Notes under the pieces: generated by a model
The model's database searches: none
What the model was told of the DNA's origin: nothing
Seen by the model: only the letters and a program-made list of their open reading frames with translations
Position numbers and translations under genes: made by a program
Sequence record: MH791411.1
Origin: Escherichia phage Ecwhy_1
Length of the DNA stretch: 64,000 nt
Strand: one strand, 5' to 3'
Shown here: positions 1-64,000 of the stretch, in pieces
Layout of the letters: every line of letters begins with the position of its first letter
How positions within the stretch are numbered: the first letter of the stretch is position 1

Positions 1-566
1 TGTCTAAATGTTTGAATGCATTAATGATACCACGTTTAAAATCACGCTGCATAGTACTGAATAGATTCTCAGGGAACACTGTAATAGGTGACATTGATTT
101 AAGAATGTATGTATCTTTAGCATTCTTAATATACTCAATGAAGCAGTAGTTAACGTCAGGCTCGATAGAACGATCCGCGTTATGATACCAGTGCTTAAAC
201 TCACTGTACTCAGCAAACTTATGCTGGCGTAATGCGTTACAATCCTCACACAATGCAGTCATGTTCTCTTTATCATTACCGCCCTGAAGACAGTCCAGTA
301 CATTATGGTCTAACGTCATGCGTACAAGGCGTTTCCCTTTAAGTACATAAGGTCTGAATTTATAACGGTCTTTAGTACTGTGCTTATGTAAAGTGAATAC
401 CACATTGGATTCACCACAACAATCACATTTAAAGCCATCACGTGACATTACATGAATGAGTTTTCGAGTATTTGGTCCGAACTCAGATTTAGTAATGTTG
501 CCGACAATTTCTGATGGTTCGTAGTATTTTGAATTCCGGCGAATCAATTCATCTATAGTGCTCATT
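1..566 (-). CDS. HNH endonuclease-like protein, partial (ORF runs past the window start)
   Basis: Hand translation from ATG at 566 stays open to position 1 (not in the supplied track, which has no stop to close it). Contains CDCCGES ... LDHNVLDCLQGGNDKENMTALCEDCN, a Cys-rich HNH-type motif. Confidence 0.55.
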
Positions 567-794
567 TTATATTTCTCCAGCAAGACACTCAAAAGTGACT
601 TTTTTAACTTCGATAACTCGTACCAAATAGTATCCATGAAAGAAATTAAAACCAATCATTTGTGATAATGCATCTGCTTCAGATTTTGCACGGATACATG
701 ATAGATATAGTTCTCGTATATCGCCATCCAACGATGCTTGTTTCTCGTCATTGATAACAATAGAACGAATCTCAAAACGAACACCATAACTCAT
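567..794 (-). CDS. hypothetical protein
   Basis: Six-frame ORF, 75 aa, abuts neighbours on the same strand. Confidence 0.4.
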   Translation of the reverse strand: MSYGVRFEIRSIVINDEKQASLDGDIRELYLSCIRAKSEADALSQMIGFNFFHGYYLVRVIEVKKVTFECLAGEI

Positions 795-1000
795 TCTGTT
801 TGTCCAACAATTAGTTTTTCTTTAGTATTACTATTGTAACACCACATTAATTCTTCACCAACTGTTCTAAGTGAAACGCTGTTTACTTGTTCATACGTAC
901 TGTCACGTACTGCAATGCATTGATTCATTGAATTCATTGGGGTGATTTGTACACCAGATTGTGGTGAAAGAGCAATAATTAAAAAGATTACTGAATTCAT
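791..1000 (-). CDS. hypothetical small protein with hydrophobic N-terminus
   Basis: Six-frame ORF, 69 aa; 4-nt overlap with the downstream gene; promoter-like element upstream. Confidence 0.45.
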   Translation of the reverse strand: MNSVIFLIIALSPQSGVQITPMNSMNQCIAVRDSTYEQVNSVSLRTVGEELMWCYNSNTKEKLIVGQTE

Positions 1001-1064
1001 TAGATATTCCTCAATGGTTAATCATCCATCTCTTCGAGATGTCTGTTCGCTTCTAATACTACGT

Positions 1065-1093
1065 ATTCTACGCGAATGAATCATAACTGTCAA
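1065..1093 (-). promoter_or_regulatory. sigma-70-type promoter (TTGACA, 17-nt spacer, TAGAAT)
   Basis: Minus-strand reading TTGACA-N17-TAGAAT about 60 nt upstream of the ORF starting at 1000. Confidence 0.45.
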
Positions 1094-1627
1094 GGACTTT
1101 TAATATTGACGGGATTTGAGGAAGGGATTTTTCTTCCCCCCGCACGGAGGGAAATTTGACGCTGATGGTATCAGAGCTATTGCATTGAAGATTACTCATA
1201 ACGAGTGCGAAAGCGGGTCATCCTGTTTCTCTCTACTTCAGTTTCATATGACGGTCTACACTTTTAAACATAGTGTATCTTCATTAAGTATCTATGCAAT
1301 CAAATACTTAATGTGAGTACTCAAATTTTGGACGCAACTTTCCTGTACAAAATTCGATAACTCTCCCTTAGATAATTCGTAAGGTGTTATCCTTATATGT
1401 CTATCGAGGAACCACCAGCTATCCTAACGTGGTTCTTTATACAGCCGCATTGCCGTGAGGGGTTCAAACTATGCCCACATCTAACGGGTTTCTTTTGCTG
1501 TTCGCTACAATGAAAAGCTCATCTATCCTTTACATTTTCAAGTGAAGTAGGGGAAGATTGTCAGTACCAGTACTGTCATTGTGATTGTACATAGATCATT
1601 GTATCACCATTAATAAATTTGTCCCAT

Positions 1628-1654
1628 AAAAAAAGGGCTGACCGAAGTCAACCC
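1628..1654 (-). terminator. intrinsic terminator
   Basis: Minus-strand RNA stem GGGUUGAC / GUCAGCCC with UUCG loop followed by a U-run, directly after the sigma gene stop at 1662. Confidence 0.6.
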
Positions 1655-1661
1655 TTTAATC

Positions 1662-2630
1662 TTAAAAATCTTCGAACTCATAACCTTTTGTCTTAACCAT
1701 CTTACGCAGTCGTTCCATTGCTTCAGAGTACTTACGGTGCAATGAAGAACGAGCAGTCATGACCTTACCCTTCTCATCTTCAAAACCACTCTCAATGATT
1801 TCTCGTAGCGTTTCTGGTTCAGAATAAGAACCAATACCATGTACACGTTCAATCAATTCACGGTCTTTGGCAGATAGGTTACTCATCATTTCTGCAATAC
1901 TTTGTACCAGTGGGGTACTGACAGTTTCTACGCCTAAGTTATAATCAGGTTCAACTGAAGTAACAATGTCAGATAATGTACTTTCTGAATCATTACTCAT
2001 TTTCATATTCAATGCTACATAAGTGTTATTGTAAGTTAGACAATTCTTAACGTGTTGAATCTCAATACCAGTCTCTTTTGACACCATCTCAGGAGTTGGG
2101 TATTTACCATGTTTCCTTTGATACTCTTCTACACAACGTTTCACATAAATGTTATTAACACTCATATAACGTGGGAAATGCACTAGATAATTAGCATCTG
2201 CACTTTCGTTATAGATTGTCATGTACACAGTTGTTGTTGCATATGTAATGAACTTAACATTTTTGGTAGTGTCGAACGTATGAATTGCTCGCATTAAACC
2301 TTCAACACCATAAGAAATCTTATCTTCAAATGGGATAAAACATGTACACTTACGTGCAACACTTACTACCATTGGATAGTTGTAGCGAACCAAAAGGTCA
2401 ATGTTCTTTTCAACGTCAATACCATCACGCACTGCTTGGATGAGCATTTCATTCGTTATCCCTTTAGGGCGAGTTAAGCTGATACCTGTTTTTGGTTTCT
2501 CAAACTTGTGACCGTCATGTTCTTCTTCTTCTTCGACGGAATCAAGAGCCTCTAATACGTTGACTTCTTCACTAGCAAAACACTCATCCAGTACTTCTTC
2601 AGAAATTGCATTTAAATCAAGCTTTTTCAC
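1662..2630 (-). CDS. sigma-70 family RNA polymerase sigma factor
   Basis: Region 2-like GVEGLMRAIHTFDTTKNVKFITYATTTVYMTI and region 4-like LSAKDRELIERVHGI...ETLREI...SEAMERLRKM; GTG start with AGGAG RBS 6 nt upstream. Confidence 0.7.
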   Translation of the reverse strand: MKKLDLNAISEEVLDECFASEEVNVLEALDSVEEEEEHDGHKFEKPKTGISLTRPKGITNEMLIQAVRDGIDVEKNIDLLVRYNYPMVVSVARKCTCFIPFEDKISYGVEGLMRAIHTFDTTKNVKFITYATTTVYMTIYNESADANYLVHFPRYMSVNNIYVKRCVEEYQRKHGKYPTPEMVSKETGIEIQHVKNCLTYNNTYVALNMKMSNDSESTLSDIVTSVEPDYNLGVETVSTPLVQSIAEMMSNLSAKDRELIERVHGIGSYSEPETLREIIESGFEDEKGKVMTARSSLHRKYSEAMERLRKMVKTKGYEFEDF

Positions 2631-2652
2631 TTACTTCTCCTAATGAATGAAA

Positions 2653-3150
2653 TCAAAAACGGTATACATTAATATTATCATCGGTATAGATATCATGGTT
2701 ATGAACATCCATGAAGGTATCAAATACCTTATCAAGAAGAGTATTATACTCTTCATGTACTGCTGCATCAAGCATGTATTCACCACCACTACCCATAAAG
2801 AATGTATAATCATTATGGAGATAATCAATCTTCTTGGTAAACTTACCCTTATTAACGATTAAGTGAATGATGTAATCTTTTGACACAAGAACACAGTGAC
2901 AACTCGCCTTGCGGTCTGGTATCACAGTCTCTTGTGAAATCAAGTATCTCAGTACTTTGTTAATTTCACTAACCTCACCGCAAGCACTAAACAGTCGGTC
3001 GTGTACATACAATGTTTTTTGTGAAACTACACCATAACTAAGTTTTGGTTTCAACGGGAATAGGTTCAAAAATGAACGTTGCTCAGTTGATGTCACTTTT
3101 GAATCAGTAAGTAATACTCCCAAGCGTTTATCAATATAAACAGTCGTCAT
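2653..3150 (-). CDS. HslV / proteasome beta-like Ntn-hydrolase peptidase
   Basis: N-terminal MTTV (Thr after Met, as in HslV MTTIV); central K..LY.D..FS..G block; FMGSGGEYMLDAA matches the HslV AIGSGGPYAQAA region. Confidence 0.5.
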   Translation of the reverse strand: MTTVYIDKRLGVLLTDSKVTSTEQRSFLNLFPLKPKLSYGVVSQKTLYVHDRLFSACGEVSEINKVLRYLISQETVIPDRKASCHCVLVSKDYIIHLIVNKGKFTKKIDYLHNDYTFFMGSGGEYMLDAAVHEEYNTLLDKVFDTFMDVHNHDIYTDDNINVYRF

Positions 3151-3151
3151 A

Positions 3152-3571
3152 TTAAACCTTATCTAAAAATTTATCATAGATATAATATTCTTTATCGTTG
3201 AATACATTAATTCCAGGATCGAAGCGTTGAAGTGTATTCATGTATAATGAACTTTTTAAATAAAAATACAATGCAACAAATTCAGATATATGCATATTCT
3301 TTTTATTATTACATAAATTCTTTAGCATTTTAATGCTATCAAAATCATCTTTATCATATCTGTACTGGAAAAAATTGTATCTATTTGAACGGCACTCATA
3401 GATGCGAAGTGCCATTATATCAATACATGCTTGAGATTTACAGTACTTATTCAATACAGGGTAATCACCAGTACATAATGCTACGAAGATTTTATGTGCA
3501 AGCGTAGCTTTACCTTCAATCGTATAATAACCAAAAAACTTAATGATTAAGTAATGTATAAATCTAAGCAT
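3152..3571 (-). CDS. hypothetical protein
   Basis: Six-frame ORF, 139 aa, very AT-rich. Confidence 0.45.
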   Translation of the reverse strand: MLRFIHYLIIKFFGYYTIEGKATLAHKIFVALCTGDYPVLNKYCKSQACIDIMALRIYECRSNRYNFFQYRYDKDDFDSIKMLKNLCNNKKNMHISEFVALYFYLKSSLYMNTLQRFDPGINVFNDKEYYIYDKFLDKV

Positions 3572-3576
3572 TGGAT

Positions 3577-3837
3577 TTAGAATTTCTCCGAAATTACAAG
3601 TGTATCATCATAGTCATCAGCAACGGAGTTCAGTACTTTCAAATTACTTTCACCAGAAATACTTTGTACTTCGTTCAAAAGATAGTTTAGATCAACTTTA
3701 GTTACTTTTTCTGAATCAAACACACAGAAAGTCAATTCAGCGTTTGGACAGATCTTCTTCAGATTATCAGCAACAACTTGTTTGAAGTTAAAAGATGGGG
3801 AAGCAACCAGGTTAACTGCAACGAGAATAGATTTCAT
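3577..3837 (-). CDS. hypothetical protein
   Basis: Six-frame ORF, 86 aa. Confidence 0.45.
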   Translation of the reverse strand: MKSILVAVNLVASPSFNFKQVVADNLKKICPNAELTFCVFDSEKVTKVDLNYLLNEVQSISGESNLKVLNSVADDYDDTLVISEKF

Positions 3838-3911
3838 AATGTTTTCCTTTTTAGCTGATAATTAAATTAGGAGCACATTGTACTCCATGTTATTGGTTAA
3901 GTCAAATACTT

Positions 3912-4163
3912 TTAGATACCGAGTACTGAATTCAATTCTTTACGCTTGTTATATGAATCAGATTCAAACTTACTTTTCTTATTGAAAAGGGATTCGATAT
4001 CCTTATAGATAGCTTCGATGGATTTAGTTACAACCCATTCGGATTCCTGAAGCATAGCTTGAAGACGTGCGTACTCAACTTTGATAGTACTGCGAAGTTC
4101 TTCACAAGCTTCTTCGTTCTTAATTAGTGCTTCACTAAGTTCTTTGACCTTATCGATGTTCAT
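3912..4163 (-). CDS. hypothetical coiled-coil protein
   Basis: Six-frame ORF, 83 aa, charged heptad-like sequence. Confidence 0.45.
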   Translation of the reverse strand: MNIDKVKELSEALIKNEEACEELRSTIKVEYARLQAMLQESEWVVTKSIEAIYKDIESLFNKKSKFESDSYNKRKELNSVLGI

Positions 4164-4222
4164 AAGTTCCTTACCATTTCCCAGTTTTGATGTAATAATT
4201 ATATATGACTCAATAACTCACG

Positions 4223-4648
4223 TCAACTGTTTTCCGTACCTTTCTCTGCCATTTTGGTGATGTGCCATTTGAGTACTGATTTGTGTACCATAAAAAATGT
4301 GAATGCAAAGACTGTAATGGCTGCTGAAGTAACACTATTAGATAAAGACCCAAGTTGGATATTAGTACCTAAAATAACAATAAATGGATACAACACAATC
4401 AATCTACTGTAAGGTTCGTCTCCAGTATCACGGATAAATCCAAGCCTTTCATGATCAGTATCCATAGTGACAATTGGACAGAACATAAGTGCAGACATAA
4501 CAGCAATACCAATTTGTGCTACATTGGCAATTGTAAACCACAAAGGATTTAAACCATATGAAATGTTGTTTTCAGTACAGTAATATCCAAATGTATTGAT
4601 TGCACAAACTAAAAATACAAAAATACAAATCTTATTGTATCCCCTCAT
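4223..4648 (-). CDS. hypothetical membrane protein
   Basis: Six-frame ORF, 141 aa, several hydrophobic segments. Confidence 0.5.
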   Translation of the reverse strand: MRGYNKICIFVFLVCAINTFGYYCTENNISYGLNPLWFTIANVAQIGIAVMSALMFCPIVTMDTDHERLGFIRDTGDEPYSRLIVLYPFIVILGTNIQLGSLSNSVTSAAITVFAFTFFMVHKSVLKWHITKMAEKGTENS

Positions 4649-5082
4649 TTGTTTAGCTCCGTTAATTTTCGTTTAACTTCAAGATCATAATACTCATCAG
4701 CATATGAGTTTTGAACAGTTCTTGTATATTCCAACATAACAAACATAGAACCACACACCCACAGATAAGTATAGTAATCAAATACAAAAGCATAGATAAT
4801 ACATGGTATTAAAATAAATGTAAACACAAAACTATATCTCTTAGTACCGAATACTTTAACAAAAAGCAGACGGCGGCAATCACGTGCAAATGTATGAATA
4901 CATATAGAAAATATAATCAATGAATACCATGAAATGCCCTGGATTACACCTGAAACATTTACAAGTTTATGTCCGTCTGGAAACCCCAGTGCATTAAGCA
5001 CTGGAGCCATAACCCAACCAATAATAGCAATAAGAAATAGATACTTTGCATTGCTAAGTGTGAACATTATTTCAGTCCCCAT
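4645..5082 (-). CDS. hypothetical membrane protein
   Basis: Six-frame ORF, 145 aa, hydrophobic segments; 4-nt overlap with neighbour. Confidence 0.5.
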   Translation of the reverse strand: MGTEIMFTLSNAKYLFLIAIIGWVMAPVLNALGFPDGHKLVNVSGVIQGISWYSLIIFSICIHTFARDCRRLLFVKVFGTKRYSFVFTFILIPCIIYAFVFDYYTYLWVCGSMFVMLEYTRTVQNSYADEYYDLEVKRKLTELNK

Positions 5083-5525
5083 GCCTTTTTAATAGCATCC
5101 ACTGCGTTCTGGTCTACGACTTCCTGTTTAGTAGCACTGGTTTGTAGTTTATCAATTACATAGTTCTTAGCATCTTTTTCAATCATAAACTTACCATCAA
5201 CTAAACACCCAAATACTTTAGAGTTACGTGCTGGGTATGTCCCGATTTCATCAAGAGTACGAACTTTCTTATCAACTACAATTGCTTTGATGTAACCAGT
5301 TTCCAGTACTGTAGTGATGACAGTCATTTCGATTGCAATTGGTGACTCTTCCCAGAATGCAATCCACTTGGTGAAGCTGCGGTCCGGTGAATCTTTTGTT
5401 GGCTTCAGTTTAATTGCACTGTTGAAAATGTACTGCTTGAATCCATCTTCAACCACTTCACTGATACTTAGGTAACCTTCACGTTCTTCTGCGTTGCGTT
5501 TGAATTGAGTAGCTAATACGTCCAT
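5067..5525 (-). CDS. hypothetical protein
   Basis: Six-frame ORF, 152 aa. Confidence 0.5.
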   Translation of the reverse strand: MDVLATQFKRNAEEREGYLSISEVVEDGFKQYIFNSAIKLKPTKDSPDRSFTKWIAFWEESPIAIEMTVITTVLETGYIKAIVVDKKVRTLDEIGTYPARNSKVFGCLVDGKFMIEKDAKNYVIDKLQTSATKQEVVDQNAVDAIKKAWGLK

Positions 5526-5578
5526 CGTTAAATCCTCTTGTCAGTTATTGCGGTACGAAGCTATTATACTGCCATTTA

Positions 5579-6022
5579 CTATTTGGAGTCAACACATTTC
5601 AACAAGTATTTTTCTATGTATCTTATATGTGATGGTGGTAACAGTAAGTTTTCGTATCTAACCCTGTACACACTACAATCACCTAGATGAAAGTGACTGG
5701 TAGGATACAAGTCAGTTCTAATACTAACACGTTTACGATTATCAGTAAAGTTAATTAATGATTTTGGATTGTTATTAGCATGAGTTCTTACAAAGTATTC
5801 AATTTCATTGAGTGCTTTTTCGTCGTATACATACTTGTCAAACACACCTAGTGTAAAGTACCTTGGATGGTACATATATGAGAATAACAATGCAGGAATA
5901 TACTTCTTTATCCCTTCGTGTTTTGCAATAGCTGAAGCATATGCAAAATGTGATGCATCAGAGAAGATGTTAAGAAAAATGAAATATGACACTAATAAAC
6001 CTAGAATCAGCAAAAGTGTCAT
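5579..6022 (-). CDS. hypothetical protein with N-terminal membrane anchor
   Basis: Six-frame ORF, 147 aa, hydrophobic N-terminus. Confidence 0.5.
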   Translation of the reverse strand: MTLLLILGLLVSYFIFLNIFSDASHFAYASAIAKHEGIKKYIPALLFSYMYHPRYFTLGVFDKYVYDEKALNEIEYFVRTHANNNPKSLINFTDNRKRVSIRTDLYPTSHFHLGDCSVYRVRYENLLLPPSHIRYIEKYLLKCVDSK

Positions 6023-6483
6023 TCAAAACCTCTGTATTTTTCATATACTTCAACACATTCCATGATCTTGTCATCATCGGTCATGTCATAACCCTGAAGA
6101 AATTCTTCTTTATCAACCTTAGCAGCCATCATGTCATCATCCGAGATCCTCGAATCATAGAATGTGTACATATCTTTATAGTACTGCTTGTTGTGCTGTT
6201 CATCCTTAACCTTAGCATACCCAGCACAAAACGATGGCGATTTGACTACATTCCATTTATGCTTTTTGATAGGCTTATCATTAGCATGTTTTTCACGGTA
6301 TTGCTGGCGGTAACGTTCACGCATCTCAGGCATGTATTCTTCAGCAGTACGTTTTGGTTGGGCTTTCCCTGTTCCAATCGTCTTGATTGTTTGACGCTGG
6401 TCTTCCGCATGTACTGGTGCAACAAAGCAGGAAGTACTGAATACAACAGCAGTGATTACTAGAAAGTGTTTAAACATAATCAA
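6019..6483 (-). CDS. hypothetical secreted protein
   Basis: Six-frame ORF, 154 aa; signal-peptide-like N-terminus MIMFKHFLVITAVVFSTSCFVAPVHA. Confidence 0.5.
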   Translation of the reverse strand: MIMFKHFLVITAVVFSTSCFVAPVHAEDQRQTIKTIGTGKAQPKRTAEEYMPEMRERYRQQYREKHANDKPIKKHKWNVVKSPSFCAGYAKVKDEQHNKQYYKDMYTFYDSRISDDDMMAAKVDKEEFLQGYDMTDDDKIMECVEVYEKYRGFE

Positions 6484-6707
6484 ACCTCTTTTACAATAAT
6501 GTCGATTTGCACAGGAATAGCAATCTCACTGTTGCATGAATAAACATCTGCACAGTACTCAATATCTAGTACTTCATAGTATTTTTCAAAGCCACAGATT
6601 GTAAGATTCAACGTAGCACCAATAGCTGGCAATACGGGAAAGGATAAAAATGCAATTTTAGAATTAAATTCTTCATTAATATCTTGATATACAGTTGCCT
6701 GAATCAT
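6480..6707 (-). CDS. hypothetical protein
   Basis: Six-frame ORF, 75 aa, overlapping start/stop with neighbours. Confidence 0.4.
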   Translation of the reverse strand: MIQATVYQDINEEFNSKIAFLSFPVLPAIGATLNLTICGFEKYYEVLDIEYCADVYSCNSEIAIPVQIDIIVKEV

Positions 6708-7288
6708 AATGGTAACTCCTGAAGTGGTTTAATAATACTCAGTACTGGGTGATTTTCAATCATTGGTCGCCCTGGTACACCTGTTAGCACAACTGGAATC
6801 GAACTAATGTCTTTTACATAGTTGAATCCCTCAAATGTGAATTCTTGCTTTTTCTCATTATACAATACCCACAGAATAACGTCAGCTTTTTTCTGTATAT
6901 TTTTTAACTGTCGAGTACTAACACATGGTCCAAAGTCGGTCCACGATTTGTACTTGATACCTTTCACTTCAATTCTTAAGTTGTTTACTTTGATATCACA
7001 TTCCCCATCACGTCCATCACTTTGGAACGCTGGATCGATGTTAAGTGCAATACCTGAATAGTTTTCAATTTCATTAAAAAGTACAAATGACGCATGTTCA
7101 CATACCATCCCCACAAAATGACTGTGAGCGTGATTAAATCCATACGGCGATTTACTTGCAGGTGCAAGAATTTTATATCGTTCGGATTTCTCAATTGCTT
7201 TAGCCATAAAAGAATCAGCTTCATCTTTGTATAGCTTAACAGTCATTTTACCATTTTTCAGTACTAAACGTTTTTCTACAACACTCAT
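6704..7288 (-). CDS. hypothetical protein
   Basis: Six-frame ORF, 194 aa; AGGGG RBS and promoter-like element upstream. Confidence 0.55.
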   Translation of the reverse strand: MSVVEKRLVLKNGKMTVKLYKDEADSFMAKAIEKSERYKILAPASKSPYGFNHAHSHFVGMVCEHASFVLFNEIENYSGIALNIDPAFQSDGRDGECDIKVNNLRIEVKGIKYKSWTDFGPCVSTRQLKNIQKKADVILWVLYNEKKQEFTFEGFNYVKDISSIPVVLTGVPGRPMIENHPVLSIIKPLQELPL

Positions 7289-7315
7289 AAAATCCCCTTA
7301 TTGATATTCCATTTA

Positions 7316-7344
7316 AGTATACGTCAAAAACACAACTCAGTCAA
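7316..7344 (-). promoter_or_regulatory. sigma-70-type promoter (TTGACT, 17-nt spacer, TATACT)
   Basis: Minus-strand TTGACT-N17-TATACT about 25 nt upstream of the start at 7288. Confidence 0.45.
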
Positions 7345-7404
7345 GGTGCTTTTTTACCTATCTAGAATAAATACGTTATAATAATTATACCAATGGAGGG
7401 ATGA

Positions 7405-8562
7405 ATGTCAAGATCGATTGCTGCTGCTGGACGATATAAGTTCGGTGAATGTGGATATGTAGTCGATGGTGCAATTCTCAACGATGGGACTAAACTCAAA
7501 AATGTTCGAATCTATCGTCAGAGAAGCCATAGATTATATGATTTACTTGATCCTGTAAGTAATGTAATTTATCGTAAAGTACAAATTACAACAAAGGATA
7601 TACAAGGATATCAATTAAACTACAACAAAACTAATGACCAAATCCTAAGTGAAATAAGAAAGAACTCTTTTTTCGTAAGAGGATACTCAGATGCTAAACT
7701 TGAATCAGATCCTACTGGGTTTGTTTATAAGTTTCTTTTGCACAAAACAATTCTAGGTAGTTCACAAACACTATATAATATGTACACCCCTGAATGCGGG
7801 ATTATAGATAGAGATATAGACAACATCCTTATGTTCCCAACGTTCGTAGGTGATGATTTGGTAGGTGGTCGCCTATTCAACGCAGGTTCAGCCATTGATA
7901 CGAATGGAATGCGTATTACCGTTATTCTTCCTGATGGAACAGAGTACTTCACTACTGAAATAATTGATGATGTTTTTAGTATTCCAGTTGATCCAATTAC
8001 TCAATCCGGTAAAGGAACCATCATACTCACTTCTGACATATATAATACCAAAACTATAGAATTTGATATACTAGAAAGCGGCGAAGATATTGACTTCGTT
8101 ACTTCAGTACTTCTATCTCAGTTTGAGTACACGTCCGATGGTATGTACATGGCAACTGTACCAGCTACTGTGCATGAGCGTGGTGAGTATCTTGCTCTAC
8201 AAGCATACAGTGGTGATTTATTCCAAATTGGAGTAGACCTCATTGTAGATCCTAGCGGTAATATTACTGTGTACCAAACTGATGATGCTCCAATCTCATT
8301 GAGTATTATTGGTAAAACCTTACACACCACTCCATATCACAACACGTATACCGATAGTGATTGGGTAGATGATGGTGATTCTATGTACACACTGTCCATT
8401 CCTGCCAGTGAACATGGTAAAATCCTCCCACAAGTTCAAGTCTATGCTGAAGACAATCACGTTGTACTAAGTGAAGTTGAACTAGATGCCGATGATAATG
8501 TTGTATTAAAAGTTGTTGAACCATTTGGCTGTACTGTAGTCATTGTTGGTTATAACGCATAA
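7405..8562 (+). CDS. hypothetical protein (isolated plus-strand gene)
   Basis: Six-frame ORF, 385 aa; GGAGGG RBS upstream; intrinsic terminator directly downstream. Confidence 0.6.
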   Translation: MSRSIAAAGRYKFGECGYVVDGAILNDGTKLKNVRIYRQRSHRLYDLLDPVSNVIYRKVQITTKDIQGYQLNYNKTNDQILSEIRKNSFFVRGYSDAKLESDPTGFVYKFLLHKTILGSSQTLYNMYTPECGIIDRDIDNILMFPTFVGDDLVGGRLFNAGSAIDTNGMRITVILPDGTEYFTTEIIDDVFSIPVDPITQSGKGTIILTSDIYNTKTIEFDILESGEDIDFVTSVLLSQFEYTSDGMYMATVPATVHERGEYLALQAYSGDLFQIGVDLIVDPSGNITVYQTDDAPISLSIIGKTLHTTPYHNTYTDSDWVDDGDSMYTLSIPASEHGKILPQVQVYAEDNHVVLSEVELDADDNVVLKVVEPFGCTVVIVGYNA

Positions 8563-8563
8563 C

Positions 8564-8597
8564 AAAAAAGCCACTACATTGTAGTGGCTTTTCTTTT
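8564..8597. terminator. bidirectional intrinsic terminator
   Basis: Stem GCCACTAC / GTAGTGGC flanked by an A-run and a T-run, between convergent genes ending at 8562 (+) and 8607 (-). Confidence 0.65.
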
Positions 8598-8606
8598 ATC
8601 TATATC

Positions 8607-9422
8607 TTATTTGAAGTTTTTACGTAGAACTTCTTCCAGTGTTTGTTCTGGATTAGCAATTGCAACAGTGTAAATCAAATCTTTGAATGCCTGTACTGCT
8701 TGCTCAGTTGCTTCTTTACCGAAGTTTGCTGAAATACTGCTAAACATATTTTCAGCACGTTCAGAACTAATTAGTTCATTAACAAAGGTATCAATCTCTT
8801 TTTTGAGTTGTCCAGTTGTCATGTCACCAATTAGCATTTCATCAACTTCTGGCTTTTCATCAGTACTAACACGTACATTTGTAAAGCCAAATACATCATC
8901 CAGTGAACCAAAACTATGTTTAACTTTAGTAACAATAGATGGCTTGGTGCGTTCTACTGGTTCTTCTTGTTTCTCTTCAGAATCAGTGCTTGATTCGTAT
9001 GGCTTGGTGAACATATGAGTGAGAACGTCATCAATGTTTTTAATCATACCTTCTACACGTTCTTCAGTTTTCTTAGTAACTTCTTTGAATGCTTGCTCAA
9101 GTAGACGATCTTGAACTGTAGTACGTACATCACCAACAACACCACGTAATTTTTCATTACACTGGTCTAGAATTGATAATAGTTCACCACTTTTAATTTT
9201 GTCAACCAATAAATCAAGGTCAGATTTAACTTCAGGTTTCTTCTCAATACCATTTAGTAAGCTGTTAAGCTCTTGAGCACCCTCAATCGCTTCTTGATGA
9301 CTGGTAAATTGAACAGGCACATCAACACCATCTAGAACGATATTGAGTACTTTACCATCTACATAAGCGTAAGAGTAAGATTCTTTTTTGAAGGAAATGG
9401 TTTTGAAGAAAATGTTGCTCAT
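8607..9422 (-). CDS. hypothetical acidic protein
   Basis: Six-frame ORF, 271 aa. Confidence 0.55.
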   Translation of the reverse strand: MSNIFFKTISFKKESYSYAYVDGKVLNIVLDGVDVPVQFTSHQEAIEGAQELNSLLNGIEKKPEVKSDLDLLVDKIKSGELLSILDQCNEKLRGVVGDVRTTVQDRLLEQAFKEVTKKTEERVEGMIKNIDDVLTHMFTKPYESSTDSEEKQEEPVERTKPSIVTKVKHSFGSLDDVFGFTNVRVSTDEKPEVDEMLIGDMTTGQLKKEIDTFVNELISSERAENMFSSISANFGKEATEQAVQAFKDLIYTVAIANPEQTLEEVLRKNFK

Positions 9423-9433
9423 ATTGTTACTCC

Positions 9434-9775
9434 TTATTTCCCAGATGCTGGGTATGTTTTAAACATATAGTGACATTGTACTAAATCATTGAATTTCAAT
9501 CCAAAATCTTTAGTACCCATCAGTGTGTGATAAAAATAATGTGAAATCTCATTGGTTTCTGCATCTTTAATATAGATACCGAACTCGGTACAGCAGAACT
9601 GAACGACTTCATTATAACCTACTAATTTCGAAACAACAAGTACTTGATCATAAGAATTTGCATCAAAACGAATGATATACATATCTTCAGTTTCAGGATG
9701 CACAATCATACCACCACGTGAAATGATTTTGACAAAATTCTCGCTCAAGTACTGAATTGTTGAACTCATGTCCAT
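9434..9775 (-). CDS. hypothetical protein
   Basis: Six-frame ORF, 113 aa. Confidence 0.5.
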   Translation of the reverse strand: MDMSSTIQYLSENFVKIISRGGMIVHPETEDMYIIRFDANSYDQVLVVSKLVGYNEVVQFCCTEFGIYIKDAETNEISHYFYHTLMGTKDFGLKFNDLVQCHYMFKTYPASGK

Positions 9776-9985
9776 CTACGACTCCTTGCGTATAACACGT
9801 CCTGTTAAGTGCTCGTCTGCACAGAACTTCATTATAAATGCCTTAAGATAGAAGTTGTCTAAGATGCGGTATGCTTGCTTCTTCATAACAACTTCCTTCT
9901 TTTCTACATCTACAATTATATCATGTTCTTCATGAAGTTCCTGGATCATTTTGTAAGTTTGGAAATTTAGTACGCTCATAACCAC
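9776..9985 (-). CDS. hypothetical protein
   Basis: Six-frame ORF, 69 aa. Confidence 0.4.
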   Translation of the reverse strand: MVMSVLNFQTYKMIQELHEEHDIIVDVEKKEVVMKKQAYRILDNFYLKAFIMKFCADEHLTGRVIRKES

Positions 9986-10291
9986 CTATATCCTCCATTT
10001 CCCATAAAATTCCAATCGCAACTGAAAGATCATGGTGAATTTGAAAATAGCCATTTGCAGCAGTGTAGATATAACCATGCTTGGTTATTGCATAACCCCA
10101 CTTCTTACTCTCCGAATGCATCTCACGCTTCAATGCATATGGTGAGCGGGGTAGCTTCTCTGGCTCTGGCTCACGGTTTTCGTTGTAAATCTATTGTTCG
10201 ATTCTCAACGCTTTATGATATGAGTATACATGAATTAGACGACAAAGTACAATAGTAATGCAACAAATAATTGTAAAATATATCAGATTAA

Positions 10292-10711
10292 TCATTTCAA
10301 CCTCTGCATAGAAACGTACTCGTTGATTGCATCAACTAAATCATATCCAGACATCACCGTATCATTGATGGTCACATTGTACTTTTTACTAACTTGTGTA
10401 CCATCTGTTTTACTGTATAGTGATCCATCTGGTTGAATTGTTAAAGTATTGTTTAGAATAAAATCAAACATTTCTTCTTTTGATAGATTTACAGTACAGG
10501 TGTCAATATGATCAGTACTTACCAATTCACGAGTATGTTTGACACCGTACTCGGTGTGTTCACCTATACTACGATGCAATGCCTTTAACTGCTCGGCGGC
10601 TGTTTCTTCATCATAGACATGAATAGTTTCAGTACTGTATAAAATATCTTGAATATTACCAGTACTTACTTCTGTCCATATATCTTTGAAATGTGTTTTG
10701 ATTGTTTTCAT
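10292..10711 (-). CDS. hypothetical protein
   Basis: Six-frame ORF, 139 aa. Confidence 0.5.
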   Translation of the reverse strand: MKTIKTHFKDIWTEVSTGNIQDILYSTETIHVYDEETAAEQLKALHRSIGEHTEYGVKHTRELVSTDHIDTCTVNLSKEEMFDFILNNTLTIQPDGSLYSKTDGTQVSKKYNVTINDTVMSGYDLVDAINEYVSMQRLK

Positions 10712-10722
10712 ATTATCTCGTA

Positions 10723-11175
10723 TTAGTTATATGAAGTGAATAGATCAATACTTTCATCATCTACACTGATTAATTTACCAGTTGAACTAACAAACACAAT
10801 ATTACCACCAGGGGTGAGTTGAACACGCTGGTTTACTGAATATTGATCACTAAGGTTATAATTAGCCCATTCAACTACATAACGCTGTTCAACACCATTA
10901 GTATCATAAAGATAAACGTGTGTAACATCACGCATTTTTAAACGGTCTAACAGTGTAGAGTTATCCATGAAATCCGATGGAGTATCACTACGCAATGCAA
11001 TACCGAACTCACCAATACCAGTACTAATAGTTAGACCGTTGGAAAAACGACTACAAAGAGTTTTCTCGTCAGCAATATGCATCCATAAAACATTCTTTAC
11101 ATCAATCTCAATGAACTCACAATTTTCAAAAACTAAACCTACTTTAGAAACCTTACCATTAAATTGCATCATCAA
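10723..11175 (-). CDS. hypothetical protein
   Basis: Six-frame ORF, 150 aa. Confidence 0.5.
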   Translation of the reverse strand: MMMQFNGKVSKVGLVFENCEFIEIDVKNVLWMHIADEKTLCSRFSNGLTISTGIGEFGIALRSDTPSDFMDNSTLLDRLKMRDVTHVYLYDTNGVEQRYVVEWANYNLSDQYSVNQRVQLTPGGNIVFVSSTGKLISVDDESIDLFTSYN

Positions 11176-11609
11176 CTCCTATTTTTTTTGTATTTTAAAA
11201 TAAAATCTCTTGCTGCTTTCATAAGTTTAAATGGAATAGCTAATTCTTTAACAGTACTATCCATGAAATGTTCTTCTTCTGTATCATAGAATGTTGACGT
11301 GTAGTGTTCACAATCATCAATTCTATCCCAGATACTTGGCGTGTCAGCAATAACAGTGATTTGTTTATCAGTTTTGGTATGTGCCGCATGTAACGTAAAT
11401 CCAATATCACCCGTTTCAACACGAATTACAAACGATTTATCAGATATATAGTTCAACCAGCAATCTTTACCGAAGTATACAGTACTGTGTTTCTTCTCAA
11501 ATGTATTACTGTTTTCAAGTACATCAATGACAATATCAACCGCATTGTCACTTAAAATTTTGACCATATCATCTTCCTCGTAGGGTTCTGGCAATTTCAA
11601 AGATACCAT
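11172..11609 (-). CDS. F-Q/M-x-S motif family protein (variant EEEHFMDSTV)
   Basis: Six-frame ORF, 145 aa; C-terminal motif shared with the paralog family described in findings. Confidence 0.55.
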   Translation of the reverse strand: MVSLKLPEPYEEDDMVKILSDNAVDIVIDVLENSNTFEKKHSTVYFGKDCWLNYISDKSFVIRVETGDIGFTLHAAHTKTDKQITVIADTPSIWDRIDDCEHYTSTFYDTEEEHFMDSTVKELAIPFKLMKAARDFILKYKKNRS

Positions 11610-11639
11610 TTATGTTGTCAATTGTCAACATTTAAATGT

Positions 11640-12056
11640 TTATCCTTTATTTTGTTGTACGTTTTTATGTAGTACACCACAAATATAAAATAATTTACTT
11701 AGATTAGAATAACTTATGTTAGTTAGATCGTATACGAAATTTAGTTGCATATACATATCTTCAGTTAAATCATACAACGATTCATCCACATCAATTACAA
11801 TTTTCTTTGTAGTGTCAATCTCTACTTTATTAGGCCATACATCAATAACATAATCATCACCATGTTTTTCAGATATGGAAATGAAAACATTATCGCTTTG
11901 TTCTAAAAACTCCATGTATCCGTTAAGAAATGATCCAGTTATTATCTCATATTCACCAGAATGATACGTTGTCCTGGACTCAAATGCATTAAAAAATATA
12001 AAACGATATGTTTGGTTGATATACTCATCCATTAAACTAATAACTTCTTTATTCAT
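11640..12056 (-). CDS. hypothetical protein (start moved to internal Met MNKEVIS)
   Basis: Track ORF 11640..12116; an upstream terminator hairpin lies inside the annotated N-terminus and a GGGGA RBS precedes the ATG at 12056. Confidence 0.45.
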   Translation of the reverse strand: MNKEVISLMDEYINQTYRFIFFNAFESRTTYHSGEYEIITGSFLNGYMEFLEQSDNVFISISEKHGDDYVIDVWPNKVEIDTTKKIVIDVDESLYDLTEDMYMQLNFVYDLTNISYSNLSKLFYICGVLHKNVQQNKG

Positions 12057-12077
12057 TACATTAATCCCCACAAGAAA

Positions 12078-12105
12078 AAAGGCCGATTCATAATGAATCA
12101 GCCTT
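12078..12105 (-). terminator. intrinsic terminator (probable)
   Basis: Minus-strand stem AAGGCUGAUUCA / UGAAUCGGCCUU followed by a U-run. Confidence 0.45.
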
Positions 12106-12295
12106 AAGTATAACACAGTAGAAGTAAAAATGTCAACTTCTAAAATACAGTATCAAAGAGGAATAAAAAGATACTGTTAGAGGGTAACGAATATAATGAA
12201 CCATGAGGGTGATATCATTATACTTTAAAAGAGTGATAGCTTCTAGACAAAAGGAGGAATTCAGTACCGACTAGAAGCTATCCGGTTAAACGATT

Positions 12296-12580
12296 TCAGT
12301 ACTGAATGTTTAGTTTAGGATGAGTATGTCCATCTTCGATTTGCTTTAGAATCGAGTCGCGGATCTCTACTGCACCCTGATAACTGTATTTATCGTTCGG
12401 AACTACCCATGTATATTCACCATCAGTGGTTGTAAAATCAATACATGGATTGTCTCTGTATTCAGATGCAATGATTGAAATAACATGCAATGAATTCAAT
12501 GAATGATTTGTATAAGGATAATTGTTATTGTCTCGGAACGTGAATGTTTTTAGTTCATCAGGTGCAACAATAAATTCCAT
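12296..12580 (-). CDS. hypothetical protein
   Basis: Six-frame ORF, 94 aa. Confidence 0.5.
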   Translation of the reverse strand: MEFIVAPDELKTFTFRDNNNYPYTNHSLNSLHVISIIASEYRDNPCIDFTTTDGEYTWVVPNDKYSYQGAVEIRDSILKQIEDGHTHPKLNIQY

Positions 12581-12771
12581 TATTCATCCTCGTACTTCTT
12601 GAATGGTGGAACATCTCCATTGAAGTCTTTGCACATCTTAGTTGCACGAACTTCTGTATTGTTGTGGTAATTTTTCTTAAATTCATAAGAAACATAATTA
12701 CGAATACCAGGTGTATGAATAATAGCAAGAACCAATGTACGACCAAATAAGCATAACAAATTCAAAAACAT
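12580..12771 (-). CDS. hypothetical small protein
   Basis: Six-frame ORF, 63 aa. Confidence 0.35.
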   Translation of the reverse strand: MFLNLLCLFGRTLVLAIIHTPGIRNYVSYEFKKNYHNNTEVRATKMCKDFNGDVPPFKKYEDE

Positions 12772-12784
12772 ATTAAGCTCCGAG

Positions 12785-13144
12785 TTATGGATTAATCAAA
12801 CGACACATACCAACTATAACATTTATCTCTTCTAATGTCAAGTCACCAATGTCATTTATCATTGAGTACTGGAATAATGACTCTTCTGTGTACTCAAAAT
12901 CACGTACTGCTATAAAAATTGGCTCCTTAGAAACACCTAATGTTATCTTAGCCATTGTACTATATAAATCAAATCGATACAAAAGATTAGGAGAAGTATA
13001 TACTATGTATAAATTATTAGATTCTGATGGATGTACTAGGGTGAATCCATCATAACATAATATTTTTATGTTAGGATCATCAAAATTACCAGTATTAAGA
13101 TTCTTACGAACATCTTGCATTATACGAGTTATTAAACTAGTCAT
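12785..13144 (-). CDS. F-Q-x-S motif family protein (EESLFQYSMI)
   Basis: Six-frame ORF, 119 aa; clear paralog of the adjacent 13137..13553 gene. Confidence 0.55.
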   Translation of the reverse strand: MTSLITRIMQDVRKNLNTGNFDDPNIKILCYDGFTLVHPSESNNLYIVYTSPNLLYRFDLYSTMAKITLGVSKEPIFIAVRDFEYTEESLFQYSMINDIGDLTLEEINVIVGMCRLINP

Positions 13145-13553
13145 TAAACGGATTTAGAACCTCTTCTGGAATTAATCTTTGAACTTTAAGGATAGCACTA
13201 ATGTCCTCAAATGTCAATCCATTTAGATCGTTTACGAGACAGTACTGAAAGAATTTTTCTTCAGTATCAATATCGTCAAAATCCAATTCAATTCTAGTGT
13301 CATAATAATTACCATTTACATTAGCAATTCTGATTTTAACTCGTTCAAAATACACATCAAATGAATAAAAATGATCATTGATTTCATAACCAAGAAAAAT
13401 ATTAAAACATTTACTCAAATCAGTGGTTTCGTTCAAATCGCCATCATAGCAAAAAACTCTAACTTCACCAATATCTTCTAATTGTACATCATGTAGTGAC
13501 CATGCGTTGTTTTTTAATACGTAGTTCACCATTTTAACAATGTTGTATTTCAT
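13137..13553 (-). CDS. F-Q-x-S motif family protein (EEKFFQYCLV)
   Basis: Six-frame ORF, 138 aa; C-terminal block aligns with 12785..13144. Confidence 0.55.
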   Translation of the reverse strand: MKYNIVKMVNYVLKNNAWSLHDVQLEDIGEVRVFCYDGDLNETTDLSKCFNIFLGYEINDHFYSFDVYFERVKIRIANVNGNYYDTRIELDFDDIDTEEKFFQYCLVNDLNGLTFEDISAILKVQRLIPEEVLNPFND

Positions 13554-13570
13554 AGTGTACCTTTATTTTG

Positions 13571-13643
<73 letters not shown>

Positions 13644-13646
13644 TGA

Positions 13647-13729
<83 letters not shown>

Positions 13730-13780
13730 AGAAGTAAGATAACCAACAAGTCTCCATACTCTTTCGCATTGAGGGGAGGC

Positions 13781-13841
<61 letters not shown>

Positions 13842-13901
13842 GCCAAGTGTCGGCATAGGTGCAGCACTACAAAGTACTTCAAGCTGTTTAGCAGTTTCTT
13901 C

Positions 13902-13983
<82 letters not shown>

Positions 13984-13985
13984 TA

Positions 13986-14111
<126 letters not shown>

Positions 14112-14130
14112 GCATACTCGAAGTACCTCT

Positions 14131-14168
<38 letters not shown>

Positions 14169-14169
14169 A

Positions 14170-14222
<53 letters not shown>

Positions 14223-14267
14223 ATAGGCACACACGGAACTGCTTTATAAGCTACTGAATCGGGAATC

Positions 14268-14798
<531 letters not shown>

Positions 14799-14807
14799 AT
14801 TTGTTTC

Positions 14808-14993
14808 CTATGAAATGAATGTAGCGTTAATTCCCATTATAAATGAAAATATACCAAACAATATCAACCCGATTGGTACAAAGATCATAGATCTATTTCC
14901 ATGTTTCGATAAAAATCGTTCAACTGTAATTAAACGTATTGATATCGGAACCATTATAATAATATACAATATTGAAAGAATTAAAAGTTGCAT
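14808..14993 (-). CDS. hypothetical small membrane protein
   Basis: Six-frame ORF, 61 aa, two hydrophobic segments. Confidence 0.4.
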   Translation of the reverse strand: MQLLILSILYIIIMVPISIRLITVERFLSKHGNRSMIFVPIGLILFGIFSFIMGINATFIS

Positions 14994-15006
14994 TTTAATT
15001 TCCTAT

Positions 15007-15826
<820 letters not shown>

Positions 15827-16189
15827 ATCACCAACTTTAATTAAAAAAAATGGATGGTGACGCTTTTAAACGCCGCTGTTAATTCAGCTTTATAACCACC
15901 CGTTTTAACTTGCCTTTCGGCTACCTTGACGTGGGGCGTACAGGCTACTAAAAGCAACTACTGTAAACATATTTCCACGCCTTACCCTTTTAAATAAAAG
16001 TCCATCCGGTTTTCCAGTTTGGTGAAGGACTGTCACCTCTAGTTTAAACCTGCTAGTCAAGTAATAATTGCCTATCGTCCAATTATCAAACCCGTCTAGG
16101 TTAACATTCACCACTTCCTAGAGTACCAGAGATCTTGTTCTGGATTGCATCGACGTAACTTACACCATATACGTCTGATTGTGGAATTC

Positions 16190-16214
16190 ATTATATCAGT
16201 ACTGAACTATTTAG

Positions 16215-16218
<4 letters not shown>
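16190..16218 (-). promoter_or_regulatory. consensus sigma-70-type promoter TTGACT-N17-TATAAT
   Basis: Exact -35 and -10 hexamers with a 17-nt spacer on the minus strand; followed by about 340 nt without a convincing ORF, then the tRNA cluster. Confidence 0.6.
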
Positions 16219-16640
<422 letters not shown>

Positions 16641-16648
16641 CTTTTTAT

Positions 16649-16809
<161 letters not shown>

Positions 16810-16813
<4 letters not shown>

Positions 16814-16970
16814 ATTCGTACCAGTAGTTCAATTAAGTACATTTCATATGCTGGATCGTTGATAAGTTTATCATACAGATGTGGCTCTGAAATGAATTCC
16901 CAATGATACTTTAGCCATTTACCGATACCCGAATATCTAAAATTAATGTCATTCATCCATTCTTCATGTG

Positions 16971-16974
<4 letters not shown>
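16810..16974 (-). CDS. MTHEEW-family small protein (54 aa), copy B
   Basis: Hand translation: MTHEEWMNDINFRYSGIGKWLKYHWEFISEPHLYDKLINDPAYEMYLIELLVRI; ATGA stop/start overlap with copy C. Confidence 0.5.
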
Positions 16975-17240
<266 letters not shown>

Positions 17241-17243
17241 TTT

Positions 17244-17359
<116 letters not shown>

Positions 17360-17376
17360 ATAGTCTGTTCCAATAT

Positions 17377-17667
17377 TTATGATTCGGTTTCGGGATTAAA
17401 TTTTATAAATTCATCTTTATGTTCATCTTCAAACGCAATATCTTCTACATCTTCAGGCCAGATTGTGGTGTCCCCTTGGTAGAAGCGATAGTTATCGAAT
17501 TCTGCACTACGTGTTCTTCCCTGTTCCCAACCAATAGTACAGTCATGATATACATCACCACTACGTGTGCGAATGCTTATTGAGTCTTGTGTTTCATAAA
17601 GAACGTCAATGCGTGTGTTACGATTTGTATTGAATTTTTCAAAATGCATAGTAATCCCCAACAACAA
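17377..17667 (-). CDS. hypothetical protein
   Basis: Six-frame ORF, 96 aa. Confidence 0.45.
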   Translation of the reverse strand: MLLGITMHFEKFNTNRNTRIDVLYETQDSISIRTRSGDVYHDCTIGWEQGRTRSAEFDNYRFYQGDTTIWPEDVEDIAFEDEHKDEFIKFNPETES

Positions 17668-17670
17668 TTG

Positions 17671-17889
17671 TTATTCTTGTGGTTTAGTTACACCAACACC
17701 AATAATACTTTTAATATCAATATGGATATTAGCAAGTTCATTACTGTCAAACGGGTTAGTTTCAGTTACAACAACAGTGGTGTCATTAACTAAAACTACT
17801 GAACCTTTTACACGGTATCCCTGAAGGAGTACTTGTACATTGTCACCAGCGTTTAATGAGTTAATAACTTCTAATAGAGTAGATTCCAT
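17671..17889 (-). CDS. hypothetical protein
   Basis: Six-frame ORF, 72 aa. Confidence 0.45.
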   Translation of the reverse strand: MESTLLEVINSLNAGDNVQVLLQGYRVKGSVVLVNDTTVVVTETNPFDSNELANIHIDIKSIIGVGVTKPQE

Positions 17890-17899
17890 TTTATTTTCC

Positions 17900-18097
17900 T
17901 TACGGTTTACTATTTTTACGTTGTTCTGATTCGGGTACAGTTTTCATTTCACCAATACATAGTTCCATGATGAGTACACCTTTGTCATTATAACGTACTA
18001 CATCTTCAATGTCAAAATGTCTCGCACTATGAACAACTTCAATACATGCATCATCGGGATATGATTCCAATAATGCTACAAGTTCTGCTTTAGTCAC
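17900..18097 (-). CDS. hypothetical protein
   Basis: Six-frame ORF, 65 aa; GTG start with GAGGA RBS; promoter upstream. Confidence 0.45.
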   Translation of the reverse strand: MTKAELVALLESYPDDACIEVVHSARHFDIEDVVRYNDKGVLIMELCIGEMKTVPESEQRKNSKP

Positions 18098-18110
18098 TTT
18101 GGATTCCTCG

Positions 18111-18459
<349 letters not shown>

Positions 18460-18469
18460 AATATATCTT

Positions 18470-18640
18470 CTATTCCCTAAATGCAAGCTCATATATGAAC
18501 CATCGATTTCCATCCTCATCTAGTACATATAAATCGAACTGATGTTTGTCTCGTAAAATATCGTAATGACCATCACGAAATCCATTCCCAAACAGATCAT
18601 ATCGTTCTTTCATAATAGACATCCATTCTTCATGTGTCAT
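18470..18640 (-). CDS. MTHEEW-family small protein (56 aa)
   Basis: Hand translation: MTHEEWMSIMKERYDLFGNGFRDGHYDILRDKHQFDLYVLDEDGNRWFIYELAFRE; ATGA overlap with the upstream gene. Confidence 0.5.
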   Translation of the reverse strand: MTHEEWMSIMKERYDLFGNGFRDGHYDILRDKHQFDLYVLDEDGNRWFIYELAFRE

Positions 18641-19140
18641 TTACGTTGCATCCAATGTGAACCAGTCCAGACTTTTTTCTTTTCACGTTCTATCTGTCGT
18701 TGTTTTAATTCTTCATCCCACAGAATATTGTCGTTTAAGAAATAGTTATATAGTTCTTTTAACTTCAAATTATCTGAAAATGCGGGAAAGTACTTATTAT
18801 CACATACCAAACTCTCTTGAAAATGTACATCTTCATCTGTGATGTATTGATATGTGAAAATTCTATTCGGGTTTGGATAGATACCATTTGTTTCAGAGAA
18901 ACATTTTCTAAGTAGTCTTTTACCAAAATCACAGATAATAGTATCTTTACGAATAAAATTCCAGCGAGTAACCATTTTAATTGTTAGAGTTTGATAATTT
19001 TGATCTAAGCTTATTTGATGTTCACCATCTTTGTGCTTATAGTGATAAGTACCTTGTTTTCGAACTGTTCGTTCAAATTCATTAACATTAATTTTACTTA
19101 AAATCTCAGTAATACTTTCCGGTACATGCGTAATGAGCAT
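18637..19140 (-). CDS. F-Q-x-S motif family protein (DEDVHFQESLV)
   Basis: Six-frame ORF, 167 aa. Confidence 0.5.
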   Translation of the reverse strand: MLITHVPESITEILSKINVNEFERTVRKQGTYHYKHKDGEHQISLDQNYQTLTIKMVTRWNFIRKDTIICDFGKRLLRKCFSETNGIYPNPNRIFTYQYITDEDVHFQESLVCDNKYFPAFSDNLKLKELYNYFLNDNILWDEELKQRQIEREKKKVWTGSHWMQRK

Positions 19141-19185
19141 TATTGTTCTCCTGTTTAAAACAAAAGAATAGCATATATATCAGTA

Positions 19186-19368
19186 CTAGTCAATTTTTTT
19201 GACTCTAACCGCAAGCTCATAGATGAACCAGTGATTACTATCCTCATCAAGTACAAATGATTTGAAAAGTTGTTTATCTTTTAACACATCATAATGACCT
19301 TGGCGTATACCAAAACCAAAAGGATTATGTTTAAATTTTAGTTCATCTAACCATTCTTTATGTGTCAT
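19186..19368 (-). CDS. MTHEEW-family small protein (MTHKEW variant, 60 aa)
   Basis: Six-frame ORF; aligns with the 18470..18640 product (GHYD.L.DK..F...VLDED.N.WFIYELA). Confidence 0.5.
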   Translation of the reverse strand: MTHKEWLDELKFKHNPFGFGIRQGHYDVLKDKQLFKSFVLDEDSNHWFIYELAVRVKKID

Positions 19369-19550
19369 CTTATTTTGTCCATGACTGCTATACTAAAATA
19401 TGTACCAAAATCATCACAATTGATGATGTTGTTATAGTACTCGATTGGGTTACGCAATGATATATACAATTCAAGCTTAAAATAGTATATATCTGCTGCA
19501 TTTATATTATAGTGTAGATTAAACCACTCATCAAATGTCTTAGGCTGCAT
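19365..19550 (-). CDS. hypothetical protein
   Basis: Six-frame ORF, 61 aa. Confidence 0.4.
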   Translation of the reverse strand: MQPKTFDEWFNLHYNINAADIYYFKLELYISLRNPIEYYNNIINCDDFGTYFSIAVMDKIR

Positions 19551-19944
19551 TATATTTATCTTTATAAAAATCCATGATTTTAGTCAACAGTACTGCAATC
19601 GTATAATCTAAATCAGGATAAAGTAAATTGTACTGAAATTCTTCCTCTACACTATAGTTTGTGGTGCAGTACTGATAGTCTTTATAACCAATGGAAAAAT
19701 GGTTAGGATACAATGTACAACGAAAACGATATGCTTCATCTGTCATATAATCATTGTATTCAACACAGAAGTATAGTGATTTTGCATTTAATTCAATAAG
19801 CTCAACGAAACCATCAGGTAATGAATGGTTATAAATTACTGAATCTTCATTAAACCATTCATAGTATTTTTCCAAAAAATCACTAATGGATACATCCAGA
19901 CTTTGTATAGGTGGAGTTATGATAATTTGAACTTCTTTATTCAT
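19540..19944 (-). CDS. F-Q-x-S motif family protein (SVEEEFQYNLL)
   Basis: Six-frame ORF, 134 aa. Confidence 0.5.
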   Translation of the reverse strand: MNKEVQIIITPPIQSLDVSISDFLEKYYEWFNEDSVIYNHSLPDGFVELIELNAKSLYFCVEYNDYMTDEAYRFRCTLYPNHFSIGYKDYQYCTTNYSVEEEFQYNLLYPDLDYTIAVLLTKIMDFYKDKYNAA

Positions 19945-20447
19945 TTCGACCCCTTACTATATTTCACGTATGGGCTATCATACAGATCATAACTTTTTTG
20001 TGCACGTTCTTTTCGGCGTTCATACATGATTCTATCATAATCTTTGGCTTTCTGATTTGCTTCATTATACAATTTTAAAATAAGCAAAAAAGCATCAAGG
20101 TCGGGATAGTTTGCTGGATTGATAGTACTCAGCATAAATCGTTCTTCTTCAGTTCTAGCTAAGTCAAACTCGTACTTAATAGTTTTATATCCACTCCATT
20201 TATATGTATGTGTTACTTTATTAGTAAGTACATTGTATCCAACGAAGTCAGTACTACCATCAAGTACGCGAGTAATCATAATAGATGTACCAATGACAAT
20301 CTGCACAGAACTCATTTCTGAAGTTTTAAAGTAATATATATTACCACGTCGCAGATTAACTTCTCGATCTCCAATGCGAACATGCTTAATAACTTCAGTT
20401 AATGGTTCTGGGACACCACGAATAGGCATGTTAGTATTCCTCAACAA
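19941..20447 (-). CDS. F-Q/M-x-S motif family protein (variant EEERFMLSTI)
   Basis: Six-frame ORF, 168 aa. Confidence 0.45.
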   Translation of the reverse strand: MLRNTNMPIRGVPEPLTEVIKHVRIGDREVNLRRGNIYYFKTSEMSSVQIVIGTSIMITRVLDGSTDFVGYNVLTNKVTHTYKWSGYKTIKYEFDLARTEEERFMLSTINPANYPDLDAFLLILKLYNEANQKAKDYDRIMYERRKERAQKSYDLYDSPYVKYSKGSK

Positions 20448-21000
20448 CGGTTAGGAATCTATCCCAACCAGTATAAGTGAAATGATCAAAGTATTGTTTT
20501 TCGCCACCTACCATATATACTTCAATTAAACCGTGGTCGAAATAATTTTTTGGTTTTTTAACTTCAGTTACAATTGCTTTATGTCTGAAACCATTATAAT
20601 CAGTATATGTTACAATATCGTGAATTTTGATATTATCAGGTGTATAAGTGTTGGCGTTATTATTGAGAACATGAAGATGATGGTCTACGATTTCTTTACT
20701 GGAAATTACCCCAAATATGTTACCAGAAAATACTTTATTACCATTACAGGTCAATGCCCAGCCATCACCCACTTCAATAGATTCAAATACATAATGTGTG
20801 CAAATTTTAGATACATCTGACGTATCCCAGTAATCACCATCAAGATTGGTGAATTTATAAACAGTTTTGAGTTTTTCGCCATCAAATGAAAGCAATGATA
20901 CTCCGATAACAACCGTTCCGTCTTTAAGAATAATATTAAATTTATTATTTGTATTAAAGTATGCTTCTGACTCAGATGAGTTGAATTTAATAAAGTTCAT
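20431..21000 (-). CDS. hypothetical protein
   Basis: Six-frame ORF, 189 aa. Confidence 0.5.
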   Translation of the reverse strand: MNFIKFNSSESEAYFNTNNKFNIILKDGTVVIGVSLLSFDGEKLKTVYKFTNLDGDYWDTSDVSKICTHYVFESIEVGDGWALTCNGNKVFSGNIFGVISSKEIVDHHLHVLNNNANTYTPDNIKIHDIVTYTDYNGFRHKAIVTEVKKPKNYFDHGLIEVYMVGGEKQYFDHFTYTGWDRFLTVVEEY

Positions 21001-21047
21001 ATGTTCTCCTTAGTAAGTCATAGTATTATATCAGAGTTTCATTGCAC

Positions 21048-21440
21048 TTACCAGCATGTTTTCATAACTTCTGTGATGTAAATCATTTTATCTTTTAGTT
21101 CATAAGGGATGCAAATTTCACCTGGGCTTAACGTTGTGTTCTTTTGAAACTCATCCTCTTCGGAATCAGCCAGGTAAAATGGGTGCGTCACAAAGTTATC
21201 ATCAACTGGACGATTATGTGGTTTCATTAATGCATCATGATTGACAAAATAATAAGCATCAATATCAGGACGGAAATACAAACAATCAACCTTAATGCAC
21301 GGGTGTAACCATAAGGACAAAGAATATGTTATTTGGTTACCAATTTGTCTTGGACCAGATGCAATTGTATTGATGTTATTTTTATCTTGCACCATTTCAT
21401 AAATGAAATCTATCATTTTACGTAGTTCAGATTCAGTCAT
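21048..21440 (-). CDS. F-Q-x-S motif family protein (EEDEFQKNTT)
   Basis: Six-frame ORF, 130 aa. Confidence 0.5.
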   Translation of the reverse strand: MTESELRKMIDFIYEMVQDKNNINTIASGPRQIGNQITYSLSLWLHPCIKVDCLYFRPDIDAYYFVNHDALMKPHNRPVDDNFVTHPFYLADSEEDEFQKNTTLSPGEICIPYELKDKMIYITEVMKTCW

Positions 21441-21451
21441 TTTATTTCCTT

Positions 21452-21477
21452 AAAAAAATACCCAGTACTAGACTGGG
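21452..21477 (-). terminator. intrinsic terminator
   Basis: Minus-strand stem CCCAGU / ACUGGG followed by a U-run, after a small ORF ending near 21491. Confidence 0.55.
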
Positions 21478-21490
21478 CATAAAGTAATGT

Positions 21491-21640
21491 TTAATCAGAT
21501 TTCTTTTCGTAATCTGTAAAAACAGTCAGGATTGTTGCACACAGTGAATCAACTGCTGCTGCACGTTTTTCATCAAGGTCTTTAGCTAGTGCTTGAATCT
21601 CTTGAAGTTTTACTACTAAGTCGATTTTTTGATTACTCAT
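21491..21640 (-). CDS. hypothetical small protein (49 aa)
   Basis: Hand translation: MSNQKIDLVVKLQEIQALAKDLDEKRAAAVDSLCATILTVFTDYEKKSD; below the track cutoff. Confidence 0.4.
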   Translation of the reverse strand: MSNQKIDLVVKLQEIQALAKDLDEKRAAAVDSLCATILTVFTDYEKKSD

Positions 21641-21664
21641 TACTTCTCCTATTGATTGTATTTT

Positions 21665-21970
21665 TTAGATGTTAATTTTAATCCCAGATAGATCCAGTAC
21701 TTTACGTAAAGGAGGTTCTGGTTCAGGCTGAACAACCTCTTCAGGCTCTTGTGCTGGAATCTTTGTGTTAATATTTAGACCATCTTGAAGAATTTCAGGG
21801 ATAATTCCATGCTGCACATCATTGTACATAGACACAACCGTTTCTGCACAAGATAACATTTCACGAACTTTAAACTGATATCCTTGTGGTAAATCTTTGA
21901 TGATTTCCATAACATCTAATAACTTCGTTTGTACATCAATAAGAATACTGTTTGATTTATCTGCATCCAT
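21665..21970 (-). CDS. hypothetical protein
   Basis: Six-frame ORF, 101 aa. Confidence 0.5.
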   Translation of the reverse strand: MDADKSNSILIDVQTKLLDVMEIIKDLPQGYQFKVREMLSCAETVVSMYNDVQHGIIPEILQDGLNINTKIPAQEPEEVVQPEPEPPLRKVLDLSGIKINI

Positions 21971-22476
21971 TAATCCAACTCCACTACGTTATTTTTTTTC
22001 TTTGTATTTACTACAGTGGGTGAATCATTTTTTGTCACATCACCTCGTAGTTTCTTTTCTAGTGCGATGATACGCTTTAATGTCTTAATTGACGGTCGTT
22101 TCTTTGTTAGCTCAGCTTTTGCTTCAGTATAATACTTTCGGATATATCCATATGCATAATACTTAGAACCAATAAAAATTTCAGCAACGGCTGGTTGGTA
22201 ACTCATTTCGTACCCATTAATGTCCACGGGTGATGCATAAAATACAATATTTGTATTACACGGAGAAATTTTAGCAACCAGTAAGTTAGCTTCAAGTTTA
22301 TTCAAAATCAACGTAGTGGTTTCTTCTGCCTCGTCACTGTACTGCATAGCTGACATTAGAAGTTGAAAGGACTTGAAGTAATTACTACCACTGATTACCG
22401 TATTGAAGATTAAGCCCAATGTAATCAGTACTAGTGTACCAAGACATATAAACAAAAACCAATATTCAACACTCAT
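21970..22476 (-). CDS. hypothetical membrane-anchored protein
   Basis: Six-frame ORF, 168 aa, hydrophobic N-terminus. Confidence 0.5.
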   Translation of the reverse strand: MSVEYWFLFICLGTLVLITLGLIFNTVISGSNYFKSFQLLMSAMQYSDEAEETTTLILNKLEANLLVAKISPCNTNIVFYASPVDINGYEMSYQPAVAEIFIGSKYYAYGYIRKYYTEAKAELTKKRPSIKTLKRIIALEKKLRGDVTKNDSPTVVNTKKKNNVVELD

Positions 22477-22502
22477 TAATATATCCTCAGTTTGTATTTT
22501 AT

Positions 22503-22530
22503 TAAAAAAGCCCCATCAACATTGATGAGG
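22503..22530 (-). terminator. intrinsic terminator
   Basis: Minus-strand stem GCCUCAUCAA / UUGAUGGGGC followed by a U-run, after the gene ending at 22542. Confidence 0.55.
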
Positions 22531-22541
22531 CGGGAAATCAA

Positions 22542-22751
22542 TTACTTACGGTTTGCTTTACGCAGTTCAGAAAGTTCTTCTTGTAGACTTTTCTTCCATG
22601 CAATTAGATGAGCAAAACGGATTGGCCTTGCACCAGTACCGTGGAATACTGCGAGAGCTTCTTCAGCTTGATGAATCTGGAACTGAATGTAGTTCACAGT
22701 GCGGTCGAAGTCGGTGATATCTAGTACTTGTGCGTTAGTTTCTTTAGCCAT
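22542..22751 (-). CDS. hypothetical protein
   Basis: Six-frame ORF, 69 aa. Confidence 0.45.
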   Translation of the reverse strand: MAKETNAQVLDITDFDRTVNYIQFQIHQAEEALAVFHGTGARPIRFAHLIAWKKSLQEELSELRKANRK

Positions 22752-22778
22752 TTTTAATACCCTTTTATTTCTTTTTTA

Positions 22779-22799
22779 TGAAAAACCCTCATCATTGAG
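22779..22799 (-). terminator. intrinsic terminator (short stem)
   Basis: Minus-strand stem CCUCA / UGAGG followed by a U-run. Confidence 0.4.
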
Positions 22800-22869
22800 G
22801 AATGGTTTGCATTTTTACATCTGCCGATAATATACATTATATCATGCTTTTCAGCGTTGTCCCAAAAAA

Positions 22870-23166
22870 TTAATTATTTTTTAGAACAAATTTCACGACT
22901 GGTAACTCTGTTTCGTTTGATTCGGATTCATTATATCCGTTCTTCGTGAGAACGTCAATAACTTTTTTAGAATCGATTGTAAATTTATCAAGTTCAGTAT
23001 AACGATAATAACCAATGGTCTGACTGAACTCATACTCACCTGGACGCTGACGGCAACATGTTTGTGTTTCTGACATAATTGCATTGATTAGATAATAAGA
23101 TTCAGTACTATCATTGTTTGGTACATAAATCTTACCATCAAAATGAATCACTTCATGTTTATTCAT
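22870..23166 (-). CDS. hypothetical protein (start at internal Met MNKHEVIHF)
   Basis: Track ORF 22870..23229 overlaps the upstream gene; internal Met minimises the overlap. Confidence 0.4.
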   Translation of the reverse strand: MNKHEVIHFDGKIYVPNNDSTESYYLINAIMSETQTCCRQRPGEYEFSQTIGYYRYTELDKFTIDSKKVIDVLTKNGYNESESNETELPVVKFVLKNN

Positions 23167-23428
23167 ACAGTGAGTTGATCTCCACTTGAAGAATTGAAAT
23201 AATTTCCTTTTGAAGACCTGTAATTTCACTATTCAGTGAAGATAAACGTTTGGTCAATGCCATAAACTGTTTAGCGTCTTCTTTGGAACGGTCATTGCGA
23301 ACTTTATCGGAACTCCAGTTAGCATATGATTGCTCATCTTTTTTGTTAAGAATGTCCCAGTCCAAACGGACTAGTTTTCGTTCTTTCTTAAGTTCGCTTA
23401 GGCGAGATTTCATTTCTTCTTTAGTCAT
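23159..23428 (-). CDS. hypothetical coiled-coil protein
   Basis: Six-frame ORF, 89 aa. Confidence 0.45.
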   Translation of the reverse strand: MTKEEMKSRLSELKKERKLVRLDWDILNKKDEQSYANWSSDKVRNDRSKEDAKQFMALTKRLSSLNSEITGLQKEIISILQVEINSLYE

Positions 23429-23718
23429 TACAATGTTCCTTTCATAAAGTCAGGGATAACGATTACGATAGAAGGATTATACTCCACATATCCATTCTTT
23501 GTCAATAGACTTTTGATATCAGAAATAACATTATCATGTTGTTCCATATCTTTATCGCAGTGAATTTCCAATTCTTTTAGGAAAGGTTGTTTAACTGAAA
23601 TTGATTGGGTCAGTGTTTGAATACGCTGCATCATATCAATTGGATCAGGACTAAACTCATTACCAACATAAAGTGTACCAGATGCATCCTTTTCAAGTAA
23701 GACTTCTAAAATTTTCAT
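23428..23718 (-). CDS. hypothetical protein
   Basis: Six-frame ORF, 96 aa. Confidence 0.45.
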   Translation of the reverse strand: MKILEVLLEKDASGTLYVGNEFSPDPIDMMQRIQTLTQSISVKQPFLKELEIHCDKDMEQHDNVISDIKSLLTKNGYVEYNPSIVIVIPDFMKGTL

Positions 23719-24551
23719 TTTGTACCCTTTAATGTACCAAAATTACGTAGAGTAAATCCAGGAACTGGGAAATATACATCACAGTCAATGTCAGGATTCA
23801 TTGTCACTACCTCATTACACATTATATCACGAATTCCACTTCCGTCTACGATTTTTTGCATTAAATCGTTCCATTCTTTTCGTTCAATAACATATGTGTT
23901 AATCAAACACAAGTCATGACCACGTTTCGAAATATAACCAAGTACTACATCATTGTGGACAACACGTATAGTAACTTTTCCAATTCGAGTTCCTCGTACT
24001 GCATTAGTACTAGTATCGTCGTAAATCAGTTCTATTCTAAGTGAACCATTAGATATAAGAGTTGTGGTATATTTTGAAACCATATTCTCAATTTCTTGAG
24101 TTAAATCGTCTCGGTTAAGGTACTCAAACACCGAATATGTCAACTCATTTGCATCCAAATATTGGACTGTTGGAAGCTGGGCAACCATATCCAAAGATAC
24201 AGGTTCTATGTATATTTTTTCAATATCAGATGTTTTGACGAATAGATACCCTTCTAGCGTCATTGAACTAACAATTTCCGCATAATAAGAGTACAGATAA
24301 AAAACATTCGTCTCATTCGAATCAGTTTCTACCCAAACCTCTGGCTGTTTCATCTCATATTGTTGTAGAATTCGTTGTGTAAACCCAATGTAAAATCCAA
24401 GATTAACATCGGATTGAGTTTCAAATGGATTAAACATCAAATATGGATATTTGTCAAGATACTCATTGAACTTACGCTGGGTATCTCTATCACAATCAAT
24501 GATGTACTTTCGGAATTCAGAAATAATTACTTTTTCCAATGACATAATCAA
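23715..24551 (-). CDS. hypothetical protein
   Basis: Six-frame ORF, 278 aa. Confidence 0.55.
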   Translation of the reverse strand: MIMSLEKVIISEFRKYIIDCDRDTQRKFNEYLDKYPYLMFNPFETQSDVNLGFYIGFTQRILQQYEMKQPEVWVETDSNETNVFYLYSYYAEIVSSMTLEGYLFVKTSDIEKIYIEPVSLDMVAQLPTVQYLDANELTYSVFEYLNRDDLTQEIENMVSKYTTTLISNGSLRIELIYDDTSTNAVRGTRIGKVTIRVVHNDVVLGYISKRGHDLCLINTYVIERKEWNDLMQKIVDGSGIRDIMCNEVVTMNPDIDCDVYFPVPGFTLRNFGTLKGTK

Positions 24552-24745
24552 TCCTCACGATGCATATAGTACATAAACATCGCCAACCATATGCAGAATC
24601 CCACGCAACGAAGAAACAGATCAACTGTTGGGTCTGTACCACCATTAACTTGGTAAACGATTACTGGGATTAAAGCAATAGCAATAGATACAGCACATAA
24701 GATGAATGCAACAAACACCTCAAACATAAACTTAATCGTTTCCAT
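24548..24745 (-). CDS. hypothetical small membrane protein
   Basis: Six-frame ORF, 65 aa, two hydrophobic segments. Confidence 0.45.
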   Translation of the reverse strand: METIKFMFEVFVAFILCAVSIAIALIPVIVYQVNGGTDPTVDLFLRCVGFCIWLAMFMYYMHRED

Positions 24746-25319
24746 TATTATCCTTCAATGTGTAGTGTAGTACATTTAAAAAGTTATACATTGATTCATT
24801 ACGCATAACCTTGATTGTTAAATTACCACAACCCAACATACGTTTGAGGCGACGCTTCACCGCAGTTAAATCATGTGTACTGTTCGTATACAGACCATTA
24901 ACCTGACCTGGAACAGTAGGAACATGAAGAATGTAATCATAATTCATTAGTAAGCGTTGATTATATTTCTTTAATGCTTGCTTGTATTCTGAAATATTTT
25001 CAAAGAATGTACAATAACGGTCGTAACGATTCATTTTATTCAAAATTGAAATACGAAAAGCGTTACCACTATTCCAATCATCTTCAGTTGGGTTTGGGTT
25101 GATATGTGCCATGTTAGCTGTACTATACCCACCACTTGTGAAAACTTCAGAATATCCATTCTCAAAAACATACAATGTTGCTTTGTGTCCTCGGAATTCT
25201 TTACGGTACTTTGACAGAACTTGAATGTGATTACGCTTGGACTTGTACATTTCGTAACCTTCATAATCGCCACTGAATTCACAAATTTTATCAACACCAG
25301 CCATTTCGTATATCCTCAT
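24732..25319 (-). CDS. hypothetical protein
   Basis: Six-frame ORF, 195 aa. Confidence 0.5.
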   Translation of the reverse strand: MRIYEMAGVDKICEFSGDYEGYEMYKSKRNHIQVLSKYRKEFRGHKATLYVFENGYSEVFTSGGYSTANMAHINPNPTEDDWNSGNAFRISILNKMNRYDRYCTFFENISEYKQALKKYNQRLLMNYDYILHVPTVPGQVNGLYTNSTHDLTAVKRRLKRMLGCGNLTIKVMRNESMYNFLNVLHYTLKDNNGND

Positions 25320-25837
25320 TTGATTAATATAGGAGTATTATACATACTCCATTTTCATGTGTCAAGCTTTATAATACGGAAGACTTTTCACTAAAGATTC
25401 TGACGTATTATTTTTTACCCATGTACTACCGTTGTCTTTGGATACATATCCAATACCATTAACAAACTTACGCATAATACCAGTAAAAATATTAGTATAC
25501 ACCATTACTCAGTATCCTTTGGTTTAGAATGTAAACCATACTTTTCATCATAACGATCATAGGTAGTGCCATTAGTACTAGCTTTGATGCTTTCGGTGCG
25601 ATTGATTGGTTCGATTTTGACACCACGATAACCAATCTCTTCTTTAAATTGTTCCCATGATTCACGTAGACTCATTTTAGTCCCCTTTTTGTTATTTCAT
25701 ACACTCACGTAGGTCAATCTTTTCAACTGAACCACCGAGTACTAGATAGTGAAAATTAGAATCTTTGTTTGCCATATTCAAAAGATCTGCTTTCTGTTGA
25801 AGCGTAAAGCGTGAAGTACTGTTACGTACTGGCATAG

Positions 25838-26281
25838 TTACTCCTTAAAGTAGATATCACGAATTTGCTTAATCATCTCTAACTCTTGAAGTCCTATCAT
25901 ACCAAAGTTTTCTTGTACTGTCAACTGTTGGAAGTACATTTCCTCTAAATTATCATAAGGAATATCCACTAATGATAAAGGAACTCGTTCTTCACTGAAT
26001 ACCAGATCTTCAACTAAATGTTTTATAATCATAATAGAAAATAAATCTTTTTGGATATGAAATTTGTAAAATGTTTGATTAGTAGTGAACATTGTGTTTG
26101 ATGGATGGAAACCCATTTCAACAAATACTGTATCTTTATCATTATGTGTGCAATATGTACATCTTGAATTCGCAAGAACTTTAGATTTTGGGTAATAAAA
26201 ATCACCCAGCAACTTCTGTCGTTTCCAGTCCTCATATACAACTGGATGCTTAACCTTCTTCAATCGGTGCAGTACTGTCAT
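25838..26281 (-). CDS. F-Q-x-S motif family protein (LEEMYFQQLTV)
   Basis: Six-frame ORF, 147 aa. Confidence 0.5.
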   Translation of the reverse strand: MTVLHRLKKVKHPVVYEDWKRQKLLGDFYYPKSKVLANSRCTYCTHNDKDTVFVEMGFHPSNTMFTTNQTFYKFHIQKDLFSIMIIKHLVEDLVFSEERVPLSLVDIPYDNLEEMYFQQLTVQENFGMIGLQELEMIKQIRDIYFKE

Positions 26282-26661
26282 AGTTTTTTCCAGTCCAATG
26301 AATCGAAATCGATTTGTTCAGGGTTATCAACAGCGACAACTCGTGCATTATGAAGAGTTTCAAAGTAGCCGTTCCACGGTGTTCGTAATGGAACTGTCAC
26401 ATCACCAACTTTAACCAAGAATGAATATGCTGGTGATATTGGGTCAAACCACTCTTTTTGTTTAGCATTTTCGACGATGGTTTCGTGTTCTTTTGTATAG
26501 CAATTATCTTGCTTCATATAAAACACCCAATGCTCTTTTAGGCACTGTAAAGCAGCAACTGCTTCCTCTTTAGAAGACCATTGAATATCAATTGTATTAA
26601 GAACGTCATAACAATTTTCAGTATCACCTGTAGTGTAATGTACTTCAATGCAGTATTTCAT
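26278..26661 (-). CDS. hypothetical protein
   Basis: Six-frame ORF, 127 aa. Confidence 0.5.
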   Translation of the reverse strand: MKYCIEVHYTTGDTENCYDVLNTIDIQWSSKEEAVAALQCLKEHWVFYMKQDNCYTKEHETIVENAKQKEWFDPISPAYSFLVKVGDVTVPLRTPWNGYFETLHNARVVAVDNPEQIDFDSLDWKKL

Positions 26662-27116
26662 TATTCAACACCTTTTAGTAATTTACAAATTTCAATCATA
26701 TGATAATAACATGTATTCCAAAATTGCCCAGTAGTACTACCAACATCATGCACAGTACTTTGTTGGAAAACATATTCATCATTGAACAACTTTTTAATGT
26801 CATCAATGTAAAATTCTGGTTTTGAATCATTATTGTATTCAATACTCGTTTCACCATCTGGATCAAGTGAAATTGATGATATGTCGTGAATTCCTATCGG
26901 ATTTGTTGGATAAATTCTCAACGTAAGAGGATAGAAGTCTGGATCGGTTTCATATGTATATTCGATTATGTAATTACCATCTCCAGTGATTGAGTTATAT
27001 TTAAATGTAGGTTCAAATACATTATGGACATTATAACCTAGTTTATTCATCTCGTTAAGATGTAATAATATTTTATGTAAAGTCCCTAAGACATGAATCA
27101 AATTATCAATTTTCAT
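26661..27116 (-). CDS. F-Q-x-S motif family protein (DEYVFQQSTV)
   Basis: Six-frame ORF, 151 aa. Confidence 0.5.
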   Translation of the reverse strand: MKIDNLIHVLGTLHKILLHLNEMNKLGYNVHNVFEPTFKYNSITGDGNYIIEYTYETDPDFYPLTLRIYPTNPIGIHDISSISLDPDGETSIEYNNDSKPEFYIDDIKKLFNDEYVFQQSTVHDVGSTTGQFWNTCYYHMIEICKLLKGVE

Positions 27117-27655
27117 TTACGATCCTTTGAAAAGTTCAGTTTAAAAGATTTACCAAATTCCATTGTAGCTTTACCCAGATTGTTAATATTTTCTTTCAAC
27201 ATTTCTTGCATCTTTCTTACACTTTCATTCCATGCTTCTTCTTCTTTGCGGAGGATTGGTCGCAATCGTTCCTGAATATCGTTGAAACGTGCATTGACTT
27301 CAACCAATGATTCATATGTGAAATCTTTCATATCGATGATAGTACTACGTTGAAAGAATTCTTCTTCGGATAAATTACTCAAAATGATTTTATCACTACC
27401 AATAGATAATGTCAATTCATCATCTTGATTTTTTTTAATTACAATACGTACAGGTGATTTTATAGTAATGTGAACATCATGATTATTAAAAGTTTCAGTT
27501 TTGTTTGACGTTCTGAATTGTAGTCTTCCGGTTAGTGCGTGTACTGGCATTGGGTTCTTTTTACCAGTAATAACATCTTCCCACGAATCAAGGATATTAT
27601 TAATAATTTTAACATAAGGAACTGTCATATATGCACCTATGAAAAATCCACGCAT
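27113..27655 (-). CDS. F-Q-x-S motif family protein (EEEFFQRSTI) with extended C-terminus
   Basis: Six-frame ORF, 180 aa. Confidence 0.5.
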   Translation of the reverse strand: MRGFFIGAYMTVPYVKIINNILDSWEDVITGKKNPMPVHALTGRLQFRTSNKTETFNNHDVHITIKSPVRIVIKKNQDDELTLSIGSDKIILSNLSEEEFFQRSTIIDMKDFTYESLVEVNARFNDIQERLRPILRKEEEAWNESVRKMQEMLKENINNLGKATMEFGKSFKLNFSKDRK

Positions 27656-27670
27656 AGCGTGGATCTGTAA

Positions 27671-28201
27671 TTAATCGAGTATAGTAACTTCAATCAAACG
27701 AATTTCGATGAATTCGTTTTCAGTTTCCCATGATGAACCTAATTTCTTATTAAGTTCAGTTTTAACATCACTTTTAAATTTTCCCATAGTATTAGGAATA
27801 ATTTGTTTGGTTAGTTTGTCATAACCACAATAAAACATAGGTTTCTCCCTTCGAGATATTAGCTCAACAAAATCCTTTGGATATGCAGGTATATTATGCA
27901 TCACTTCATGAATGCACTCAGTACTTGAATCTTGTACTTTGTACATTACATTAAGTTTACCTTTGAAAGTGCGAATCATATCAACAATAATACCTTTACC
28001 GGATTTAAGTAAAGTTCCATTCTTTGTATGAGAACAATAGAATACCTCATCACCAATATTAGGATAGTACAAATTAAATTCTAATTCTTCCTTTGATGAC
28101 TGACGTTGAAATTTCATTACACGTTCAGTATAGGTGGGGTAGTTCTTCATGTTCAAAAGAATATCTCTCTTAGTAAGTGTGATATAACTGGCATAGTCCA
28201 T
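27671..28201 (-). CDS. hypothetical protein
   Basis: Six-frame ORF, 176 aa; overlaps the methyltransferase gene by about 50 nt. Confidence 0.45.
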   Translation of the reverse strand: MDYASYITLTKRDILLNMKNYPTYTERVMKFQRQSSKEELEFNLYYPNIGDEVFYCSHTKNGTLLKSGKGIIVDMIRTFKGKLNVMYKVQDSSTECIHEVMHNIPAYPKDFVELISRREKPMFYCGYDKLTKQIIPNTMGKFKSDVKTELNKKLGSSWETENEFIEIRLIEVTILD

Positions 28202-29013
28202 CCATTCCCAAGCATTTTGTATGCTTGTGTCTTACTAGACACTTTAAAGAAATCTACAGGAATACCCTGTAATTTACAACATTCTACTACACTTAAGTGT
28301 CTATAGTCAATATTTCTTTTACCATTCTCCAATAGATATTGACGATTAATCGTTGGGTCACGAAACACCAACTGTCGTCTTGATTTATTAAAGTACTGGT
28401 TACAATCACCACCCTTAAAATAGTTAGCATCTATACAGTACGAAGCGGTTCTGTCAGTGTACCAACCATCTTCAATGATATCTTGAAGTTTAGGGGCATT
28501 TGATAATGCAGGTGGTATAAAAAGCTTATCAGTACTGCACCAGTAGTATCTCTGCCTGAAGTGAGGCGTATAATGCTGGGAATTTATCAGTACTGGTGTG
28601 ATTCCTAAAATACTATTAATGTATTCTTTGAAATCTTCCTTCATTTTAACATTCTCGAACAGAAATTGCAAGTTTGGATTTACACTTTTGATGTGCTCAA
28701 AAATATCAACCATAACCAAAAATAACTGTCCACGTATATCATTCAAGCCACCTTGCTTACCAGCAACAGACCAGGCTTGACATGGGAATCCTCCCATGAG
28801 TAAATCTATCTTATCCCACTCAATATCCCATTCTTTCCACTTAGTCACATCACCTAACTGGATAATATCAGGAAAATTCTCGGAAGATTCAGCAATTGCG
28901 TACTTGTCAATTTCAGATGAGTAATATTTTTCAACTGGAATACCTGCATCAGCCAATGCCATATATCCAACGCTCATTCCATTAAAAAGTGACAGTACTC
29001 TGATAGGTTTCAT
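28153..29013 (-). CDS. DNA (cytosine-5)-methyltransferase
   Basis: Motif IV GGFPCQAWSVAG, motif VI FLFENV, motif VIII FRQRYYW, motif X MLGNGWTMPV, motif I-like LFNGMSVG; no restriction endonuclease partner seen. Confidence 0.8.
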   Translation of the reverse strand: MKPIRVLSLFNGMSVGYMALADAGIPVEKYYSSEIDKYAIAESSENFPDIIQLGDVTKWKEWDIEWDKIDLLMGGFPCQAWSVAGKQGGLNDIRGQLFLVMVDIFEHIKSVNPNLQFLFENVKMKEDFKEYINSILGITPVLINSQHYTPHFRQRYYWCSTDKLFIPPALSNAPKLQDIIEDGWYTDRTASYCIDANYFKGGDCNQYFNKSRRQLVFRDPTINRQYLLENGKRNIDYRHLSVVECCKLQGIPVDFFKVSSKTQAYKMLGNGWTMPVISHLLREIFF

Positions 29014-29065
29014 ATAAAATCCTTTTTATATTGTTAAGGTACTATAATACATTATAGCATCTTAT

Positions 29066-29356
29066 TTAGAAATCTTCCAGACTTTTTTCATCGCACCATC
29101 GAGAAGTACAGATGATCGCAGATGCAAGAATTGAAGCACTGGCTCGACCACCACCAAGTAAGTACTGGCTAATGACACCAATCATATTGAAGACTTTATC
29201 ATACTCAGCAAGGAGTTCGAAATCCTTCTTCCAACATTGATATTCTTCTTCAGTAACATTAAACTCATCACCAAGTTCATTTAAAATCTTTTTAAGTACT
29301 GCACGATGTTCACTCATCTGATTCCCCATATCGTTCGTCGTAAAAATCATCATCAC
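29066..29356 (-). CDS. hypothetical protein
   Basis: Six-frame ORF, 96 aa. Confidence 0.45.
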   Translation of the reverse strand: MMMIFTTNDMGNQMSEHRAVLKKILNELGDEFNVTEEEYQCWKKDFELLAEYDKVFNMIGVISQYLLGGGRASASILASAIICTSRWCDEKSLEDF

Positions 29357-29395
29357 GGTCCAACGGTTCTTTTGGTTTTTCTGCCATATATTTCC

Positions 29396-29656
29396 TCACA
29401 TGGTAAATGTATTATCACCATCCATATCTTCATCTGTAGCTTCAGCTAATGTCTTAATAGTCAGTAATTCACGCTTCACGTACAGCATGAAGACCTTTTC
29501 ATAATTACCGAACATCATCTCAGGTGACATGTAATTCTCCGTTACAATGACGATTGGACGGCCCTGTGACAGCATACGAAACATAGTACGGTATTTGTCA
29601 AAGGTGCGAAATTCATCCATGTTCATCATGTGGCGTTTACGAACTACTTTAGTCAT
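29396..29656 (-). CDS. hypothetical protein
   Basis: Six-frame ORF, 86 aa. Confidence 0.45.
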   Translation of the reverse strand: MTKVVRKRHMMNMDEFRTFDKYRTMFRMLSQGRPIVIVTENYMSPEMMFGNYEKVFMLYVKRELLTIKTLAEATDEDMDGDNTFTM

Positions 29657-29670
29657 TTTGATACCTTTAG

Positions 29671-30126
29671 TTAATTGAACTCGATTTCTGGATAATGATT
29701 ATAGAACATCTCACGTACTGCGTCAAGCTGTTCTTTAAATTTCTCAATGTCATCAAGAGTTAGTACAGTGTTACTAACTGTACTCAACTGAAAAAGTGCC
29801 TCTTCAGTACTGTTTTCTGATAAATCAAATGTACATGATGAATCATCTGTTATAATATTATCACATATTTCAAATGTGTCAATATGAACATCATTGAGTA
29901 GATCACCACTATAATCATTATATATGAACACAAAAATGTATGATGGTTTTTTTATCTCAGTTTCTGACTCATAGGCTACCAAATCATATGTTACGTAACA
30001 TTTAAAGTCAGGTGAATCGTATTCCATAGATACAATTCCTATATCACGATATTGATTCGCTTCACTGATTAAATCCGGTATAGGTGTAATACTAAGTAAA
30101 TGGAAAAACTGTCCTGGATTTAGCAT
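29671..30126 (-). CDS. F-Q-x-S motif family protein (STEEALFQLSTV)
   Basis: Six-frame ORF, 151 aa; first of the tandem array. Confidence 0.55.
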   Translation of the reverse strand: MLNPGQFFHLLSITPIPDLISEANQYRDIGIVSMEYDSPDFKCYVTYDLVAYESETEIKKPSYIFVFIYNDYSGDLLNDVHIDTFEICDNIITDDSSCTFDLSENSTEEALFQLSTVSNTVLTLDDIEKFKEQLDAVREMFYNHYPEIEFN

Positions 30127-30575
30127 TTGATTACCTTCGGGTTTTGCTCTGTGATATCAAACATAGATAGAACGAAATCATTTAGCTTTTCAACACAATT
30201 GATTATAGTGCTTAAATCAGAATAACTAACTGTTAAATTTTTAACAAGAGATTCCTGAAAGTATCCTTCTTCAGTTGAGCAATAACTCACATTTGAGATA
30301 GTCTCATAATGTATATCTTTGCTTGTTTTACATGTTATAATTTCTATTATATCCGATGTTGTGTTATATAATAATATAAATGTTGTTGTTCGTGAATTCT
30401 TATTGTAAAATGCGAGTTCAGTGCTGTCATATGTTTTCTCAATAAGAACATTGTACTCTTCCGAAAACGATGTGGAAATTCTAATTATCTCTTCTGGATC
30501 AGGAACATAAGAGCCATCAAATTTACAAGACAATGCAATTTCAAAATGATTTTTTATTTCATCAATTTTCATCAT
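30120..30575 (-). CDS. F-Q-x-S motif family protein (STEEGYFQESLV)
   Basis: Six-frame ORF, 151 aa; homologous to 29671..30126 over its length (FILLYN / FVFIYN). Confidence 0.55.
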   Translation of the reverse strand: MMKIDEIKNHFEIALSCKFDGSYVPDPEEIIRISTSFSEEYNVLIEKTYDSTELAFYNKNSRTTTFILLYNTTSDIIEIITCKTSKDIHYETISNVSYCSTEEGYFQESLVKNLTVSYSDLSTIINCVEKLNDFVLSMFDITEQNPKVIKC

Positions 30576-30967
30576 AGCTCACCATTTAATTTGCTATTTA
30601 CATATTCTAATGCTTTTTTAACAATGCCAATTTCGGTAACTCCTATTACATTTTTCTCGATTAACGACAATTGAAATAGTTCATCTTCCTCAATATCAAT
30701 ACTATGGGTTCTTGACCAATAAACGTTGAAGTCATATGCATATCGTATTGTATTTTCTTTAATATCAAGTACCAATATAACCATACCATTGTGTAGGTAT
30801 GTCAGTGTTTTTCCGTATATATTAAAAATTAACCTATCTGGTGTACCCAATGGAAGATGAATTATATTTTGTGTAGTTCCAACAATAACAAAATCATTAT
30901 CTATATTTTTATTCAAGTCACCTAGAATGTCATATATAGTAGTCATGTTAATCTTGACCCTCAGCAT
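30572..30967 (-). CDS. F-Q-x-S motif family protein (EEDELFQLSLI)
   Basis: Six-frame ORF, 131 aa. Confidence 0.55.
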   Translation of the reverse strand: MLRVKINMTTIYDILGDLNKNIDNDFVIVGTTQNIIHLPLGTPDRLIFNIYGKTLTYLHNGMVILVLDIKENTIRYAYDFNVYWSRTHSIDIEEDELFQLSLIEKNVIGVTEIGIVKKALEYVNSKLNGEL

Positions 30968-31367
30968 TTCTGATGATTCGCATTACTTCTCTGGATACGT
31001 TGTATACTTTTTTATAGTACTCAAATGTAACTGAACCAAAATCATTAACAGTACTATCCATGAAGAACGATTCTTCGGTGCAATACACACCTGTAATTGA
31101 AACATGCTCATGATGGAATTTAGCATCTTTCCAGTAACGGAATTCGAAAATAAATTGCCCGTCATGACCAACCCTACAACACTCAGCACGGTCACTGTCT
31201 ACGCAGCTAATCACAATATCCCTTTCGGAGTCATACCAGATATTTCCAATATTTGTTTCAATAACTGCATAATCAATTTTTGTTGAATTGGGAATTACAC
31301 CTTTTTTTACCAGTACTAGACTGGTATTATCAATATCAAGTAAACTTACCATATCAACTCCCCACAA
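30948..31367 (-). CDS. F-Q/M-x-S motif family protein (variant TEESFFMDSTV)
   Basis: Six-frame ORF, 139 aa. Confidence 0.5.
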   Translation of the reverse strand: MWGVDMVSLLDIDNTSLVLVKKGVIPNSTKIDYAVIETNIGNIWYDSERDIVISCVDSDRAECCRVGHDGQFIFEFRYWKDAKFHHEHVSITGVYCTEESFFMDSTVNDFGSVTFEYYKKVYNVSREVMRIIRNAEGQD

Positions 31368-31764
31368 TTACTGTGTTTTTGATTTCTAACAATTCACTAT
31401 ACATCTTCTTCAATTGTACAATATCTTCATATAAAATACCACCCATATCATCAATCAAAGAACGTTGGAATAGTGATTCATCTGACTGTATCGTGTCCAA
31501 ATCAGAAATTTTCAATACTGTAACTGGGTTTAGGGTGTTTACAATAAGTTTGTTTGTGTATGGGATGTATGTGATCTTGATATTCATTTCCGAATCAAGG
31601 GCATACAACCTCAAAACAGACAAATCACCACAAAGTTGGATTTTTGGTTCATCAAACTCATCAGACCACCACATAGTACTAGTCATATAATTGACGTGTT
31701 GGTTCAAATGTGATATATCCAAATCGAAATAATATTTTAGTTCATTGTGTAAATCTAAACTCAT
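31354..31764 (-). CDS. F-Q-x-S motif family protein (SDESLFQRSLI)
   Basis: Six-frame ORF, 136 aa. Confidence 0.55.
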   Translation of the reverse strand: MSLDLHNELKYYFDLDISHLNQHVNYMTSTMWWSDEFDEPKIQLCGDLSVLRLYALDSEMNIKITYIPYTNKLIVNTLNPVTVLKISDLDTIQSDESLFQRSLIDDMGGILYEDIVQLKKMYSELLEIKNTVIVGS

Positions 31765-31819
31765 AAATTTATCCTCTATGCATCATTATCTTACAGTGTA
31801 GGATAAACCCACGATAATG

Positions 31820-32215
31820 TCAAGATGTGAATTGCTCATACCAGTGATACAGTTCTTTTAATTCTTCAGTACTGAATAGAACATCTTCAATCGTTGTTTG
31901 TTGGAAGTGGTAATCTTCATTTAAGTACATTGAAATATTTTTATATACTTTTCGATTACATTTCCCAAGAAATGATGTTCTTTTGGATGTATATTCAATA
32001 AATGTTAACTTATCTAATTCTACATCCAATGACAATTTCATACAGTATTCAGTATCATCTACGTACATAAGTTTATTTGAATAACAATCAACTGTGATAT
32101 ATTCTTTATGTGAGAATTGGTATATACCATTAAATTTTTTACCATTTGTACTTCGGAATTTTTCAAGGTAATAAGAGAGTGGTTTAGATATTGTACTACC
32201 AATAGTATTATTCAT
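31820..32215 (-). CDS. F-Q-x-S motif family protein (NEDYHFQQTTI)
   Basis: Six-frame ORF, 131 aa. Confidence 0.5.
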   Translation of the reverse strand: MNNTIGSTISKPLSYYLEKFRSTNGKKFNGIYQFSHKEYITVDCYSNKLMYVDDTEYCMKLSLDVELDKLTFIEYTSKRTSFLGKCNRKVYKNISMYLNEDYHFQQTTIEDVLFSTEELKELYHWYEQFTS

Positions 32216-32236
32216 AGAACCTCAAAATTTAGACAA

Positions 32237-32260
32237 GAAAAATGCCCCGAAGGTCGGGGC
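32237..32260 (-). terminator. intrinsic terminator
   Basis: Minus-strand stem GCCCCGA / UCGGGGC with a 4-nt loop followed by a U-rich tract. Confidence 0.55.
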
Positions 32261-32372
32261 AGTACGAAAAAGATTTTGTACAAAAAAGGGGAATAATACA
32301 ATAAAATAATAACGCATCATTATTATGTAAGGGAGGAAAGTAACATGATAATGTTAACCATTACTGGTATAA

Positions 32373-32924
32373 TTATTTATCATTTAATTCTTTTAATTGA
32401 GCTTGTATATCACCAGAAAGTTTACGGATTTTCTTGAAACAGTACACGCTATCATCAAGTTCAAGTTCTAGGCCGTGTGTGATTGCATAAAGCATTTCAG
32501 CAAGTACTAGATCCTGACGCATCCAGTTACCATTCTTATAGGTTGTCATTACACAATAAGGACAGTGGCTGTTTCCGGTTTGTTTACCCAGGAACACAGA
32601 TTGGATTGTATCATGCTTGAAACCCACAAAAGATTGGTTGATCTTGTTGATTTCAGCTACTACGTCCATTTGTGCACCAGTGTTGATTGCAAACACTTGG
32701 TCACCGTTCTCGGTTTTGTTAATGTTTAGTTCAATATCACTACCAAGTTTACGAACAGCCAATGTATAAAGTAGGATTTCATACATATCATAATTGGTTG
32801 TTTCGCCATTTGGTGCAGTTACATCGAGACTAACACCATGCATTTTAACTTCAGTACTGAATCCATCTTTATCTGCTAGAAAATCAGTGATTTGTTCAGT
32901 TAGGATTTTAATTTGGTCAATCAT
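32373..32924 (-). CDS. hypothetical protein
   Basis: Six-frame ORF, 183 aa. Confidence 0.5.
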   Translation of the reverse strand: MIDQIKILTEQITDFLADKDGFSTEVKMHGVSLDVTAPNGETTNYDMYEILLYTLAVRKLGSDIELNINKTENGDQVFAINTGAQMDVVAEINKINQSFVGFKHDTIQSVFLGKQTGNSHCPYCVMTTYKNGNWMRQDLVLAEMLYAITHGLELELDDSVYCFKKIRKLSGDIQAQLKELNDK

Positions 32925-32945
32925 TATTCATATCCTTATGTTGGA

Positions 32946-32968
32946 AAAGCCCCCATTACGGAGGCTTT
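32946..32968 (-). terminator. intrinsic terminator (imperfect stem)
   Basis: Hairpin AAAGCCUCC...GGGGGCUUU with flanking U-run, after the gene ending at 32980. Confidence 0.4.
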
Positions 32969-32979
32969 TGTTAATCTAA

Positions 32980-33408
32980 TTATAGGGAAGCTTCGTATTC
33001 AGCTACAATGTCAACCATCTCATTGACAAAGTTGATGTGGTCATGAGTTACAGTACGGAAATCATAAACCAGTGATTGTTGGAAGAATACGTCTTCAGCC
33101 AGATTACCTTCAAAGTTCAGGTCGATGTTTTCTTCATCGTTGGTTGGAGCAACTTTGATATTTAGTTGATTTTCATCAACGACCAATTTCACTACACAAC
33201 CCAATGCAATCGCCAGTACATAGGCAGGTTTCTTAGCTGCTTCAGAACGGAATGGAGCACGTAGTGCACAAATGGTGCTGCTAATCTCATCATTCAGTTC
33301 TTTATATTTAACGTTAATCATCAGTTCTTCAATTTTGACGCTCTCGATTACACGACCAGTTTCAGCAGCGAAGAAAGAGTGGTTACGGATAGTTTGTTCG
33401 ATATTCAT
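32980..33408 (-). CDS. F-Q-x-S motif family protein (EDVFFQQSLV)
   Basis: Six-frame ORF, 142 aa. Confidence 0.5.
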   Translation of the reverse strand: MNIEQTIRNHSFFAAETGRVIESVKIEELMINVKYKELNDEISSTICALRAPFRSEAAKKPAYVLAIALGCVVKLVVDENQLNIKVAPTNDEENIDLNFEGNLAEDVFFQQSLVYDFRTVTHDHINFVNEMVDIVAEYEASL

Positions 33409-33411
33409 GTG

Positions 33412-33606
33412 TTATTCCTTATATAGATTGCTAAAGTTACGAAGATTACGGTTTGCTTTAAACTGTTTTAAATCACCAAATCTATCATCAACGATAAAAG
33501 TGGCAGCCTGTTTTGATTGGCATATTGTACAAATCAACATACCCTGTATTGTATACTCGGTTGAACAATTTGTACAGTACTTTTTTTCATAAAGTTCAGT
33601 ACTCAT
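33412..33606 (-). CDS. hypothetical zinc-ribbon protein
   Basis: Six-frame ORF, 64 aa; CTNC ... CTIC cysteine pairs. Confidence 0.45.
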   Translation of the reverse strand: MSTELYEKKYCTNCSTEYTIQGMLICTICQSKQAATFIVDDRFGDLKQFKANRNLRNFSNLYKE

Positions 33607-33938
33607 AAAACCTTCACATCAGTACGTTTATCTCTTTCTTCTTTCTTTACCTCATCGGAGCGGGTATCTTCTAATTGTAACACAACTTCTTTCAGAATGT
33701 CAACATCAATCATTGCTTCTTTGTATTGAAAGTCGTTTACGCCGAAAATATACTTCAATGCAACCCATACACGTTTGTACCATTTTAAGAAAGGATTCAA
33801 ACGCATACTCACCAGACATTGACCAAGTTTATCATCTCCATGTTCTTGTGTCAAGTCAAATTGTGAAATGTGAACACAATGTTCCGTATTATCGCCACAA
33901 CTACAACGCACTATAAATTCTTTGCTGTCTTTGCTCAT
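33603..33938 (-). CDS. hypothetical Cys/His-rich protein
   Basis: Six-frame ORF, 111 aa; CSCG...HC motif. Confidence 0.45.
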   Translation of the reverse strand: MSKDSKEFIVRCSCGDNTEHCVHISQFDLTQEHGDDKLGQCLVSMRLNPFLKWYKRVWVALKYIFGVNDFQYKEAMIDVDILKEVVLQLEDTRSDEVKKEERDKRTDVKVL

Positions 33939-34357
33939 ACTGGATAAGCCTTCATAAATTGTTTTAGAACTCCAAACTTAGAAGCACTGTAATCATACTG
34001 ATAACTTAGCTCACGTTTATCATTCATTCGATAAACCATATGATTGTTTGGATAACCTATTCTAACAGGTTTGTTAGGATTTGCAAGCAAAATTGCCCAT
34101 TCTTTTACAGGAAAAACGTTTTCAGATAACATCTTCACATCTTTACTGTAATACTTCATTGCTTGGGTACAGTGCTTGTAATCTTCAGCACTCAGTTCTT
34201 CACACACAACACTGTGTGTTTCAGTACTGGATACCCATGACTCTTCTTCATAATATAAGTCAATTACATCTTCTACGGTATAGCTATCAGGTAAATCATA
34301 ATATACCCAATTACTAAAACCAGAGCTTACACCAACTCGAATTCGATAGTACTTCAT
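33935..34357 (-). CDS. hypothetical protein
   Basis: Six-frame ORF, 140 aa. Confidence 0.5.
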   Translation of the reverse strand: MKYYRIRVGVSSGFSNWVYYDLPDSYTVEDVIDLYYEEESWVSSTETHSVVCEELSAEDYKHCTQAMKYYSKDVKMLSENVFPVKEWAILLANPNKPVRIGYPNNHMVYRMNDKRELSYQYDYSASKFGVLKQFMKAYPV

Positions 34358-34599
34358 ATTTTTTTATCATCCGATTTTACATAATAGTAACATACAATGC
34401 AGTGAATTACAAGAAGAATAATTTCTACTACATTCAGTGCCACAACATGCCCTTGCGGGACCGTAAGTGACAATAACAACATTATAGTAGGTATTACGAA
34501 TATTGTCAATGTTTTTTTCATTTTATTTCCTTGTGGGACCATAAGTGACAATAACAACATTATAGTAGGTATTACGAATAATGTCCATGTTTTTTTCAT
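34354..34599 (-). CDS. small membrane / signal-peptide protein with duplicated N-terminus
   Basis: Six-frame ORF, 81 aa; residues 1-26 and 27-52 are near-identical because of a 78-bp tandem DNA duplication; true start may be the second Met (34521). Confidence 0.45.
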   Translation of the reverse strand: MKKTWTLFVIPTIMLLLSLMVPQGNKMKKTLTIFVIPTIMLLLSLTVPQGHVVALNVVEIILLVIHCIVCYYYVKSDDKKI

Positions 34600-34606
34600 T
34601 TTATTT
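34451..34606. repeat. 2 x 78-bp near-identical tandem direct repeat
   Basis: Copies at 34451..34528 and 34529..34606 differ at a few positions; each carries an RBS-like stretch, an ATG and a hydrophobic N-terminal coding segment. Confidence 0.8.
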
Positions 34607-34832
34607 CCTTAATGTAGGCAAATGGTAAAAATACAACCTCTACCCCAGGAAATGCAGTTGCGAGTGCATCAACTATAGATTTGTTTTTATTACATTGCCA
34701 TACTTTTGTAACTTTGTGCTGGAATACCTTGCCATCTTTTACTAACCAATACATTTGCATTTTAACAGTACTGTTATCAGATGGTATTAGTAAATCTTCC
34801 ATATCATATGAATTAAAGATTCTCTCGTTCAT
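34596..34832 (-). CDS. hypothetical protein
   Basis: Six-frame ORF, 78 aa. Confidence 0.45.
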   Translation of the reverse strand: MNERIFNSYDMEDLLIPSDNSTVKMQMYWLVKDGKVFQHKVTKVWQCNKNKSIVDALATAFPGVEVVFLPFAYIKEIK

Positions 34833-35091
34833 ATAATCTCCTAGTGAAAAAAGCCAGATTCTTTCTTATATATTCGGCGACACAATCAGTAGTTTGTGTA
34901 TTTGTGAATGCAACAACTTCATTCGATACACCATTCCCATTACACAATGGACAAATCCCCATATACTTAGGTGTTGGAACTGTATCTAGTTTATATTTCC
35001 CTGAAGATATCATGTATTGTTGTGGTAATACATCCAAAGAAATAATATAATCTTCATCGAATTGCTTACAACATACCCAACATTTACTCAT
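34813..35091 (-). CDS. hypothetical zinc-finger-like protein
   Basis: Six-frame ORF, 92 aa; CWVCC ... CPLCNG cysteine clusters. Confidence 0.45.
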   Translation of the reverse strand: MSKCWVCCKQFDEDYIISLDVLPQQYMISSGKYKLDTVPTPKYMGICPLCNGNGVSNEVVAFTNTQTTDCVAEYIRKNLAFFTRRLYERENL

Positions 35092-35575
35092 TGTGGTTCT
35101 CCTTCAAAACAATTCTTATATCTTCGAATGTTTTAACAAACCAGTCATGTTCATCAGATACATCAACCACCTTCCCACCATAAACATAGTAATGATAGAA
35201 GGGTAACTTACTTTTCCTCAATCGTTCAGCAAGTTCTGGGTTTTGAAATATCTTAGCACATATTGCATCCTGGATACAAGAAATGCATTCGGGTGTCATT
35301 TCAATACGGTCGTGCATATACTTGTTCGCCGCTGCTTTTGCAGCAGCACCCGACACTTTTCTAAGATCATCATGTTTCTGGCCTGTTAAAAACCAAAAAT
35401 AAAAAGTTTCTACCGATGGGAACCAACCGTATGGTTCTAAGGTAAAACTATGTGACGAAAAGTTAGATAGATCCCTACCTAACTTAGTTTTAGCTTTACT
35501 ATAGATATTAATGTGTCTGTATCCGTCATCAGTAGGGTCAATATAGTTAAATGACTCTTCAGGAAATTCAAACAT
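35084..35575 (-). CDS. NADAR (YbiA/DUF1768)-like protein
   Basis: INIYSKAKTKLGRDLSNFSSHSF ... GWFPSVETFYFWFL resembles the NADAR core pattern (..YS...LSNF...F..G..F.S.E..Y) as recalled. Confidence 0.4.
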   Translation of the reverse strand: MFEFPEESFNYIDPTDDGYRHINIYSKAKTKLGRDLSNFSSHSFTLEPYGWFPSVETFYFWFLTGQKHDDLRKVSGAAAKAAANKYMHDRIEMTPECISCIQDAICAKIFQNPELAERLRKSKLPFYHYYVYGGKVVDVSDEHDWFVKTFEDIRIVLKENHNE

Positions 35576-35577
35576 AA

Positions 35578-35931
35578 TTACTCTTCTTCACCAGATGGTG
35601 TACCACGCAGTTTATCAAAATCAACCCAAATACCATGCTGGTTTTTGAAGCGACATTTCTCATAGTACCAGCTATAGTCGGTTTCAACACCCTGAGAAAT
35701 TGAACGAACACTACAGTCATACATATTGTATAAATGTGTACGTACAATGAATGTTCCTATAAGAAGAACAAACACAACAATCCCAGTACAGATCTTTGGA
35801 TGATCCATAATTAGGTCCAACACAGAACTGGTTTCAGTACTATCAATTTTACTACGACCGATAGCAACAACTTTCAGTACTACTAATGATACCAGTAATG
35901 AAATAACAAGAACACTCAAATAAATTAGCAT
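35578..35931 (-). CDS. hypothetical membrane protein
   Basis: Six-frame ORF, 117 aa, two hydrophobic segments. Confidence 0.5.
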   Translation of the reverse strand: MLIYLSVLVISLLVSLVVLKVVAIGRSKIDSTETSSVLDLIMDHPKICTGIVVFVLLIGTFIVRTHLYNMYDCSVRSISQGVETDYSWYYEKCRFKNQHGIWVDFDKLRGTPSGEEE

Positions 35932-35933
35932 AT

Positions 35934-36518
35934 TTAGACTCCTACCCCAAAACGTAAAAGGATGTTATTAACAAACACAAAATCAAATGGAGACTTTGGT
36001 TCAGATACCGAGTACTGAAAAGTTTCAGTGGCAAAATTTTCCCTATTATGCCATGTTGATGAATCGATTAGTAATTGTTTATCACCAATTGACGTTGAAT
36101 GTAATGGGACGTGTGCTGATGAATTTATAGAATACGCATTTAGTTTTCCTTGTTCATCAAATGTAACACAAAGGTAATATCTCTTCTTAACATCAGGAGA
36201 ACGCTCTTTAATATACGAATATATTGATTCATTCAAATCATCATCATTCCTTGTCTTAGCACCGAGAACTTGAGCAAAAGACAAATTACGTTTCGGTTGG
36301 ATCGTTCCTGGTCTTTTTAGAATGAATTCTTTTGTTAAGTAAAAGTTATTGTGTTTTACCTCAATATTAACAGTTTTAAAGTTTGTGATTTTATCATATA
36401 CGTTCCTAAAAACTGTTATATCCCATGAACTAATTTCTTGCATCGTTACCGTAACTAGTTCTTCTAGTTCTTGGATAAATGGCAAATCGTCTTGATCAAA
36501 TCTAATCACAGTTTTCAT
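35934..36518 (-). CDS. hypothetical protein (possible distant F-Q-x-S member, ETFQYSVSE)
   Basis: Six-frame ORF, 194 aa. Confidence 0.45.
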   Translation of the reverse strand: MKTVIRFDQDDLPFIQELEELVTVTMQEISSWDITVFRNVYDKITNFKTVNIEVKHNNFYLTKEFILKRPGTIQPKRNLSFAQVLGAKTRNDDDLNESIYSYIKERSPDVKKRYYLCVTFDEQGKLNAYSINSSAHVPLHSTSIGDKQLLIDSSTWHNRENFATETFQYSVSEPKSPFDFVFVNNILLRFGVGV

Positions 36519-37089
36519 ATACCTTTTTTAAATTCATAATTTCAAGAAGACTATATTCTTTTTCACTAATCAAATCTTCAGTGAGTGCTTCTGGTTCGGT
36601 GTTACAATACAACTTCCCATTAATGATAACATAACCATTGCTAAGATACAACGCACTCATTATCTGTTGTCCTTCTTTTGCATTGACTGCTATACCAGAA
36701 TTTGTTACAACAAGCCCATTGTTTGCAAATGCTGATGTTAGTTCCGACCATTCAACTGATATTAAATCACGATAGTCTTTTGATACTTTTATAGTAACAA
36801 TACAAGCAACTCGTGTAATAGATGGAGTACTAATCGTATACATCTGTGGGTGTTGGTAGTTTGAGTTATATGTTTGTGGTGTATTAACAGCAGTTCCTGA
36901 ATTCGGAGTTGTTGGCATAATTACTTGATCCATATTTGGAACAGCCGTTCTTAGTGATGCAATACGTCCAGTTTCATCCAATTTCAAAACTAAACGATGA
37001 GTTTTATCCTCAGAGTGATACGGGAATAGACCACCGGAATTCATATTTTGAAGCATTTTAATTAATTCATAAGTATTTTTTAAAAACAT
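36502..37089 (-). CDS. hypothetical protein
   Basis: Six-frame ORF, 195 aa. Confidence 0.5.
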   Translation of the reverse strand: MFLKNTYELIKMLQNMNSGGLFPYHSEDKTHRLVLKLDETGRIASLRTAVPNMDQVIMPTTPNSGTAVNTPQTYNSNYQHPQMYTISTPSITRVACIVTIKVSKDYRDLISVEWSELTSAFANNGLVVTNSGIAVNAKEGQQIMSALYLSNGYVIINGKLYCNTEPEALTEDLISEKEYSLLEIMNLKKVYENCD

Positions 37090-37136
37090 AATAAATCCTA
37101 TAGAAAATGGGAGTACAATGTACTCCCAGATTTAGA

Positions 37137-37691
37137 TTATAGTTTAATTACTTCTTGGATACCAGTATCCATTGCTTTCTTAGTGCGTGTATCAGAAACT
37201 ACTGTACATAAATGTTCAATATTTTCACTTGGGAATGTGTTAGTATCAAGAATTTTGGAGTTCCAGAAACCTTTACGGAACTTAGCATAATCAGTACACT
37301 GGTCAATTTTCATTTTCTGAAGATTGTTGAACTGTGTACGTCCTGACTCGATAGTTACCATAAGTTCTTGATAAATCTTAGGATCGAGATTAGGAACCTG
37401 TTGTTGAATCTGTGACATCACAAACTTCTGGTCAACACCTTCACGACCTTTAAAGTATGTTTCGATGGTTTCTTTCAATGCATCCTTATACTTATCAGAA
37501 ACTTGTACTTTTTCTTGAATGACAAGAGTGTATTTACTTAGTTGACTTTCTGATGCATCATAGTACTTTTTAATATTACCTTCAAATTCAACAGCACGGT
37601 CATGTGCATCTACATACATACTAACTGAACCAATTGCCATAAGACCGAATACAACAACAACACCAATCAATGCAATAATTTTACCATTCAT
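37137..37691 (-). CDS. membrane-anchored protein, possibly LemA-like
   Basis: Six-frame ORF, 184 aa; single N-terminal transmembrane helix then a helical domain; LemA assignment is a weak pattern match. Confidence 0.3.
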   Translation of the reverse strand: MNGKIIALIGVVVVFGLMAIGSVSMYVDAHDRAVEFEGNIKKYYDASESQLSKYTLVIQEKVQVSDKYKDALKETIETYFKGREGVDQKFVMSQIQQQVPNLDPKIYQELMVTIESGRTQFNNLQKMKIDQCTDYAKFRKGFWNSKILDTNTFPSENIEHLCTVVSDTRTKKAMDTGIQEVIKL

Positions 37692-38782
37692 AACTTGTTA
37701 TCCCTCATATAAAGGCCAATGAAAATAGATACAATCAGTAACAAAATAGAAGCACCGATGAGAACATCTTTACGTGGTTCCATTTTTACAGACAAGTACT
37801 CGAACTCTTTATTAGAGAGTCTTTCAAACTTTGTGTCAATATTATGCACTTCTTTGCTCAACAAGTCAAGAGTTAATTTTTCATTTAATGCATCCATTCG
37901 CATCTTAGCATGTAGTTCTTCGTTCTTCATGCCTTGTGCAAAGGAAGTGCTATCAAATTTAACAATCTTCCCATCATTATCAATTCCAAAGAACATAATA
38001 ACATCATTCTTCTTACCACCACGCCACGAAGCGAGTGTTGCCTCAACAAAATCTACGTTTTTATAATCATAAACCAAAACTTGGATGTTGACTTGTTTAC
38101 GTGCACCCATAGTTTTTAGTTCTTCACGCAGATACTCATCATAACCATCTACATTATAATTAGTAGTGTTGATTACATGGTGTGTTTTATAATAGTCTAC
38201 CACACTTGGGTATTCTGGTAATGTACTAAGATATTTCTCATCATACATTTCATGTAATTCACCAGGACTAAACAATGAGTTTTTATCAGCGAACAGATAG
38301 TTAATATAAGAACTTTCTGCGGCGGCATAATCCCCAATGTTAACCTGTTGCCAGCGGGGAGGGGTCATTGTACCCTGGCGGTTTACTCGCTCAATCTCAA
38401 ACTTCCCTACAGTACTTTTTACATACCAGTCAACTTCGTATGAATAATCAAATACCTTATAGGACTCACATTCACGATGGGATTTCCCCTTACTATCATA
38501 ACGAGTTCTGCATTTCTCGTGCCACGTGTAATGCTTACATGAGCTTGATTGTGTACAAAACTCCTTGTGATTATATTTGGATGTTACCTGCCCATTTAGA
38601 ATCTCTACATCGTACAATTGGCTGTAGTTGATTGCATATGAGATACCAAGCACAAGAGCAGCACCAACTATACAACAACCAATATGAATCAACAGTTCTT
38701 TAGTACTGATATGCTTATCATACATGTATTTCATAACAAATACAACGATAAGTGAAGGAATCAACAGAATAATAAAATTCAT
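37688..38782 (-). CDS. hypothetical membrane protein (N- and C-terminal transmembrane segments, Cys-rich)
   Basis: Six-frame ORF, 364 aa. Confidence 0.55.
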   Translation of the reverse strand: MNFIILLIPSLIVVFVMKYMYDKHISTKELLIHIGCCIVGAALVLGISYAINYSQLYDVEILNGQVTSKYNHKEFCTQSSSCKHYTWHEKCRTRYDSKGKSHRECESYKVFDYSYEVDWYVKSTVGKFEIERVNRQGTMTPPRWQQVNIGDYAAAESSYINYLFADKNSLFSPGELHEMYDEKYLSTLPEYPSVVDYYKTHHVINTTNYNVDGYDEYLREELKTMGARKQVNIQVLVYDYKNVDFVEATLASWRGGKKNDVIMFFGIDNDGKIVKFDSTSFAQGMKNEELHAKMRMDALNEKLTLDLLSKEVHNIDTKFERLSNKEFEYLSVKMEPRKDVLIGASILLLIVSIFIGLYMRDNKL

Positions 38783-38785
38783 GTA

Positions 38786-39475
38786 TTAGTCCAGTTTAAG
38801 TTTATTGAGACAATAGGAGATTTGGATAGCTTCACGTGCTGCATCATACAGAGGGTGATGTAATTCCAAACCATTAATACCACATTTTTCTGCATACTTC
38901 ACGAATTTAGCTAACTGCACTGACACAATCTCATCCATTTCGGTGCGAGCTTCTTCATTCAATAAACGCTTCAGGGTTCGTGCGTTTTCAGGAGCATCAT
39001 ATTTCCACAAATCACCAACATTCAATAGTTTTAAGTGATTAGCTTGTAAAATACTACAGTCGAAGTTGCAGCCATTTCCCCAAATTGAATGTTCAACCTC
39101 TTTACCATAACAATCAAAACGGATATCTTTCCAGAAATCGACAATACCATTAGAAGTAAAGATTTGTTTGGATTTACCATTAGGACCGTACAATTCTGGT
39201 GCAACAAGTGCCATAGTACTGGCAACTTCAGCATATGCATTAGGATATTCCTTCTGACATGTATTCATCCAGAAATCCATTGCACCTGCATCTGATTTCA
39301 GCCCAGCGTTGACTTGTGCTTGGTATGGTAACTTAACATATACAAATTGTCTGATATCATGTTCAGGTTTACTTGGAACAACTACTGCTGCATAATTTGG
39401 AATAATAATATCATAACCAGAGTTTTCAGGAGTACCGAGAGCTTCGATATCAACACTAACATGACGGCGTTTCAT
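38786..39475 (-). CDS. DEDDh-type 3'-5' exonuclease (DexA-like)
   Basis: Exo I-like VSVDIEALGT and Exo III-like HHPLYDAAREA; size (229 aa) close to T4 exonuclease A. Confidence 0.55.
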   Translation of the reverse strand: MKRRHVSVDIEALGTPENSGYDIIIPNYAAVVVPSKPEHDIRQFVYVKLPYQAQVNAGLKSDAGAMDFWMNTCQKEYPNAYAEVASTMALVAPELYGPNGKSKQIFTSNGIVDFWKDIRFDCYGKEVEHSIWGNGCNFDCSILQANHLKLLNVGDLWKYDAPENARTLKRLLNEEARTEMDEIVSVQLAKFVKYAEKCGINGLELHHPLYDAAREAIQISYCLNKLKLD

Positions 39476-39556
39476 ATTTCGTTCCTTATCTGTATATTAA
39501 AAAAGAGTGCGTTTCAATAAGAACATTATATTGAAAACGCCCTCTTGTGTCAACTA

Positions 39557-40699
39557 TTACTTGTTAGCTTTTTCAGCAATTTCACGAAGAGTATCTTCGA
39601 GTTCATGAGAGAGTTTTGCGATTTCAATCTTAGCACGCTCACGCTCTTCTTTACCTTTCTTCTCTTCAATCAGTACTGCTTCGATGCTATCGATCATTGT
39701 TTTGTGTACATTACGCAATGTTTTAATATCCACGATACCACGATTATTTGCTTTAGCAGCATCCAACATGTTAGTTGCTACCATTTTAGAGTTTACTTCG
39801 AGTAAACGGTTAGTTTCATTGTCAATCAGATTACCCAACTCATTGTCTTTACGTTGACGTTCGGAAATCAACTGTTCAGCCAATTGTGATTTCCATGCTG
39901 GAATAACAACTGATTTCAAATCCTCAAACTTAGAAACAGTGTTGAGGTTTACTTTCTTCATACTCATCAGGCGAGGACCGCTCAGTTCACACATCATGAT
40001 AAGACGACGAATCTTATCTTCCTGTTTAGAAAGAGCTTCACAAATCATCTTTTGCTCCTGGATTGCAAAAGAATCAACGTCAGGGTTCGCTTGCATTGCT
40101 ACCAATTCAGCATCTTGTGCTTTGGTAACTTCTTCCAACTCAACTAACGTATCACGCAGTTCAAAGAGATAGTTTTTGTTTTCGTTGTAAGCAGTGTCTA
40201 GCCATGCACATTCCCCATGCTGGCGGTTAATACCAACCTGAAGAGTGTTCATGATTTCATCAATTTGTTCTTTACTGTTTTTGTACTGATCGCCAACTTT
40301 CTGTTTAGCATTAACAAAAAGTTTTTTGACCCAGCCTACGATTGATTTATCATCCTGTAGACTATCAATATCAACTGCACGAGTCAATGTCAAGATAGTA
40401 GTAATAGACTTACCGAATTCGGTATTATCATCAGTGACGTTAACTTTTGACATGATTTCATCAGCCAAACGTCCTACACCTGCCCCAGCGGTGGTTCCGA
40501 TGGTATTAATATTCTGCACAGTTAACGCCATACTGTTGCCTTTAGTATCTTTCAGTACTGGAAGTGACTTGGACTGTTGTTCGAAGATATCAGTTGCGTC
40601 AATTGTGTGTGCTGCTGTTTTGGTAGTACGTTTGGCAGTTTTGGTTGCTTTGGCTTGTTTAACTGTTGCTTTTTTCGGATTGATTTCTTTCTCGGACAT
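39557..40699 (-). CDS. TelA / YaaN-like protein (toxic anion resistance family)
   Basis: C-terminal NRGIVDIKTLRNVHKTMIDSIEAV block resembles the conserved TelA region as recalled; long helical protein. Start moved from 40774 to the Met at 40699, which has a GAGGA RBS and lies downstream of the promoter. Confidence 0.45.
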   Translation of the reverse strand: MSEKEINPKKATVKQAKATKTAKRTTKTAAHTIDATDIFEQQSKSLPVLKDTKGNSMALTVQNINTIGTTAGAGVGRLADEIMSKVNVTDDNTEFGKSITTILTLTRAVDIDSLQDDKSIVGWVKKLFVNAKQKVGDQYKNSKEQIDEIMNTLQVGINRQHGECAWLDTAYNENKNYLFELRDTLVELEEVTKAQDAELVAMQANPDVDSFAIQEQKMICEALSKQEDKIRRLIMMCELSGPRLMSMKKVNLNTVSKFEDLKSVVIPAWKSQLAEQLISERQRKDNELGNLIDNETNRLLEVNSKMVATNMLDAAKANNRGIVDIKTLRNVHKTMIDSIEAVLIEEKKGKEERERAKIEIAKLSHELEDTLREIAEKANK

Positions 40700-40745
40700 T
40701 GTGTATTCCTCAGTTAATTTAAGATAGTGTTGCTCAGTGATAAAC

Positions 40746-40774
40746 ATTCTACAGGCAACACTCAGTACTGTCAA
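40746..40774 (-). promoter_or_regulatory. sigma-70-type promoter (TTGACA, 17-nt spacer, TAGAAT)
   Basis: Minus-strand TTGACA-N17-TAGAAT; predicted start site about 40 nt upstream of the ATG at 40699. Confidence 0.5.
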
Positions 40775-40782
40775 CTACTTTT

Positions 40783-41910
40783 TTACTCTTTATTTCCATA
40801 CGCTAGGTTGCGAATGATATTGGCAGTATCTTCATCGACTGCTTTACCAGTTTGAGCTTGTAAACGACCTATAATCAATGGGATAGTGATAGTTTGAATG
40901 TCAATCATTCGGCTCATATCAATCTGATACTGCTTACTAACACCAACAATACTAGTTTCAGTCATTGCTGTTGAAATACCCATTTTCATAATACGTTCAA
41001 GCGTTAGTTCATATTCAAATGGATCTTCCAAACGACGAATTGCATATTCACACCCAATCTTACCATACTCAAGTTCATTTTTGATTTCACGAACTTCCTC
41101 ACGAATTTCAGTGAATAAAGACGTAATACCACTAAACTTGTTAGTATCGTACTTCACGGCCTCATTCAATGCTTTCATTACTTTTGGTAAATCAGATGGT
41201 TGAACTTTGATATCTGCTTTCCCAAACAACTTCTGTGCAAAGGTAGGCTTCAACGGGAATAACTTTTCCAGTGCTGTTGTAAGGTTACCCATTAATAAAC
41301 GGATATAATCACTGTGTTGTTGTAGTGCTGCGTTCAAATCCAATTGTCGCTCAGAGATCTTCTGAATCTTCATACCAACTTCTTGTGCACATACTGGGAG
41401 GTTAACATACCAATCCAGTACTTTTACCGAATCTTTTTTAATTGTATCTGGGAATTCCATCCAACGTTCAATGTCAGCAACCATATCACATTCAGGATCG
41501 ATAGGTTTCTTCTTAAGAACAATAGGAGCCGGAACTTCTGGTGAAGTAGCTACTGCTGCCATGTTTGGACGAAGTTTGCCTTCCTTCCAGTCTCGGTACT
41601 CCTTCTCTAACGGAGGAATTGGGAGATCTGGAACGATTCTCACATTTGAGAAATGAATTTTATCTTTCATCAAATCCATTACCTTCAAACGGCGATTATC
41701 AAAATAGATCTCGTCGAGTGAAAGTGAACGGGTGTCGAAATGTGGATTTCCCAATGAATCGTATGTTCTGTCCACAACAATGGTATACATATATTTTCGA
41801 TTCGATGAACGATCATACTGTTTTAACAGTGAGTTAAGAACGTAGTTGAAGTTAAATTCTTTGATTTCAACTTCTTTGCCGTTGTCAATGAAAAAATATT
41901 TTCCTTTCAT
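40783..41910 (-). CDS. hypothetical protein
   Basis: Six-frame ORF, 375 aa. Confidence 0.55.
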   Translation of the reverse strand: MKGKYFFIDNGKEVEIKEFNFNYVLNSLLKQYDRSSNRKYMYTIVVDRTYDSLGNPHFDTRSLSLDEIYFDNRRLKVMDLMKDKIHFSNVRIVPDLPIPPLEKEYRDWKEGKLRPNMAAVATSPEVPAPIVLKKKPIDPECDMVADIERWMEFPDTIKKDSVKVLDWYVNLPVCAQEVGMKIQKISERQLDLNAALQQHSDYIRLLMGNLTTALEKLFPLKPTFAQKLFGKADIKVQPSDLPKVMKALNEAVKYDTNKFSGITSLFTEIREEVREIKNELEYGKIGCEYAIRRLEDPFEYELTLERIMKMGISTAMTETSIVGVSKQYQIDMSRMIDIQTITIPLIIGRLQAQTGKAVDEDTANIIRNLAYGNKE

Positions 41911-42009
41911 TACTAACCTCTTAATTAATTAAAATTGATACGATACGTACATTCTACATACACACGATGTATTTGTCAAACCATTTTTTAAAGAAAAAAA
42001 GGACGCACC

Positions 42010-42828
42010 TTAGTGCATCCTTTTGTTACTCTTGTCCTTGTACCACACAAATGTTTTTACTGGTGGGTACTTTTCATTCTTTGGTGGTTCCGGCATATCA
42101 TACACAGTTGCATTTCTGAATTTTAAAATGTATGAATCCATTAAACGAATTATACAATAGTTCATGCACTTTTGTGCACGTTCTTTCCAAAAATGTTTAT
42201 ATGGTTCTGGACACCCAAGATAATCCAATTTGTACATACCCATAGCAGCTTGCATAAAGCGTTGGGCAGAGAACTTACGCTTGTCTACCTTACTAGCTCG
42301 ATGCTGGTCACATGTCCAACTAGAGATACCAGGGAGATGACAGAATAAATCAAAACTCACCATACTATCAAAGTACTTGTTATGACCGTTCAACTCTCCA
42401 TAAAATACCGCTTCGGAAACAGTTTCATATAGTGAGTAATTTGTATGTATATGTTCATTGTCAAATATAGCTTTTAGATCTTTGTAAGTTTCTGGTACTG
42501 GTGGCTCTGGTAACACTTCACCGAACGTCTCTAAGCACCAAATCTTCCACAAGCCTTTCGTAAATTTTACTTCAAGTTCTTTATCGCTGTCAATATAAAA
42601 AGTTTTCTCATTGATAAAAACTTTTCGTGCCATGTATGCTTTGAATACCGCATCAGGGTCGATATCTTCACGTTTGATATCGTCCCATCCTTTACCGATT
42701 CGAGAAATTTCGAATCGTCTCATATACATTCTACATGCCAAATCTTTAGTTGTACTACGATGATACTTGTCGTCTTGGTGAAGTTTGGTAGTCTCATGGA
42801 GAGATTTAAGCATGTTTAAAATTCTCAT
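42010..42828 (-). CDS. hypothetical protein
   Basis: Six-frame ORF, 272 aa. Confidence 0.55.
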   Translation of the reverse strand: MRILNMLKSLHETTKLHQDDKYHRSTTKDLACRMYMRRFEISRIGKGWDDIKREDIDPDAVFKAYMARKVFINEKTFYIDSDKELEVKFTKGLWKIWCLETFGEVLPEPPVPETYKDLKAIFDNEHIHTNYSLYETVSEAVFYGELNGHNKYFDSMVSFDLFCHLPGISSWTCDQHRASKVDKRKFSAQRFMQAAMGMYKLDYLGCPEPYKHFWKERAQKCMNYCIIRLMDSYILKFRNATVYDMPEPPKNEKYPPVKTFVWYKDKSNKRMH

Positions 42829-43505
42829 CGTAACACCAAATACTTCCCATCTTTACCTACTACATACTGATTACCGCTACGTAGGACGCTATAACTTTCA
42901 CCTAGTACCGAACTTAAGCGAGATGTATCTACCTGCGTATCGTTCGATAGAAGCTGTTTTACGTATGCTTCTGACACAAAGCCACTACCAGTACTGTAAT
43001 GTAGTTTACCATATGCAGTGTTTAGTGCAAGCATGTGACCTTCTTTAACAACAGATACACCAGCAAAGTCTAAAAATTCACTGATGGATTTAGGAATACC
43101 CAAATCGATACGTTGTTGAATTTCATCAAAATCAACATCAATCGGATCATTCACACCATAAAGCTGAATCTTCCAGCCAGGATTTGGGCAAATGTTTTCA
43201 ATAGTTTTGATAAGACGAAGTAGGTTTTCTGGAAATTCCGCATCACGTTCCATTTCAACGAATACCTGATAACGACCATCCAGGTTAGGTGTTTCAGCAG
43301 CTTCAGTATCAACTGCATCAATTGGAGACTTCTCAATAAAAGATGACAGGTCATATGCAGCATCAAAGTTGTTTAGTACTTGAAACATAACAACGATATT
43401 ACTATCTTCAATCTTAGGAGTATATTCATCTACACTAATAATAGGATGAATCAAATCCTTTAGTACTTGTGGACGTAAACCTTGTTCATTTAGTTTCTTT
43501 TTCAT
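42825..43505 (-). CDS. hypothetical acidic protein
   Basis: Six-frame ORF, 226 aa. Confidence 0.55.
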   Translation of the reverse strand: MKKKLNEQGLRPQVLKDLIHPIISVDEYTPKIEDSNIVVMFQVLNNFDAAYDLSSFIEKSPIDAVDTEAAETPNLDGRYQVFVEMERDAEFPENLLRLIKTIENICPNPGWKIQLYGVNDPIDVDFDEIQQRIDLGIPKSISEFLDFAGVSVVKEGHMLALNTAYGKLHYSTGSGFVSEAYVKQLLSNDTQVDTSRLSSVLGESYSVLRSGNQYVVGKDGKYLVLR

Positions 43506-44068
43506 TGCATACCACCTTGTTGTACATCATCAGATACTTCTACATCTAAATCAACATCTTCACCAGTAATTGGCTCATCTGATGGTTCTTGTGCATTCAT
43601 AGGATTACTATTGAACTCGGAAGCCATTAGTTTGTATTCGTCAAAACTTTCAGGGTTGATTAGGTTTCTAGGAATTTGTACACGAACCAATAGAACTGGA
43701 ATTCGTTCATTTTTCGGAATACGAACAGAACCAGATTGCGTTGCCACACTCTTCATATCAGCCTGACGGTTAGGTTCTTGAATAGGTGTAATTTCATAAT
43801 CTGCTTTCACATATACCTTAGTCCCGTGCTTCTCAAGAATTGAGAATGCAGTAGGATCAGGGAAATTCTCACGATAGTATTTGAATGTCACAGTACACCA
43901 GTACTTACTAACAATCGGACCTTCAACGAGTTCACCTTCGATGATACCATGATATGCGTACAAATCATTATCATCAAAATATTTTTCAACAGCCAGAAGT
44001 ATATCTAGCATACCGCTGTTATCATACAACTGCTGGACTGCATTATCTGTATAATCTAAATCATCCAT
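43502..44068 (-). CDS. hypothetical protein with acidic C-terminal tail
   Basis: Six-frame ORF, 188 aa. Confidence 0.5.
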   Translation of the reverse strand: MDDLDYTDNAVQQLYDNSGMLDILLAVEKYFDDNDLYAYHGIIEGELVEGPIVSKYWCTVTFKYYRENFPDPTAFSILEKHGTKVYVKADYEITPIQEPNRQADMKSVATQSGSVRIPKNERIPVLLVRVQIPRNLINPESFDEYKLMASEFNSNPMNAQEPSDEPITGEDVDLDVEVSDDVQQGGMQ

Positions 44069-44167
44069 GTTTTATATTATCCTTAAAAAACTAGCACATA
44101 TAATACTATTTACTACTTTTAAAAAACAATAAAAGGGGATTAAATAATCCCCATTGTTTTTACTATA

Positions 44168-44794
44168 TTATTGGTAATATTTCGACAGTACTGAATAGAT
44201 TTTTAAACGTAGTTCATCCCAGTTGTTAACATAGTCATACCCATAACCATTTTTATACATATGATTGTGGGACGCTCGCATCATAACTGATGGGATACCC
44301 AATTCCATTGATGTTTCAATATTATTGATATAATCATCAATCATCAGTTTTACGTCATATCGTTCTTTTAATTCTACTAGTGCTTCATGCTTAGATTCAT
44401 TCATTTCAACAATGATGATTTCATCAAAACATGTCTCACCAAATACATGCATAAGATTAGTATTGCGAAGTACCTCGCTATAACCTTTCTTACCACACTT
44501 AGTCAGTACTATGAATTTTTCCTTGTAAAAACGATCACGCAGTTCATGCATAATACTTACAGTGTTAGTTTCTACAGGTTTTAGTAATCCAAACATATAC
44601 GAACGTTGATTGAATTCAGTAATGATCTCTTGAACTTTTTCTCGTGAAACACCAAACCATTCAGATAAATCGTATGCGAGTGGGTATGGTGTTGTTGGGT
44701 TGATATCATATTGGAGTTTTGCGTATTCTCCTAATGAACCAATGTGATCTAGTAGTACTTCATCACAGTCGAATACAATACAACGGTCTTTCAT
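44168..44794 (-). CDS. HAD-superfamily hydrolase (possible 5'(3')-deoxyribonucleotidase)
   Basis: Motif I IVFDCDEVLLDH (DxDxV), Lys in LTKCGKKGY, motif IV-like KLMIDDYINN. Confidence 0.5.
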   Translation of the reverse strand: MKDRCIVFDCDEVLLDHIGSLGEYAKLQYDINPTTPYPLAYDLSEWFGVSREKVQEIITEFNQRSYMFGLLKPVETNTVSIMHELRDRFYKEKFIVLTKCGKKGYSEVLRNTNLMHVFGETCFDEIIIVEMNESKHEALVELKERYDVKLMIDDYINNIETSMELGIPSVMMRASHNHMYKNGYGYDYVNNWDELRLKIYSVLSKYYQ

Positions 44795-45747
44795 TACATG
44801 TTCCCCGAACAGATTAGGTCAATCTCACACAGTAATGCACTGAGATTCATTTCACGGTCAGACACAGTAGCTTGTTTAACAACAGCGTCACGAATCTTAA
44901 CCTTAATTTTCATTAGAGTAATTTCATCAGTACTGAACATTTCTGCATTACGATACAGATAAGAGAAGAATGCATCCATCTCATCATCAGGAATGTTTTG
45001 CACGATCTGCTCACGCATTTGACGAATGTTACCAGCTTTTAGTGCATCAATAATGGCAGTACGATACCCAGCAGAGTTCTCAATACTGTCTTCTAGTTTT
45101 ACAAGTTTACCATCGACTACTGAACTTTGCAATACGTTTAGCGTTTTGCGGAAATCAGGATATGAAGCATTGATGTATTTTTGTACTTGTTCAATACTTT
45201 CATCAGTACTTAGATCTACTCCTTCTGCCAATAGTACGTTGTAGATGCGTGACATGAATTGTTCCATATCATGCTTCTCAATGGTGATGACCTGAACACG
45301 AGAGATAATAGGTTTCTGAATCTTATGTGGTTCATTACTGGTAAGAATGAAACGAGCATTTTCATGGTAATCTTCCATGACACGTTTCAAGCTACCCTGT
45401 GCTTTGTGGTTCATTTGTTCCATTTCTTCCAGAACAAATACACGATAACGACCAAAACATGATAGTTTTGCTGCTGCATCAATTTTGTCACGAACAGCAT
45501 CGATACCTTCATCTGACATATTCAGTGTTGTTACATCACTAGGGTCAAGGTGTCCGTTAGCTTCCAGACCATTCAGTAGTACTTTGATTGCTGAAGTTTT
45601 TCCTGTCCCTGCTGGTCCAAAAAATCCAATATGTGGGATATCACCAGTACGAATCCATTCTTCCATCTTCTGACGTAGGGCTTCGTTCTTAGATACATAA
45701 TCTTCCATAGTTTGTGGGCGGTATTTTTCAGTCCATAATGTAGTCAT
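44794..45747 (-). CDS. clamp-loader AAA+ ATPase subunit (T4 gp44 / RFC small-subunit-like)
   Basis: EKYRPQTMEDY, Walker A GPAGTGKTS, Walker B VFVLEE, sensor ILTSN, SRVQVI; aligns with T4 gp44 from memory. Confidence 0.8.
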   Translation of the reverse strand: MTTLWTEKYRPQTMEDYVSKNEALRQKMEEWIRTGDIPHIGFFGPAGTGKTSAIKVLLNGLEANGHLDPSDVTTLNMSDEGIDAVRDKIDAAAKLSCFGRYRVFVLEEMEQMNHKAQGSLKRVMEDYHENARFILTSNEPHKIQKPIISRVQVITIEKHDMEQFMSRIYNVLLAEGVDLSTDESIEQVQKYINASYPDFRKTLNVLQSSVVDGKLVKLEDSIENSAGYRTAIIDALKAGNIRQMREQIVQNIPDDEMDAFFSYLYRNAEMFSTDEITLMKIKVKIRDAVVKQATVSDREMNLSALLCEIDLICSGNM

Positions 45748-45773
45748 GTTTTATTTCCTTGTATATTAGGTGT

Positions 45774-46043
45774 TTATGAAATCCAATCTGCATAATCATA
45801 CAACAATGCAGTGAATAAGTCTTCTGTCATTTCAAGTTGATTAAACAAAAAATTAAATGAGTTTGCTTTGTTCTTCACACCCATTGCTTCGGCCTGGGCT
45901 GATACGATAAGTAAGTACTTAAACATATCATGAGAAACTTCATATACGTACTTCGTGTTAGTTCTATCTTCAAACATAAATCGTCCATTTTTAGAAACTA
46001 ACGTAACGTCAGAAAAACTATATTTTCCATCATCAGTTATCAT
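45774..46043 (-). CDS. hypothetical protein
   Basis: Six-frame ORF, 89 aa. Confidence 0.45.
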   Translation of the reverse strand: MITDDGKYSFSDVTLVSKNGRFMFEDRTNTKYVYEVSHDMFKYLLIVSAQAEAMGVKNKANSFNFLFNQLEMTEDLFTALLYDYADWIS

Positions 46044-46099
46044 GTATTTTCATCCAAATAAAAAGCCCAGATAATATATCCGAGCTTTAGATTTATGTT

Positions 46100-46426
46100 T
46101 TAACGACCAAATGTTTGAGCAGAGATGCGTGGATCAGTGTCAGATACCAAACTTACTGCTGCTGGATAATCAACGAGATTCATTTTAATACCATCAATCT
46201 CAATAGTTCTCGACCAACGACCGTGGTCAATTAGAATCCATTGTCCTTCTTTGATATCGGTAATGTCTTCACCAACAGAATATACTTTAGCCCAACGACA
46301 ACGAATACCACGTATCTTACCATCATCACTTGTCAGTACAATACCACCTGCGGTTTTACGCTCACCATGTTCTAGTTCAGTTACAATAACTTTACCTTTA
46401 CAAGCTGTCATTACTTTATTGGTCAT
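46100..46426 (-). CDS. GroES / Cpn10-like co-chaperonin
   Basis: KGKVIVTELEHGERKTAGGIVLTSDDGKIRG parallels bacterial GroES (RVIVKR.E.E.K.AGGIVL); about 108 aa. Confidence 0.6.
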   Translation of the reverse strand: MTNKVMTACKGKVIVTELEHGERKTAGGIVLTSDDGKIRGIRCRWAKVYSVGEDITDIKEGQWILIDHGRWSRTIEIDGIKMNLVDYPAAVSLVSDTDPRISAQTFGR

Positions 46427-46429
46427 GAA

Positions 46430-46774
46430 TTACTCCTGATCTTTAGTTTTTGCTCGGCGTGGAGCTTTCTTCTCTTCAGATACTTCAACTTCTGGTTCTT
46501 GTGGTTGAACTTCAAAGCTTTCATCATCCCATACTTCTTCAGTACTATATTCAGCACTGTGAAGTTGGTGTTCAGGAATGAAATCAGGAATTTGCATTTC
46601 ACGTTCTTTTTCTTGGATTAGTTCTTCACGGGTTTTAATGACCGTACCACCTGAACCAATCTTATCACCACGAGCATTTAGGTTTGCATTACCTAGTGCG
46701 ACTTTGTGCTGGTTTTGATACTTTAGCATATCCATATCAATGGTGGTTCCACGATAAGTTGTGTGTTTTGACAT
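46430..46774 (-). CDS. hypothetical protein
   Basis: Six-frame ORF, 114 aa. Confidence 0.5.
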   Translation of the reverse strand: MSKHTTYRGTTIDMDMLKYQNQHKVALGNANLNARGDKIGSGGTVIKTREELIQEKEREMQIPDFIPEHQLHSAEYSTEEVWDDESFEVQPQEPEVEVSEEKKAPRRAKTKDQE

Positions 46775-46837
46775 ATAAAAATCCTTTTTCTATGTGAGTG
46801 ATATAACGCCTCAAACAACATTATATCACATGTTTTT

Positions 46838-47356
46838 CTACCATTTCAAAAATTCATTTACATCTAGTTTATACTTCAAAGAATCAACCATATGCAAATC
46901 AATCAGGAACAAACAATACGAAGCCACTGAACTACCACGCCCAAGACCCCAAAAAATATTGTGCTCTTCCATATAATCAACTAACCAGATCATACATCTT
47001 AAAAGCTTAGTCATGTTGTAATGTTCAAACAAATCAATCTCATACATTACACGTTCACGGGCTTCATCCGATGTACATTTCTGTAAAAAGTACTCACGCA
47101 AGTTGATGTTATCGTACACTGGATCATAACGCCATAGTTCATGGTTTTTATCATGTTCTATTGTATAATCCAGCATACGCTGTTCTAAACCAAATTTTTT
47201 ACAATTATCGTTAAATTTCAATCGTTCCGGTTCATCAATCTCCTGTAGCTGTAAGTACTGAATATCTGCACCACAGTTGATTGCATACACGACTGCATTA
47301 AGGTTACATTTTACATCACCATTGGGACTTATAAATCTGTTTCCTTGTACTTTCAT
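46838..47356 (-). CDS. hypothetical protein
   Basis: Six-frame ORF, 172 aa. Confidence 0.5.
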   Translation of the reverse strand: MKVQGNRFISPNGDVKCNLNAVVYAINCGADIQYLQLQEIDEPERLKFNDNCKKFGLEQRMLDYTIEHDKNHELWRYDPVYDNINLREYFLQKCTSDEARERVMYEIDLFEHYNMTKLLRCMIWLVDYMEEHNIFWGLGRGSSVASYCLFLIDLHMVDSLKYKLDVNEFLKW

Positions 47357-47627
47357 TTTTCTTCTTCTGATCCTCTTCGTTATCCGTTAAGTAAGAGTTC
47401 ATGTCAAATATACATGGGTCTTGCTCATCATAGGAGGTTTTTTCTTTTTGTCCCTGACGAATCTCTAATTCAGCATAGCACTGATTCAGAACGGTTTGCA
47501 TGTTACCAACAATCATATCACTCATACCTGCTGCACGAGCAGACGTAATACGCATCGATTGTTCGTTAATTTTCAATTGTAACTCTTTCTCGGTCATGGT
47601 TGATGGATCAAAAAATGGATTGAACAT
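47316..47627 (-). CDS. hypothetical protein
   Basis: Six-frame ORF, 103 aa. Confidence 0.45.
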   Translation of the reverse strand: MFNPFFDPSTMTEKELQLKINEQSMRITSARAAGMSDMIVGNMQTVLNQCYAELEIRQGQKEKTSYDEQDPCIFDMNSYLTDNEEDQKKKNESTRKQIYKSQW

Positions 47628-47628
47628 A

Positions 47629-50025
47629 TCATCCTCCTAAATTGCTGTTTTGTAATGAAATCAAAAATGTATCATGAACGTAGTTTTCGAATTCATGTGC
47701 AAAGAATCCAAATTCAACTCCTGTGATTTCAAACTCAACACCAACCATCTTACCATGTTCATTGTTCTGAAGTAAAGTGTTAAAGAATGCTTCACCCTTT
47801 CCTGGTGCACAGTATGCAACTGGAATGATTGGCATGAATTTCTTTTTAACTCCATTTTCTTCGTATGGGTGATTCATGAAACGAGGAACAGTGTCAAGCA
47901 TCTCATCAGAAATTCCAGGTATAGCATCTACATACAAACCACGGTTTTGTAAATCAGTTGGGTCTTTCACAAGGTTAGTTGTGTCTTCGCCAATTGCTGC
48001 AAAAATATTTTGACGCAAGCCAAATATTTCACCGAGTGTTCCGTTATCAATTTGCGTGTAACTTCTTGGATTCTTAGAAACCGACACCAATGAACCTGCT
48101 GGTAAAACTTCACGGTATAATATATCATACTGCAAGTTACCTTGGTTGTCAAGTGCTGACATTACTTTATAGTTGCCCATTACCATTCTAAATTTTCCAT
48201 CAGGTATAGTTGCACCAGTTTGGTTTATGATATTTTCCCTAAGTACTTTTTTAATATCACTCAACGTAGTGTAAGTATAGTTCTGACTCAAAAAGTTTTC
48301 TTTTAATAAAATACGTGGTACTTTTTGTAACCCGTATCTATCATCTGATTGACGATGGAAAGCTTGATTTGTAAATGATGGTGTACTAATACACTTAAAC
48401 CATTCACGTTCAAAATAAACAGAAGGTACAATATGTGCACTTAAGTAGTTTTGTCCAAAACCACGTACAATTTTAAGTTTAAATAACTTGGACGCAACAC
48501 CACCTTCAGTGTCATATGCTTTGATGTTGAATTCTAAATTTATATCATCATTTGCACTGAAATCTAAACTTTTTGCATATGCCGTCCCGACCAAGAACCC
48601 ATCTGCGGTGAGGTCCAAACCATATTTGCGAATATCATCAGGTCCACCATCTAATACATAAGATACCTGATTAGTACTGGTAGTTTGTATTTGTGGATAA
48701 GTACTGTGACCGAAATATTCACCCACATGAATACTACCTAAATCACTATCAGTTGTGAAGTCTATTGAGTTTTCTTCTTCTGCGTTCACTAGAACACGGA
48801 ACATCTTCTCTTCACCTATAATATTCTCACCTAAGCTTGAATCATAATATCCTAAATCAATCCAATCTGAACTTTTAAACACTGGCTTTGTTTCACCTAG
48901 ATCATATTCACCAGAGATTACATATGGATATACAACGTTATCTTTCAACTGATACAAATGATTAGGTAAAGGTTTATCACCATCAGCGTATATACCATCT
49001 ACATTGTCTGGACATACCCACATTTGATATGCTTTGAAACGTTGGTTTATAGCGAAGCGGTCAGTGTCATAACTATATGTACTCAAAATATCAACAATTT
49101 CAACTTTGAAATATGCATCACATGCATCAGAGTCATATAGGAATGTTTGCAGAAATTGTCCATTTGGGTTGAAAACCAATCCTGAATCTAGTAACTCCCC
49201 AGAGCTAGTTTGAATATTAACCTTAATTTCTTTATTAATACCAAATACAGGCCATATATTATCAATAGGACGTAGGATTGCATAATCATCAGTAATGTGG
49301 CGAGCAGGAACTTCTGCTGGGGTCATATCGAGTAGACGATACGCTGGATAAAATACTCTAGGAGATAGGTCAGTTGATGTATCAGTTCCTAAAATAAATG
49401 GACGACGGCGACCAAATCCCTGTACAAATAAAGTACTGTTGGAACCGTATTCAATATCGCCAATACAATATAATTTGTCATCATCACCGATTTCGATTCC
49501 AGGAGTAACCCACACTTCCTGACTATCATATTCAATTGTTACTTCATTTGAACCAATTTCACCACTAGGGGAAATGTTACCATAGTACATAACATTTACT
49601 GCTTGAAGATAGAAGTTAATCTGTTCAGAGTTGTTAAATGTACCATCATCTTTACAATGCAATTTAATAAAATAAACATCTTCGGTATTAGTGCTTGCCG
49701 ATAGATCAAATTGAGTTTTATCAATTTTACATTTGTGCTTACCATTAATCAACTTGTTACCAGTAATACCTGATGATATAGGTGTGAGATTAGATTCATC
49801 ATTACCAACATACACTGCGTAGTGATCTTCTGGTTGAAATACTGCATCAGAACTGTCCAAACCCTGAATAGTTAGAATCATCTCTAAGTATTCGTTTTCA
49901 TTAAGTATATAACTATCATCCGTTGTGGTTTCTTTGTTGATACTCAAACGCACAAGAATGTCTTGTCCTTCTTGTATATATCGAGCATCGGCTTTTATAT
50001 CCCATCTAGGGGTAAAAGTTGTCAT
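47629..50025 (-). CDS. large hypothetical protein (about 800 aa)
   Basis: Six-frame ORF 47629..50052; GGAG RBS precedes the second Met (MTTFTPRWD) at 50025; no recognisable catalytic motif. Confidence 0.55.
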   Translation of the reverse strand: MTTFTPRWDIKADARYIQEGQDILVRLSINKETTTDDSYILNENEYLEMILTIQGLDSSDAVFQPEDHYAVYVGNDESNLTPISSGITGNKLINGKHKCKIDKTQFDLSASTNTEDVYFIKLHCKDDGTFNNSEQINFYLQAVNVMYYGNISPSGEIGSNEVTIEYDSQEVWVTPGIEIGDDDKLYCIGDIEYGSNSTLFVQGFGRRRPFILGTDTSTDLSPRVFYPAYRLLDMTPAEVPARHITDDYAILRPIDNIWPVFGINKEIKVNIQTSSGELLDSGLVFNPNGQFLQTFLYDSDACDAYFKVEIVDILSTYSYDTDRFAINQRFKAYQMWVCPDNVDGIYADGDKPLPNHLYQLKDNVVYPYVISGEYDLGETKPVFKSSDWIDLGYYDSSLGENIIGEEKMFRVLVNAEEENSIDFTTDSDLGSIHVGEYFGHSTYPQIQTTSTNQVSYVLDGGPDDIRKYGLDLTADGFLVGTAYAKSLDFSANDDINLEFNIKAYDTEGGVASKLFKLKIVRGFGQNYLSAHIVPSVYFEREWFKCISTPSFTNQAFHRQSDDRYGLQKVPRILLKENFLSQNYTYTTLSDIKKVLRENIINQTGATIPDGKFRMVMGNYKVMSALDNQGNLQYDILYREVLPAGSLVSVSKNPRSYTQIDNGTLGEIFGLRQNIFAAIGEDTTNLVKDPTDLQNRGLYVDAIPGISDEMLDTVPRFMNHPYEENGVKKKFMPIIPVAYCAPGKGEAFFNTLLQNNEHGKMVGVEFEITGVEFGFFAHEFENYVHDTFLISLQNSNLGG

Positions 50026-50113
50026 TATAATTCTCCATAGCCAAGCTACCATTATCTATAGATTATTTATATAAAGGACAAGGAAGACCCATAAAGGTCT
50101 TCCCTGTTTATAA

Positions 50114-51526
50114 TCAATCTTCAGTTTTTGGCGTGAAGTCAATCTTACGTAGTTCTTTCAACTCATCTTTATAGATGTTCCAAATCAAATCATGATTCGA
50201 CAGGAGATTGTTATATTCATCCATTAAATCCAAGTTATGTTGAATATCAGCTAGTACTGATTGATAATTGTCTTGGGTCCAACGATATGATGGGAAGTTT
50301 ACGATGCTTTGAATATTCTCATCGGTTGCTTCGATTTCAGTGTTTAATGATTTAACAAACTCAACCATTTCTGAACGGTTAGCAAAACCCTTAACCTTAG
50401 CAATCATATCATTATCAAAACATTCTTTGATTAGAATCTTATAACGCACTTCAGCAGCACAATCATCAAGTTTCTTCTCATAGCGTTTCACATAGTATTT
50501 GAAACGGAATTCAACAAAGTCCTTAATCAAATCCATTGTGTTATCATAGACTTTAACCTTACCATTCTCACCTAGAACAGTTAGAATTTGTGTCATTTTC
50601 TTATGAATACCAAAGTATTCAATTACGTCTTTTTCTACCCATTTGGCAGATGTACCGCGTGGTAGTTTGATTGTGATATCAATAACATCAGTACTATCAT
50701 TATCATAATCACGAATATCACCATCATCGCTCATCTTAATGAGTTTCTCGATGAATTTCTCAATACTGTAGTTTGGTGGTAGACCTGTCACTTTAACAGT
50801 ACTGGCATCAATTACTTGTGCTTTACCATAGAACTCATATTTGTTTTCATCAAGCTTAGTTACGATATCACTTGCACCACATGAAACATAGTATGGAGTC
50901 ATTTCTTTTAATGGTTTTTTATCAATAGCACGAATACAGTTATCAATAACATCTTCAATCTTATGTGGTAGAATTGTACTCTTATAACCTACTGACATAC
51001 TATCGTTACCAAACAAAGATAGTGGGATGATAGGTAAAAAGAAACTTGGTTCCATTGTAGTACCATCATAGTTCTCTTTCATTGGAATAATGTCAGCGTC
51101 ACGTAGCACTAACATTTCAGTACTTTTATTCTTTTTAACATAAGTATAACGAGCAGAAGCTGGAGTACTGTTTACTTGTGTACCAAAACCACCACGTTTA
51201 CCAATGAGTGGGTAGTTGTTTACTACTGGTGATGCTAAGTTCTGGAGAGTTCCAGATGCAGATGTATCACCGTGTAGATAGATACCATCACTAATCATTT
51301 TACCAGCACATGATACAGTTTTGATTTCACCACTAACTTTTGAGAGGGTGAAGATTGCTTTACGTTGTGAACTCTTAAGGCCATCAATCCCAGGGATTGC
51401 ACGGTCTAGTGTGTACATTGAATATTCTAGTGATGTGGTATTCACATAATCAGAACTGTTATAATCTAGTAGAGTTAGTGTTTGGTTATCGATGCTTTGA
51501 TTTTCGGTTTTTTTACTTTTAGCCAT
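50114..51526 (-). CDS. DNA topoisomerase II medium subunit (gp52-like, GyrA-type)
   Basis: N-terminal YSMYTLDRAIPGIDGLKSSQRKAIF matches the GyrA/ParC breakage-reunion region; 470 aa, adjacent to the gp39-like gene. Confidence 0.75.
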   Translation of the reverse strand: MAKSKKTENQSIDNQTLTLLDYNSSDYVNTTSLEYSMYTLDRAIPGIDGLKSSQRKAIFTLSKVSGEIKTVSCAGKMISDGIYLHGDTSASGTLQNLASPVVNNYPLIGKRGGFGTQVNSTPASARYTYVKKNKSTEMLVLRDADIIPMKENYDGTTMEPSFFLPIIPLSLFGNDSMSVGYKSTILPHKIEDVIDNCIRAIDKKPLKEMTPYYVSCGASDIVTKLDENKYEFYGKAQVIDASTVKVTGLPPNYSIEKFIEKLIKMSDDGDIRDYDNDSTDVIDITIKLPRGTSAKWVEKDVIEYFGIHKKMTQILTVLGENGKVKVYDNTMDLIKDFVEFRFKYYVKRYEKKLDDCAAEVRYKILIKECFDNDMIAKVKGFANRSEMVEFVKSLNTEIEATDENIQSIVNFPSYRWTQDNYQSVLADIQHNLDLMDEYNNLLSNHDLIWNIYKDELKELRKIDFTPKTED

Positions 51527-51576
51527 TCCATTGTCTCTTTGTAAAAGGGGAACACCATGTTCCCCATTAATCTATA

Positions 51577-53541
51577 TTATTCCATCCAGTTCTTACGATC
51601 ATCAGCACGTTTCTTGTTGAAAATCAAATCAAGAGTTTCACCAAGACGACCATCATCTGTAATCGCTACTGCAACACTGTTAGTGAATGCATCACGGAAG
51701 TTTGCTTTTTCTAACGTACCCAATCCTTTCGCACGGGTTGCTTTCCAACCTTTCCAATCATCTGGGTTGTATTCATGTACATCATGACCATAGTAGTACT
51801 TGGATTCCTTACCTTTCTCTAGAATGATGAATGGTGTTTTGAATATATACACAAATGGATTCTCTGGGTCTTGGAATAGTTCAGGCCAGAATTTGTATAG
51901 GAAGTTACATACTAAAGCACCAATGTTCTTTCCATCCTCATCTTCATCGGCACAGATATAAAGCTTACCATAGTTAAGGTCTGCTCTTTCCGCTTTTACA
52001 CCAGGAATCAGGTTGATACTCGCCATTATATCATGCAATGCCATTGAATCCATTAATTCTTTGGTTTTCTCATTACCACTGACGTTCATAATCTTACCAC
52101 GCAATGGTAGAATACCATGAACTTTAGGATCACGAGCACTTGCCATGTTGGAAATAGCAGAATCACCCTCAGCAATTAGTAGGATGCAGGTGGAACGATC
52201 TGTGCCAGTACTGTCAAGTAGTTTTGCAACTTTACCTTTCAGTAGTTTTTTAGCTAGACGGCGATCTTCTTCTGCATCTTTCTTGTTGGTACGAGCAGCA
52301 CAGCGTTCAAAAATTTCATCAATCCACTCTTTGTTCTTCTTGACTAATTCATCGAACCATTCAGAATTCATCGCTTGTTGAATTGGACGAATAACGTTTT
52401 CGTTAGTTAGTTTTGATTTAATCTGTGAGTTGAATGATGGTGCTTTCATCGTTGTTACGTTATAAATCAACAGACCTTCTTCAATATCAGAGCGGTTAGG
52501 TTTCATCTTGCGTTTCTTTGATTCTTTCTCTAGAGCAGTTCCTACTCCTAATGAGAAGAATTTCTTGAATGTATCAAGATGTGTACCACCATCAAATGCT
52601 GGGGCATTGTTAACCAAACCATGCATATGGAAGTTAGTGTTCATACCCGATACTGCATTAGGAACAATGTAGAAAGTACTGTTAAAGTTGAATGATTCAT
52701 CTTTAACGTTCAATTGCATCAGTTTAGATGCGTTGAATAGTGCTTTTTCAGTAGTTCCTTTAATTGCAATACGCTTACCGTTAAGGAAAATCTTATAGGT
52801 AGGGTTAGCAGCAGACATTTCTTTCAAAATACTGTATAACAATTCGGTTGGCAGTTTACGGTTAGGAAATACCTCAGAACTCAGAGTGAAGCGAATTGTT
52901 GTTCCAGTCTTATCTGCTTGAACCTTACGAATAGTTGGTTCATGTACATGAAGTTCAGGAAACATAATAGTTCCTTCTTCGAACTTCTGATTGAACTTAT
53001 AAAAACCGTCATATCCGTCATTGCTACTTTGTGTTTTATACGGGCGACCTTGGCGATGGATTTCAAGTTCAGCTTTAGAACTTACAATCATTGCAACTGA
53101 ACCGCCCAATCCATTCTGACCGATTGTTTCATCACGCTTCGAGTCATCAAAGTTGCGACCAGTTTTAGTTTCAGTCATTACCATTGTACATAGATTTTTC
53201 TGATACTCAGGAACATAGTCAATTGGAATACCACGACCATTATCACTGATCTCAAAGGATAACTCTTCTTCATTGAAATCAACTTTGAGTACTGGCTCTT
53301 TTGTTCCAGCTTTTTTAAATTCATCTAAGCTGTTATCGATAATTTCACGAGTAGCAGTTAGAATTGCAGGAACCCACTCAACGTTTTTAACTTCATATCC
53401 AGACTCACCAAAGATCAGTACTTGACTTTCGTGAACAGAACGTGAACCCAGATACATCTCAGTACGTAAGCGAGCATGTTGATAATCGTTTAGACGTTGT
53501 ACATCATGTTCCTGAAGAACAGCACTTTCTTTCTTAGCCAT
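51577..53541 (-). CDS. DNA topoisomerase II large subunit (gp39-like, GyrB-type ATPase + Toprim)
   Basis: GHKL-like ISDNGRGIP, GLGGSVA, Toprim ILLIAEGDSA, acidic DEDEDGKNIG; 654 aa, unsplit. Confidence 0.8.
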   Translation of the reverse strand: MAKKESAVLQEHDVQRLNDYQHARLRTEMYLGSRSVHESQVLIFGESGYEVKNVEWVPAILTATREIIDNSLDEFKKAGTKEPVLKVDFNEEELSFEISDNGRGIPIDYVPEYQKNLCTMVMTETKTGRNFDDSKRDETIGQNGLGGSVAMIVSSKAELEIHRQGRPYKTQSSNDGYDGFYKFNQKFEEGTIMFPELHVHEPTIRKVQADKTGTTIRFTLSSEVFPNRKLPTELLYSILKEMSAANPTYKIFLNGKRIAIKGTTEKALFNASKLMQLNVKDESFNFNSTFYIVPNAVSGMNTNFHMHGLVNNAPAFDGGTHLDTFKKFFSLGVGTALEKESKKRKMKPNRSDIEEGLLIYNVTTMKAPSFNSQIKSKLTNENVIRPIQQAMNSEWFDELVKKNKEWIDEIFERCAARTNKKDAEEDRRLAKKLLKGKVAKLLDSTGTDRSTCILLIAEGDSAISNMASARDPKVHGILPLRGKIMNVSGNEKTKELMDSMALHDIMASINLIPGVKAERADLNYGKLYICADEDEDGKNIGALVCNFLYKFWPELFQDPENPFVYIFKTPFIILEKGKESKYYYGHDVHEYNPDDWKGWKATRAKGLGTLEKANFRDAFTNSVAVAITDDGRLGETLDLIFNKKRADDRKNWME

Positions 53542-53640
53542 TTGAATTCCTTTTTAATGTCTCTTTGTCATGCAACATTGTATCATCAATGCTTTGTTTG
53601 TCTCAAAAAAATATCGGGACATTAAATGCCCCGACAATTA

Positions 53641-54434
53641 TTATTTTACCAGAAGTAATTGTAATTCAGCACTAGGACTAAATTCATCATCACTCCAGTA
53701 CTTATGAACCTTCTCTGGACTAGCCTTAGCCAATACTTCACCACCACCCACAATGTAGACTTGGTGTGAACCAATCAATCGGGTCCAGAATTTAATTGCA
53801 TCATCTGTGTGAAGACTGTCACTTAGTACTTTAATACCATGAGAAACCATATCCATAAAGATATTATAGATGATACCTTTAGTACCAGTTTTAGAGGCCG
53901 TAGCGGAAATCTCAAACACTTGTGGTACACCAACCACTGCATCATTCGACAAATGTCCACTAACGATAGCAAGCTGTTTACCCGCTTTATCATAGGCAAT
54001 AAACCCAGTACCATTCTTATTCATAAACACATCATAATCTTTGTGTTCTGCGAACTTAACCATGTTGTGCTTACCTGTCATCTCAGCAGTTTTGTCAACG
54101 AACTCGTCACGGTCTTGGCCTTGGAAACTATCGAAACGTTGTGGCATTTCTTCCAATTTCTCTTTATGGTCTTCTTCACATGAATCCATTATATCACTAG
54201 TTCTGTCTTCTGTATCAGCTAATTCTGCATCTTGTACAATATCAACCAAACCACGCATACTAGATTCTTTTACTTTATTAGGGAGTTTTGAACCTTTCTT
54301 AAGATTTCCCTCTTTTTCATCGGCTGCATTCCACTCTTTTGCTGCACTTTGTGAAATCCCTGCTTTTTTGGCGAATTCAGGATTATGGGCAGCAGCAGCG
54401 AAGAATTTCGCTTGGCTTTTACTTTTACTTGGCA

Positions 54435-54435
<1 letters not shown>
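53641..54435 (-). CDS. hypothetical protein
   Basis: Six-frame ORF, 264 aa; N-terminus SKSKSQAKFFAAAAHNPEFAKKAG. Confidence 0.5.
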
Positions 54436-56578
<2,143 letters not shown>

Positions 56579-56615
56579 AGATATCTAATCTTGGAGTTTT
56601 TTAGGTTATATACTG

Positions 56616-57678
<1,063 letters not shown>

Positions 57679-57747
57679 GTAATAAAAGCTCCGATATGGT
57701 TTTAATGTTTAATTCGATAGTAATTATAGCTAAGAACTAATGTTCTG

Positions 57748-57942
57748 TCAAGCACTATCATTATGTTTTTTAATTGCTTCACAGATTGCTTGAACTTGCA
57801 CTAGATAAGTTTTAGCAAACTCTGCTTGAGTACGCACGCGTGGATTTGGTGCATCTTTGATCATAAGTTCTAAGTCATAAACTACTTTATCGAAAACACC
57901 CTTGTCTTCAATAATACGATCATAAAAGGTTTTGTCAGTCAT
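57748..57942 (-). CDS. hypothetical protein
   Basis: Six-frame ORF, 64 aa. Confidence 0.45.
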   Translation of the reverse strand: MTDKTFYDRIIEDKGVFDKVVYDLELMIKDAPNPRVRTQAEFAKTYLVQVQAICEAIKKHNDSA

Positions 57943-57965
57943 GTCAAGAACTCCATGTGGTTAAA

Positions 57966-58556
57966 TTATAATTTTACGTAAGAAACTACAGAAGCATCAG
58001 TAATAGAAGGTACGTTTAGGTACACATTCTCGTACTCAATGAAATCAACAGTGGTGGTAGATAGTGCATCTTTATCACGTTGGATTGTTTTCTGTACAGA
58101 AATTTCTTCATTCTCAATTGCGTTAGTACCGTCACCTTTTAGGGATTCGTTTAGCAACTCTTGAATAACTTCTGCTGCTTTAGCAGTTTTAAGATCAACA
58201 GTGGTTAGTGCAGCTTGTTCTTCAACACTTAGAGTGCTTAGGAATGGCTCGTAGCTGATATAACCAACATTGATGGTTGCACCAGTTGGAATAGTTGCTG
58301 CTGTGCCTGGGGTAGCAAATTCAACAGTACAATACACTGGGACAGAATAAGTTGATAGTAGACGTGTAACCTGTAGGTAACGTAGTAGTGCTACAGACTT
58401 GTCAATTGTTTGTTGGTCGGTTGGTGCAGTTGTTGGGGAAGATGAATCATAATCTTCATACATATAATAAGGAATATTATCTAGATTTGTCCCTGCAACT
58501 TCAATTTTGAATACTTGTAGTAAATTGTTCATTGTATATTCTTCTCCATAATACAA
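57966..58556 (-). CDS. hypothetical protein
   Basis: Six-frame ORF, 196 aa. Confidence 0.5.
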   Translation of the reverse strand: MYYGEEYTMNNLLQVFKIEVAGTNLDNIPYYMYEDYDSSSPTTAPTDQQTIDKSVALLRYLQVTRLLSTYSVPVYCTVEFATPGTAATIPTGATINVGYISYEPFLSTLSVEEQAALTTVDLKTAKAAEVIQELLNESLKGDGTNAIENEEISVQKTIQRDKDALSTTTVDFIEYENVYLNVPSITDASVVSYVKL

Positions 58557-58615
58557 AACACTTTTGATTATTTATTGTTAAGAATCAAAATTATTTGTGT
58601 ATATCATTTAGTCTA

Positions 58616-59959
58616 TTAGAATCGTGCATTCTGACGCAACATAACATTGTAACGCGGTCGTGTCATAGCAGTGTATAGGATTCTGCATTTTGTATCGTTA
58701 GTTCCGATACGCTCAATAAAATCAGTATCAAACCAGATGTTATCGAATGTACTTCCTTGTGATTTGTGAACAGTTGTTGCATAAGGATAATTGATAATAT
58801 GTAATTTGTTTTTAATCACATAGTAATCTTGCCACATATATGGTTTCTTTGTCAATGGGTTGATTTCTTTTTTCTCAATGTTTTTAACTAGTTCATCGAG
58901 TTTAGCTTCCATTGCAATTCTCGTTTCTGGTCCTACACCTAAGATGTAGCTACCATTTGGTAAACGGAATTGCCAACAATCAATACCCATGAAACTTTCG
59001 GTTTTCACATCAGGACATTGGATGATTTGCTGAACCACATATGGACTGTTCTCAGTGATGCTTTCAAAGACAATCGGTTCACCTTTTGTGAATTCCTCTG
59101 GTACTTCAAACAATTGGCTACGAATGTAGATGTTAGCCAAGTTCACACGGTAGTTGGTGTATGCCAAGATTTTATTTTCATTAACAAAATCAAATATCTT
59201 CTTAGCTGAACCTTTGTTCTCCATAATGAATTCACGGTAAACTTCCAAGAAAAGATCTTCATCTTCAATTGGTGTAATAGTACTCAAACCATGTGTCTGG
59301 TGCATAATATCAAACGGGTTCTTGGATGTACCTATGCACTCACGAATTGCAGTTGCAATTGCAAGTATAGGGTTATCCAACGCTTGACGTAAAACTTCTG
59401 TTAATTCATATTGTACTGGAACATCAAAAGTAGGGGAAAGCTTAGTTTCTCCTATTGTTCCTTCTGATTCAACTGGAGGCAACTGACAGCGATCACCGAT
59501 GAATAAAACCGCTCGGCGAACACGCCACAATTGATCCTGAATGTGTTGAAACAGTTCTTCTGAAATCATACTACATTCATCGACAATTAGAATATCAACA
59601 TTAGTATTACTAACTTTACTTTGTGGGTCATGCTTCAGTACTTGACGATTCTTTTCATATACTAGTTTTAAACCTAGAAATGAGTGAATAGTACTAACCT
59701 GTGCATCTTCTTTAGTTAACCCAGCATTGTTGATTAGCATATTGCGAATAACAGAGTTTGCCTTGTGTGTTGGCGATGTTACTGCAATATTGTAATTTTT
59801 ACATAGTGCTTTAACAATCTCAGCAGTAGTGAAAGTTTTACCTGTACCCGCTGGTGCTGACAGTACAGATATAGTTTTACCTGCATAATTATAAACACGA
59901 TCTACAAAATTATCAAAAATTTCTTGTTGCTTATCCGTAAGCTTGATTTTACTCATCAT
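58616..59959 (-). CDS. dda: Dda-like SF1B DNA helicase
   Basis: Walker A SAPAGTGKTF, Walker B ILIVDECSMI, LTEVLRQ, YATTVHKSQGSTFD, ILYTAMTRPRYNV; size about 447 aa as for T4 Dda. Confidence 0.8.
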   Translation of the reverse strand: MMSKIKLTDKQQEIFDNFVDRVYNYAGKTISVLSAPAGTGKTFTTAEIVKALCKNYNIAVTSPTHKANSVIRNMLINNAGLTKEDAQVSTIHSFLGLKLVYEKNRQVLKHDPQSKVSNTNVDILIVDECSMISEELFQHIQDQLWRVRRAVLFIGDRCQLPPVESEGTIGETKLSPTFDVPVQYELTEVLRQALDNPILAIATAIRECIGTSKNPFDIMHQTHGLSTITPIEDEDLFLEVYREFIMENKGSAKKIFDFVNENKILAYTNYRVNLANIYIRSQLFEVPEEFTKGEPIVFESITENSPYVVQQIIQCPDVKTESFMGIDCWQFRLPNGSYILGVGPETRIAMEAKLDELVKNIEKKEINPLTKKPYMWQDYYVIKNKLHIINYPYATTVHKSQGSTFDNIWFDTDFIERIGTNDTKCRILYTAMTRPRYNVMLRQNARF

Positions 59960-59981
59960 TCCCTCGACTGATTATTACACT

Positions 59982-61290
<1,309 letters not shown>

Positions 61291-61367
61291 TTATTACTTT
61301 AACTCCATATAAACTATCAAAAAAACGTAAATTTGGGTAAATACTTTATAAAAATAACAATAAGATT

Positions 61368-63986
<2,619 letters not shown>

Positions 63987-64000
63987 TTAGACTTGTTAGC

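Follow-up and report, generated by a model that had tools for sequence, protein, structure and literature searches.

The side-by-side genes for a sigma factor and an HslV-like peptidase in Escherichia phage Ecwhy_1 (MH791411.1) raise the question of whether the two proteins belong to one functional module, of host-transcription takeover or proteostasis, as the initial annotation had suggested, or are neighbours by descent. The stretch analyzed here, referred to as the window, is 64,000 nucleotides long and shares 99% identity with WPEC3 and fEgEco12, which places it in an Asteriusvirus-like jumbo coliphage. The early description of its replication genes as T4-like agrees with the annotation of the 99%-identical fEgEco12, which lists topoisomerase II, clamp loader, helicase and RNase H.

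Both open reading frames lie on the minus strand at the positions first assigned to them, the sigma gene at 1662–2630 and the peptidase gene at 2653–3150, and the peptidase gene, which had been described as downstream of the sigma gene, is upstream of it in the direction of transcription. The two would be the last cistrons of a four-gene unit running from 3837 to 1662 on the minus strand, which is predicted to be early and is most likely read by host sigma-70 RNA polymerase from a consensus-type promoter. The candidate, a host-type TTGACT-17-TACAAT sequence located 5′ of the unit by consensus scan (3877–3905, minus strand; 10/12 match), belongs to a class of TTGAC.-N16-18-TAYAAT sites that occurs 17 times on the minus strand of the window and never on the plus strand (0.47 expected), and the segment 3701–3900 is 97–98% identical to 121Q, above its flanks. 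The unit begins with an 86-aa ORF (3577–3837, minus strand) that matches phrog_26969 (E 1.3e-45) and has no Pfam family, followed by a 139-aa ORF (3152–3571, minus strand; phrog_37211, E 9.2e-86) that stops 1 nt short of the start codon of the peptidase gene. Because the genes that occupy its place in RaK2, Munch, Hallingskeid and metagenomic contigs are not homologous to it, the 139-aa ORF is not a conserved partner of the peptidase; the existence of any such partner 5′ of the peptidase gene was rejected, the upstream genes being unrelated across relatives. Between peptidase and sigma genes lies a 22-nt spacer (2631–2652, minus strand), in which a terminator scan found no terminator-like site and direct reading of the sequence places an AGGAG Shine-Dalgarno 6 nt ahead of the GTG that starts the sigma gene. 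The unit would be closed by a strong intrinsic terminator (1632–1657, minus strand; 11-bp stem, TTCG loop, T7 run), located by scan and in the sequence 5 nt past the sigma stop codon.

The assignment of the 322-aa protein to the sigma-70 family withstands profile searches. Downstream of an acidic N-terminus, Sigma70_r2 (PF04542; E 2.6e-9, 37.2 bits against a cut-off of 24) and Sigma70_r3 (PF04539; E 1.3e-11, 44.9 bits against 25.3) are matched above the Pfam gathering scores, the protein matches phrog_351, "RNA polymerase sigma factor" (E 2.7e-48), and its best relatives of solved structure are M. tuberculosis SigB and E. coli RpoS and RpoD (E 1e-17 to 1e-13). Region 2 is therefore as recognizable as had been claimed; the same claim for region 4 does not stand as worded, because this region has no Pfam match, even as an isolated fragment, and the last 97 aa, searched by themselves, match RpoS sigma-4 only weakly (E 0.024). 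Full-length alignments with SigB and RpoS nevertheless pass through region 4 and reach residues 309–320, and alignment with orthologues and E. coli RpoS and RpoD reveals an insertion of 8–10 aa in the 4.2 helix-turn-helix, so that region 4 appears to be present and atypical. The protein is not an orthologue of the group 1/2 factors RpoD and RpoS: it scores far below the NCBIfam equivalog cut-offs (RpoD_Cterm, E 2.4e-27, 96 bits against 354; rpoS_proteo, 81.8 bits against 378.7), and its N-terminal 79 aa have no region 1 match in Pfam.

Compared with the cellular RpoD, RpoS and SigB, the phage sigma is collinear in regions 2.1–2.4 and 3, and apparently in region 4, and retains FSTYAT, including the equivalent of Tyr430, whereas its identity to the group 1/2 factors is only 22–24%, regions 1.1 and 1.2 are without a Pfam match, and the equivalents of WW433/434, Q437, T440, R441 and R584–Q589 are altered. 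In all phage orthologues the WW dyad is replaced by TT, SS, AS or VS, and the loss of Q437, T440 and R441 and the 4.2 insertion are likewise common to all of them. These orthologues are the RpoD-like sigmas of the Group 2 (RaK2-like) jumbo phages (RaK2 ORF244, CBB_513, GAP32 and 121Q gp167), which share with the Ecwhy_1 protein the acidic N-terminus, the loss of the WW dyad, the 4.2 insertion and the location in an early-type gene block. Full-length identity is 59% to 121Q and 33–40% to RaK2, CBB and GAP32, and the gene is unusually divergent within its genus, its DNA being 48–78% identical to that of 121Q where the region as a whole is about 86% identical. An RpoD-like sigma is a known hallmark of the RaK2-like group and is nothing new in itself; both this gene and jumbo-phage HslV genes of the orphan kind have been described (PMC7824862, PMC5259590, PMC7823757).

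To read the sigma as a factor that redirects the host RNA polymerase is standard and plausible, and in this respect it would resemble T4 gp55, a phage-encoded factor that redirects the host core enzyme. The contrast with gp55 drawn at the outset is correct as regards architecture, which is not homologous, a tblastn search with gp55 reaching the sigma locus at no better than E 0.31; it is incomplete as regards the lineage, because the closest complete genome also carries a gp55-type late sigma beside gp47/46 homologues (fEgEco12 g336). The RpoD-like sigma is therefore an additional factor and not a replacement. It would bind host core RNA polymerase and direct it to a phage-specific promoter class; its residues for reading the −10 and −35 elements differ from those of sigma-70, and the separate gp55-type sigma would handle late genes. 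A model of this kind has been published for the related phage CBB (PMC5259590): host-type promoters in the early region, where its sigma gene lies, a second class of promoters, and late promoters of sequence ATAAATA.

The best candidate for the promoter class predicted to be read by the RpoD-like sigma pairs TGnTATAAT, an extended −10, with a −35 unlike that of the host, which is GGGACA in Ecwhy_1; members of this class lie 5′ of tRNA genes of the phage and of a conserved structured RNA. Five such sites (1625, 15640, 17371, 22863 and 60325) occur in the window, all on the coding strand, where 0.04 would be expected. The CBB-type −35 TGAAACG was rejected as the class used here, since it is not enriched in the window (15 found against 8.9 expected) and GGGACA takes its place. 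The −35 motif 5′ of the RNA element varies by phage genus between GGGACA and TGAAAC, and across these two phage groups the 4.2 recognition helix varies likewise, with R-S-S-L-H-R in GGGACA phages and K-A-T-L-S-R in TGAAAC phages. As a counterpoint to this assignment, host sigma-70 could itself recognize promoters with an extended −10, with no phage factor involved.

The site closest to the pair is a promoter-like GGGACA-N13-TGATACAAT (1625–1598, minus strand), which adjoins the sigma gene outside the pair and is followed by a copy of the structured RNA of about 450 nt (the block spanning 1096–1625). This block is 96–100% identical to 121Q, against 48–78% for the sigma gene, and 61 phage records carry the RNA, with three to five copies in each genome. 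Its structure is revealed by comparative analysis alone, in which compensatory changes occur at 37 of 64 predicted pairs and the paired share of alignment cells is 97%, where slid controls give about 40%; the folding energy of the single sequence is unremarkable (z = −1.4). Searches of Rfam assigned no family to the block, at E up to 1 in the window and up to 10 in six other copies, and a published description of the RNA or of the peptidase subfamily was not found in the literature.

The identification of the 165-aa product as an HslV-like N-terminal-threonine hydrolase is borne out by a family match, by its fold and by its catalytic residues, although sequence similarity is very low. It has no Pfam or NCBIfam match and falls short of the gathering score of PF00227, which is matched by 2 of 23 relatives (best E 1.3e-3); phrog_1040, "peptidase HslV family," is matched by the protein itself (E 2.8e-6) and by 13 of the 23. 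The protein falls into a small cluster of its own, phrog_24804, for which 1.84 billion proteins contain 17 representatives. When solved structures were searched, the single sequence matched OspA alone, by chance, and an 11-sequence profile matched nothing, whereas the best profile alignments of the family are to catalytic beta5 subunits; hhalign aligned the family with E. coli HslV over the GSGG segment only, at low probability, and detected no similarity between the peptidase alignment and the single-sequence paralogue g216. The AF2 model, which had a pLDDT of 54 with a shallow alignment and became usable with a deeper one, has the αββα Ntn fold with HslV as the best structural match, and other jumbo-phage HslV- or proteasome-like proteins are structural neighbours in BFVD. 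Met-Thr-Thr at the start is invariant in 23 of 23 relatives, as are D16, S121 and D153, and K45 is present in at least 90% of them, in agreement with the expected conservation of Thr1 and Lys33; placed in register with beta5 and beta6 chains, the protein appears to hold equivalents of Asp17, Lys33, Ser129, Asp166 and Ser169. These features point to a very divergent peptidase of the proteasome/HslV superfamily (MEROPS T1-like) with an intact catalytic set.

With HslV (ClpQ) the peptidase shares the Ntn αββα fold, the Met-Thr-Thr start without a propeptide, the equivalents of Asp17, Lys33 and Gly-Ser-Gly, and a similar length (165 against 176 aa); it differs in an identity of only 15–19%, in the lack of a Pfam or NCBIfam match and in the lack of an HslU gene. 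The reported absence of an HslU-like ATPase from the window holds, the sole canonical Walker-A ORF of at least 100 aa being the clamp loader (44794–45747), and the closest complete genome also lacks an HslU gene. Its g308, a 442-aa "ATPase" of HslU length, was rejected because it is MoxR/AAA_3-like with only weak AAA matches. Phage HslU homologues are found mainly in phiKZ-like jumbo phages of Erwinia and Salmonella. HslV-like phage genes without HslU, at times two per genome, are known (PMC7823757), and the jumbo-phage proteins pSal-SNUABM-04 ORF1 and ORF116, the CcrBL9 "proteasome subunit beta" and fEgEco12 g216 share this condition. Anbu, BPH and archaeal connectase are no closer to the peptidase than HslV or 20S beta subunits, and differ from it in length and oligomeric state; a sequence-level link to it was not detected.

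Threonine at position 2 permits removal of the initiator methionine, and the peptidase would accordingly expose an N-terminal threonine and be catalytically competent. It would be made early and act on host or phage proteins. As there is no cognate HslU, its predicted partner is either none, the enzyme working alone in the manner of an orphan proteasome homologue, or a borrowed unfoldase, which may be host HslU or the phage ClpA-like ATPase. A particular form of borrowing, in which the peptidase substitutes for HslV by docking to host HslU and redirects HslVU to new substrates, draws on HslV being the best structural match, on the common Met-Thr-Thr start and on the presence of HslU in the E. 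coli host of a phage that has none. This form is unlikely, and the model has one helix (60–72) where HslV has H1 and H2, and a hairpin 13 residues longer between the Asp17 and Lys33 equivalents, so that neither HslV-like ring assembly nor ATPase docking can be assumed. It is more doubtful still that the protein is no protease and acts as a connectase-like Thr1 transpeptidase or ligase, as another Ntn amidohydrolase or as an inactive structural relic: the full proteasome-type residue set is kept, down to the equivalents of Ser129, Asp166 and Ser169, the profile alignments of highest rank are to catalytic beta5 subunits, and, against a relic, the catalytic residues are invariant across sequences down to 20% identity.

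An active orphan peptidase could serve the sigma, by processing or stabilizing it or by degrading host sigma or RNA polymerase-associated proteins so that the phage factor captures the core enzyme. E. coli HslVU degrades sigma-32, the 22-nt spacer suggests co-transcription, and the adjacency is kept in RaK2, Munch, Hallingskeid and contig L009, down to a peptidase identity of 29% (Munch) and despite replaced upstream neighbours, which leaves some room for a functional link. The observed phyletic pattern argues against it. The sigma occurs without a neighbouring peptidase in CBB and Yersinia phage fHe-Yen9-03, and also in GAP32, Serratia phage BF and Xanthomonas relatives, and records of Pectobacterium, Cronobacter, Serratia, Yersinia and Xanthomonas phages contained no detectable copy of the peptidase; in a distant metagenomic clade, the peptidase gene is followed by a DUF7325 gene and not by a sigma gene. 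Moreover, an annotated terminator separates the two genes in Munch, and two ORFs lie between them in Hallingskeid and L009. The closest complete genome does encode a ClpA/B-type ATPase, ClpP, a ClpS-like adaptor and a second HslV paralogue, none of which adjoins the sigma gene, so that its proteostasis context sits elsewhere. Because HslU is missing, each of the two genes occurs alone and the Clp and second HslV genes do not adjoin the sigma gene, the proposed takeover or proteostasis module is not supported, and a functional coupling of this kind is improbable. Only slightly less so is a combined scheme in which the sigma is dedicated to TGnTATAAT with a genus-specific −35 (GGGACA, or TGAAAC in CBB-like phages), its regulon consists of the tRNA genes and the RNA of about 450 nt, and the co-transcribed threonine peptidase, without an ATPase of its own, clears host competitors. 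The adjacency would instead be a lineage-specific synteny, with no obligate coupling between the two genes.

Taken together, the locus is probably an early four-gene unit that encodes a sigma for phage-specific promoters and a competent orphan threonine peptidase, held in synteny without obligate coupling. Among the 51 phage records listed, the peptidase is annotated as "hypothetical" in all but two, which call it a protease, and several leave it unannotated; its placement in the proteasome/HslV superfamily is useful as annotation and adds it to the recurring, unexplained pattern of jumbo-phage HslV-like genes without HslU. Should it turn out to be a protease that works without an ATPase, or one that hijacks host HslU, it would offer a compact model for enzymes of the proteasome fold. 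The most valuable outcome is incidental: a strongly covarying, multi-copy RNA family with a matching non-host promoter class, which together provide a specific hypothesis, open to test, about the promoters that the phage sigma recognizes.

The first 6000 nucleotides of the window (1-6000) are 99.6% identical to Escherichia phage WPEC3, 99.1% identical to fEgEco12, which is the closest annotated relative, and approximately 86% identical to 121Q and PBECO4. The latter two belong to the genus Asteriusvirus, in the RaK2-like group of jumbo myoviruses of 350-385 kb. As the initial annotation observed, a sigma-factor gene and an HslV-like peptidase gene are both present in this region, adjacent to each other on the minus strand. 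The peptidase ORF runs from 3150 to 2653 (165 aa; g518, 'ATP-dependent protease subunit HslV' in fEgEco12 and 'hypothetical protein' in most other records) and the sigma ORF from 2630 to 1662 (322 aa, GTG start; g519, 'RNA polymerase sigma factor'). Because both are on the minus strand, the peptidase gene lies upstream of the sigma gene, not downstream as first described. The 22-nt spacer between them carries AGGAG 6 nt ahead of the GTG start and contains no detectable terminator; an intrinsic terminator (1657-1632, minus) follows the sigma stop codon. Two small ORFs of 86 and 139 aa precede the peptidase gene on the same strand, and 5′ of both is a promoter-like site, TTGACT-17-TACAAT (3905-3877, minus), in a segment with 97-98% identity to 121Q. 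These four genes have the predicted anatomy of a unit read from a host-type promoter.

The minus (coding) strand of the whole window carries 17 near-consensus host-type sites (TTGAC.-N16-18-TAYAAT) and the plus strand none, with 0.47 expected; examples on the minus strand are at 7411-7384, 57751, 39553, 25365, 18159, 14042 and 4226. Since some of them stand before replication-region genes, such promoters are not limited to a discrete early block in the window. The pattern fits the published picture of the related phage CBB, in which the sigma gene belongs to an early region with many RpoD-type promoters (PMC5259590).

The sigma protein matches Pfam regions 2 and 3 above threshold and PHROG 351 with an E-value of 2.7e-48. 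The NCBIfam models of RpoD, RpoS, SigB and FliA score 1e-27 to 1e-12, all far under their cut-offs, and the closest solved structures are SigB, SigA, RpoS and RpoD (E 1e-17 to 1e-13). Regions 2 and 4 had both been called recognizable; the former is confirmed by Pfam, but the latter is weak, with no Pfam region 4 match even when the fragment is isolated and, for the C-terminal 97 residues searched alone, a match to RpoS sigma-4 at E 0.024 (RpoS accounts for 6/7 matches). When five orthologues from phages are aligned with RpoS and RpoD of E. coli, the FSTYAT segment including the Tyr430 equivalent is retained in the phage sigmas, the WW433/434 dyad is replaced by TT, SS, AS, VS or TA, and Q437, T440 and R441 are lost. 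All aligned phage orthologues also share an insertion of 8-10 residues (GF.D.KGK) between the helices of the 4.2 helix-turn-helix, and in all of them the N-terminal 60 or so residues form a conserved acidic region. With these changed DNA-reading residues, the 4.2 insertion and the acidic N-terminus, the protein is assigned by sequence to the sigma-70 family as an orthologue of neither RpoD nor RpoS, and the promoters that it reads should be unlike the host consensus. The sigma gene (1662-2630) is also the most divergent segment of its neighborhood relative to 121Q (59% amino-acid identity; DNA identity 48-78% per 100 nt, with flanks of 85-100%), a pattern suggestive of allele exchange or of rapidly evolving promoter specificity.

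A tblastn search recovers full-length orthologues of this sigma from about 70 phage records, among them GAP32, CBB, Serratia BF, Yersinia fHe-Yen9, Erwinia pEa_SNUABM and Xanthomonas XbC2. Its class is previously known: every Group 2 jumbo phage has a minimal gp55-like sigma and one 'close to the cellular RpoD' (Iyer et al., PMC7824862), and the RpoD-like type is a Group 2 hallmark (Sharanji paper, PMC11895373). The contrast initially drawn with T4 gp55 holds in that the RpoD-like protein is distinct, yet fEgEco12, the closest complete genome, also encodes a gp55-type late sigma, g336 (190974-191912; L020:40974-41912; outside the window), which matches phrog_12791 (E 1.4e-152) and T4 gp55 (blastp E 3e-4) and adjoins the gp47/46 homologues, the same arrangement as that of gp55 in T4.

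The peptidase has no match in Pfam, NCBIfam or, by direct sequence search, the PDB, and its family is tiny: sets of 5.8 billion and 1.84 billion proteins contain 11 clusters and 17 representatives of it, respectively. In an alignment of 23 members, down to 20% identity, M1, T2, T3, D16, G58, G120, S121, G122 and D153 are invariant and K45 is present in at least 90%. The profile of this alignment finds, at marginal E-values (>=0.045), almost exclusively proteasome beta5, beta6 and beta8 chains. Its register places TT..DSR on proteasome Thr1/Asp17, residues 38-68 on beta6 26-57 with K45 at the Lys33 position, and GSGS...D.YS..N.Y on Gly128-Ser129-Gly130/Asp166/Ser169. The catalytic threonine and lysine are thus retained in the profile register, and the HslV-like assignment stands; the protein is classed as an Ntn hydrolase of the proteasome/HslV superfamily with a complete predicted catalytic set. 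HslV differs in having both H1 and H2 helices where a single helix (60-72) is predicted in the phage protein, in an Asp17-Lys33 hairpin that would be 13 residues shorter than the interval between the phage equivalents, and in having a cognate ATPase, HslU. Because this defining partner was searched for and not found, the peptidase is not classed as HslV proper.

Consistent with the initial annotation, the window has no HslU-like ATPase; its only canonical Walker-A ORF of at least 100 aa is the clamp loader. A local tblastn search of fEgEco12 1-364,700, which is its entire unique sequence (the rest of its end repeats the start), finds no HslU and matches only the Walker A of g327, a ClpA/B-type double AAA+ unfoldase encoded among baseplate genes outside the window (168077-170365; L020:18077-20365). 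A tblastn search of all phage records with E. coli HslU finds homologues chiefly in phiKZ-like phages of Erwinia and Salmonella. A second HslV-family paralogue in fEgEco12, g216 (85128-85721; L018:35128-35721; 197 aa, MTC... start, GSGT motif, phrog_1040 E 2.6e-22), also lies outside the window and clusters with g207, a true ClpP (PF00574, E 1.3e-41), and g214, a ClpP-like 'head maturation protease'. Within the window, a weak ClpS-like adaptor (56616-57161, minus, 181 aa; Pfam E 0.014, under the cut-off; phrog_15940 'ATP-dependent protease') is labeled 'protease adapter protein' in fEgEco12; its neighbors are an IF3 homologue (57175-57678) and a KTSC-domain protein (55996-56541). The homologue of g432 (38786-39475, minus) matches the Rv2179c-like 3′-5′ exoribonuclease domain (PF16473, E 4.5e-9), and the 'peptidase' label of g432 is probably a mis-annotation. 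Salmonella jumbo phage pSal-SNUABM-04 has two HslV genes without HslU (PMC7823757) and BFVD holds many proteasome-fold proteins from jumbo phages, so orphan HslV is a recurrent, previously noted pattern in phages. The present peptidase is a new, very divergent member of this known class.

Both gene identities are upheld, but the proposal that the two form a transcription-takeover or proteostasis module is not, as either gene is found without the other. The peptidase occurs in 51 phage records (Asteriusvirus, RaK2/K64-1, EJP2, Hallingskeid, Munch/7t3/SE_PL and fENko-Kae01). It is directly 5′ of the sigma gene in RaK2 and, at 29% identity, in Munch, where an annotated terminator intervenes; in Hallingskeid and a contig with a relative of the peptidase (L009), two small ORFs separate the genes. 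The genes 5′ of the peptidase are unrelated among these lineages. A functional link between sigma and peptidase is a minor possibility, against which stand the other neighbors of the sigma gene in CBB and Yersinia fHe-Yen9-03, the failure to detect the peptidase in Pectobacterium, Cronobacter, Serratia, Yersinia and Xanthomonas phage records, and a distant metagenomic clade in which a DUF7325 gene, instead of sigma, follows the peptidase. By their distribution, neither gene depends on the other, and lineage-specific synteny within an early block is the best reading of their adjacency.

Directly downstream of the sigma terminator, 640 seemingly empty nt (1001-1640) precede the next gene, and 1001-1500 is 96-100% identical to 121Q, in contrast to 48-78% for the neighboring sigma gene. 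This stretch contains one copy of a structured RNA of about 450 nt (1096-1590, minus). By blastn, 61 RaK2-like jumbo-phage records contain it, each genome having 3-5 copies that invariably lie in gaps with no annotation or a dubious one, and it keeps about 70% identity over 400 nt even between phages with about 35% protein identity. fEgEco12 has four copies (among them L018:9916-10390, L019:10671-11081 and L020:45789-46152); further copies are in L025-L030. RNAalifold folds a ten-copy alignment into 64 pairs in 14 helices. Pairable cells amount to 97.1%, compared with 78.5% after shuffling (0/500 shuffles reach the observed value) and 33-43% with partners slid by 1-3 columns, an excess that is partly expected because the structure came from the same alignment; a stronger measure is the number of pairs with compensatory double changes, 37/64 as opposed to 7-12 with slid partners. 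The RNA matches no Rfam 15 family, a literature search found no published description, and it appears to be an undescribed family. In the related phage PA5oct, RNA-seq has defined four abundant ncRNAs, 236-619 nt long and without known homologues (PMC7318152). Elsewhere in the window, gaps of 160-500 nt (27656-28152, 32216-32372 and 62105-62364) have no ORF of at least 40 aa and no Rfam match at gathering scores. The 5′ part of an HNH homing-endonuclease gene (101-400, minus) is 96-99% identical to 121Q beside small ORFs (501-1000) of 76-88%, a mosaic consistent with mobile-element exchange.

Every copy of the structured RNA is preceded by an extended -10 element, TGnTATAAT. The -35 element is GGGACA in Asteriusvirus and Munch and TGAAAC(C/G/A) in CBB, Serratia BF, Yen9-04 and XbC2, the latter being the 'divergent RpoD-like' promoter class of CBB and GAP32 (PMC5259590). 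In the window, this second promoter-like class, [GA]G[GA]AC[AG]-N12-14-TGnTAYAAT, has five sites, all of them on the coding strand, with 0.04 expected; two sites stand before tRNA-Ser genes and one before the structured RNA. Sites of the form (T-rich)-G(G/A)GACA-N13-TGATAYAAT begin at 60325, 22863, 17371, 15640 and 1625 (minus), and a further GAGACA site is at about 53600 (minus). The segment 13570-17333 (minus) carries six tRNA genes: two for Thr(tgt) and one each for Asn, Met, Ser(gct) and Ser(tga). The short non-coding stretch 3′ of the promoter at 22863 (22752-22863, minus) ends in a hairpin and T-run (cctcaatgatgaggg ttttt) and may encode a small RNA, 60-90 nt long. In phages with GGGACA the 4.2 recognition helix of the sigma is R-S-S-L-H-R, and in those with TGAAAC it is K-A-T-L-S-R; this match between -35 element and helix, in two phage groups only, is suggestive of the phage sigma reading the extended -10/GGGACA-type class. 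Extended -10 promoters are usable by host sigma-70 alone, which counts against a need for the phage sigma.

Nothing about the sigma factor and its neighbor is unusual in this phage group: the sigma belongs to a known class, and beside it is a very divergent orphan HslV-like peptidase. The neighboring RNA family and the promoter class merit separate study.

Follow-up and report, generated by a model that had tools for sequence, protein, structure and literature searches.

The window analysed here, a stretch of 64,000 nucleotides of Escherichia phage Ecwhy_1 (MH791411.1), encodes 20 small proteins of a single family that appears to be previously undescribed. Members share the signature [ST]-E-E-x-hydrophobic-F-Q-x-S-[TL]-[VIL]-x-[DN] near the C-terminus, while overall identity among them is only about 11-16%. 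The phage is an Asteriusvirus, a Rak2-like jumbo coliphage. The complete genome of TH47, 97.7% identical over the 5 kb tested, encodes 67 members, about 10-12% of its genes (about one in nine).

A sequence-only reading had listed 19 minus-strand ORFs as "at least 19" members, and every one of them was found where it had been placed; the lower bound holds and proves too low (Table 1). The additional member, 11640..12116, is 158 residues long with a GTG start or 138 with the ATG at 12056. It scores E 1.6e-4 with a hidden Markov model (HMM) of the 19 others and E 4.8e-11 with a genome-wide HMM whose training set contains its TH47 ortholog. Profile HMM searches separate the 20 ORFs from all remaining ORFs of the window, the next one after 11640..12116 reaching E 0.16 with the genome-wide model.

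Table 1. Family members and flanking repeats in the 64-kb window.
Feature	Position	Strand	Description
Member	11172..11609	-	145 aa, motif DTEEEHFMDSTVKE; regex + HMM
20th member, missed by the sequence-only reading	11640..12116	-	degenerate motif TEDMYMQLNFVYD; M-Q at aligned motif columns
Member	12785..13144	-	119 aa, YTEESLFQYSMIND; tandem duplicate of 13137..13553
Member, confident structure model	13137..13553	-	138 aa, DTEEKFFQYCLVND
Member	15455..15826	-	123 aa, relaxed motif ADEADEFQKRTVYE; HMM
Member	16215..16580	-	121 aa, KTEEEYFQTSTVQE; regex + HMM
124-nt direct repeat, left copy	18477..18600	.	flanks variable cassette containing 18637..19140
Member, strain-variable	18637..19140	-	167 aa, TDEDVHFQESLVCD; C-terminal tail basic
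124-nt direct repeat, right copy	19205..19328	.	copies 73% identical
Member	19540..19944	-	134 aa, YSVEEEFQYNLLYP; regex + HMM; dN/dS 0.11
Member	19941..20447	-	168 aa, RTEEERFMLSTINP; C-terminal tail basic
Member	21048..21440	-	130 aa, DSEEDEFQKNTTLS; regex + HMM
Member	25838..26281	-	147 aa, NLEEMYFQQLTVQE; regex + HMM, dN/dS pair
Member	26661..27116	-	151 aa, FNDEYVFQQSTVHD; regex + HMM, dN/dS pair
Member	27113..27655	-	180 aa, LSEEEFFQRSTIID; 74-residue charged-rich tail beyond motif
Member	29671..30126	-	151 aa, STEEALFQLSTVSN; net charge -23
Member	30120..30575	-	151 aa, STEEGYFQESLVKN; regex + HMM
Member	30572..30967	-	131 aa, IEEDELFQLSLIEK; regex + HMM, dN/dS pair
Member	30948..31367	-	139 aa, CTEESFFMDSTVND; regex + HMM, dN/dS pair
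Member	31354..31764	-	136 aa, QSDESLFQRSLIDD; regex + HMM, dN/dS pair
Member	31820..32215	-	131 aa, LNEDYHFQQTTIED; regex + HMM
Member	32980..33408	-	142 aa, LAEDVFFQQSLVYD; regex + HMM

The regular expression F[QM]x[SLCNT][TLM][VILT] matches 18 ORFs of at least 50 residues across the entire 64-kb window; each of these is on the original list, and no match falls outside 11-33.5 kb. The nineteenth listed member, 15455..15826, carries the relaxed form DEFQKRTV. When the residues of all 237 window ORFs were shuffled, the mean number of matches was 1.7 (maximum 7), and requiring the preceding acidic pair as well gave 17 observed matches against 0.013 in the shuffles. The motif, on whose alignment the case for a family depended, falls into a single block of columns in a MAFFT alignment. 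In TH47, 64 of the 67 members have F[QM] at the aligned positions and the other three MQ or LQ. Counts among 130 members from several genomes are 127 for Phe, 124 for Gln, 103 and 98 for the two Glu, 105 for Ser and 119 for Thr/Leu. Codons vary at these conserved residues (both AGT and TCN for Ser, with wobble changes TTT/TTC and CAA/CAG), so the motif is conserved at the level of protein rather than of DNA.

Some details of the initial description required correction. Between the end of the motif and the C-terminus lie 22-74 residues (25-45 had been stated), and the run of genes at 29.7-33.4 kb contains seven members in eight consecutive genes, where eight in nine had been counted. The bodies were said to be alignable between neighbors; this is true of a few pairs, such as 12785..13144 and 13137..13553, whose TH47 orthologs share 35% identity over 99 residues, but most pairs resemble each other solely around the motif. 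The TH47 members form one large cluster, the cluster seen in the window and scattered copies, the majority lying in the large cluster, which is a second one outside the window.

The proposal of a lineage-specific paralogue expansion with no counterpart among described families was borne out. Searches of Pfam, NCBIfam, PADLOC and PDB sequences were negative, with none of the 20 members hitting a PADLOC defense-system profile at E<=1, and no members outside Rak2-like phages were found in these collections or in bacterial genomes. Ten members scanned against PHROGs fell into ten separate groups, each of "unknown function". None of the papers searched describes the family, among them a 2021 comparative survey of jumbo phages and the 2026 paper that reports the closest relative's genome. 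The same motif-bearing family occurs in RaK2, GAP32, 121Q, Munch and Hallingskeid. Three collection scans and the BFVD structure collection confine it to Rak2-like phages: BFVD fold matches at E<1e-3 whose organism is named all come from such phages, the best from GAP32, while several top matches are nameless, and those from RaK2 and CBB come just above that cutoff. Named protein-database matches all belong to phages of Escherichia or Salmonella or to E. coli, many of them lying on contigs about 350 kb long. The portion of the PA5oct early region examined has no member. As judged from these searches, the family is confined to jumbo myoviruses of the enterobacterial Rak2-like group, namely Asteriusvirus, RaK2, GAP32, Munch and Hallingskeid.

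Each member is predicted to be a single compact, usually acidic alpha+beta domain, in which an N-terminal helix is followed by a meander sheet of six antiparallel strands and then by a helix-loop-helix. The AlphaFold model of 13137..13553 (pLDDT 87.6, pTM 0.82), the one confident model, built from an alignment dominated by the protein's own orthologues, has a helix at residues 5-15, six strands between 19 and 91, and helices at 98-107 and 115-125. The motif is the first helix of this C-terminal pair and thus an integral part of the fold. A low-confidence model of 29671..30126 likewise makes it a helix (108-117). Among the 130 members, conservation follows helical periodicity, with only positions i, i+4 and i+8 variable.

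The [ST]-E-E sequence would cap the N-terminus of the motif helix, and Phe, Gln, Ser, Thr/Leu and Val, covering roughly two-thirds of its surface, would pack into the domain, burial being read from the periodicity alone; the last helix would begin at the Asp and the following [ST]-x-E. The motif would therefore act as the keystone of the fold, retained while sheet and loops diverge beyond recognition. Against this, polar residues predominate at the best-conserved positions (E, E, Q, S, T, D), a composition commoner in functional sites than in hydrophobic cores.

That composition, kept at such low overall identity, speaks for an adaptor repertoire, in which the conserved helix and its polar residues dock every member onto one common hub and the divergent bodies recruit different cargoes, much as F-box or PRANC families act. 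The hub could be a protein of the phage itself or part of the host machinery, be it a protease, a chaperone or RNA polymerase. The motif is also kept across genera whose bodies are unalignable, and the C-terminal module is more constrained than the body. Conserved positions nevertheless extend about two-thirds of the way around the helix instead of marking out a single exposed face, the helix lies within a high-confidence compact domain and no candidate hub was identified; we consider this explanation unlikely. Its sharper version, in which the Phe-Gln helix would be a docking module by which some 67 paralogues plug into a single host or phage machine (protease, chaperone or transcription apparatus) while their divergent sheets pick different host proteins, seems quite unlikely. 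If that held, a large "substrate-adaptor" repertoire would be on record for the first time in a bacteriophage, as the counterpart in a prokaryotic virus of the F-box/PRANC families.

In a further reading, a conserved Tyr, Asp, Glu-Glu, Gln and Ser-Thr would form a small-molecule pocket that binds a ligand or metal, perhaps so as to sequester a signaling molecule. Besides the polar residues, an aromatic (Tyr or Phe in 109 of 113) and an Asp in the sheet are conserved. A single ligand is hard to square with 67 paralogues per genome that have unrelated bodies, and no known sponge or enzyme matches in fold or sequence, making such a pocket very unlikely.

Family genes sit among consensus host sigma-70 promoters. 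The coding strand carries nine perfect TTGACA-N16-18-TATAAT sites, where 0.16 would be expected for the two strands together, and the corresponding region of CBB was assigned to early genes by its authors (PMC5259590). Members appear, from this promoter consensus, to be made early in infection. They also appear not to be part of the virus particle: with phAPEC6 mapped to TH47 by position, none of the 62 proteins of its virion proteome (PMC7247149) is encoded within the stretches of genes where family members occur.

These observations bear on the suggestion that the motif is a separable processing or targeting signal on diversified effectors, cut by a 3C/TEV-type protease or directing packaging into the capsid. 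The TEV/3C recognition site is ENLYFQ|(G/S), in general E-x-x-Y-x-Q with G/S next, lies in an extended and accessible segment, and is cut by a chymotrypsin-like cysteine protease. The family motif has the same E...FQ spacing, and some members read EEEYFQ|x, fitting E-x-x-Y-x-Q. It differs in that the P3 Tyr is not conserved (Leu 38, Tyr 35, Phe 24 of 130), P1' is variable (Tyr, Leu, Gln or other) and the segment is helical, embedded in the folded domain in models of two different members. No 3C-like protease is encoded within the window; ORF 38786-39475, annotated "peptidase" in fEgEco12, is by Pfam a Rv2179c-like exoribonuclease. T4-type internal proteins, which are packaged, are likewise small phage proteins that are hypervariable apart from one short conserved motif; theirs is an N-terminal linear capsid-targeting sequence cleaved by the prohead protease, whereas the family's is a C-terminal structural helix, its genes carry early-type promoters and the phAPEC6 virion lacks its members. 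Cleavage or capsid targeting is extremely improbable.

The family genes are under purifying selection. In all ten pairs tested dN/dS is below 1 (0.11-0.66), and in most of them the C-terminal module changes more slowly than the body; for 16215..16580 compared with 121Q, dN/dS is 0.66 overall and 0.19 in that module. Gene content turns over. Neither TH47 nor the part of fEgEco12 examined has a homologue of member 18637..19140; in fEgEco12 a single copy of the 124-nt repeat occupies the corresponding junction. A TH47 member is missing from the window phage. Presence or absence of members thus differs between genomes that are 97.7-99% identical (5 kb tested). The nearest paralogue is a neighbor for 20 of the 67 TH47 members, against 6% expected. 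Such variable copy number and frequent tandem duplication are what selfish or neutral duplicates without individual roles would produce. The dN/dS values, the separate PHROG group of each of the ten paralogues scanned, the conservation of orthologues across the genus and the upkeep of the motif across genera all oppose a functionless expansion, which we judge highly improbable.

Members are acidic as a rule (median pI 4.8, against 5.7 for other ORFs). Another explanation considered is that they are decoys of the p32/gC1qBP/MAM33 type. The p32 fold has an N-terminal helix, seven consecutive antiparallel strands and two C-terminal helices, and forms a doughnut-shaped homotrimer; by analogy, the helices of the phage proteins might drive homo- or hetero-oligomerization, and the resulting acidic rings would serve as nucleic-acid mimics or as chaperones of basic proteins. 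The resemblance is weak (Foldseek E 0.14, TM about 0.3), with six strands instead of seven, and generic beta-meander proteins (OspA, LolA) score equally. Sequence relationship is lacking too: ten members scanned did not match Pfam MAM33 at E<=1, and family profiles returned no p32 chain from all PDB sequences at E<=10. Three members, moreover, are basic. We regard a decoy role as unlikely.

Our preferred reading, tentative and put at a little short of an even chance, is that a scaffold keyed by the motif helix has been diversified into early binders for host takeover or anti-defense. The paralogues would be produced as infection begins, each with its own host target, such as a host-takeover or defense protein, which it would probably neutralize by stoichiometric binding. 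This role is argued by analogy to multigene families of other viruses.

In polymorphic toxin systems, immunity proteins (SUKH and the Imm families) come in tandem arrays, and they bind and neutralize diverse effectors. They resemble the phage family as small alpha+beta proteins in tandem, divergent paralogous sets, and their mode of neutralization is the one proposed here, although neither a match to the Pfam SMI1_KNR4/SUKH profile nor a Syd/SMI1-like fold was found for the family. Bacillus phage G has a lineage-specific zinc ribbon expansion of about 35 copies (PMC7824862). There, too, a small domain has multiplied into many paralogues within a jumbo phage; the present family has a different domain, without Cys/His ligands, about twice the copy number, and is common to several genera rather than one phage.

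Among large DNA viruses, the MGF110/360/505 families of ASFV, the US22/SUKH family of herpesviruses and the ankyrin-PRANC proteins of poxviruses are multigene families thought to bind host factors. Like the phage family, they comprise tens of divergent tandem paralogues with a short conserved signature, vary between strains and lie in terminal or early accessory regions. The phage family is set apart by its tailed-phage host genome, its unrelated fold and its unusually large share of the genes. In its many divergent paralogues, shared signature, clustering, restriction to one clade and variation between strains, it has the features of a viral lineage-specific multigene family.

All 19 small-protein ORFs listed in the sequence-only reading were found, on the minus strand. 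A regular expression for the six-residue core of their shared C-terminal motif matches 18 ORFs window-wide, all of them listed members and none beyond 11-33.5 kb; the remaining member carries the variant DEFQKRTV. Residue shuffles within each of 237 ORFs gave 1.7 matches to the core against the 18 observed, and 0.013 against 17 when the acidic pair was also required. On alignment, the motif falls in a single block across members. A hidden Markov model built from the 19 members recovers one more, 11640-12116 (E 1.6e-4), with the degenerate motif TEDMYMQLNFVYD; the family is real, and the count of 19 was short. In a genome-wide search with a model whose training set takes in orthologs of the window members, the weakest of the 20 scores E 9e-6 and most score 5e-8 or lower, while the next-best ORF scores E 0.16. 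The motif Ser is encoded by AGT or by TCN and third codon positions differ, so conservation is at the protein level and a hidden DNA-level signal, for example an intragenic promoter, is ruled out.

Several details of the sequence-only reading needed revision. The motif ends 22-74 residues from the C-terminus rather than 25-45, the densest run holds seven members in eight genes rather than eight in nine, and most pairs of members, whose bodies were described as alignable between neighbours, resemble each other only around the motif. The single non-member within the dense run, ORF 32373-32924, has no Pfam match; its conservation reaches distant Rak2-like contigs (44% identity in the fetched locus L070).

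The stretch from 29,000 to 34,000 is 99.0-99.5% identical to the Escherichia phages WPEC3, Turkey3, EC.P1, BF17, fEgEco12 and CMSTMSU, and 82-85% identical to 121Q, PBECO4-like phages and ph0011. The matching phages are myoviruses of the genus Asteriusvirus ("Rak2-like" jumbo phages) with genomes of 347-386 kb, and family members are labelled "hypothetical protein" in all annotated relatives. Family size was determined in the close relative TH47 (MT446416.1), whose complete genome, lacking annotation, was assembled for the count and matches the window at 97.7% identity over the 5 kb tested. An iterated HMM search converged on 67 ORFs, all on a single strand. Their aligned motif columns read F-[Q/M] in 64, and M-Q or L-Q in the other three. 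Since related genomes have 551-670 annotated genes, the family represents roughly 10-12% of gene content. A second cluster in TH47, larger than the one in the window, lies about 65-105 kb upstream of the window start in TH47 coordinates; it holds recent tandem sets (41-47% identical), and its motif variants include EEYYFQQSTVYD and ELFQESLVFDK.

Location of family clusters, regulatory elements, structural elements and neighbouring features
Feature	Position	Strand	Detail
TH47 members, second cluster	40-81 kb (40,213-81,425)		41 members in 41 kb; outside the window
TH47 members	117-142 kb		3 members
TH47 members, cluster of the window	156.8-181.7 kb		20 members
TH47 members	336-351 kb		3 members
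Perfect TTGACA-N16-18-TATAAT promoters (-35 hexamer starts)	7411, 14042, 18015, 18159, 23505, 25365, 34509, 39553, 57751	minus	9 in the window
43-nt cassette	15425-15467, 16185-16227, 16606-16648		three copies
Model of 13137-13553, helices	residues 5-15, 92-95 (short), 98-107, 115-125		98-107 is exactly the motif, EEKFFQYCLV
Model of 13137-13553, strands	between residues 19 and 91		six strands
tRNA genes	13570-17333		six, interspersed with members
161-nt tandem unit	16791-17273		two full copies; third starts at 17115
Dcm-type C5 cytosine methyltransferase	28153-29013	same block as family	49-nt overlap with upstream ORF 27671-28201
TelA (toxic anion resistance) homologue	39557-40774	same block as family	

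Single-sequence tblastn does not reach across genera. Weak tblastn matches pointed to two phages, Munch (Salmonella) and Hallingskeid (Erwinia). HMM-matching ORFs number at least 10 in Munch and 15 or more in Hallingskeid, nearly all with the signature TEEExFQxSTVxD. Scanning IMG/VR with a degenerate DNA pattern for T-E-E-x-x-F-Q-x-S-T-V returned 20 stretches; 17 lie on genomes 345-366 kb long, among them those of 121Q, GAP32 and RaK2. The pattern E-E-E-x-F-Q-x-S-T-V returned 19, with 16 on genomes of that size and the other three lacking HMM support. In JGI metagenomes, seven stretches match a stricter pattern, six of them from Rak2-like contigs. In a collection of 100,044 genomes of bacteria and archaea, 35 stretches match the motif pattern and none of them passes the HMM; about 35 are expected by chance, a rough estimate from pattern information content and collection size. 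A recurrent Bacteroidetes match, TTEEKEFQISTV, is an unrelated chance match in an IcmF-type fused methylmalonyl-CoA mutase. In locus L062 (5194-8595) and about 12 other fetched Bacteroidetes loci (among L034-L061), the peptide STTEEKEFQISTVQNLW belongs to such an enzyme, a 1133-aa IcmF-type fused methylmalonyl-CoA mutase with a MeaB GTPase; it matches the motif by chance and is not a relative.

Where matches in searches of 5.8 billion proteins carry a source name, it is without exception that of an Escherichia phage, a Salmonella phage or an E. coli record, and many sit on contigs of about 350 kb. Named best Foldseek matches in BFVD are Rak2-like phages (GAP32 at E<1e-3, RaK2 and CBB just above), several top matches being nameless. 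The sole possible outlier is a 108-aa ORF that contains LTEEMLFQFSTVEGD and has a family-like layout, at 627-953 of a 49-kb viral contig of 48% GC that does not look Rak2-like (L017, IMGVR_UViG_2878899656_000007); tblastn finds no match to it among isolated phages. As judged by pattern, tblastn, HMM and fold scans, which are less sensitive than an exhaustive profile search, the family is restricted to the Rak2-like clade.

Sequence searches of Pfam, NCBIfam and PADLOC returned no match for the family, and all ten members scanned against PHROGs fell in separate "unknown function" groups, with weak cross-matches between groups. Among 130 members from several genomes, the sole strongly conserved block is [ST]-E-E-x-hydrophobic-F-Q-x-S-[TL]-[VIL]-x-[DN], with F in 127, Q in 124, the two E in 103 and 98, and S in 105. 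After it comes a weaker block, hydrophobic-[ST]-hydrophobic-E, and one aromatic residue and one Asp are conserved in the body. AlphaFold given only the 20 paralogues produced a poor model (pLDDT 55), with confidence confined to the C-terminal helices. With 143 sequences, the member 13137-13553 was modelled at pLDDT 87.6 and pTM 0.82, as a single domain in which the motif is predicted to form a structural helix. Its [ST]-E-E start has the form of what we take to be an N-terminal capping box. Variability in this helix is limited to columns i, i+4 and i+8, so about two-thirds of its surface is constrained, as would be expected if the helix were packed against the sheet on one side and its fellow helices on the other. 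We infer that the motif may be the keystone of the fold.

Other readings of the motif were considered. The speculation that it is cut like the 3C/TEV-type site it resembles is disfavoured because the motif is helical and embedded, positions P3 and P1' vary, and the window has no suitable protease. Docking to a common partner through the motif is possible, and so is p32-like oligomerisation; either, if true, would be the more novel outcome. The protein p32 (MAM33/gC1qBP) is the top Foldseek entry for the family model, but the score is not significant (E 0.14, TM about 0.3), and a PDB sequence search shows no relation to p32 or any other solved protein. We treat this model-based resemblance as a lead only.

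Values of dN/dS against 121Q orthologues range from 0.11 to 0.66, usually with tighter constraint on the C-terminal module than on the body, which indicates purifying selection. In TH47, the nearest paralogue lies no more than two genes away for 20 of 67 members against 6% expected, a trace of tandem duplication. Genome comparison also indicates active gain and loss of members between near-identical phages. Neither TH47 nor the fetched part of fEgEco12 has an equivalent of member 18637-19140, whose cassette of roughly 730 bp lies between the copies of a 124-nt direct repeat; TH47 member 157,208-157,612, in turn, is absent from Ecwhy_1. The 161-nt tandem array has the look of a mini-family of its own, made up of very small ORFs; the fEgEco12 annotation has three consecutive 165-nt genes at its position. 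The 28-32 nt that open the unit reappear at 18612-18651, beside the variable cassette.

All nine perfect promoters of the window lie on the coding strand, with 0.16 expected for both strands together. The authors of the CBB study called the corresponding region early on the same promoter grounds (PMC5259590). Many members overlap a neighbouring gene by 4-20 nt, which suggests operons. Early expression of the family is probable on this evidence from promoters. The transcriptome of PA5oct is of no use for the family because its 10-60 kb stretch, which holds most of the RNA-seq-defined early genes gp34-gp105, contains no members. The proteins are non-virion: by position, none of the 62 proteins in the phAPEC6 virion proteome falls in the gene ranges that hold family members (PMC7247149). 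The virion protein gp037c, considered as a candidate, is not a member. Members are mostly acidic (median pI 4.8 versus 5.7 for other ORFs), except for three with long basic tails.

Other features share the region. The tRNA genes include two adjacent tRNA-Thr(TGT) and two tRNA-Ser. The 43-nt early-promoter cassettes lie on the flanks of a tRNA-Ser gene and of family members; on the coding strand they read TTGACT-N16/17-TAAAAT/TATAAT around a CAGTACTG palindrome; they recall the gene-shuffling promoter-stem-loop cassettes of T4-type phages. ORF 38786-39475 is labelled "peptidase" in fEgEco12, yet its sole Pfam match is an Rv2179c-like 3'-5' exoribonuclease domain (E 4.5e-9), and the label is probably wrong.

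Apparently early, non-structural, acidic, tandemly duplicated and variable between strains, the family has the features expected of host-takeover or counter-defence genes, and its members may be diversified binders of host proteins with such roles. It therefore offers a ready set of some 67 natural versions of a single scaffold for screening against host proteins and the defence systems of E. coli. Rak2-like jumbo phages are often isolated as therapy candidates, and more than 80% of their genes lack annotation. About a tenth of these unknown genes now fall into one family, with a single fold and a searchable signature, and dozens of PHROG groups and "hypothetical protein" records that stood apart reduce to a single tractable problem.

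Big viruses are known to carry large families of paralogues. The present one seems to be undescribed, in agreement with the sequence-only reading: no account of it was found in the RaK2, CBB, phAPEC6, Sharanji, PA5oct and fEgEco12 papers or in a 2021 comparative survey of 224 jumbo phages. That survey reports a 35-copy zinc-ribbon expansion in phage G; the share of a tailed-phage genome occupied by the present family is unusually large.

Follow-up and report, generated by a model that had tools for sequence, protein, structure and literature searches.

The window analyzed here, a 64,000-nt stretch of Escherichia phage Ecwhy_1 (MH791411.1), derives from an Asteriusvirus (121Q/PBECO4-like) jumbo coliphage and shared 97–99.5% identity with 121Q/PBECO4-like phages in BLAST searches. 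ARAGORN and Rfam detected six tRNAs in the window, and the sequence supports the assignment of positions 16218–15843 (minus strand) to a putative non-coding transcription unit of this phage that would extend from a promoter to a terminator. The stretch was kept in approximately 55–70 phage records, but its flanks were not, and its GC content (0.41) exceeded that of the adjoining genes (approximately 0.30–0.33), a rise that was likewise seen at the tRNAs. The conservation, the rise in GC, and the covariation of the helices place this stretch far beyond chance. The features of the locus are as follows.

16190..16218, minus strand: predicted sigma-70 promoter, TTGACT-N17-TATAAT with a TG extension (11/12 consensus positions).
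16000..16188, minus strand: RNA A, 189 nt, with seven hairpins (H1–H7) and two pseudoknots (PK1 and PK2), defined by covariance model R1 and covariation.
16149..16179, minus strand: hairpin H1 of RNA A, conserved loop motif GGYGY; 7/9 pairs changed on both sides.
16064..16086, minus strand: hairpin H4 of RNA A, loop GACGAUA identical across all lineages in the alignment; 7/7 pairs changed on both sides.
16039..16062, minus strand: hairpin H5 of RNA A (two covarying pairs) and PK1 (100% paired).
16000..16037, minus strand: H6 (16037–16033 with 16025–16021), H7 (16017–16006), and PK2 of RNA A, from covariation.
15988..15999, minus strand: AU-rich spacer UUUUAUUUAAAA at the boundary of RNA A and RNA B, read from the sequence.
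15987–15843, minus strand: RNA B, about 140 nt, comprising a 5′ domain, a GAAA hairpin, a Y-shaped three-way-junction terminator, and U8.
15928..15987, minus strand: B1, the 5′ domain of RNA B, with outer stem GGCGUGG/CCACGUC, internal loop AAAUAU, and nested hairpins (alignment A5 and pair counts).
15912..15921, minus strand: GCC-GAAA-GGC tetraloop hairpin of RNA B, conserved in every copy, also in the element that EJP2 has between tRNAs.
15843..15901, minus strand: B2, the terminator of RNA B, with closing stem GGGUGGU/ACCAUCC and two hairpins, then U8 (15850–15843), from covariation.
15905..16114, minus strand: 69-aa ORF with a GTG start, judged spurious; broken in eight homologous lineages.
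15455..15826, minus strand: 123-aa gene (PHROG 38341), the next gene (ATG at 15826), given as context and lying outside the RNAs.

An earlier, sequence-only reading of the stretch had proposed a consensus promoter of the form TTGACT-N17-TATAAT, and such a promoter was found at 16218..16190, with −35 and −10 hexamers of the sigma-70 type at a spacing within the 16–18 nt range. It is near-consensus, predicted to be strong, and predicted to drive both RNA A and RNA B; its 22-nt core occurs in three identical copies within the window. The same reading had placed the stretch upstream of tRNA-Ser and had taken every other interval of the region as coding. However, both the 123-aa gene (15826..15455) and a second promoter copy (15458..15430) lie between the stretch and tRNA-Ser, and a gap of approximately 150 nt between tRNA-Met (15179) and tRNA-Ser (15334) is also free of ORFs; because of such gaps, the stretch is not the sole non-coding interval. 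The comparison with Pfam and PHROG found no known function for the flanking 121-aa and 123-aa proteins. The AU-rich spacer at 15988..15999 is likely to be a processing site for an endonuclease of the RNase E type.

Only two ORFs, at 15905..16114 (69 aa) and 15841..15957 (38 aa), are present between the promoter and the ATG at 15826. The longer one appears in the 121Q record (gene 129), and in others, as a hypothetical protein, and its frame is open in the closest relatives. Against this, it starts with GTG and has no ribosome-binding site, a lack for which the earlier reading had already doubted it, and its frame, far from being conserved in related genomes, contains stops or frameshifts in eight lineages (K64-1, PM2, SdyM_006, Mm5, L016, KP13-16, Aeromonas 65, and L011). 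Furthermore, the ORF spans the border of two separately inherited modules, its product matched no Pfam family, and substitutions across it track base pairing, not codon structure. In the RNA A homologues, the longest stop-free run in any frame was 29–52 codons, and no frame was conserved. We consider it scarcely credible that 15905–16114 is a real small protein gene, and several GenBank "hypothetical protein" calls at this position are judged, from the comparison of lineages, to be in all likelihood spurious.

The structure of RNA A was rebuilt by hand and then verified by pair counts. Paired cells amounted to 97.8%, compared with at most 39.7% in slid controls, and 31 of the 49 pairs had changed on both sides, a number that was equalled by none of 500 shuffles (slid controls, at most 9). 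The covariation score was 0.399, compared with 0.134 for shuffled and at most 0.074 for slid controls. Compensatory changes in related phages, which the sequence-only reading had named as a check on a structured RNA, were abundant in the alignments, and compensatory substitutions beyond the phylogenetic and positional controls, the generic mark of a structured non-coding RNA, were found in both RNA A and RNA B. The conserved G-U pairs of RNA A (e.g., UG:15 and UG:14 of 16) are compatible with the tRNA-sense strand only. In PK1, the H5 loop CUAG (16056–16053) pairs with a downstream CUAG (16042–16039), which is preceded by an A-rich linker, and CUAG/CUAG is replaced by CUGG/CCAG in KP13-16 and L025. 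In PK2, the H6 loop GUCC (16030–16027) pairs with the 3′-terminal GGAC (16003–16000); this pseudoknot was 100% paired, contained two covarying pairs (GC:8/AU:6 and UA:10/CG:6), and occurred as GUCC/GGAC, ACCC/GGGU, AUCC/GGAU, GCCC/GGGC, and UCCC/GGGA. Both pseudoknots are predicted to be H-type, with PK2 locking the 3′ terminus into the H6 loop. The invariant unpaired nucleotides of RNA A are GACGAUA, CGGG, AGAGGU, and AUGG.

Single-sequence folding of RNA A improved only modestly on shuffled sequences (z = −1.63), and its MFE fold, which conflicts with the covariation-supported fold, was rejected because the alignment gives the long-range helices no support. RNAalifold, applied to the MAFFT alignment, mis-paired the 5′ half of RNA A. 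Several further pairings were set aside. The closing helix P1 (UCCA/UGGA) showed no covariation, was 85.9% paired, and was disrupted in four lineages, and it was replaced by the covarying PK2. A long-range pairing between the J3/4 CGG and the CCG of H7 was inseparable from H7 on the present data and failed in the Aeromonas phages. The likenesses to RNase P (GAGG...AGUCC; CR-I) and to group I R/S (GACUA...AGUCC) involve nucleotides that vary or serve PK1/PK2, and Rfam returned no match for either.

RNA B was 94.9% paired, with double changes in 10/38 pairs and a covariation score of 0.178 compared with 0.093 for shuffled controls; its MFE z-score against shuffles was modest (−2.39). In B1, compensatory changes occurred in L016 and Kuravirus, and BLAST matched this domain to Kuravirus podophages. 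In B2, helices B5 and B7 contained three covarying pairs each, and the hairpin quoted in the earlier reading, gacgcttttaaacgccgc, proved to be real, being the plus-strand reading of helix B7 (window 15859–15874). The 3′ end of RNA B has the form of a predicted intrinsic terminator, that is, a 7-bp closing stem followed by A and U8; a scan for simple hairpins misses this terminator because its structure is branched. Model R2 located further copies: in K64-1 and a RaK2-like contig they directly follow tRNAs, and in EJP2 the copy separates tRNA-Ser from tRNA-Arg. A weak R2 match at 19794–19869 (plus strand; 16.9 bits, E = 0.028) had a poor fold and was deemed noise.

A single 350-nt RNA was ruled out, since in other phages RNA A and RNA B occur apart, each under a promoter of its own. 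In JNE01, the promoter seen at 16218..16190 is joined directly to RNA B, and in EJP2, a diverged but alignable promoter (TTGATG..., with an identical −10) is followed by RNA A and then by tRNA-Ser. RNA B of K64-1 has its own promoter (TTGAAC-N17-TATAAT) at the position of the A/B spacer, and L016 contains RNA A with its own promoter and RNA B after tRNA-Arg. In phAPEC6, G17, and Sharanji, all that is left is a stump of RNA A of approximately 37 nt, and the 123-aa gene of phAPEC6 directly follows the promoter and this stump as a fusion. Some of the breakpoints among these variants fall at or beside the 22-nt promoter cores. Because some sister phages have just one of the pair, either A or B, and others have none, the two RNAs are dispensable cassettes, and natural loss of the phAPEC6 type shows that they are unneeded for growth on laboratory hosts. 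The arrangements identify RNA A and RNA B as two presumptive small-RNA gene families, each independent and mobile.

Model R1 found one copy in the window (238.6 bits) and full-length matches in divergent phages outside its building set, namely KP13-16 (95.5 bits), avDM6 (78.7 bits), L011 (77.5 bits), and Aeromonas 65 (75.4 bits). RNA A was 85–92% identical to unannotated gaps in the tRNA arrays of T4-like (Bragavirus, Morganella, and Aeromonas), T5-like (Novosibvirus), Stephanstirmvirinae, and RaK2-like phages. The BLAST match was confined to 187 nt of RNA A in the Bragavirus, Morganella, and T5-like Proteus phages (85–92%), and to query positions 164–506 in Klebsiella RaK2/K64-1 (81%). In these phages, RNA A invariably has the orientation of the tRNAs, and the sequences on either side of it show no relationship. 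At least six phage lineages have homologues flanked by tRNAs. RNA A is located between tRNA-Gly and tRNA-Asp in PM2 and SdyM_006; between tRNA-Leu and tRNA-Ser in KP13-16 and the T5-like Proteus phage 1, where the slot extends from tRNA-Leu(UAG) to tRNA-Ser(GGA); and before tRNA-Glu (Mm5), tRNA-Thr (Aeromonas 65 and avDM6), or tRNA-Ser (EJP2). The window copy is situated in the tRNA region with its own promoter, and elsewhere in tRNA arrays members of the two families often abut the CCA end of one tRNA and stop a few bases short of the following one. A comparison of flanking genes revealed no partner protein gene in cis that was common to the lineages. Judging from this distribution, RNA A has evidently been transferred among virulent phages of Enterobacterales and Aeromonas that belong to no fewer than six unrelated groups, and the 85–92% identity among unrelated phages may in part reflect recent transfer rather than constraint.

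Two pattern scans of viral collections yielded 4 and 3 loci, and a scan of metagenomes yielded 11 loci, of which approximately 5 were real; an exact-pattern scan of one genome per bacterial or archaeal species yielded 3 loci, all of them chance matches. These results indicate that the RNA A family is rare and confined to phages. BLAST against E. coli chromosomes gave no match and against plasmids gave one 32-nt match at chance level (E = 0.09), and a host or plasmid origin of the RNAs was rejected on these results. Among the papers searched, none contained these sequences or described an RNA at this locus.

Rfam 15, with 4227 models including RNase P, 6S, group I/II introns, riboswitches, self-cleaving ribozymes, YrlA, GOLLD, and ROOL, gave a single match over the region (P31; 14.1 bits, E = 7), and no family came near its gathering threshold; nor did Rfam find anything on RNA A in seven loci with divergent homologues. 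The covariance-model search proposed in the earlier reading was thereby carried out, with no Rfam family for either RNA and homologues found by our own R1 and R2 models. No GenBank record annotates the RNA. That the region is not a tRNA, as had been stated, agrees with our searches: ARAGORN and Rfam RF00005 found no tRNA at 15840–16189, ARAGORN and Rfam found no tmRNA in the region, and a 5′/3′ closing helix was unsupported. A sub-threshold Rfam match to YrlA occurred in the KP13-16 tRNA array, which also carries RNA A.

The closest known systems are small RNAs of other phage tRNA regions. Such stable RNAs were recognized in T4 and T5 as early as the 1970s and are to this day listed without an assigned function. 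T4 rnaC (species 1, 139 nt) and rnaD (species 2, 119 nt), which are annotated in the T4 record directly after tRNA-Arg and are dispensable in the laboratory, resemble the RNA A homologues in being small RNAs that a phage encodes among its tRNAs, co-oriented and presumably co-transcribed with them. However, R1, R2, and R3 had no match in the T4 tRNA region (positions 68500–74500), indicating no homology in sequence or structure, and rnaC ends in a tRNA-like T-arm (GGTTCGAATCC) that both RNA A and RNA B lack. A BLAST comparison with rnaC/rnaD showed a 17/21 match between the rnaC 5′ end and the start of RNA B (E = 0.07 for a 461-nt subject). Homology of the RNA B 5′ domain to rnaC through the common GGAAAUAU motif was considered and dropped, as R2 gave it no support. 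The suggestion of an RNA analogous to those of T4 stands as to a structured non-coding RNA with homologues in tRNA arrays, but not as to a single RNA, since there are two; neither of these is homologous to rnaC/rnaD. T5 carries RNAI, RNAIII, RNAIV, RNA1, RNA2, RNA2H, RNA3, and RNAX, which its record labels "stable RNA with unknown functions" and which lie scattered among tRNAs, promoters, and homing-endonuclease genes, and a T5-like Proteus phage carries RNA A among its tRNAs. In T5 itself, R1, R2, and R3 gave no match at E up to 10 (positions 20000–52000), and the HNH gene hegC fills the Leu(UAG)–Ser(GGA) slot.

Large structured RNAs carried by phages beside tRNA genes are represented by GOLLD and ROOL (PMC12286853). 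RNA A is like GOLLD, ROOL, and YrlA in having a complex covariation-supported fold near phage tRNA genes, but it is far smaller (189 nt), has no Rfam match, and lacks a long 5′/3′ stem of the Y-RNA type. In the tRNA-like structure of turnip yellow mosaic virus, the terminal strand pairs with a hairpin loop, and the resulting coaxial helix resists 3′ exonucleases. The modeled RNA A would be similar in having its 3′ end held in place by base pairs between the last nucleotides and a hairpin loop; it differs in having no CCA end, anticodon-like arm, or T-loop, and in the insertion of H7 into the connecting loop. The movement of the cassettes has a parallel in the promoter-early stem-loop (PeSL) cassettes of T4-type phages, which Arbiol, Comeau and Krisch (2010) are said to have described and in which repeated promoters reportedly flank small cassettes that are gained, lost, or shuffled. 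The three identical 22-nt cores in the window, with some variant breakpoints at or beside them, fit this pattern; the PeSL concept concerns cassette movement with no RNA product, whereas here the cargo is a structured RNA.

RNA A and RNA B are almost certainly genuine structured non-coding RNA genes, and the interpretation of the stretch as encoding stable non-coding RNA, made in the earlier reading, is supported, as all of its proposed checks that could be applied to the sequences turned out in its favor. They would most likely be nuclease-resistant, protein-binding RNAs of the same kind as the T4/T5 stable RNAs, though of new families. Host tRNA/RNA processing enzymes would free them from the primary transcript, with RNase E cutting at the AU-rich flanks and RNase P where a tRNA follows, and the RNAs would persist because their ends are buried in structure. 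They would then act in trans as a compact, protein-binding decoy, sponge, or scaffold, giving an accessory, host-dependent advantage. That both are trans-acting, dispensable accessory RNAs is probable; that RNA A exerts its effect through a host or phage protein that it binds, and not through catalysis or antisense pairing, is a tentative proposal. The most plausible field of action would be the tRNA/translation/RNA-decay or anti-defence arena of phage tRNA arrays. A tRNA-directed defence or processing enzyme as the target is a doubtful guess, and the version with a decoy for a tRNA nuclease has no direct structural support, because nothing in RNA A resembles an anticodon stem-loop. Taken as a whole, the explanation by a promoter-driven unit of two mobile structured RNAs with a trans-acting accessory role is guardedly favored.

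Could RNA A instead be a ribozyme, either self-excising from tRNA-array transcripts or acting on tRNAs as a minimal RNase P-like or repair/ligation catalyst? A compact double-pseudoknot fold with invariant unpaired nucleotides is typical of catalytic and ligand-binding RNAs, RNA A obligatorily adjoins tRNAs, and no partner protein gene is present in cis. However, searches with an E cutoff as loose as 10 matched no ribozyme or RNase P family of Rfam, the 5′/3′ closing helix that was considered (P1) did not hold, and the RNase P CR-I and group I R/S likenesses use varying or PK2 nucleotides; moreover, self-cleavage would be unnecessary in the window, because RNA A there has its own promoter and is followed by an ordinary AU-rich spacer. 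We regard a ribozyme as quite improbable. Base-pairing regulatory sRNAs of the Hfq/ProQ type, controlling host or phage mRNAs, would suit RNA B best, because it ends in a terminator and U-tail, the 3′ architecture (terminator structure plus U8) of enterobacterial sRNAs. Both RNAs also have their own promoters in some phages and are accessory and variable in presence. Nevertheless, this is unlikely: RNA A has almost no long, unstructured, conserved stretch usable as a seed, the single-stranded motifs that it does conserve are short and lie within loops and junctions, and conservation from Aeromonas to Escherichia hosts would need an mRNA target to be conserved too.

A cis-acting leader, attenuator, or processing spacer for the 123-aa gene or the tRNA operon would account for the position of the B terminator, which in the window and JNE01 precedes the ribosome-binding site of that gene by 16 nt, and for the recurrence of B2-type elements at the ends of tRNA units in other phages. 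It is nonetheless highly improbable, as every lineage has a different downstream neighbor (another gene in K64-1; tRNA-Ser, -Asp, -Glu, or -Thr in the rest), A and B are found apart from each other, and the 123-aa gene of phAPEC6 appears under the same promoter without either RNA. The likelihood that the conserved feature is one of DNA, namely a boundary of a recombination or homing cassette, an origin, or a promoter array, with RNA structure incidental, is very remote. Consistent with it, the three identical 22-nt promoter cores bound cassettes, with some breakpoints at or beside them, and the sequence TTGACA-N17-TAnTAT is present in some of the B2 copies. In SdyM_006, RNA A also adjoins a gene for a segD-like homing endonuclease, and a T5 HNH endonuclease gene occupies the Leu(UAG)–Ser(GGA) slot that RNA A fills in Proteus phage 1. 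Mobility accounts for the spread of the cassettes but not for retention of the fold; the 31 compensated pairs, two covarying pseudoknots, and strand-specific G-U pairs reflect selection on a folded, tRNA-sense RNA.

A bolder reading would make RNA A the founder of a new functional class: a horizontally mobile, doubly pseudoknotted RNA, inserted in tRNA arrays, that neutralizes or hijacks a host tRNA/RNA enzyme, either by catalysis or, with RNA alone, by inhibiting an anti-phage nuclease or serving as its decoy. Its probability is low, but if true, it would provide the first handle on the purpose of the 50-year-old stable RNAs of T4 and T5. For 189 nt, the seven hairpins and two pseudoknots of RNA A make an unusually complex and well-supported fold, and this defined fold, the natural knock-outs in sister phages, and the transfer record make its function testable. 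The results also correct database annotation, in which several GenBank records carry a spurious "hypothetical protein" and leave the RNA unannotated, and alignments A4 and A5, with their consensus structures, could seed two new families.

The ORF-free stretch at 15840-16189 lies behind a sigma-70 promoter, in a part of the window whose genes all lie on the minus strand, and it divides into two putative RNA genes, RNA A and RNA B.

Features of the RNA unit and its surroundings
16618-16639, minus: 22-nt promoter core TTGACTAAATAGTTCAGTACTG, copy 1, heading a 121-aa gene
16218..16190, minus: near-consensus sigma-70 promoter, TTGACT-N17-TATAAT with TG extension
16197-16218, minus: promoter core TTGACTAAATAGTTCAGTACTG, copy 2, heading RNA A and RNA B
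16188-16000, minus: RNA A, 189 nt
16114..15905, minus: 69-aa ORF with GTG start
15987-15843, minus: RNA B, about 140 nt
15850-15843, minus: U-tract of RNA B
15826 (start), minus: 123-aa gene, the first credible gene after the promoter in the ORF scan
15437-15458, minus: promoter core TTGACTAAATAGTTCAGTACTG, copy 3, heading tRNA-Ser

Only the 69-aa ORF and a 38-aa ORF occur between the promoter and the 123-aa gene. ARAGORN and Rfam detected six tRNAs in the window (Thr twice, Asn, Met, Ser-GCU and Ser-UGA) and no tRNA or other match in 15840-16189, where a permissive Rfam scan returned a chance match only (P31, E = 7). The sequence-only reading, which had flagged this ORF-free stretch with its consensus promoter as a candidate stable RNA other than a tRNA, was accurate in this description, and the feature is real. 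It correctly placed the stretch downstream of the promoter, but the stretch is not directly upstream of tRNA-Ser, since the 123-aa gene and a promoter copy intervene, and its statement that every other interval is coding does not hold, because further ORF-free gaps lie nearby.

Jumbo coliphages of the genus Asteriusvirus, e.g., 121Q, PBECO4, vB_Ec-M-J, and WPEC5, share 97-99.5% identity with the region of the RNA unit; several of these records label the stretch "hypothetical protein," and none annotates an RNA. Klebsiella RaK2/K64-1-type phages (Alcyoneusvirus) align only over query 164-506, the intergenic part, at 81%, with the flanking genes unmatched. The first 187 nt share 85-92% identity with unannotated gaps within the tRNA arrays of unrelated phages, namely the T4-like Bragavirus phages Proteus PM2, Pm5461 and Shigella SdyM_006, Morganella Mm5, and the T5-like Novosibvirus Proteus phages 1 and 2 and M4H10_20; KP13-16 (Stephanstirmvirinae) and T4-likes of Aeromonas, among them phage 65, avDM6, and CC2, show weaker matches to RNA A. 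These alignments indicate that conservation is restricted to the ORF-free stretch and that the stretch is a composite of A and B. In the other phages, RNA A sits flush among the tRNAs, on the tRNA strand in every case, and its surroundings share no protein family across lineages.

Position of RNA A in tRNA arrays
PM2, SdyM_006: following the tRNA-Gly CCA end, with tRNA-Asp 9-12 nt further on
Proteus phage 1: between tRNA-Leu(UAG) and tRNA-Ser(GGA)
KP13-16: between tRNA-Leu(UAG) and tRNA-Ser(UGA)
Mm5: upstream of tRNA-Glu
Aeromonas phages: upstream of tRNA-Thr
EJP2: upstream of tRNA-Ser(GCU)

In the T5-like Proteus phage 1 (L007, 2501-2684; here and below, L-numbers denote loci from other phages or contigs, with coordinates within each locus), RNA A fills the slot between tRNA-Leu(UAG) and tRNA-Ser(GGA) that is occupied in T5 (L032, 11023-11607) by hegC, an HNH endonuclease gene. 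The tRNA-Gly ahead of RNA A in SdyM_006 is closely preceded by a segD-like endonuclease gene. Given this slot swap and the nearby segD-like gene, homing endonucleases may be the vehicle of RNA A transfer.

The structure of RNA A was built by hand from eight close sequences and converted to a covariance model, R1, which detected a single copy in the window and full-length copies in divergent phages outside its training set (KP13-16, 95.5 bits; avDM6, 78.7; L011, 77.5; Aeromonas 65, 75.4). Its seven hairpins (H1-H7) and two pseudoknots (PK1 and PK2) were tested for covariation in a 17-sequence alignment against shuffled and slid-partner controls. Standard pairs filled 97.8% of cells, versus 82.0% in shuffles and ≤39.7% with slid partners, and 31 of the 49 pairs were altered on both sides, versus ≤9 with slid partners, the observed value of 31 being reached in 0 of 500 shuffles; the comparative alignment proposed as a check on the sequence-only reading thus did reveal compensatory changes. 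H3 and H4 covaried at every pair. In PK1, the H5 loop CUAG pairs with a second CUAG downstream that follows an A-rich linker, and the pairing becomes CUGG/CCAG in the KP13-16 lineage; in PK2, the H6 loop pairs with the last four nucleotides of RNA A and differs in nearly every lineage (GUCC/GGAC, ACCC/GGGU, AUCC/GGAU, GCCC/GGGC, UCCC/GGGA). Among the unpaired motifs that never vary are GGYGY (H1 loop), GACGAUA (H4 loop), CGGG, AGAGGU, and AUGG. The single-sequence thermodynamics were unremarkable (z = -1.63), and the case for the proposed fold rests on comparative evidence. The long-range part of the MFE fold was wrong, and a 5'/3' closing helix was unsupported by the alignment.

RNA B is predicted to consist of a 5' domain (outer stem GGCGUGG/CCACGUC, an AAAUAU internal loop, and nested hairpins), a GCC-GAAA-GGC hairpin, and a three-way junction with a 7-bp closing stem followed by A and U8. 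In its alignment, 94.9% of cells were paired, with double changes in 10 pairs. The MFE z-score of RNA B was -2.39. R2, the covariance model for RNA B, found extra copies of the three-way-junction part alone in K64-1, a RaK2-like contig, and EJP2.

Lone three-way junctions
K64-1 (L005), 2906-3003 and 4546-4652: immediately after tRNA-Ser and just before RNA A
RaK2-like contig (L017), 328-425 and 1717-1816: after tRNA-Arg
EJP2 (L029), 1495-1592: between tRNA-Ser and tRNA-Arg

The loops UAUAAA and GAAUUNA are strongly conserved in these lone Y-shaped copies, and we read the junction as a predicted, reusable branched terminator module. Because some copies contain TTGACA-N17-TAnTAT, it may also be a promoter. 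The element may be a combined terminator/promoter or have its own role. The RNA B 5' domain alone recurs in Kuravirus podophages, in an ORF-poor region of ~650 nt. In Escherichia phage vB-EcoP-XT32 (L006), this region (1226-1876) has no credible same-strand gene, and its sole annotated CDS, a 56-aa ORF, is encoded on the other strand; the region carries the 5'-domain copy at 1573-1627 with more GC-rich hairpins and could hold further unannotated RNAs.

The two RNAs occur in several combinations. The proposal of a non-coding RNA is upheld by the covarying fold, but that of a single RNA is not, as A and B are separate cassettes.

Arrangements of RNA A and RNA B
JNE01: promoter joined directly to RNA B
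EJP2: promoter, RNA A, and tRNA-Ser, without RNA B or the 123-aa gene
K64-1: extra promoter TTGAAC-N17-TATAAT between RNA A and RNA B
L016 (metagenomic contig): promoter and RNA A, second promoter, tRNA-Arg, then RNA B
phAPEC6 (L033, about 740-800), G17, Sharanji (Asteriusviruses): promoter and ~37-nt RNA A stump fused to the 123-aa gene

The EJP2 promoter is a diverged yet alignable copy with an identical -10. phAPEC6, G17, and Sharanji are natural deletions of both RNAs, and the existence of phages lacking A, B, or both indicates that the RNAs are dispensable for growth on laboratory hosts. These natural knock-outs, together with the well-supported fold, make the RNAs of moderate to high interest for RNA and phage biologists. 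The three TTGACTAAATAGTTCAGTACTG copies in the window are identical to one another, and some rearrangement breakpoints in sister phages lie at or beside this core, suggesting promoter-mediated cassette shuffling via the repeat; identical cores would be an obvious substrate for A/B rearrangements.

In the T4 record, rnaC and rnaD are annotated behind tRNA-Arg, and the tRNAs of the T5 record are interspersed with eight entries labelled "stable RNA with unknown functions." R1, R2, and R3, a broader model with all lineages as input, found nothing in the T4 rnaC/rnaD region or the T5 stable-RNA region. The suggested likeness to T4 small RNAs thus holds for placement, the homologues lying in tRNA arrays, but not for homology. 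RNA A and RNA B share the placement of the T4/T5 stable RNAs and, by analogy, would share their mode of working; they do not belong to those families. No Rfam 15 family matched the window stretch, where a covariance-model search had been proposed, or the seven loci with divergent homologues. In BLAST searches, none of 5,426 complete E. coli genomes matched, and 72,556 plasmids gave a single 32-nt match at chance level (E = 0.09); pattern scans yielded phage-like contigs amid chance matches in metagenomes, and nothing but chance matches in a set with one genome per bacterial species. The searchable literature contained neither the sequences nor a description. RNA A and RNA B are two new structured RNA families, and the kind to which they belong is long known yet unexplained.

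Comparative sequence evidence supports the promoter, RNA genes, terminator-like end, conserved fold, tRNA-array placement, mobility, and dispensability. Transcription would start from the sigma-70 promoter in the window and arise by tRNA-operon read-through in other phages. The RNAs would be released by RNase E-type cleavage within the AU-rich flanks (AAUU following the CCA upstream; UUUUAUUUAAAA following A) and by RNase P wherever the next gene is a tRNA. The 3' ends would be shielded from exonucleases by PK2 and the RNA B terminator, and the released RNAs would act in trans. A compact fold with pseudoknots, short invariant loops, and lack of a long free seed tentatively suggest protein recognition, as a decoy, sponge, or scaffold, over antisense regulation; this step stays hypothetical because no structural feature of RNA A points to a specific target. 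The patchy, horizontally transferred, dispensable spread matches the pattern of phage accessory or host-interaction genes, and it has been argued that phage tRNA arrays themselves counter defences aimed at tRNAs (PMC10264068).

A base-pairing sRNA, which RNA B would fit best, is unlikely, and a ribozyme is somewhat less likely still. A cis-acting leader or spacer is slightly less probable than a ribozyme. The conserved G-U pairs of RNA A are compatible with the tRNA-sense strand only; a DNA-level element is very improbable. The least credible alternative is a small protein: the frame of the 69-aa ORF, which spans the A/B boundary, has stops or frameshifts in K64-1, the RaK2-like contig, PM2, Pm5461, SdyM_006, and Mm5 and is also broken in L016, KP13-16, both Aeromonas phages, and L011, so the ORF is not conserved. 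It has no Pfam family, and the stretch reads as non-coding.

Beside the RNA unit lies a small paralogous family of tandem 54-56-aa ORFs starting MTHEEWM (16649-16813, 16810-16974, 16971-17135, and 18470-18640, minus), the three adjacent members having overlapping stop and start codons. A ~150-nt ORF-free gap (15180-15333, minus) between tRNA-Ser(GCU) and tRNA-Met contains TATAAT and AT-rich repeats, and the tRNA-Met call (15101-15179) looks odd, with 79 nt and its anticodon at position 37. In Morganella phage vB_Mm5 (L010, PP397179.1), the GenBank tRNA strand is opposite to the ARAGORN strand and to the tRNA-like reading. EJP2 (L030, 369-458) has an odd tRNA-Ser call with anticodon ACT. In Aeromonas phage 65 (L003; odd tRNA calls at 235-310 and 1144-1233), one tRNA has a two-base anticodon call, and a long-arm tRNA-Ser scores 47.7 with the Rfam tRNA-Sec model, just enough for its gathering score of 47. 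The RNA A-bearing array of KP13-16 (L008; 973-1079, 1656-1731) gave sub-threshold matches to Rfam YrlA (Y RNA-like; 39.7 bits versus gathering 69) and to the tmRNA clan and may hold other tRNA-like RNAs.

Follow-up and report, generated by a model that had tools for sequence, protein, structure and literature searches.

A predicted stand-alone cytosine-C5 DNA methyltransferase of DNMT3-like build in an Escherichia coli jumbo phage

Jumbo phages of the Asteriusvirus or 'Rak2-like' type, phAPEC6 among them, carry an annotated DNA cytosine methyltransferase, and the enzyme of this clade has already been described in terms of 'protective methylation' (PMC7247149, PMC12805682, PMC5259590, PMC3622015). 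We analysed the copy in a 64 000-nucleotide stretch of Escherichia phage Ecwhy_1 (MH791411.1; hereafter the window), which is 99.6% identical to the genome of fEgEco12 and represents an Asteriusvirus-type virulent jumbo coliphage. An identical (100%) protein occurs in six phage records (fEgEco12, WPEC3/5, BF17, vB_Ec-M-J and EC.P1), and public records name it 'DNA (cytosine) methyltransferase' in several phages. The fEgEco12 copy is Gp455 (XBS49537.1), that of 121Q is gp91 and that of Hallingskeid is CDS0275; orthologues are 95–96% identical in 121Q and PBECO4, 74–77% in CBB, GAP32, Hallingskeid and XbC2, and 63% in RaK2. These enzymes agree with that of the window in length, target-recognition domain (TRD) and kind of genome region, with no substantive difference, although the RaK2 copy, unlike the window enzyme, has an altered motif IV (SPCT) and an insertion in the catalytic loop. 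The gene is thus already known, being annotated in GenBank and discussed in papers, and is in itself of little weight as one more annotated orphan cytosine methylase to which several papers assign an anti-restriction role. Its interest lies in being a natural minimal C5-methyltransferase with a DNMT3-like build, on the specificity of which two published data sets disagree; the composition of the genome that carries it is the more striking feature.

The open reading frame fills positions 28153–29013 of the minus strand exactly and is complete from the ATG (29013–29011) to the stop codon, which is included in the end coordinate; it appears in the ORF list of the window as a protein of 286 residues. 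This protein matches PF00145 (E = 4.7e-37, 128.6 bits against a cut-off of 22), TIGR00675 (E = 1.2e-33, 117.2 bits against a cut-off of 100.65) and phrog_116 (E = 1.2e-58). The AF2 model (pLDDT 91.8, pTM 0.89) shows a class I methyltransferase fold with a small TRD lobe. The dN/dS ratio against the UE-S1, CBB and RaK2 orthologues is 0.08–0.12, and the gene is under strong purifying selection.

Motifs I–III, VIII, IX and X follow one another in canonical order, with the TRD between VIII and IX. Invariance of residues was judged in an alignment of 41 homologous sequences, in which the catalytic residues are all invariant. The AdoMet-binding loop of motif I (FNGMSVG, residues 10–16; 28966–28986, on the minus strand like all coding features below) contains the invariant Phe10, Gly12 and Ser14 and is a DNMT3-like variant of FxGxG that aligns with 'LSLFDGIATGY' of DNMT3B; the AdoMet-binding region further includes SSEID (residues 32–36) and GDV (residues 54–56). 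Motif IV (GGFPCQAWS, residues 74–82; 28768–28794) holds the invariant Pro77 and Cys78, the latter being the catalytic cysteine (codon 28780–28782), and all three residues of the ENV of motif VI (Glu120, Asn121 and Val122; 28648–28656) are invariant. Motif VIII (RQRYYW, residues 153–158; 28540–28557) holds QRY and the invariant Arg153, Arg155, Tyr157 and Trp158, and aligns with 'RARYFW' of DNMT3B. Motif IX (RHLSVVECCKLQG, residues 238–250; 28264–28302) has Arg238, Leu240 and Glu244 invariant, as are Gly269, Asn270 and Gly271 in the GNGW core of motif X (residues 269–272; 28198–28209). All four motifs named in a preliminary description made from the sequence alone (PCQ, ENV, QRY and GNGW) are therefore present. 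The short TRD that it had proposed is also borne out: as delimited in alignments of homologues, the region covers residues 159–237 (28303–28539), about 79 residues, in a protein no longer than the bare DNMT3 catalytic domain. Its conserved block, DRxxSYCIDANYFKGGxxNQYFNKSRRQ, is followed by a minimal variable segment, at which up to ∼135 extra residues are inserted in more distant homologues. In the UE-S1 methyltransferase, a precursor of 626 residues, an intein is inserted immediately before the catalytic cysteine of motif IV, and an intein at this cysteine is present in some relatives.

The closest solved relatives are the catalytic domains of DNMT3A and DNMT3B, both by sequence (E ∼1e-23, with DNMT3B aligned over residues 2–282) and by fold (TM 0.77–0.80, E ∼1e-24 in Foldseek with the AF2 model); among the structural matches listed, 50 of 50 are DNMT3-family enzymes. 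These domains have about the same length (∼285 residues), an equally short TRD and common variants of motifs I (LSLF-x-G-x-x-x-GY), VIII (R-x-RY-x-W) and X (G-x-x-W-x-x-PVI-x-HL). Identity to the phage protein is only 25–28%, however, and the TRD sequence is not conserved between them; the phage protein has neither the PWWP and ADD domains nor a DNMT3L partner, consists of the catalytic domain alone (286 residues) and has a catalytic loop of bacterial type (PCQAWSVAGKQ...RG.LF). It does not belong to the eukaryotic DNMT3 family, the likeness being one of fold and motif variants only. The model thus depicts a minimal, single-domain enzyme that corresponds in size and shape to the catalytic domain of DNMT3.

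Likeness to the bacterial enzymes is more partial. E. coli Dcm and M.EcoRII have their chemistry in common with the phage enzyme and possibly also their target (CCWGG). The Dcm subfamily profile PRK10458, with 472 positions compared with the 286 residues of the phage enzyme, scores only 20.9 bits against a cut-off of 710 and aligns with residues 68–123 only, and in the Dcm structures 3lx6 and 3me5 motif IV alone aligns. A vsr-like gene 3' of the methyltransferase, as in the Dcm/EcoRII type, was not found in the phage by Pfam. As judged from sequence, the phage methyltransferase is not a Dcm orthologue. Motifs I–VI align well with those of M.HhaI and M.HaeIII (E ∼1e-15 to 1e-17), which have the same type of catalytic loop; the alignment covers only the ∼120 N-terminal residues for M.HhaI and extends to about residue 204, in two stretches, for M.HaeIII. 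Their TRDs are unrelated to that of the phage enzyme, which has no detectable cognate endonuclease, and the M.HhaI site, GCGC, has no copy in the phage genome sample described below.

The preliminary description had also seen no restriction endonuclease partner nearby, and the flanking genes agree with this. None of the nine flanking ORFs (four downstream and five upstream) has a Pfam match, and these nine and one further upstream match only PHROGs of unknown function. The neighbours of the methyltransferase differ between genera, without synteny. Distant homologues are likewise solitary and lie in phage replication or structural modules in the two homologue contigs inspected. No homologue was found linked to a known restriction enzyme; plasmid matches are ∼30% identical or less, with the exception of a partial match from Photobacterium damselae (54% identity over 71% of the query). 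With no nuclease partner detectable by profile search and neighbours that are non-syntenic across genera, the designation 'orphan' holds. Family scores, motifs, predicted fold, purifying selection and the lack of a conserved or recognisable nuclease neighbour all agree, and the proposed orphan C5-cytosine DNA methyltransferase of a phage is confirmed, on sequence evidence, as the product of an intact stand-alone gene of an E. coli jumbo phage.

Several candidate expression signals can be read from the sequence. The ATG is preceded, at a distance of 6 nt, by a Shine–Dalgarno-like AAGGA (29020–29024, minus strand). Within the 52-bp spacer on the 5' side of the gene there is a perfect 7-bp inverted repeat, CTATAAT-AC-ATTATAG (29042–29057), that gives TATAAT on both strands and may be a −10 element or an operator; as it has no −35 match, the promoter scan did not call it. 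A σ70-like promoter (TTGACG-17-TATAAT, 11 of 12 consensus matches; 29698–29726, minus strand) lies ∼700 bp upstream and precedes, on the same strand, two small ORFs (29656–29396 and 29356–29066) and then the methyltransferase. It is no more than a match to the consensus, and such sites are no more numerous in the region than in shuffles. The CBB paper lists the cytosine methylase of the clade among CBB_72, CBB_157 and CBB_399, of which only CBB_399 lies within the predicted early block, CBB_390–546 (PMC5259590). A GAP32_390 cross-reference in the CBB record suggests that CBB_399 is the orthologue of the window methyltransferase, which is probably located in an early part of the genome transcribed by the host RNA polymerase.

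We consider it moderately probable that the enzyme is an active, solitary C5-methyltransferase of phage DNA that protects against restriction, with CCWGG as its most likely target. By the usual mechanism, the cytosine would be flipped out, attacked at C6 by Cys78 (PCQ motif) and protonated at N3 by Glu120 (ENV motif), and replicating phage DNA would be methylated at a short motif in an AdoMet-dependent manner. The methylated progeny genomes would then resist restriction enzymes that cut the unmethylated motif. We infer the protective role as is standard for such enzymes and as the literature does for this clade. With a CCWGG target the enzyme would share the specificity of host Dcm, and the site at which EcoRII-type enzymes act, and would do so through a TRD unrelated to that of Dcm. 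The case for it comes from relatives: when native DNA of the Erwinia phages Hallingskeid and Kaldavass was compared with amplified DNA by nanopore sequencing, the only marks found were 6mA in GATC and 5mC in CCWGG, with TGCAT in addition in Kaldavass (PMC11780129). Hallingskeid has two methyltransferases, one of which, the orthologue CDS0275, is 76.6% identical and has the same TRD; the methylomes of these same-TRD relatives make CCWGG the best candidate. Its authors note that host methylases could explain both the GATC and the CCWGG marks (PMC11780129). In the window CCWGG is not avoided (39 observed, 39.1 expected from synonymous-codon shuffles); the related sites CCSGG and GGWCC are depleted. 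In favour of this target, the accessible text of the RaK2 paper also states that RaK2 DNA was cut by no enzymes other than those that tolerate Dam, Dcm, CpG or EcoKI methylation (PMC3622015).

Other data fit CCWGG less well. In suppliers' data, dcm-type methylation prevents cutting by SexAI (ACCWGGT), and CpG methylation that by ClaI and NruI. In the accessible part of the fEgEco12 report, virion DNA gave the predicted patterns with all three enzymes (PMC13070987), which, the protein being identical, argues against complete CCWGG or CpG methylation there; for the same reason the ClaI and NruI digests lend no support to a DNMT3-like CpG specificity of the phage enzyme. The accessible text of the RaK2 paper mentions bisulfite evidence, as data not shown, for methylated 'CmpG' (PMC3622015); as far as that text goes, this counts against CCWGG, which is not a CpG motif. 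The wider family also appears to be heterogeneous rather than uniformly CCWGG-specific, since the site is strongly avoided in 17 of 63 IMG/VR phage loci with 35–51%-identical homologues, among them several phages with homologues of 37–47% identity. Across these 63 loci, avoidance bears no clean relation to TRD length. A footprint of 5mC deamination did not emerge either: C/T differences between the window and UE-S1 range from 0.05 to 0.19 by trinucleotide context, with none outstanding.

The genome in which the enzyme resides has undergone an unusually complete purge of palindromes, and the site of the enzyme would show how protection is divided between avoidance and methylation; under the CCWGG reading, methylation would complement the main anti-restriction strategy, the near-total loss of GC-rich palindromes. 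In 176 kb of sequence sampled across four clade members there is no GCGC, where ∼187 copies are expected. GC-rich hexamer palindromes are almost all purged, except for CACGTG (29 copies across the four phages) and GTGCAC (33 copies), for each of which ∼19 are expected; for the remaining 26 palindromes of four or more G/C, 45 copies were counted in all where ∼465 are expected. By synonymous-codon shuffles and composition models, the spared sites are CCWGG, GCWGC, ACGT, TGCA, CATG, CACGTG and GTGCAC. Reading the target from these statistics was tried and abandoned, as several sites are spared and none is singled out.

The escape of CACGTG and GTGCAC, alone among GC-rich hexamer palindromes and in all four clade members, lends some weight to a rather unlikely reading, in which the enzyme is an active orphan DNA methyltransferase with a rarer motif: CACGTG, another CpG site or a CAC/GTG half-site. 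Such a site, if present only a few times in each genome, could have been missed by motif discovery in the relatives; CACNNNGTG is also spared and GACNNNGTC is absent. The 'CmpG' reported in the accessible text on RaK2 would fit CA(m5C)GTG (PMC3622015), DNMT3A and DNMT3B, the closest solved relatives, are CpG enzymes, and, by our own reading of the recognition sequences, no enzyme named in the accessible part of the fEgEco12 report tests CACGTG or GTGCAC. However, one enzyme could account for both palindromes only by reading CAC alone, and so frequent a motif should have appeared in the Hallingskeid and Kaldavass nanopore analysis (PMC11780129). The reading of 6 bp by a 79-residue TRD would be unusual, CACGTG and GTGCAC may have been spared simply because enzymes that cut them are rare in the hosts, and the C/T substitution rates contain no outstanding hot context.

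The purge can also be read in the opposite direction. The recognition site (GCGC, for example, or another absent palindrome) would then have been removed from the phage, and an early enzyme would methylate the bacterial chromosome, leaving no mark on phage DNA and serving a purpose other than self-protection. We regard this as improbable, although if true it would be of some consequence, as such an enzyme might blind or mislead host systems that depend on methylation, in defence or gene control, or interfere with chromosome function. The complete loss of GCGC from the four clade genomes, the strong purifying selection and the location in a putative early, host-takeover region are consistent with it. 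It would also reconcile the published data if the host makes the CCWGG mark in the relatives, with no dcm- or CpG-type block in fEgEco12 as far as the accessible part of that report goes. Nothing positive points to such a specificity, however, the TRD being unlike that of M.HhaI, with which the N-terminal half alone aligns, and we know of no precedent. A simpler account of the same facts is that sites are normally either avoided or methylated, each way of protection serving different sites.

The other departure in composition is an excess of AGTACT, which is enriched 7–12-fold throughout the genome and across the clade. The window contains 149 copies compared with 53.6 ± 6.1 in synonymous-codon shuffles (z = 15.8). 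It had been described as conspicuous in intergenic regions; the abundance is real, but the intergenic specificity is not, as 131 of the 149 copies lie inside ORFs, at a density of 2.29 per kb compared with 2.64 per kb outside. All three reading frames are used and the distribution along genes is flat. That AGTACT (or GTAC) is the target, with the phage genome marked at ∼2.3 sites per kb, is very doubtful. The enrichment is common to the enzyme carriers RaK2, CBB and Hallingskeid, and it is absent from PA5oct (30 kb sampled), the paper on which mentions no methyltransferase. This co-occurrence is nevertheless inseparable from shared ancestry, phages with 35–51%-identical homologues show no AGTACT enrichment, and restriction pressure would produce the opposite of enrichment. 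In Hallingskeid there are 159 copies in 41 kb (more than 1000 per genome by extrapolation), yet only GATC and CCWGG are modified, and AGTACT is not among the modified motifs of either relative (PMC11780129). The caution of the preliminary description about linking the palindrome to the enzyme was thus well placed, and AGTACT is probably not the methyltransferase target.

A 176-residue ORF (27671–28201, minus strand) overlaps the 3' end of the methyltransferase gene by 49 nt, and novel restriction nucleases can escape profile searches, as restriction enzymes often do. That the methyltransferase is half of a restriction–modification system, with this same-strand neighbour as an unrecognised nuclease, is nonetheless hard to credit. 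The ORF has no Pfam match, and hence none to the Pfam Vsr family, contains no recognisable nuclease and belongs only to phrog_28599, a group of unknown function. It is absent beside the methyltransferase in CBB and Hallingskeid and is represented in RaK2 by a weak match of 52 residues, whereas the methyltransferase is conserved across the clade without it. A DNMT2-like RNA methyltransferase, acting on the many tRNAs of the phage rather than on DNA, is exceedingly improbable: although the PF00145 fold includes DNMT2, one orthologue is labelled 'DNMT2' in a GenBank record and six tRNAs are encoded in the window, tRNA-Asp is not in this set, DNMT2/TRDMT1 chains align only with the N-terminal half (E = 6.5e-10 to 5.9e-6) in contrast to the full-length DNMT3 matches and the stronger M.HhaI and M.HaeIII matches, and the listed structural matches are all of the DNMT3 family.

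The AGTACT excess, which is spread evenly, shows no dependence on reading frame and appears to be unmethylated, points to an undescribed function at the DNA level in these jumbo phages. A role as promoter or terminator was considered and rejected on account of the equal density inside and outside ORFs, the use of all frames and the flat position along genes. Origin by deamination of AGCGCT was likewise rejected, since an enzyme strictly confined to GCGC would go no further than one conversion and GCGC sites, at their expected number, would be far too few to yield the excess.

The methyltransferase gene occupies positions 28153–29013 on the minus strand as an ATG-initiated open reading frame (ORF) of 286 residues, with an AAGGA ribosome-binding sequence 6 nt upstream, and is present in one copy in the window. 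The four motifs quoted in the preliminary description (PCQ, ENV, QRY and GNGW) all lie in exactly this ORF, within GGFPCQAWS (residues 74–82), ENV (120–122), RQRYYW (153–158) and GNGW (269–272), and its target-recognition region (TRD) was fairly called short, as ~79 residues separate motifs VIII and IX. The protein matches PF00145 of Pfam (E = 4.7e-37, 128.6 bits, cut-off 22), TIGR00675 'dcm' (1.2e-33, 117.2 bits, cut-off 100.65) and phrog_116 'DNA methyltransferase' (1.2e-58). The original observation is confirmed and its interpretation as a C5-cytosine methyltransferase is supported. The catalytic residues are all invariant in an alignment of 41 homologues, and dN/dS is 0.11 against the orthologue of UE-S1 (exteins), 0.08 against CBB and 0.12 against RaK2. 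The gene is thus intact, and purifying selection acts on it.

The gene is already known and its novelty is nil, because the identical protein is present in public records and several papers list it. Six GenBank phage records contain a 100% identical product, and 48 public contigs carry the exact sequence under the name 'DNA cytosine methyltransferase'. Over the 3 kb around the gene, identity is 99.6% to Escherichia phage fEgEco12 and ~89% to 121Q and PBECO4, which are jumbo myoviruses of 350–385 kb in the genus Asteriusvirus. Protein identity is 95–96% for 121Q and PBECO4, 74–77% for CBB, GAP32, XbC2, Hallingskeid and Kaldavass, and 63% for Klebsiella phage RaK2. The papers on phAPEC6 (PMC7247149), UE-S1 (PMC12805682), CBB (PMC5259590), Sharanji and RaK2 (PMC3622015) list the enzyme and read it as protective methylation, and a jumbo-phage review notes 'DCMs' of this kind in the Rak2-like/Asteriusvirus group.

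The orthologous ORF of Escherichia phage UE-S1 (L083:9001–10881) is longer, at 626 residues, and contains an in-frame insert of 340 residues (CFPAGT...VVHN) between GGFP and the catalytic cysteine of the PCQ motif. Because it comprises Hint and LAGLIDADG (homing endonuclease) domains, the insert is an intein, for which the catalytic nucleophile of the enzyme serves as the +1 residue. The UE-S1 paper (PMC12805682) does not mention an intein. The ph0011 and TH47 sequences give a split match to the methyltransferase, as in UE-S1, and these orthologues probably also bear an intein.

Among solved structures, the closest in sequence are the human DNMT3B and DNMT3A catalytic domains (E ~1e-23), the DNMT3B alignment spanning residues 2–282. 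M.HhaI and M.HaeIII rank next (1e-15 to 1e-17), aligning with the N-terminal ~120 residues only and to about residue 204, respectively, and DNMT2 is more remote (6.5e-10 to 5.9e-6). An AlphaFold2 model built from 41 homologues is confident (mean pLDDT 91.8, pTM 0.89), and a Foldseek search of the PDB places the DNMT3A/3B/3C catalytic domains at the top (TM 0.77–0.80, E down to 3e-24). DNMT3-type variants are seen in motif I (LSLFNGMSVGY), motif VIII (RQRYYW) and motif X (GNGWTMPVISHL), whereas the catalytic loop (PCQAWSVAGKQGGLNDIRGQLF) is of bacterial type. The TRD consists of a block conserved family-wide (DRxxSYCIDANYxKGGxxxQYFxKSRRQ) and a variable segment that is minimal in Rak2-like phages and up to ~135 residues longer elsewhere. 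A Dcm orthologue was rejected, since the score against the Dcm profile PRK10458 (20.9 bits) is far below the cut-off of 710. The RaK2 orthologue (L002:10001–10885) has SPCT in place of FPCQ in motif IV and an insertion of ~8 residues in the catalytic loop.

No restriction endonuclease partner had been seen near the gene, and the wider search agrees. None of the four ORFs downstream and five ORFs upstream of the gene has a Pfam match; for these nine and one ORF further upstream, the only matches are to PHROGs of unknown function. Neighbours vary among genera: a 176-residue ORF overlapping the 3' end of the gene by 49 nt does not adjoin it in CBB or Hallingskeid and has only a weak 52-residue match in RaK2, and the sole neighbour kept across genera is a small upstream ORF of 86 residues, within 1–3 kb. 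More distant homologues, in the two contigs inspected, are both solitary and lie in phage modules. We accept the enzyme as an orphan, though unknown nucleases can escape profile searches. The gene sits among small paralogous genes arranged in tandem (26661–27655 and 29671–31764, minus strand), whose products of ~130–180 residues share the motif acidic-x-x-F/L-F-Q-x-S-x-V/I (also E-x-x-F-Q-x-S-x-V/I) and all match PHROGs of unknown function, with no Pfam match.

CCWGG is the likeliest target, at somewhat less than an even chance. The best evidence is published: nanopore comparison of native with amplified DNA showed only 6mA at GATC and 5mC at CCWGG in Hallingskeid and Kaldavass, with TGCAT also modified in Kaldavass (PMC11780129). 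Hallingskeid has two methyltransferases, one of which (CDS0275) is the orthologue, 76.6% identical and with nearly the same TRD; with one enzyme per motif, CCWGG falls to the C5 enzyme. Against this, the authors note that host methylases could account for the marks (PMC11780129). The window composition agrees with this target: CCWGG occurs 39 times, exactly at expectation (39.1 ± 3.9 in synonymous-codon shuffles), CCSGG occurs twice against 20.7 expected, and GGWCC is also depleted. The methyltransferase of fEgEco12 is identical to that of the window. SexAI does not cut at dcm-methylated sites, and CpG methylation prevents cutting by ClaI and NruI. CCWGG is placed in doubt because fEgEco12 DNA is reported to yield the predicted patterns with SexAI, and likewise with ClaI, NruI, HindIII and others (PMC13070987). 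The lack of orthology to Dcm also counts against CCWGG, as does RaK2. This phage, the sole clade member for which bisulfite evidence of 5mC has been reported (unpublished), is described as methylated at 'CmpG' and as cut only by methylation-tolerant enzymes, in both cases with data unshown (PMC3622015).

Palindromes are heavily purged. GCGC is absent from the window (59 expected) and from all 176 kb sampled across the window, RaK2, CBB and Hallingskeid (~187 expected). Hexamer palindromes containing four or more G/C number 28, of which 26 sum to two copies in the window (~153 expected) and 45 in the four phages (~465 expected). The remaining two, CACGTG and GTGCAC, reach or exceed the expected count in each of the four phages (29 and 33 copies in total, ~19 expected for each). 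CACNNNGTG is likewise spared and GACNNNGTC absent; in the window, RaK2, CBB and Hallingskeid, CACN3GTG is spared, GACN3GTC is absent and GATC occurs about half as often as expected. PA5oct, credited with hypermodification systems in a jumbo-phage review, shows no purge (GC-rich hexamer palindromes 55 versus 61 expected, GCGC 28 versus 21), so the statistic does not simply reflect the method. On this evidence the phage seems to rely chiefly on removing sites, with the methyltransferase as an addition. A different, rarer target motif, suggested by the two spared hexamers, is a reading that we consider rather unlikely. That the enzyme leaves no mark on phage DNA is improbable, and the probability left over by these readings and CCWGG is spread among minor rivals.

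AGTACT had been described as conspicuous in intergenic regions. The excess is genuine and much larger than that description suggests: the window holds 149 copies, whereas base composition predicts ~22 and within-gene synonymous-codon shuffles give 53.6 ± 6.1 (z = 15.8). It is not intergenic (2.29 per kb in ORFs versus 2.64 outside). All three reading frames are used (58, 28 and 45), the profile along genes is flat, copies are spaced a little more evenly than at random (CV 0.81), and 60% of sites are conserved in UE-S1, compared with 41% for all hexamers. Over-representation is 7–12-fold in the window, RaK2 (46 versus 7 expected), CBB (158 versus 17) and Hallingskeid (159 versus 13), and is common to four genera of Rak2-like phages; CAGTACTG occurs 33 times in the window (0.7 expected) and 53 times in Hallingskeid (0.5 expected). 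The excess is absent from PA5oct, a more distant Pseudomonas relative (1 versus 10 expected), and from 60-odd unrelated phages with 35–51%-identical methylases. A link to the enzyme, about which the preliminary description was rightly cautious, is highly improbable, because AGTACT is missing from the modified motifs reported for Hallingskeid (PMC11780129), despite an extrapolated >1000 sites per genome.

A sigma-70-like match (TTGACG-17-TATAAT, 11/12) lies at 29726–29698 on the gene strand, upstream of two small ORFs that precede the methyltransferase; matches of this type are no commoner in the region than in shuffles. The CBB paper lists CBB_72, CBB_157 and CBB_399 as adenine and cytosine methylases, and its predicted early block, CBB_390–546, takes in only CBB_399 of the three (PMC5259590). 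The CBB record cross-references GAP32_390, from which we infer that CBB_399 is the orthologue. Early transcription is plausible, given the promoter-like match and the location of CBB_399. The 52 bp spacer just upstream of the start codon contains a perfect inverted repeat (CTATAAT-AC-ATTATAG, 29042–29057), with TATAAT legible on either strand, a possible −10 element or operator. By a crude ORF call, 111 of the 117 long ORFs in the window lie on the minus strand, and ~89% of the sequence is coding; this long unidirectional block of small genes is consistent with the CBB 'early region'. Six tRNA genes at 13570–17333 (minus strand; two Thr-tgt, Asn-gtt, Met-cat, Ser-gct and Ser-tga) form a cluster typical of the clade.

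What the first reader, a model, noticed from the sequence alone, without database searches (positions are those of the whole stretch)
34451..34606. 78-bp tandem duplication that duplicates an RBS, start codon and signal-peptide-like segment
Two near-identical 78-bp copies generate an ORF whose first 26 residues (MKKTWTLFVIPTIMLLLSLMVPQGNK) repeat as residues 27-52. Each copy carries its own RBS-like stretch and ATG. This looks like a recent duplication at the 5' end of a small membrane-protein gene; it could create alternative starts or be an assembly artefact.
Basis: seen in the sequence. Interest (0 to 1): 0.45.

Follow-up and report, generated by a model that had tools for sequence, protein, structure and literature searches.

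The report
Polymorphic 78-bp duplication carrying a promoter
A real 78-bp tandem duplication at the start of a tiny membrane-protein gene of a jumbo E. coli phage is present in some closely related phages and absent in others, and it copies a probable early promoter hidden inside the gene as well as the ribosome-binding site and start codon; it is an ordinary kind of event.

Summary
Two head-to-tail 78-bp copies (34529-34606 and 34451-34528, minus strand) are 74/78 identical, and each has an SD (AAGGA) and an ATG. It is not an assembly artefact: four independently sequenced Asteriusvirus phages (BF17, EC.P1, fEgEco12, WPEC5) have the same duplication, while six close relatives and all distant ones have one copy, a 55-aa gene. 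AAGG flanks the unit in the single-copy allele, so this is a microhomology-mediated duplication. Copy 1 matches one natural single-copy allele (TGG..CCA) apart from two window-specific substitutions. Copy 2 matches another (TTG..CCG) exactly. The window has 21 such sites, all on the coding strand (1.8 expected), and this one is conserved genus-wide at synonymous positions. The duplication therefore gives tandem promoters, and the upstream one now precedes an intact SD, ATG and 55-aa ORF. The in-frame 81-aa product is unique to this window; the other four two-copy genomes lack one A, which cuts the first ORF to 8 or 4 codons. The protein's function is unknown (predicted two-helix membrane hairpin). 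It is a new instance of a known kind of event, of modest interest.

The parts
34529..34606 (-). Copy 1 of the 78-bp unit (upstream copy in gene orientation). It is the W allele type (TGG..CCA) with two window-specific substitutions (34581, 34541).
34451..34528 (-). Copy 2 of the 78-bp unit. It is identical to the natural single-copy L allele (TTG..CCG).
34607..34610 (-). AAGG microhomology upstream of copy 1. The same AAGG ends copy 1 (34529-34532) and copy 2 (34451-34454). In single-copy alleles AAGG flanks the unit on both sides.
   Evidence: read from the sequence; TRF extends the array to 34610
34597..34599 (-). ATG1, overlapping the stop codon of the upstream gene (ATGA), with SD AAGGA at 34606-34610. 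The A7 run at 34590-34596 is A6 in the four other two-copy phages.
34519..34521 (-). ATG2, start of the conserved 55-aa ORF (34354..34521). Its SD AAGGA at 34528-34532 is regenerated across the duplication junction.
34559..34587 (-). Promoter-like site P1 in copy 1: TGGACA-17-TATAAT (11/12). Inferred +1 is A at about 34552, 31 nt upstream of ATG2.
34481..34509 (-). Promoter-like site P2 in copy 2: TTGACA-17-TATAAT (12/12). Inferred +1 is A at about 34474, 117 nt upstream of the next gene's ATG (34357).
34354..34599 (-). 81-aa in-frame ORF with three hydrophobic helices, specific to this window. Its C-terminal 55 aa is the conserved small protein.
34596..34832 (-). Upstream 78-aa gene (phrog_13902, unknown function). 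Its stop codon overlaps ATG1.
33935..34357 (-). Downstream 140-aa gene (phrog_15599), the first gene served by the embedded promoter(s).
32945..32969 (-). Terminator-like G+C-rich hairpin followed by UUUU. It is the probable end of the roughly 1.5-kb unit that starts at the embedded promoter. A terminator is annotated at the equivalent place in phage G17.

Best explanation
This is a genuine, heritable 78-bp tandem duplication in the early-gene region of an Asteriusvirus (Rak2-like) jumbo coliphage. It was made by unequal exchange or slippage at a 4-nt AAGG microhomology, and it is polymorphic in the natural population. The unit contains the whole translation-initiation region (SD and ATG), the codons of the first membrane helix of a conserved 55-aa two-helix membrane protein, and a complete host σ70-type promoter embedded in codons 5-14 (A-rich upstream stretch, -35, 17-bp spacer, -10, +1). 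In single-copy genomes that promoter starts transcription inside the small ORF, so it can only serve the four downstream genes. After the duplication there are two tandem promoters 78 bp apart. The upstream one (P1) now lies 31 nt ahead of an intact SD, ATG2 and 55-aa ORF, so the small gene gains a promoter of its own (inferred). The protein-level effect is secondary. In this window ATG1 is in frame and would add a third helix (81 aa). In the other four two-copy genomes a 1-nt deletion has abolished that, and the 55-aa product from ATG2 is what is conserved. Shown here: the duplication, its polymorphism, the microhomology, the allele identity of the copies, the enrichment, strand bias and synonymous-site conservation of the promoter motif, and the frameshift. 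Inferred: promoter activity, transcript starts, any change in expression, and any fitness effect.
For: Repeat. Jumbo-phage context (Asteriusvirus, 99.2-99.8% identity to BF17, fEgEco12, EC.P1 and WPEC5, none identical). Two copies in BF17, fEgEco12, EC.P1 and WPEC5; one copy in WPEC3, vB_Ec-M-J, Turkey3, CMSTMSU, TH47, ph0011 and in 121Q, A4, UE-S1, JNE01, Turkey5. AAGG at both ends of the unit in the single-copy allele. Copy 2 equals a natural single-copy allele (ENA k141 contig and two Logan contigs), and BF17's copy 1 equals the WPEC3-type allele apart from the missing A. All two-copy genomes share the copy-2 SNPs. Promoter: 12/12 and 11/12 consensus matches; 21 sites at up to 1 mismatch, all on the coding strand, against 1.79 expected and none of 100 shuffles reaching 21. 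TATAAT is invariant in 9 homologues down to 52% protein identity; codon 12 changes amino acid (T/I/A/V/L) but keeps its third base T; Ile13 is always ATA although ATA is 15.5% of Ile codons. Only 6 of 46 degenerate codons have an invariant third base, and 5 of the 6 lie in codons 5-17 (Fisher p=0.003; hexamer codons p=0.005). An A-rich stretch upstream of -35 is shared with other sites. Literature: these phages encode a sigma factor, the genome papers read list no phage RNA polymerase, and RpoD-like promoters are predicted to cluster in the early region of short genes (PMC5259590, PMC7247149, PMC13070987). Frameshift and ORF consequences. Two-helix hairpin model with pLDDT 83.
Against: No transcription start site has been mapped in any Asteriusvirus that I could find, so promoter activity rests on motif statistics and conservation. 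I13-M14 are invariant amino acids, which explains part of the ATAATG conservation. The duplication could be selectively neutral: only five genomes carry it, and their flanks are mosaic, so no test of selection is possible. The window's A7 could be a homopolymer sequencing error.
Confidence: 0.72

Rival explanations
1. Neutral structural polymorphism. The duplication is real but has no functional consequence. The σ70-like motif is either inactive or already saturating, and the extra copy simply hitch-hikes until it is lost by recombination between the repeats.
For: Single-copy and two-copy genomes co-circulate. WPEC3 and WPEC5 come from the same wastewater and the same host. Copy 1's coding capacity has decayed by a frameshift in 4 of 5 genomes. 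No test of selection is possible.
Against: The motif class is strongly enriched and strand-specific, and this site is conserved at synonymous positions, so an inactive motif is unlikely. Both copies keep intact -35 and -10 hexamers in all five genomes. No collapsed TGG..CCG chimera is seen among nine single-copy genomes.
Confidence: 0.22
2. Protein-level innovation. The functional outcome is the 81-aa in-frame protein with an extra N-terminal transmembrane helix, or a pair of long and short products from two in-frame starts, as in dual-start holin/antiholin genes.
For: In this window ATG1 has the native SD and ATGA coupling to the upstream gene and is in frame with ATG2. Three helices are predicted. 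Copy 1 of the window carries 2 substitutions plus the A7 state against BF17, more than the flank rate predicts (P about 0.013 and 0.0007), and both amino-acid changes are conservative.
Against: The exact 81-aa product is not on record anywhere. The four other two-copy genomes are frameshifted to an 8- or 4-codon ORF. Lysines on both sides of the extra helix (MKK... and ...NKMKK) conflict with the positive-inside rule for a three-helix topology (inference). The model confidence is low (pLDDT 68). The gene sits in an early region with no lysis genes and has no holin PHROG or Pfam match.
Confidence: 0.05
3. Assembly or sequencing artefact. A single copy was spuriously doubled.
For: Short tandem repeats are sometimes mis-assembled, and three short-read assemblies of close relatives show one copy.
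Against: The same junction occurs in four other genomes sequenced by different laboratories in Poland, China, Finland and Thailand. The copies differ at 4 positions. The single-copy contigs carry a distinct allele and differ from every two-copy genome in their flanks, so they are other strains.
Confidence: 0.01

Closest known systems
Microhomology-mediated tandem duplications and deletions in phage and bacterial genomes (slipped-strand or illegitimate recombination between short direct repeats; the classical T4 rII work, from my own knowledge)
   Same: The copies are head to tail with no spacer. A 4-nt direct repeat (AAGG) sits at both ends of the unit in the unduplicated allele. The duplicated and unduplicated states coexist in the population.
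   Different: The two copies correspond to two different natural alleles. This suggests an exchange between two co-infecting genomes rather than slippage within one genome, but the order of events is not resolved.
Promoter capture by tandem duplication (for example the rnk-citT duplication behind Cit+ in the E. coli long-term evolution experiment; from my own knowledge)
   Same: A tandem duplication places a promoter upstream of an intact copy of a coding sequence that it did not previously drive.
   Different: The unit is 78 bp rather than kilobases. The promoter lies inside the very gene it comes to drive. No expression data exist here, so the effect is inferred.
RpoD (σ70)-type early promoters of T4-like and Rak2-like phages (predicted for phage CBB, PMC5259590)
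   Same: It has TTGACA-17-TATAAT with an A-rich upstream stretch, lies on the coding strand, and belongs to a cluster of such sites in a region of short genes of unknown function.
   Different: It lies within the first 14 codons of an ORF instead of an intergenic region. It has not been verified experimentally.
Dual-start small membrane proteins (λ S105/S107 and phage 21 S68/S71 holin/antiholin pairs; from my own knowledge)
   Same: It is a small phage membrane protein with two in-frame starts that would give a long and a short form.
   Different: The starts are 26 codons apart and the long form adds a whole helix. The arrangement exists in only one genome. The gene is in an early region, is not next to lysis genes, and shows no homology to holins.

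Membership tests
Microhomology-mediated tandem duplication | Head-to-tail copies with no intervening sequence | tested here: met
   Period 78, spacing 78, no indels
Microhomology-mediated tandem duplication | A short direct repeat flanks the unit in the unduplicated allele | tested here: met
   ATTAAGG|AAATAAAATG ... CACAAGG|GCATG in WPEC3 and other single-copy genomes
Microhomology-mediated tandem duplication | The unduplicated state exists in relatives or outgroups, so the duplication is derived | tested here: met
   One copy in 6 close and 5 distant Asteriusvirus genomes and in 3 metagenomic or read-archive assemblies
σ70 (RpoD)-type promoter | -35 TTGACA and -10 TATAAT hexamers with a 17±1 bp spacer, oriented with the genes | tested here: met
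   12/12 in copy 2 and 11/12 in copy 1, both on the minus (coding) strand
σ70 (RpoD)-type promoter | The motif class is present beyond chance and is strand-specific in this genome | tested here: met
   21 sites, all on the minus strand, against 1.79 expected; none of 100 shuffles reached 21
σ70 (RpoD)-type promoter | Nucleotide-level conservation beyond coding constraint | tested here: met
   Invariant third bases cluster in codons 5-17 (p=0.003). Codon 12 varies in amino acid but keeps T. Ile13 uses the rare ATA codon in all 9 homologues.
σ70 (RpoD)-type promoter | A mapped transcription start or in vitro activity with Eσ70 | not testable with these tools
   No transcription start data for Asteriusvirus were found in the literature searches
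Cleaved Sec signal peptide or lipoprotein signal | n-region and h-region followed by an AXA-type cleavage site or a lipobox cysteine | tested here: not met
   The MKK plus hydrophobic stretch is present, but there is no lipobox Cys, and the segment ends in VPQG with Pro at -3. It is modelled as helix 1 of a helical hairpin directly joined to helix 2. No dedicated signal-peptide predictor was available.
RseC/MucC (PF04246) | Score at or above the Pfam gathering threshold (24.4 bits) | tested here: not met
   16.9 bits for the 55-aa protein and 20.0 bits for the 81-aa protein. The match covers only the two hydrophobic helices.
Holin (class II or pinholin) with dual-start motif | Homology to a holin family, or a position in a lysis cassette next to an endolysin or spanin | tested here: not met
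   No PHROG, Pfam or NCBIfam holin match. The neighbours are short early-region genes of unknown function.
Assembly artefact | Absent from independent assemblies of the same lineage; copies identical | tested here: not met
   Present in 4 other independent genomes. The copies differ at 4 of 78 positions.

The most novel reading that the evidence does not exclude
The duplication is an adaptive regulatory rewiring. Unequal exchange between two co-infecting phages with different alleles fused them in tandem, which doubled an embedded early promoter and gave a conserved small membrane protein (HCxxC motif, unknown function) its own promoter. The later 1-nt deletion in copy 1 removed a harmful three-helix fusion. 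It also 'locks' the duplication, because most repeat-collapse products would then be frameshifted.
Probability: 0.2. Interest if true: 0.45.

Novelty: new member of a known kind. Interest (0 to 1): 0.27.

Why it matters
For annotation, the five two-copy genomes carry three different published gene calls for the same locus (55, 68 and 77 aa) besides this window's 81-aa ORF. The conserved product is the 55-aa protein from the second ATG, and the 81-aa ORF should not be propagated as a family member. For biology, this is a compact natural example of a promoter embedded in a coding sequence being copied together with a start site. One-copy and two-copy isolates, and W and L promoter alleles, already exist in collections, so the effect on early transcription of a poorly studied jumbo-phage group could be tested directly. 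The window-wide set of 21 coding-strand σ70 consensus sites is a useful map of probable early promoters for this genus.

Tried and rejected
Assembly artefact: rejected on four independent genomes and the divergence between copies. A repeated mobile or regulatory element elsewhere in the window: the unit occurs nowhere else. A structured RNA or known RNA family: no Rfam match at E<=1, fold z-score -0.29, no inverted repeats. A protein family for the 55-aa product: nothing in PHROGs; only sub-threshold hydrophobic matches in Pfam (RseC_MucC) and NCBIfam. The family is confined to Asteriusvirus (36 phage records, 7 clusters among 5.8 billion proteins). More two-copy genomes: the junction 28-mer was not found in IMG/VR, JGI metagenomes or GTDB genomes, and the region is absent from complete E. 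coli genomes. A clade test for a single origin: the flanking haplotypes are mosaic, so no clean tree exists. Single origin rests only on the shared junction and the copy-2 SNPs. My first hand translation of the A6 frame (a 24-codon ORF ending at ATG2) was wrong. The computed result is 8 codons, or 4 in fEgEco12. Experimental promoter data for the genus: none found. Fold search was not attempted, because a 55-aa helical hairpin is not informative.

Full report
**Observation.** Tandem Repeats Finder reports one array at 34451..34610, with period 78, 2.1 copies, 95% matches and no indels. The repeat finder gives the two copies as 34451-34528 and 34529-34606. The unit occurs nowhere else in the window. 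All genes here are on the minus strand. Read on that strand, each copy begins AAATAAAATGAAAAAAACA and is preceded by AAGG, so each has AAGGA, 6 nt and then ATG.

**Context.** The window belongs to an Asteriusvirus (Rak2-like) jumbo coliphage. It is 99.2-99.8% identical to phages BF17, fEgEco12, EC.P1 and WPEC5 and identical to none of them. The locus lies in a run of short, tightly packed or overlapping genes of unknown function.

**Copy number is polymorphic, so this is not an artefact.**
- An alignment of the locus in ten close relatives shows two copies in BF17 (Poland), EC.P1 (China), fEgEco12 (Finland) and WPEC5 (Thailand).
- It shows one copy in WPEC3, vB_Ec-M-J, Turkey3, CMSTMSU, TH47 and ph0011.
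- The distant members 121Q, A4, UE-S1, JNE01 and Turkey5 also have one copy.
- The single-copy gene encodes 55 aa, and its ATG overlaps the stop codon of the upstream gene (ATGA).
- The duplication is therefore derived and real.
- In the single-copy allele the unit is flanked by AAGG on both sides (ATTAAGG|AAATAAAATG ... CACAAGG|GCATG). This is the signature of microhomology-mediated duplication. It also explains why the junction regenerates a full SD in front of the second ATG.

**The two copies are two natural alleles.**
- All five two-copy genomes share two copy-2 differences from the WPEC3-type allele: TGG to TTG, and CCA to CCG.
- Looking up the exact copy-2 product found single-copy genomes whose unit is identical to copy 2. 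These are an ENA MEGAHIT k141 contig and two Logan contigs.
- The sequence shared between the upstream/copy-1 junction and the copy-1/copy-2 junction is only 20-24 nt, shorter than the assemblers' k. These contigs therefore cannot be collapsed two-copy genomes. Their flanks also differ from every two-copy genome.
- Three states therefore exist: single W (TGG..CCA), single L (TTG..CCG), and W-L in tandem.
- The simplest history is one unequal exchange at AAGG between a W genome and an L genome during co-infection.
- The alternative is duplication, then divergence, then precise loss of copy 1. That needs one more rearrangement and predicts TGG..CCG chimeras, and none is seen among nine single-copy genomes.
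- The flanking haplotypes are mosaic, so the order of events is not proven.

**Coding consequences.**
- The four other two-copy genomes have A6 instead of A7 after ATG1.
- ATG1 then gives only MKKHGQYS* (MKKH* in fEgEco12), while ATG2 gives the 55-aa protein in all five.
- Only this window is in frame (81 aa), and that exact product is not on record in the large assembly collection.
- Published annotations of the other four genomes disagree: 55, 68 and 77 aa.
- The window's copy 1 also has two unique substitutions, more than the flank divergence from BF17 predicts (P about 0.013).
- The 55-aa protein is conserved across the genus, down to 52% identity. P11, I13, M14, L17, P22, L29, E33, C41, C44 and Y47 are invariant, H40 is nearly invariant, and H40 with the two cysteines forms an HCxxC motif.
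- It is modelled as helix 2-20, a turn at P22-Q23, and helix 23-54, with pLDDT 83.
- It matches no PHROG, and it has only sub-threshold hydrophobic matches in Pfam and NCBIfam.
- Its function is unknown. A membrane-acting early protein is a guess from context only.

- The consensus scan found TTGACA-17-TATAAT (12/12) at 34509..34481(-) in copy 2 and TGGACA-17-TATAAT (11/12) at 34587..34559(-) in copy 1.
- Window-wide, TTGACA-N17-TATAAT with at most one mismatch occurs 21 times. All 21 are on the coding strand, against 1.79 expected on both strands, and no shuffle reached 21. The class is therefore real.
- Published work on related phages fits this. They encode a sigma factor, the genome papers read list no phage RNA polymerase, and RpoD-like promoters are predicted to cluster in the early region of short genes (PMC5259590, PMC7247149, PMC13070987).
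- The site inside the small gene is conserved in all nine homologues compared. TATAAT is invariant, and the -35 is TGGACA, TTGACA, TGGAAA or TGGATT.
- Codon 12 changes amino acid (T, I, A, V, L) yet always ends in T. Ile13 is always ATA, although ATA is 15.5% of Ile codons in the window.
- Only 6 of 46 degenerate codons have an invariant third base, and 5 of the 6 lie in codons 5-17 (Fisher p=0.003; hexamer codons alone p=0.005).
- One of the five is the A at the third base of codon 16, which lies 7 nt after the -10 and is a plausible +1.
- The lysine codons and SD upstream form an A-rich stretch like that seen upstream of the other sites.
- No transcription start mapping for this genus was found, so activity is inferred.

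**Mechanistic reading.**
- In one-copy genomes the embedded promoter starts inside the small ORF. It can therefore serve only the downstream genes of 140, 111, 64 and 142 aa, up to a terminator-like hairpin at about 32945-32969.
- The nearest other near-consensus sites are at 37811-37839 and 29698-29726.
- After the duplication, P1 (+1 at about 34552) precedes SD2 and ATG2 by 31 nt, so the full 55-aa ORF gains a dedicated promoter. P2, with its perfect consensus, continues to serve the downstream genes.
- Whether this is adaptive or neutral cannot be decided from sequence.
- A logical corollary is that in A6 genomes most repeat-collapse products would carry the frameshift. That would stabilise the duplication if the gene matters.

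**Other checks.** There is no Rfam match, no unusual RNA structure (z=-0.29) and no inverted repeats. The junction 28-mer was not found in IMG/VR, JGI metagenomes or GTDB genomes, and the region is absent from complete E. coli genomes.

**Verdict.** The artefact suggestion is wrong. The alternative-start idea applies only to this one genome. The main content of the duplicated unit is a conserved early promoter plus a start site. This is a new instance of a well-known kind of event, a microhomology-mediated tandem duplication with promoter duplication. It is useful for annotation and testable, but not surprising to a specialist.

Noticed in passing
window, whole; for example 57723-57751, 39525-39553, 25337-25365, 17987-18015 (all minus strand): There are 21 near-perfect σ70 consensus sites (TTGACA-N17-TATAAT, at most 1 mismatch), all on the coding strand, against about 1.8 expected. 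This is a probable map of early promoters for this jumbo phage. Several lie inside ORFs, including the 5' ends of ORFs 57748..57942 and 58616..59959.
   Followed up: partly
window 16649-17135 (minus strand): Three tandem paralogous 54-aa genes all start MTHEEWM... (TRF period 161, 2.1 copies, 82%). This is a whole-gene tandem amplification. It was not compared with relatives.
   Followed up: no
window 13570-13643 and 13650-13723 (minus strand): Two adjacent tRNA-Thr(TGT) genes about 79% identical (TRF period 80) sit within a cluster of six phage tRNA genes (13570-17333).
   Followed up: no
window 34354-34521 (minus strand), residues 33-47 of the 55-aa protein: The second membrane helix contains invariant E33, C41, C44 and Y47 and nearly invariant H40, giving an HCxxC motif across the genus. 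Such a motif inside a membrane helix is unusual and hints at metal binding or redox chemistry.
   Followed up: partly
L001, L003, L006, L007 (BF17, fEgEco12, EC.P1, WPEC5), locus coordinates about 1955-2200: The same locus is annotated as 55 aa (BF17, WPEC5), 68 aa (EC.P1) and 77 aa with a TTG start (fEgEco12). These gene calls are inconsistent because of the duplication and the frameshift.
   Followed up: yes
window 35084-35575 (minus strand): The 163-aa protein is annotated 'NADAR domain-containing' in phages Turkey3 and Turkey5. It matches phrog_652 but had no Pfam match at E<=0.01 here. The neighbouring 117-aa protein is annotated 'WWE domain-containing' in ph0011. These may be ADP-ribose-related genes, which could point to anti-defence roles. 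Neither annotation was verified.
   Followed up: partly
window 32243-32261 and 32945-32969 (minus strand): There are two terminator-like hairpins: UGCCCCGACCUUCGGGGCA followed by U-rich sequence, and AAAAGCCUCC...GGGGGCUUUU. They probably delimit early transcription units. The second corresponds to a terminator annotated in phage G17.
   Followed up: partly
L002 and L007 (WPEC3 and WPEC5): A one-copy phage and a two-copy phage were isolated from the same hospital wastewater on the same host strain (EC3.18, Thailand). The alleles therefore co-circulate and have the opportunity to recombine.
   Followed up: no
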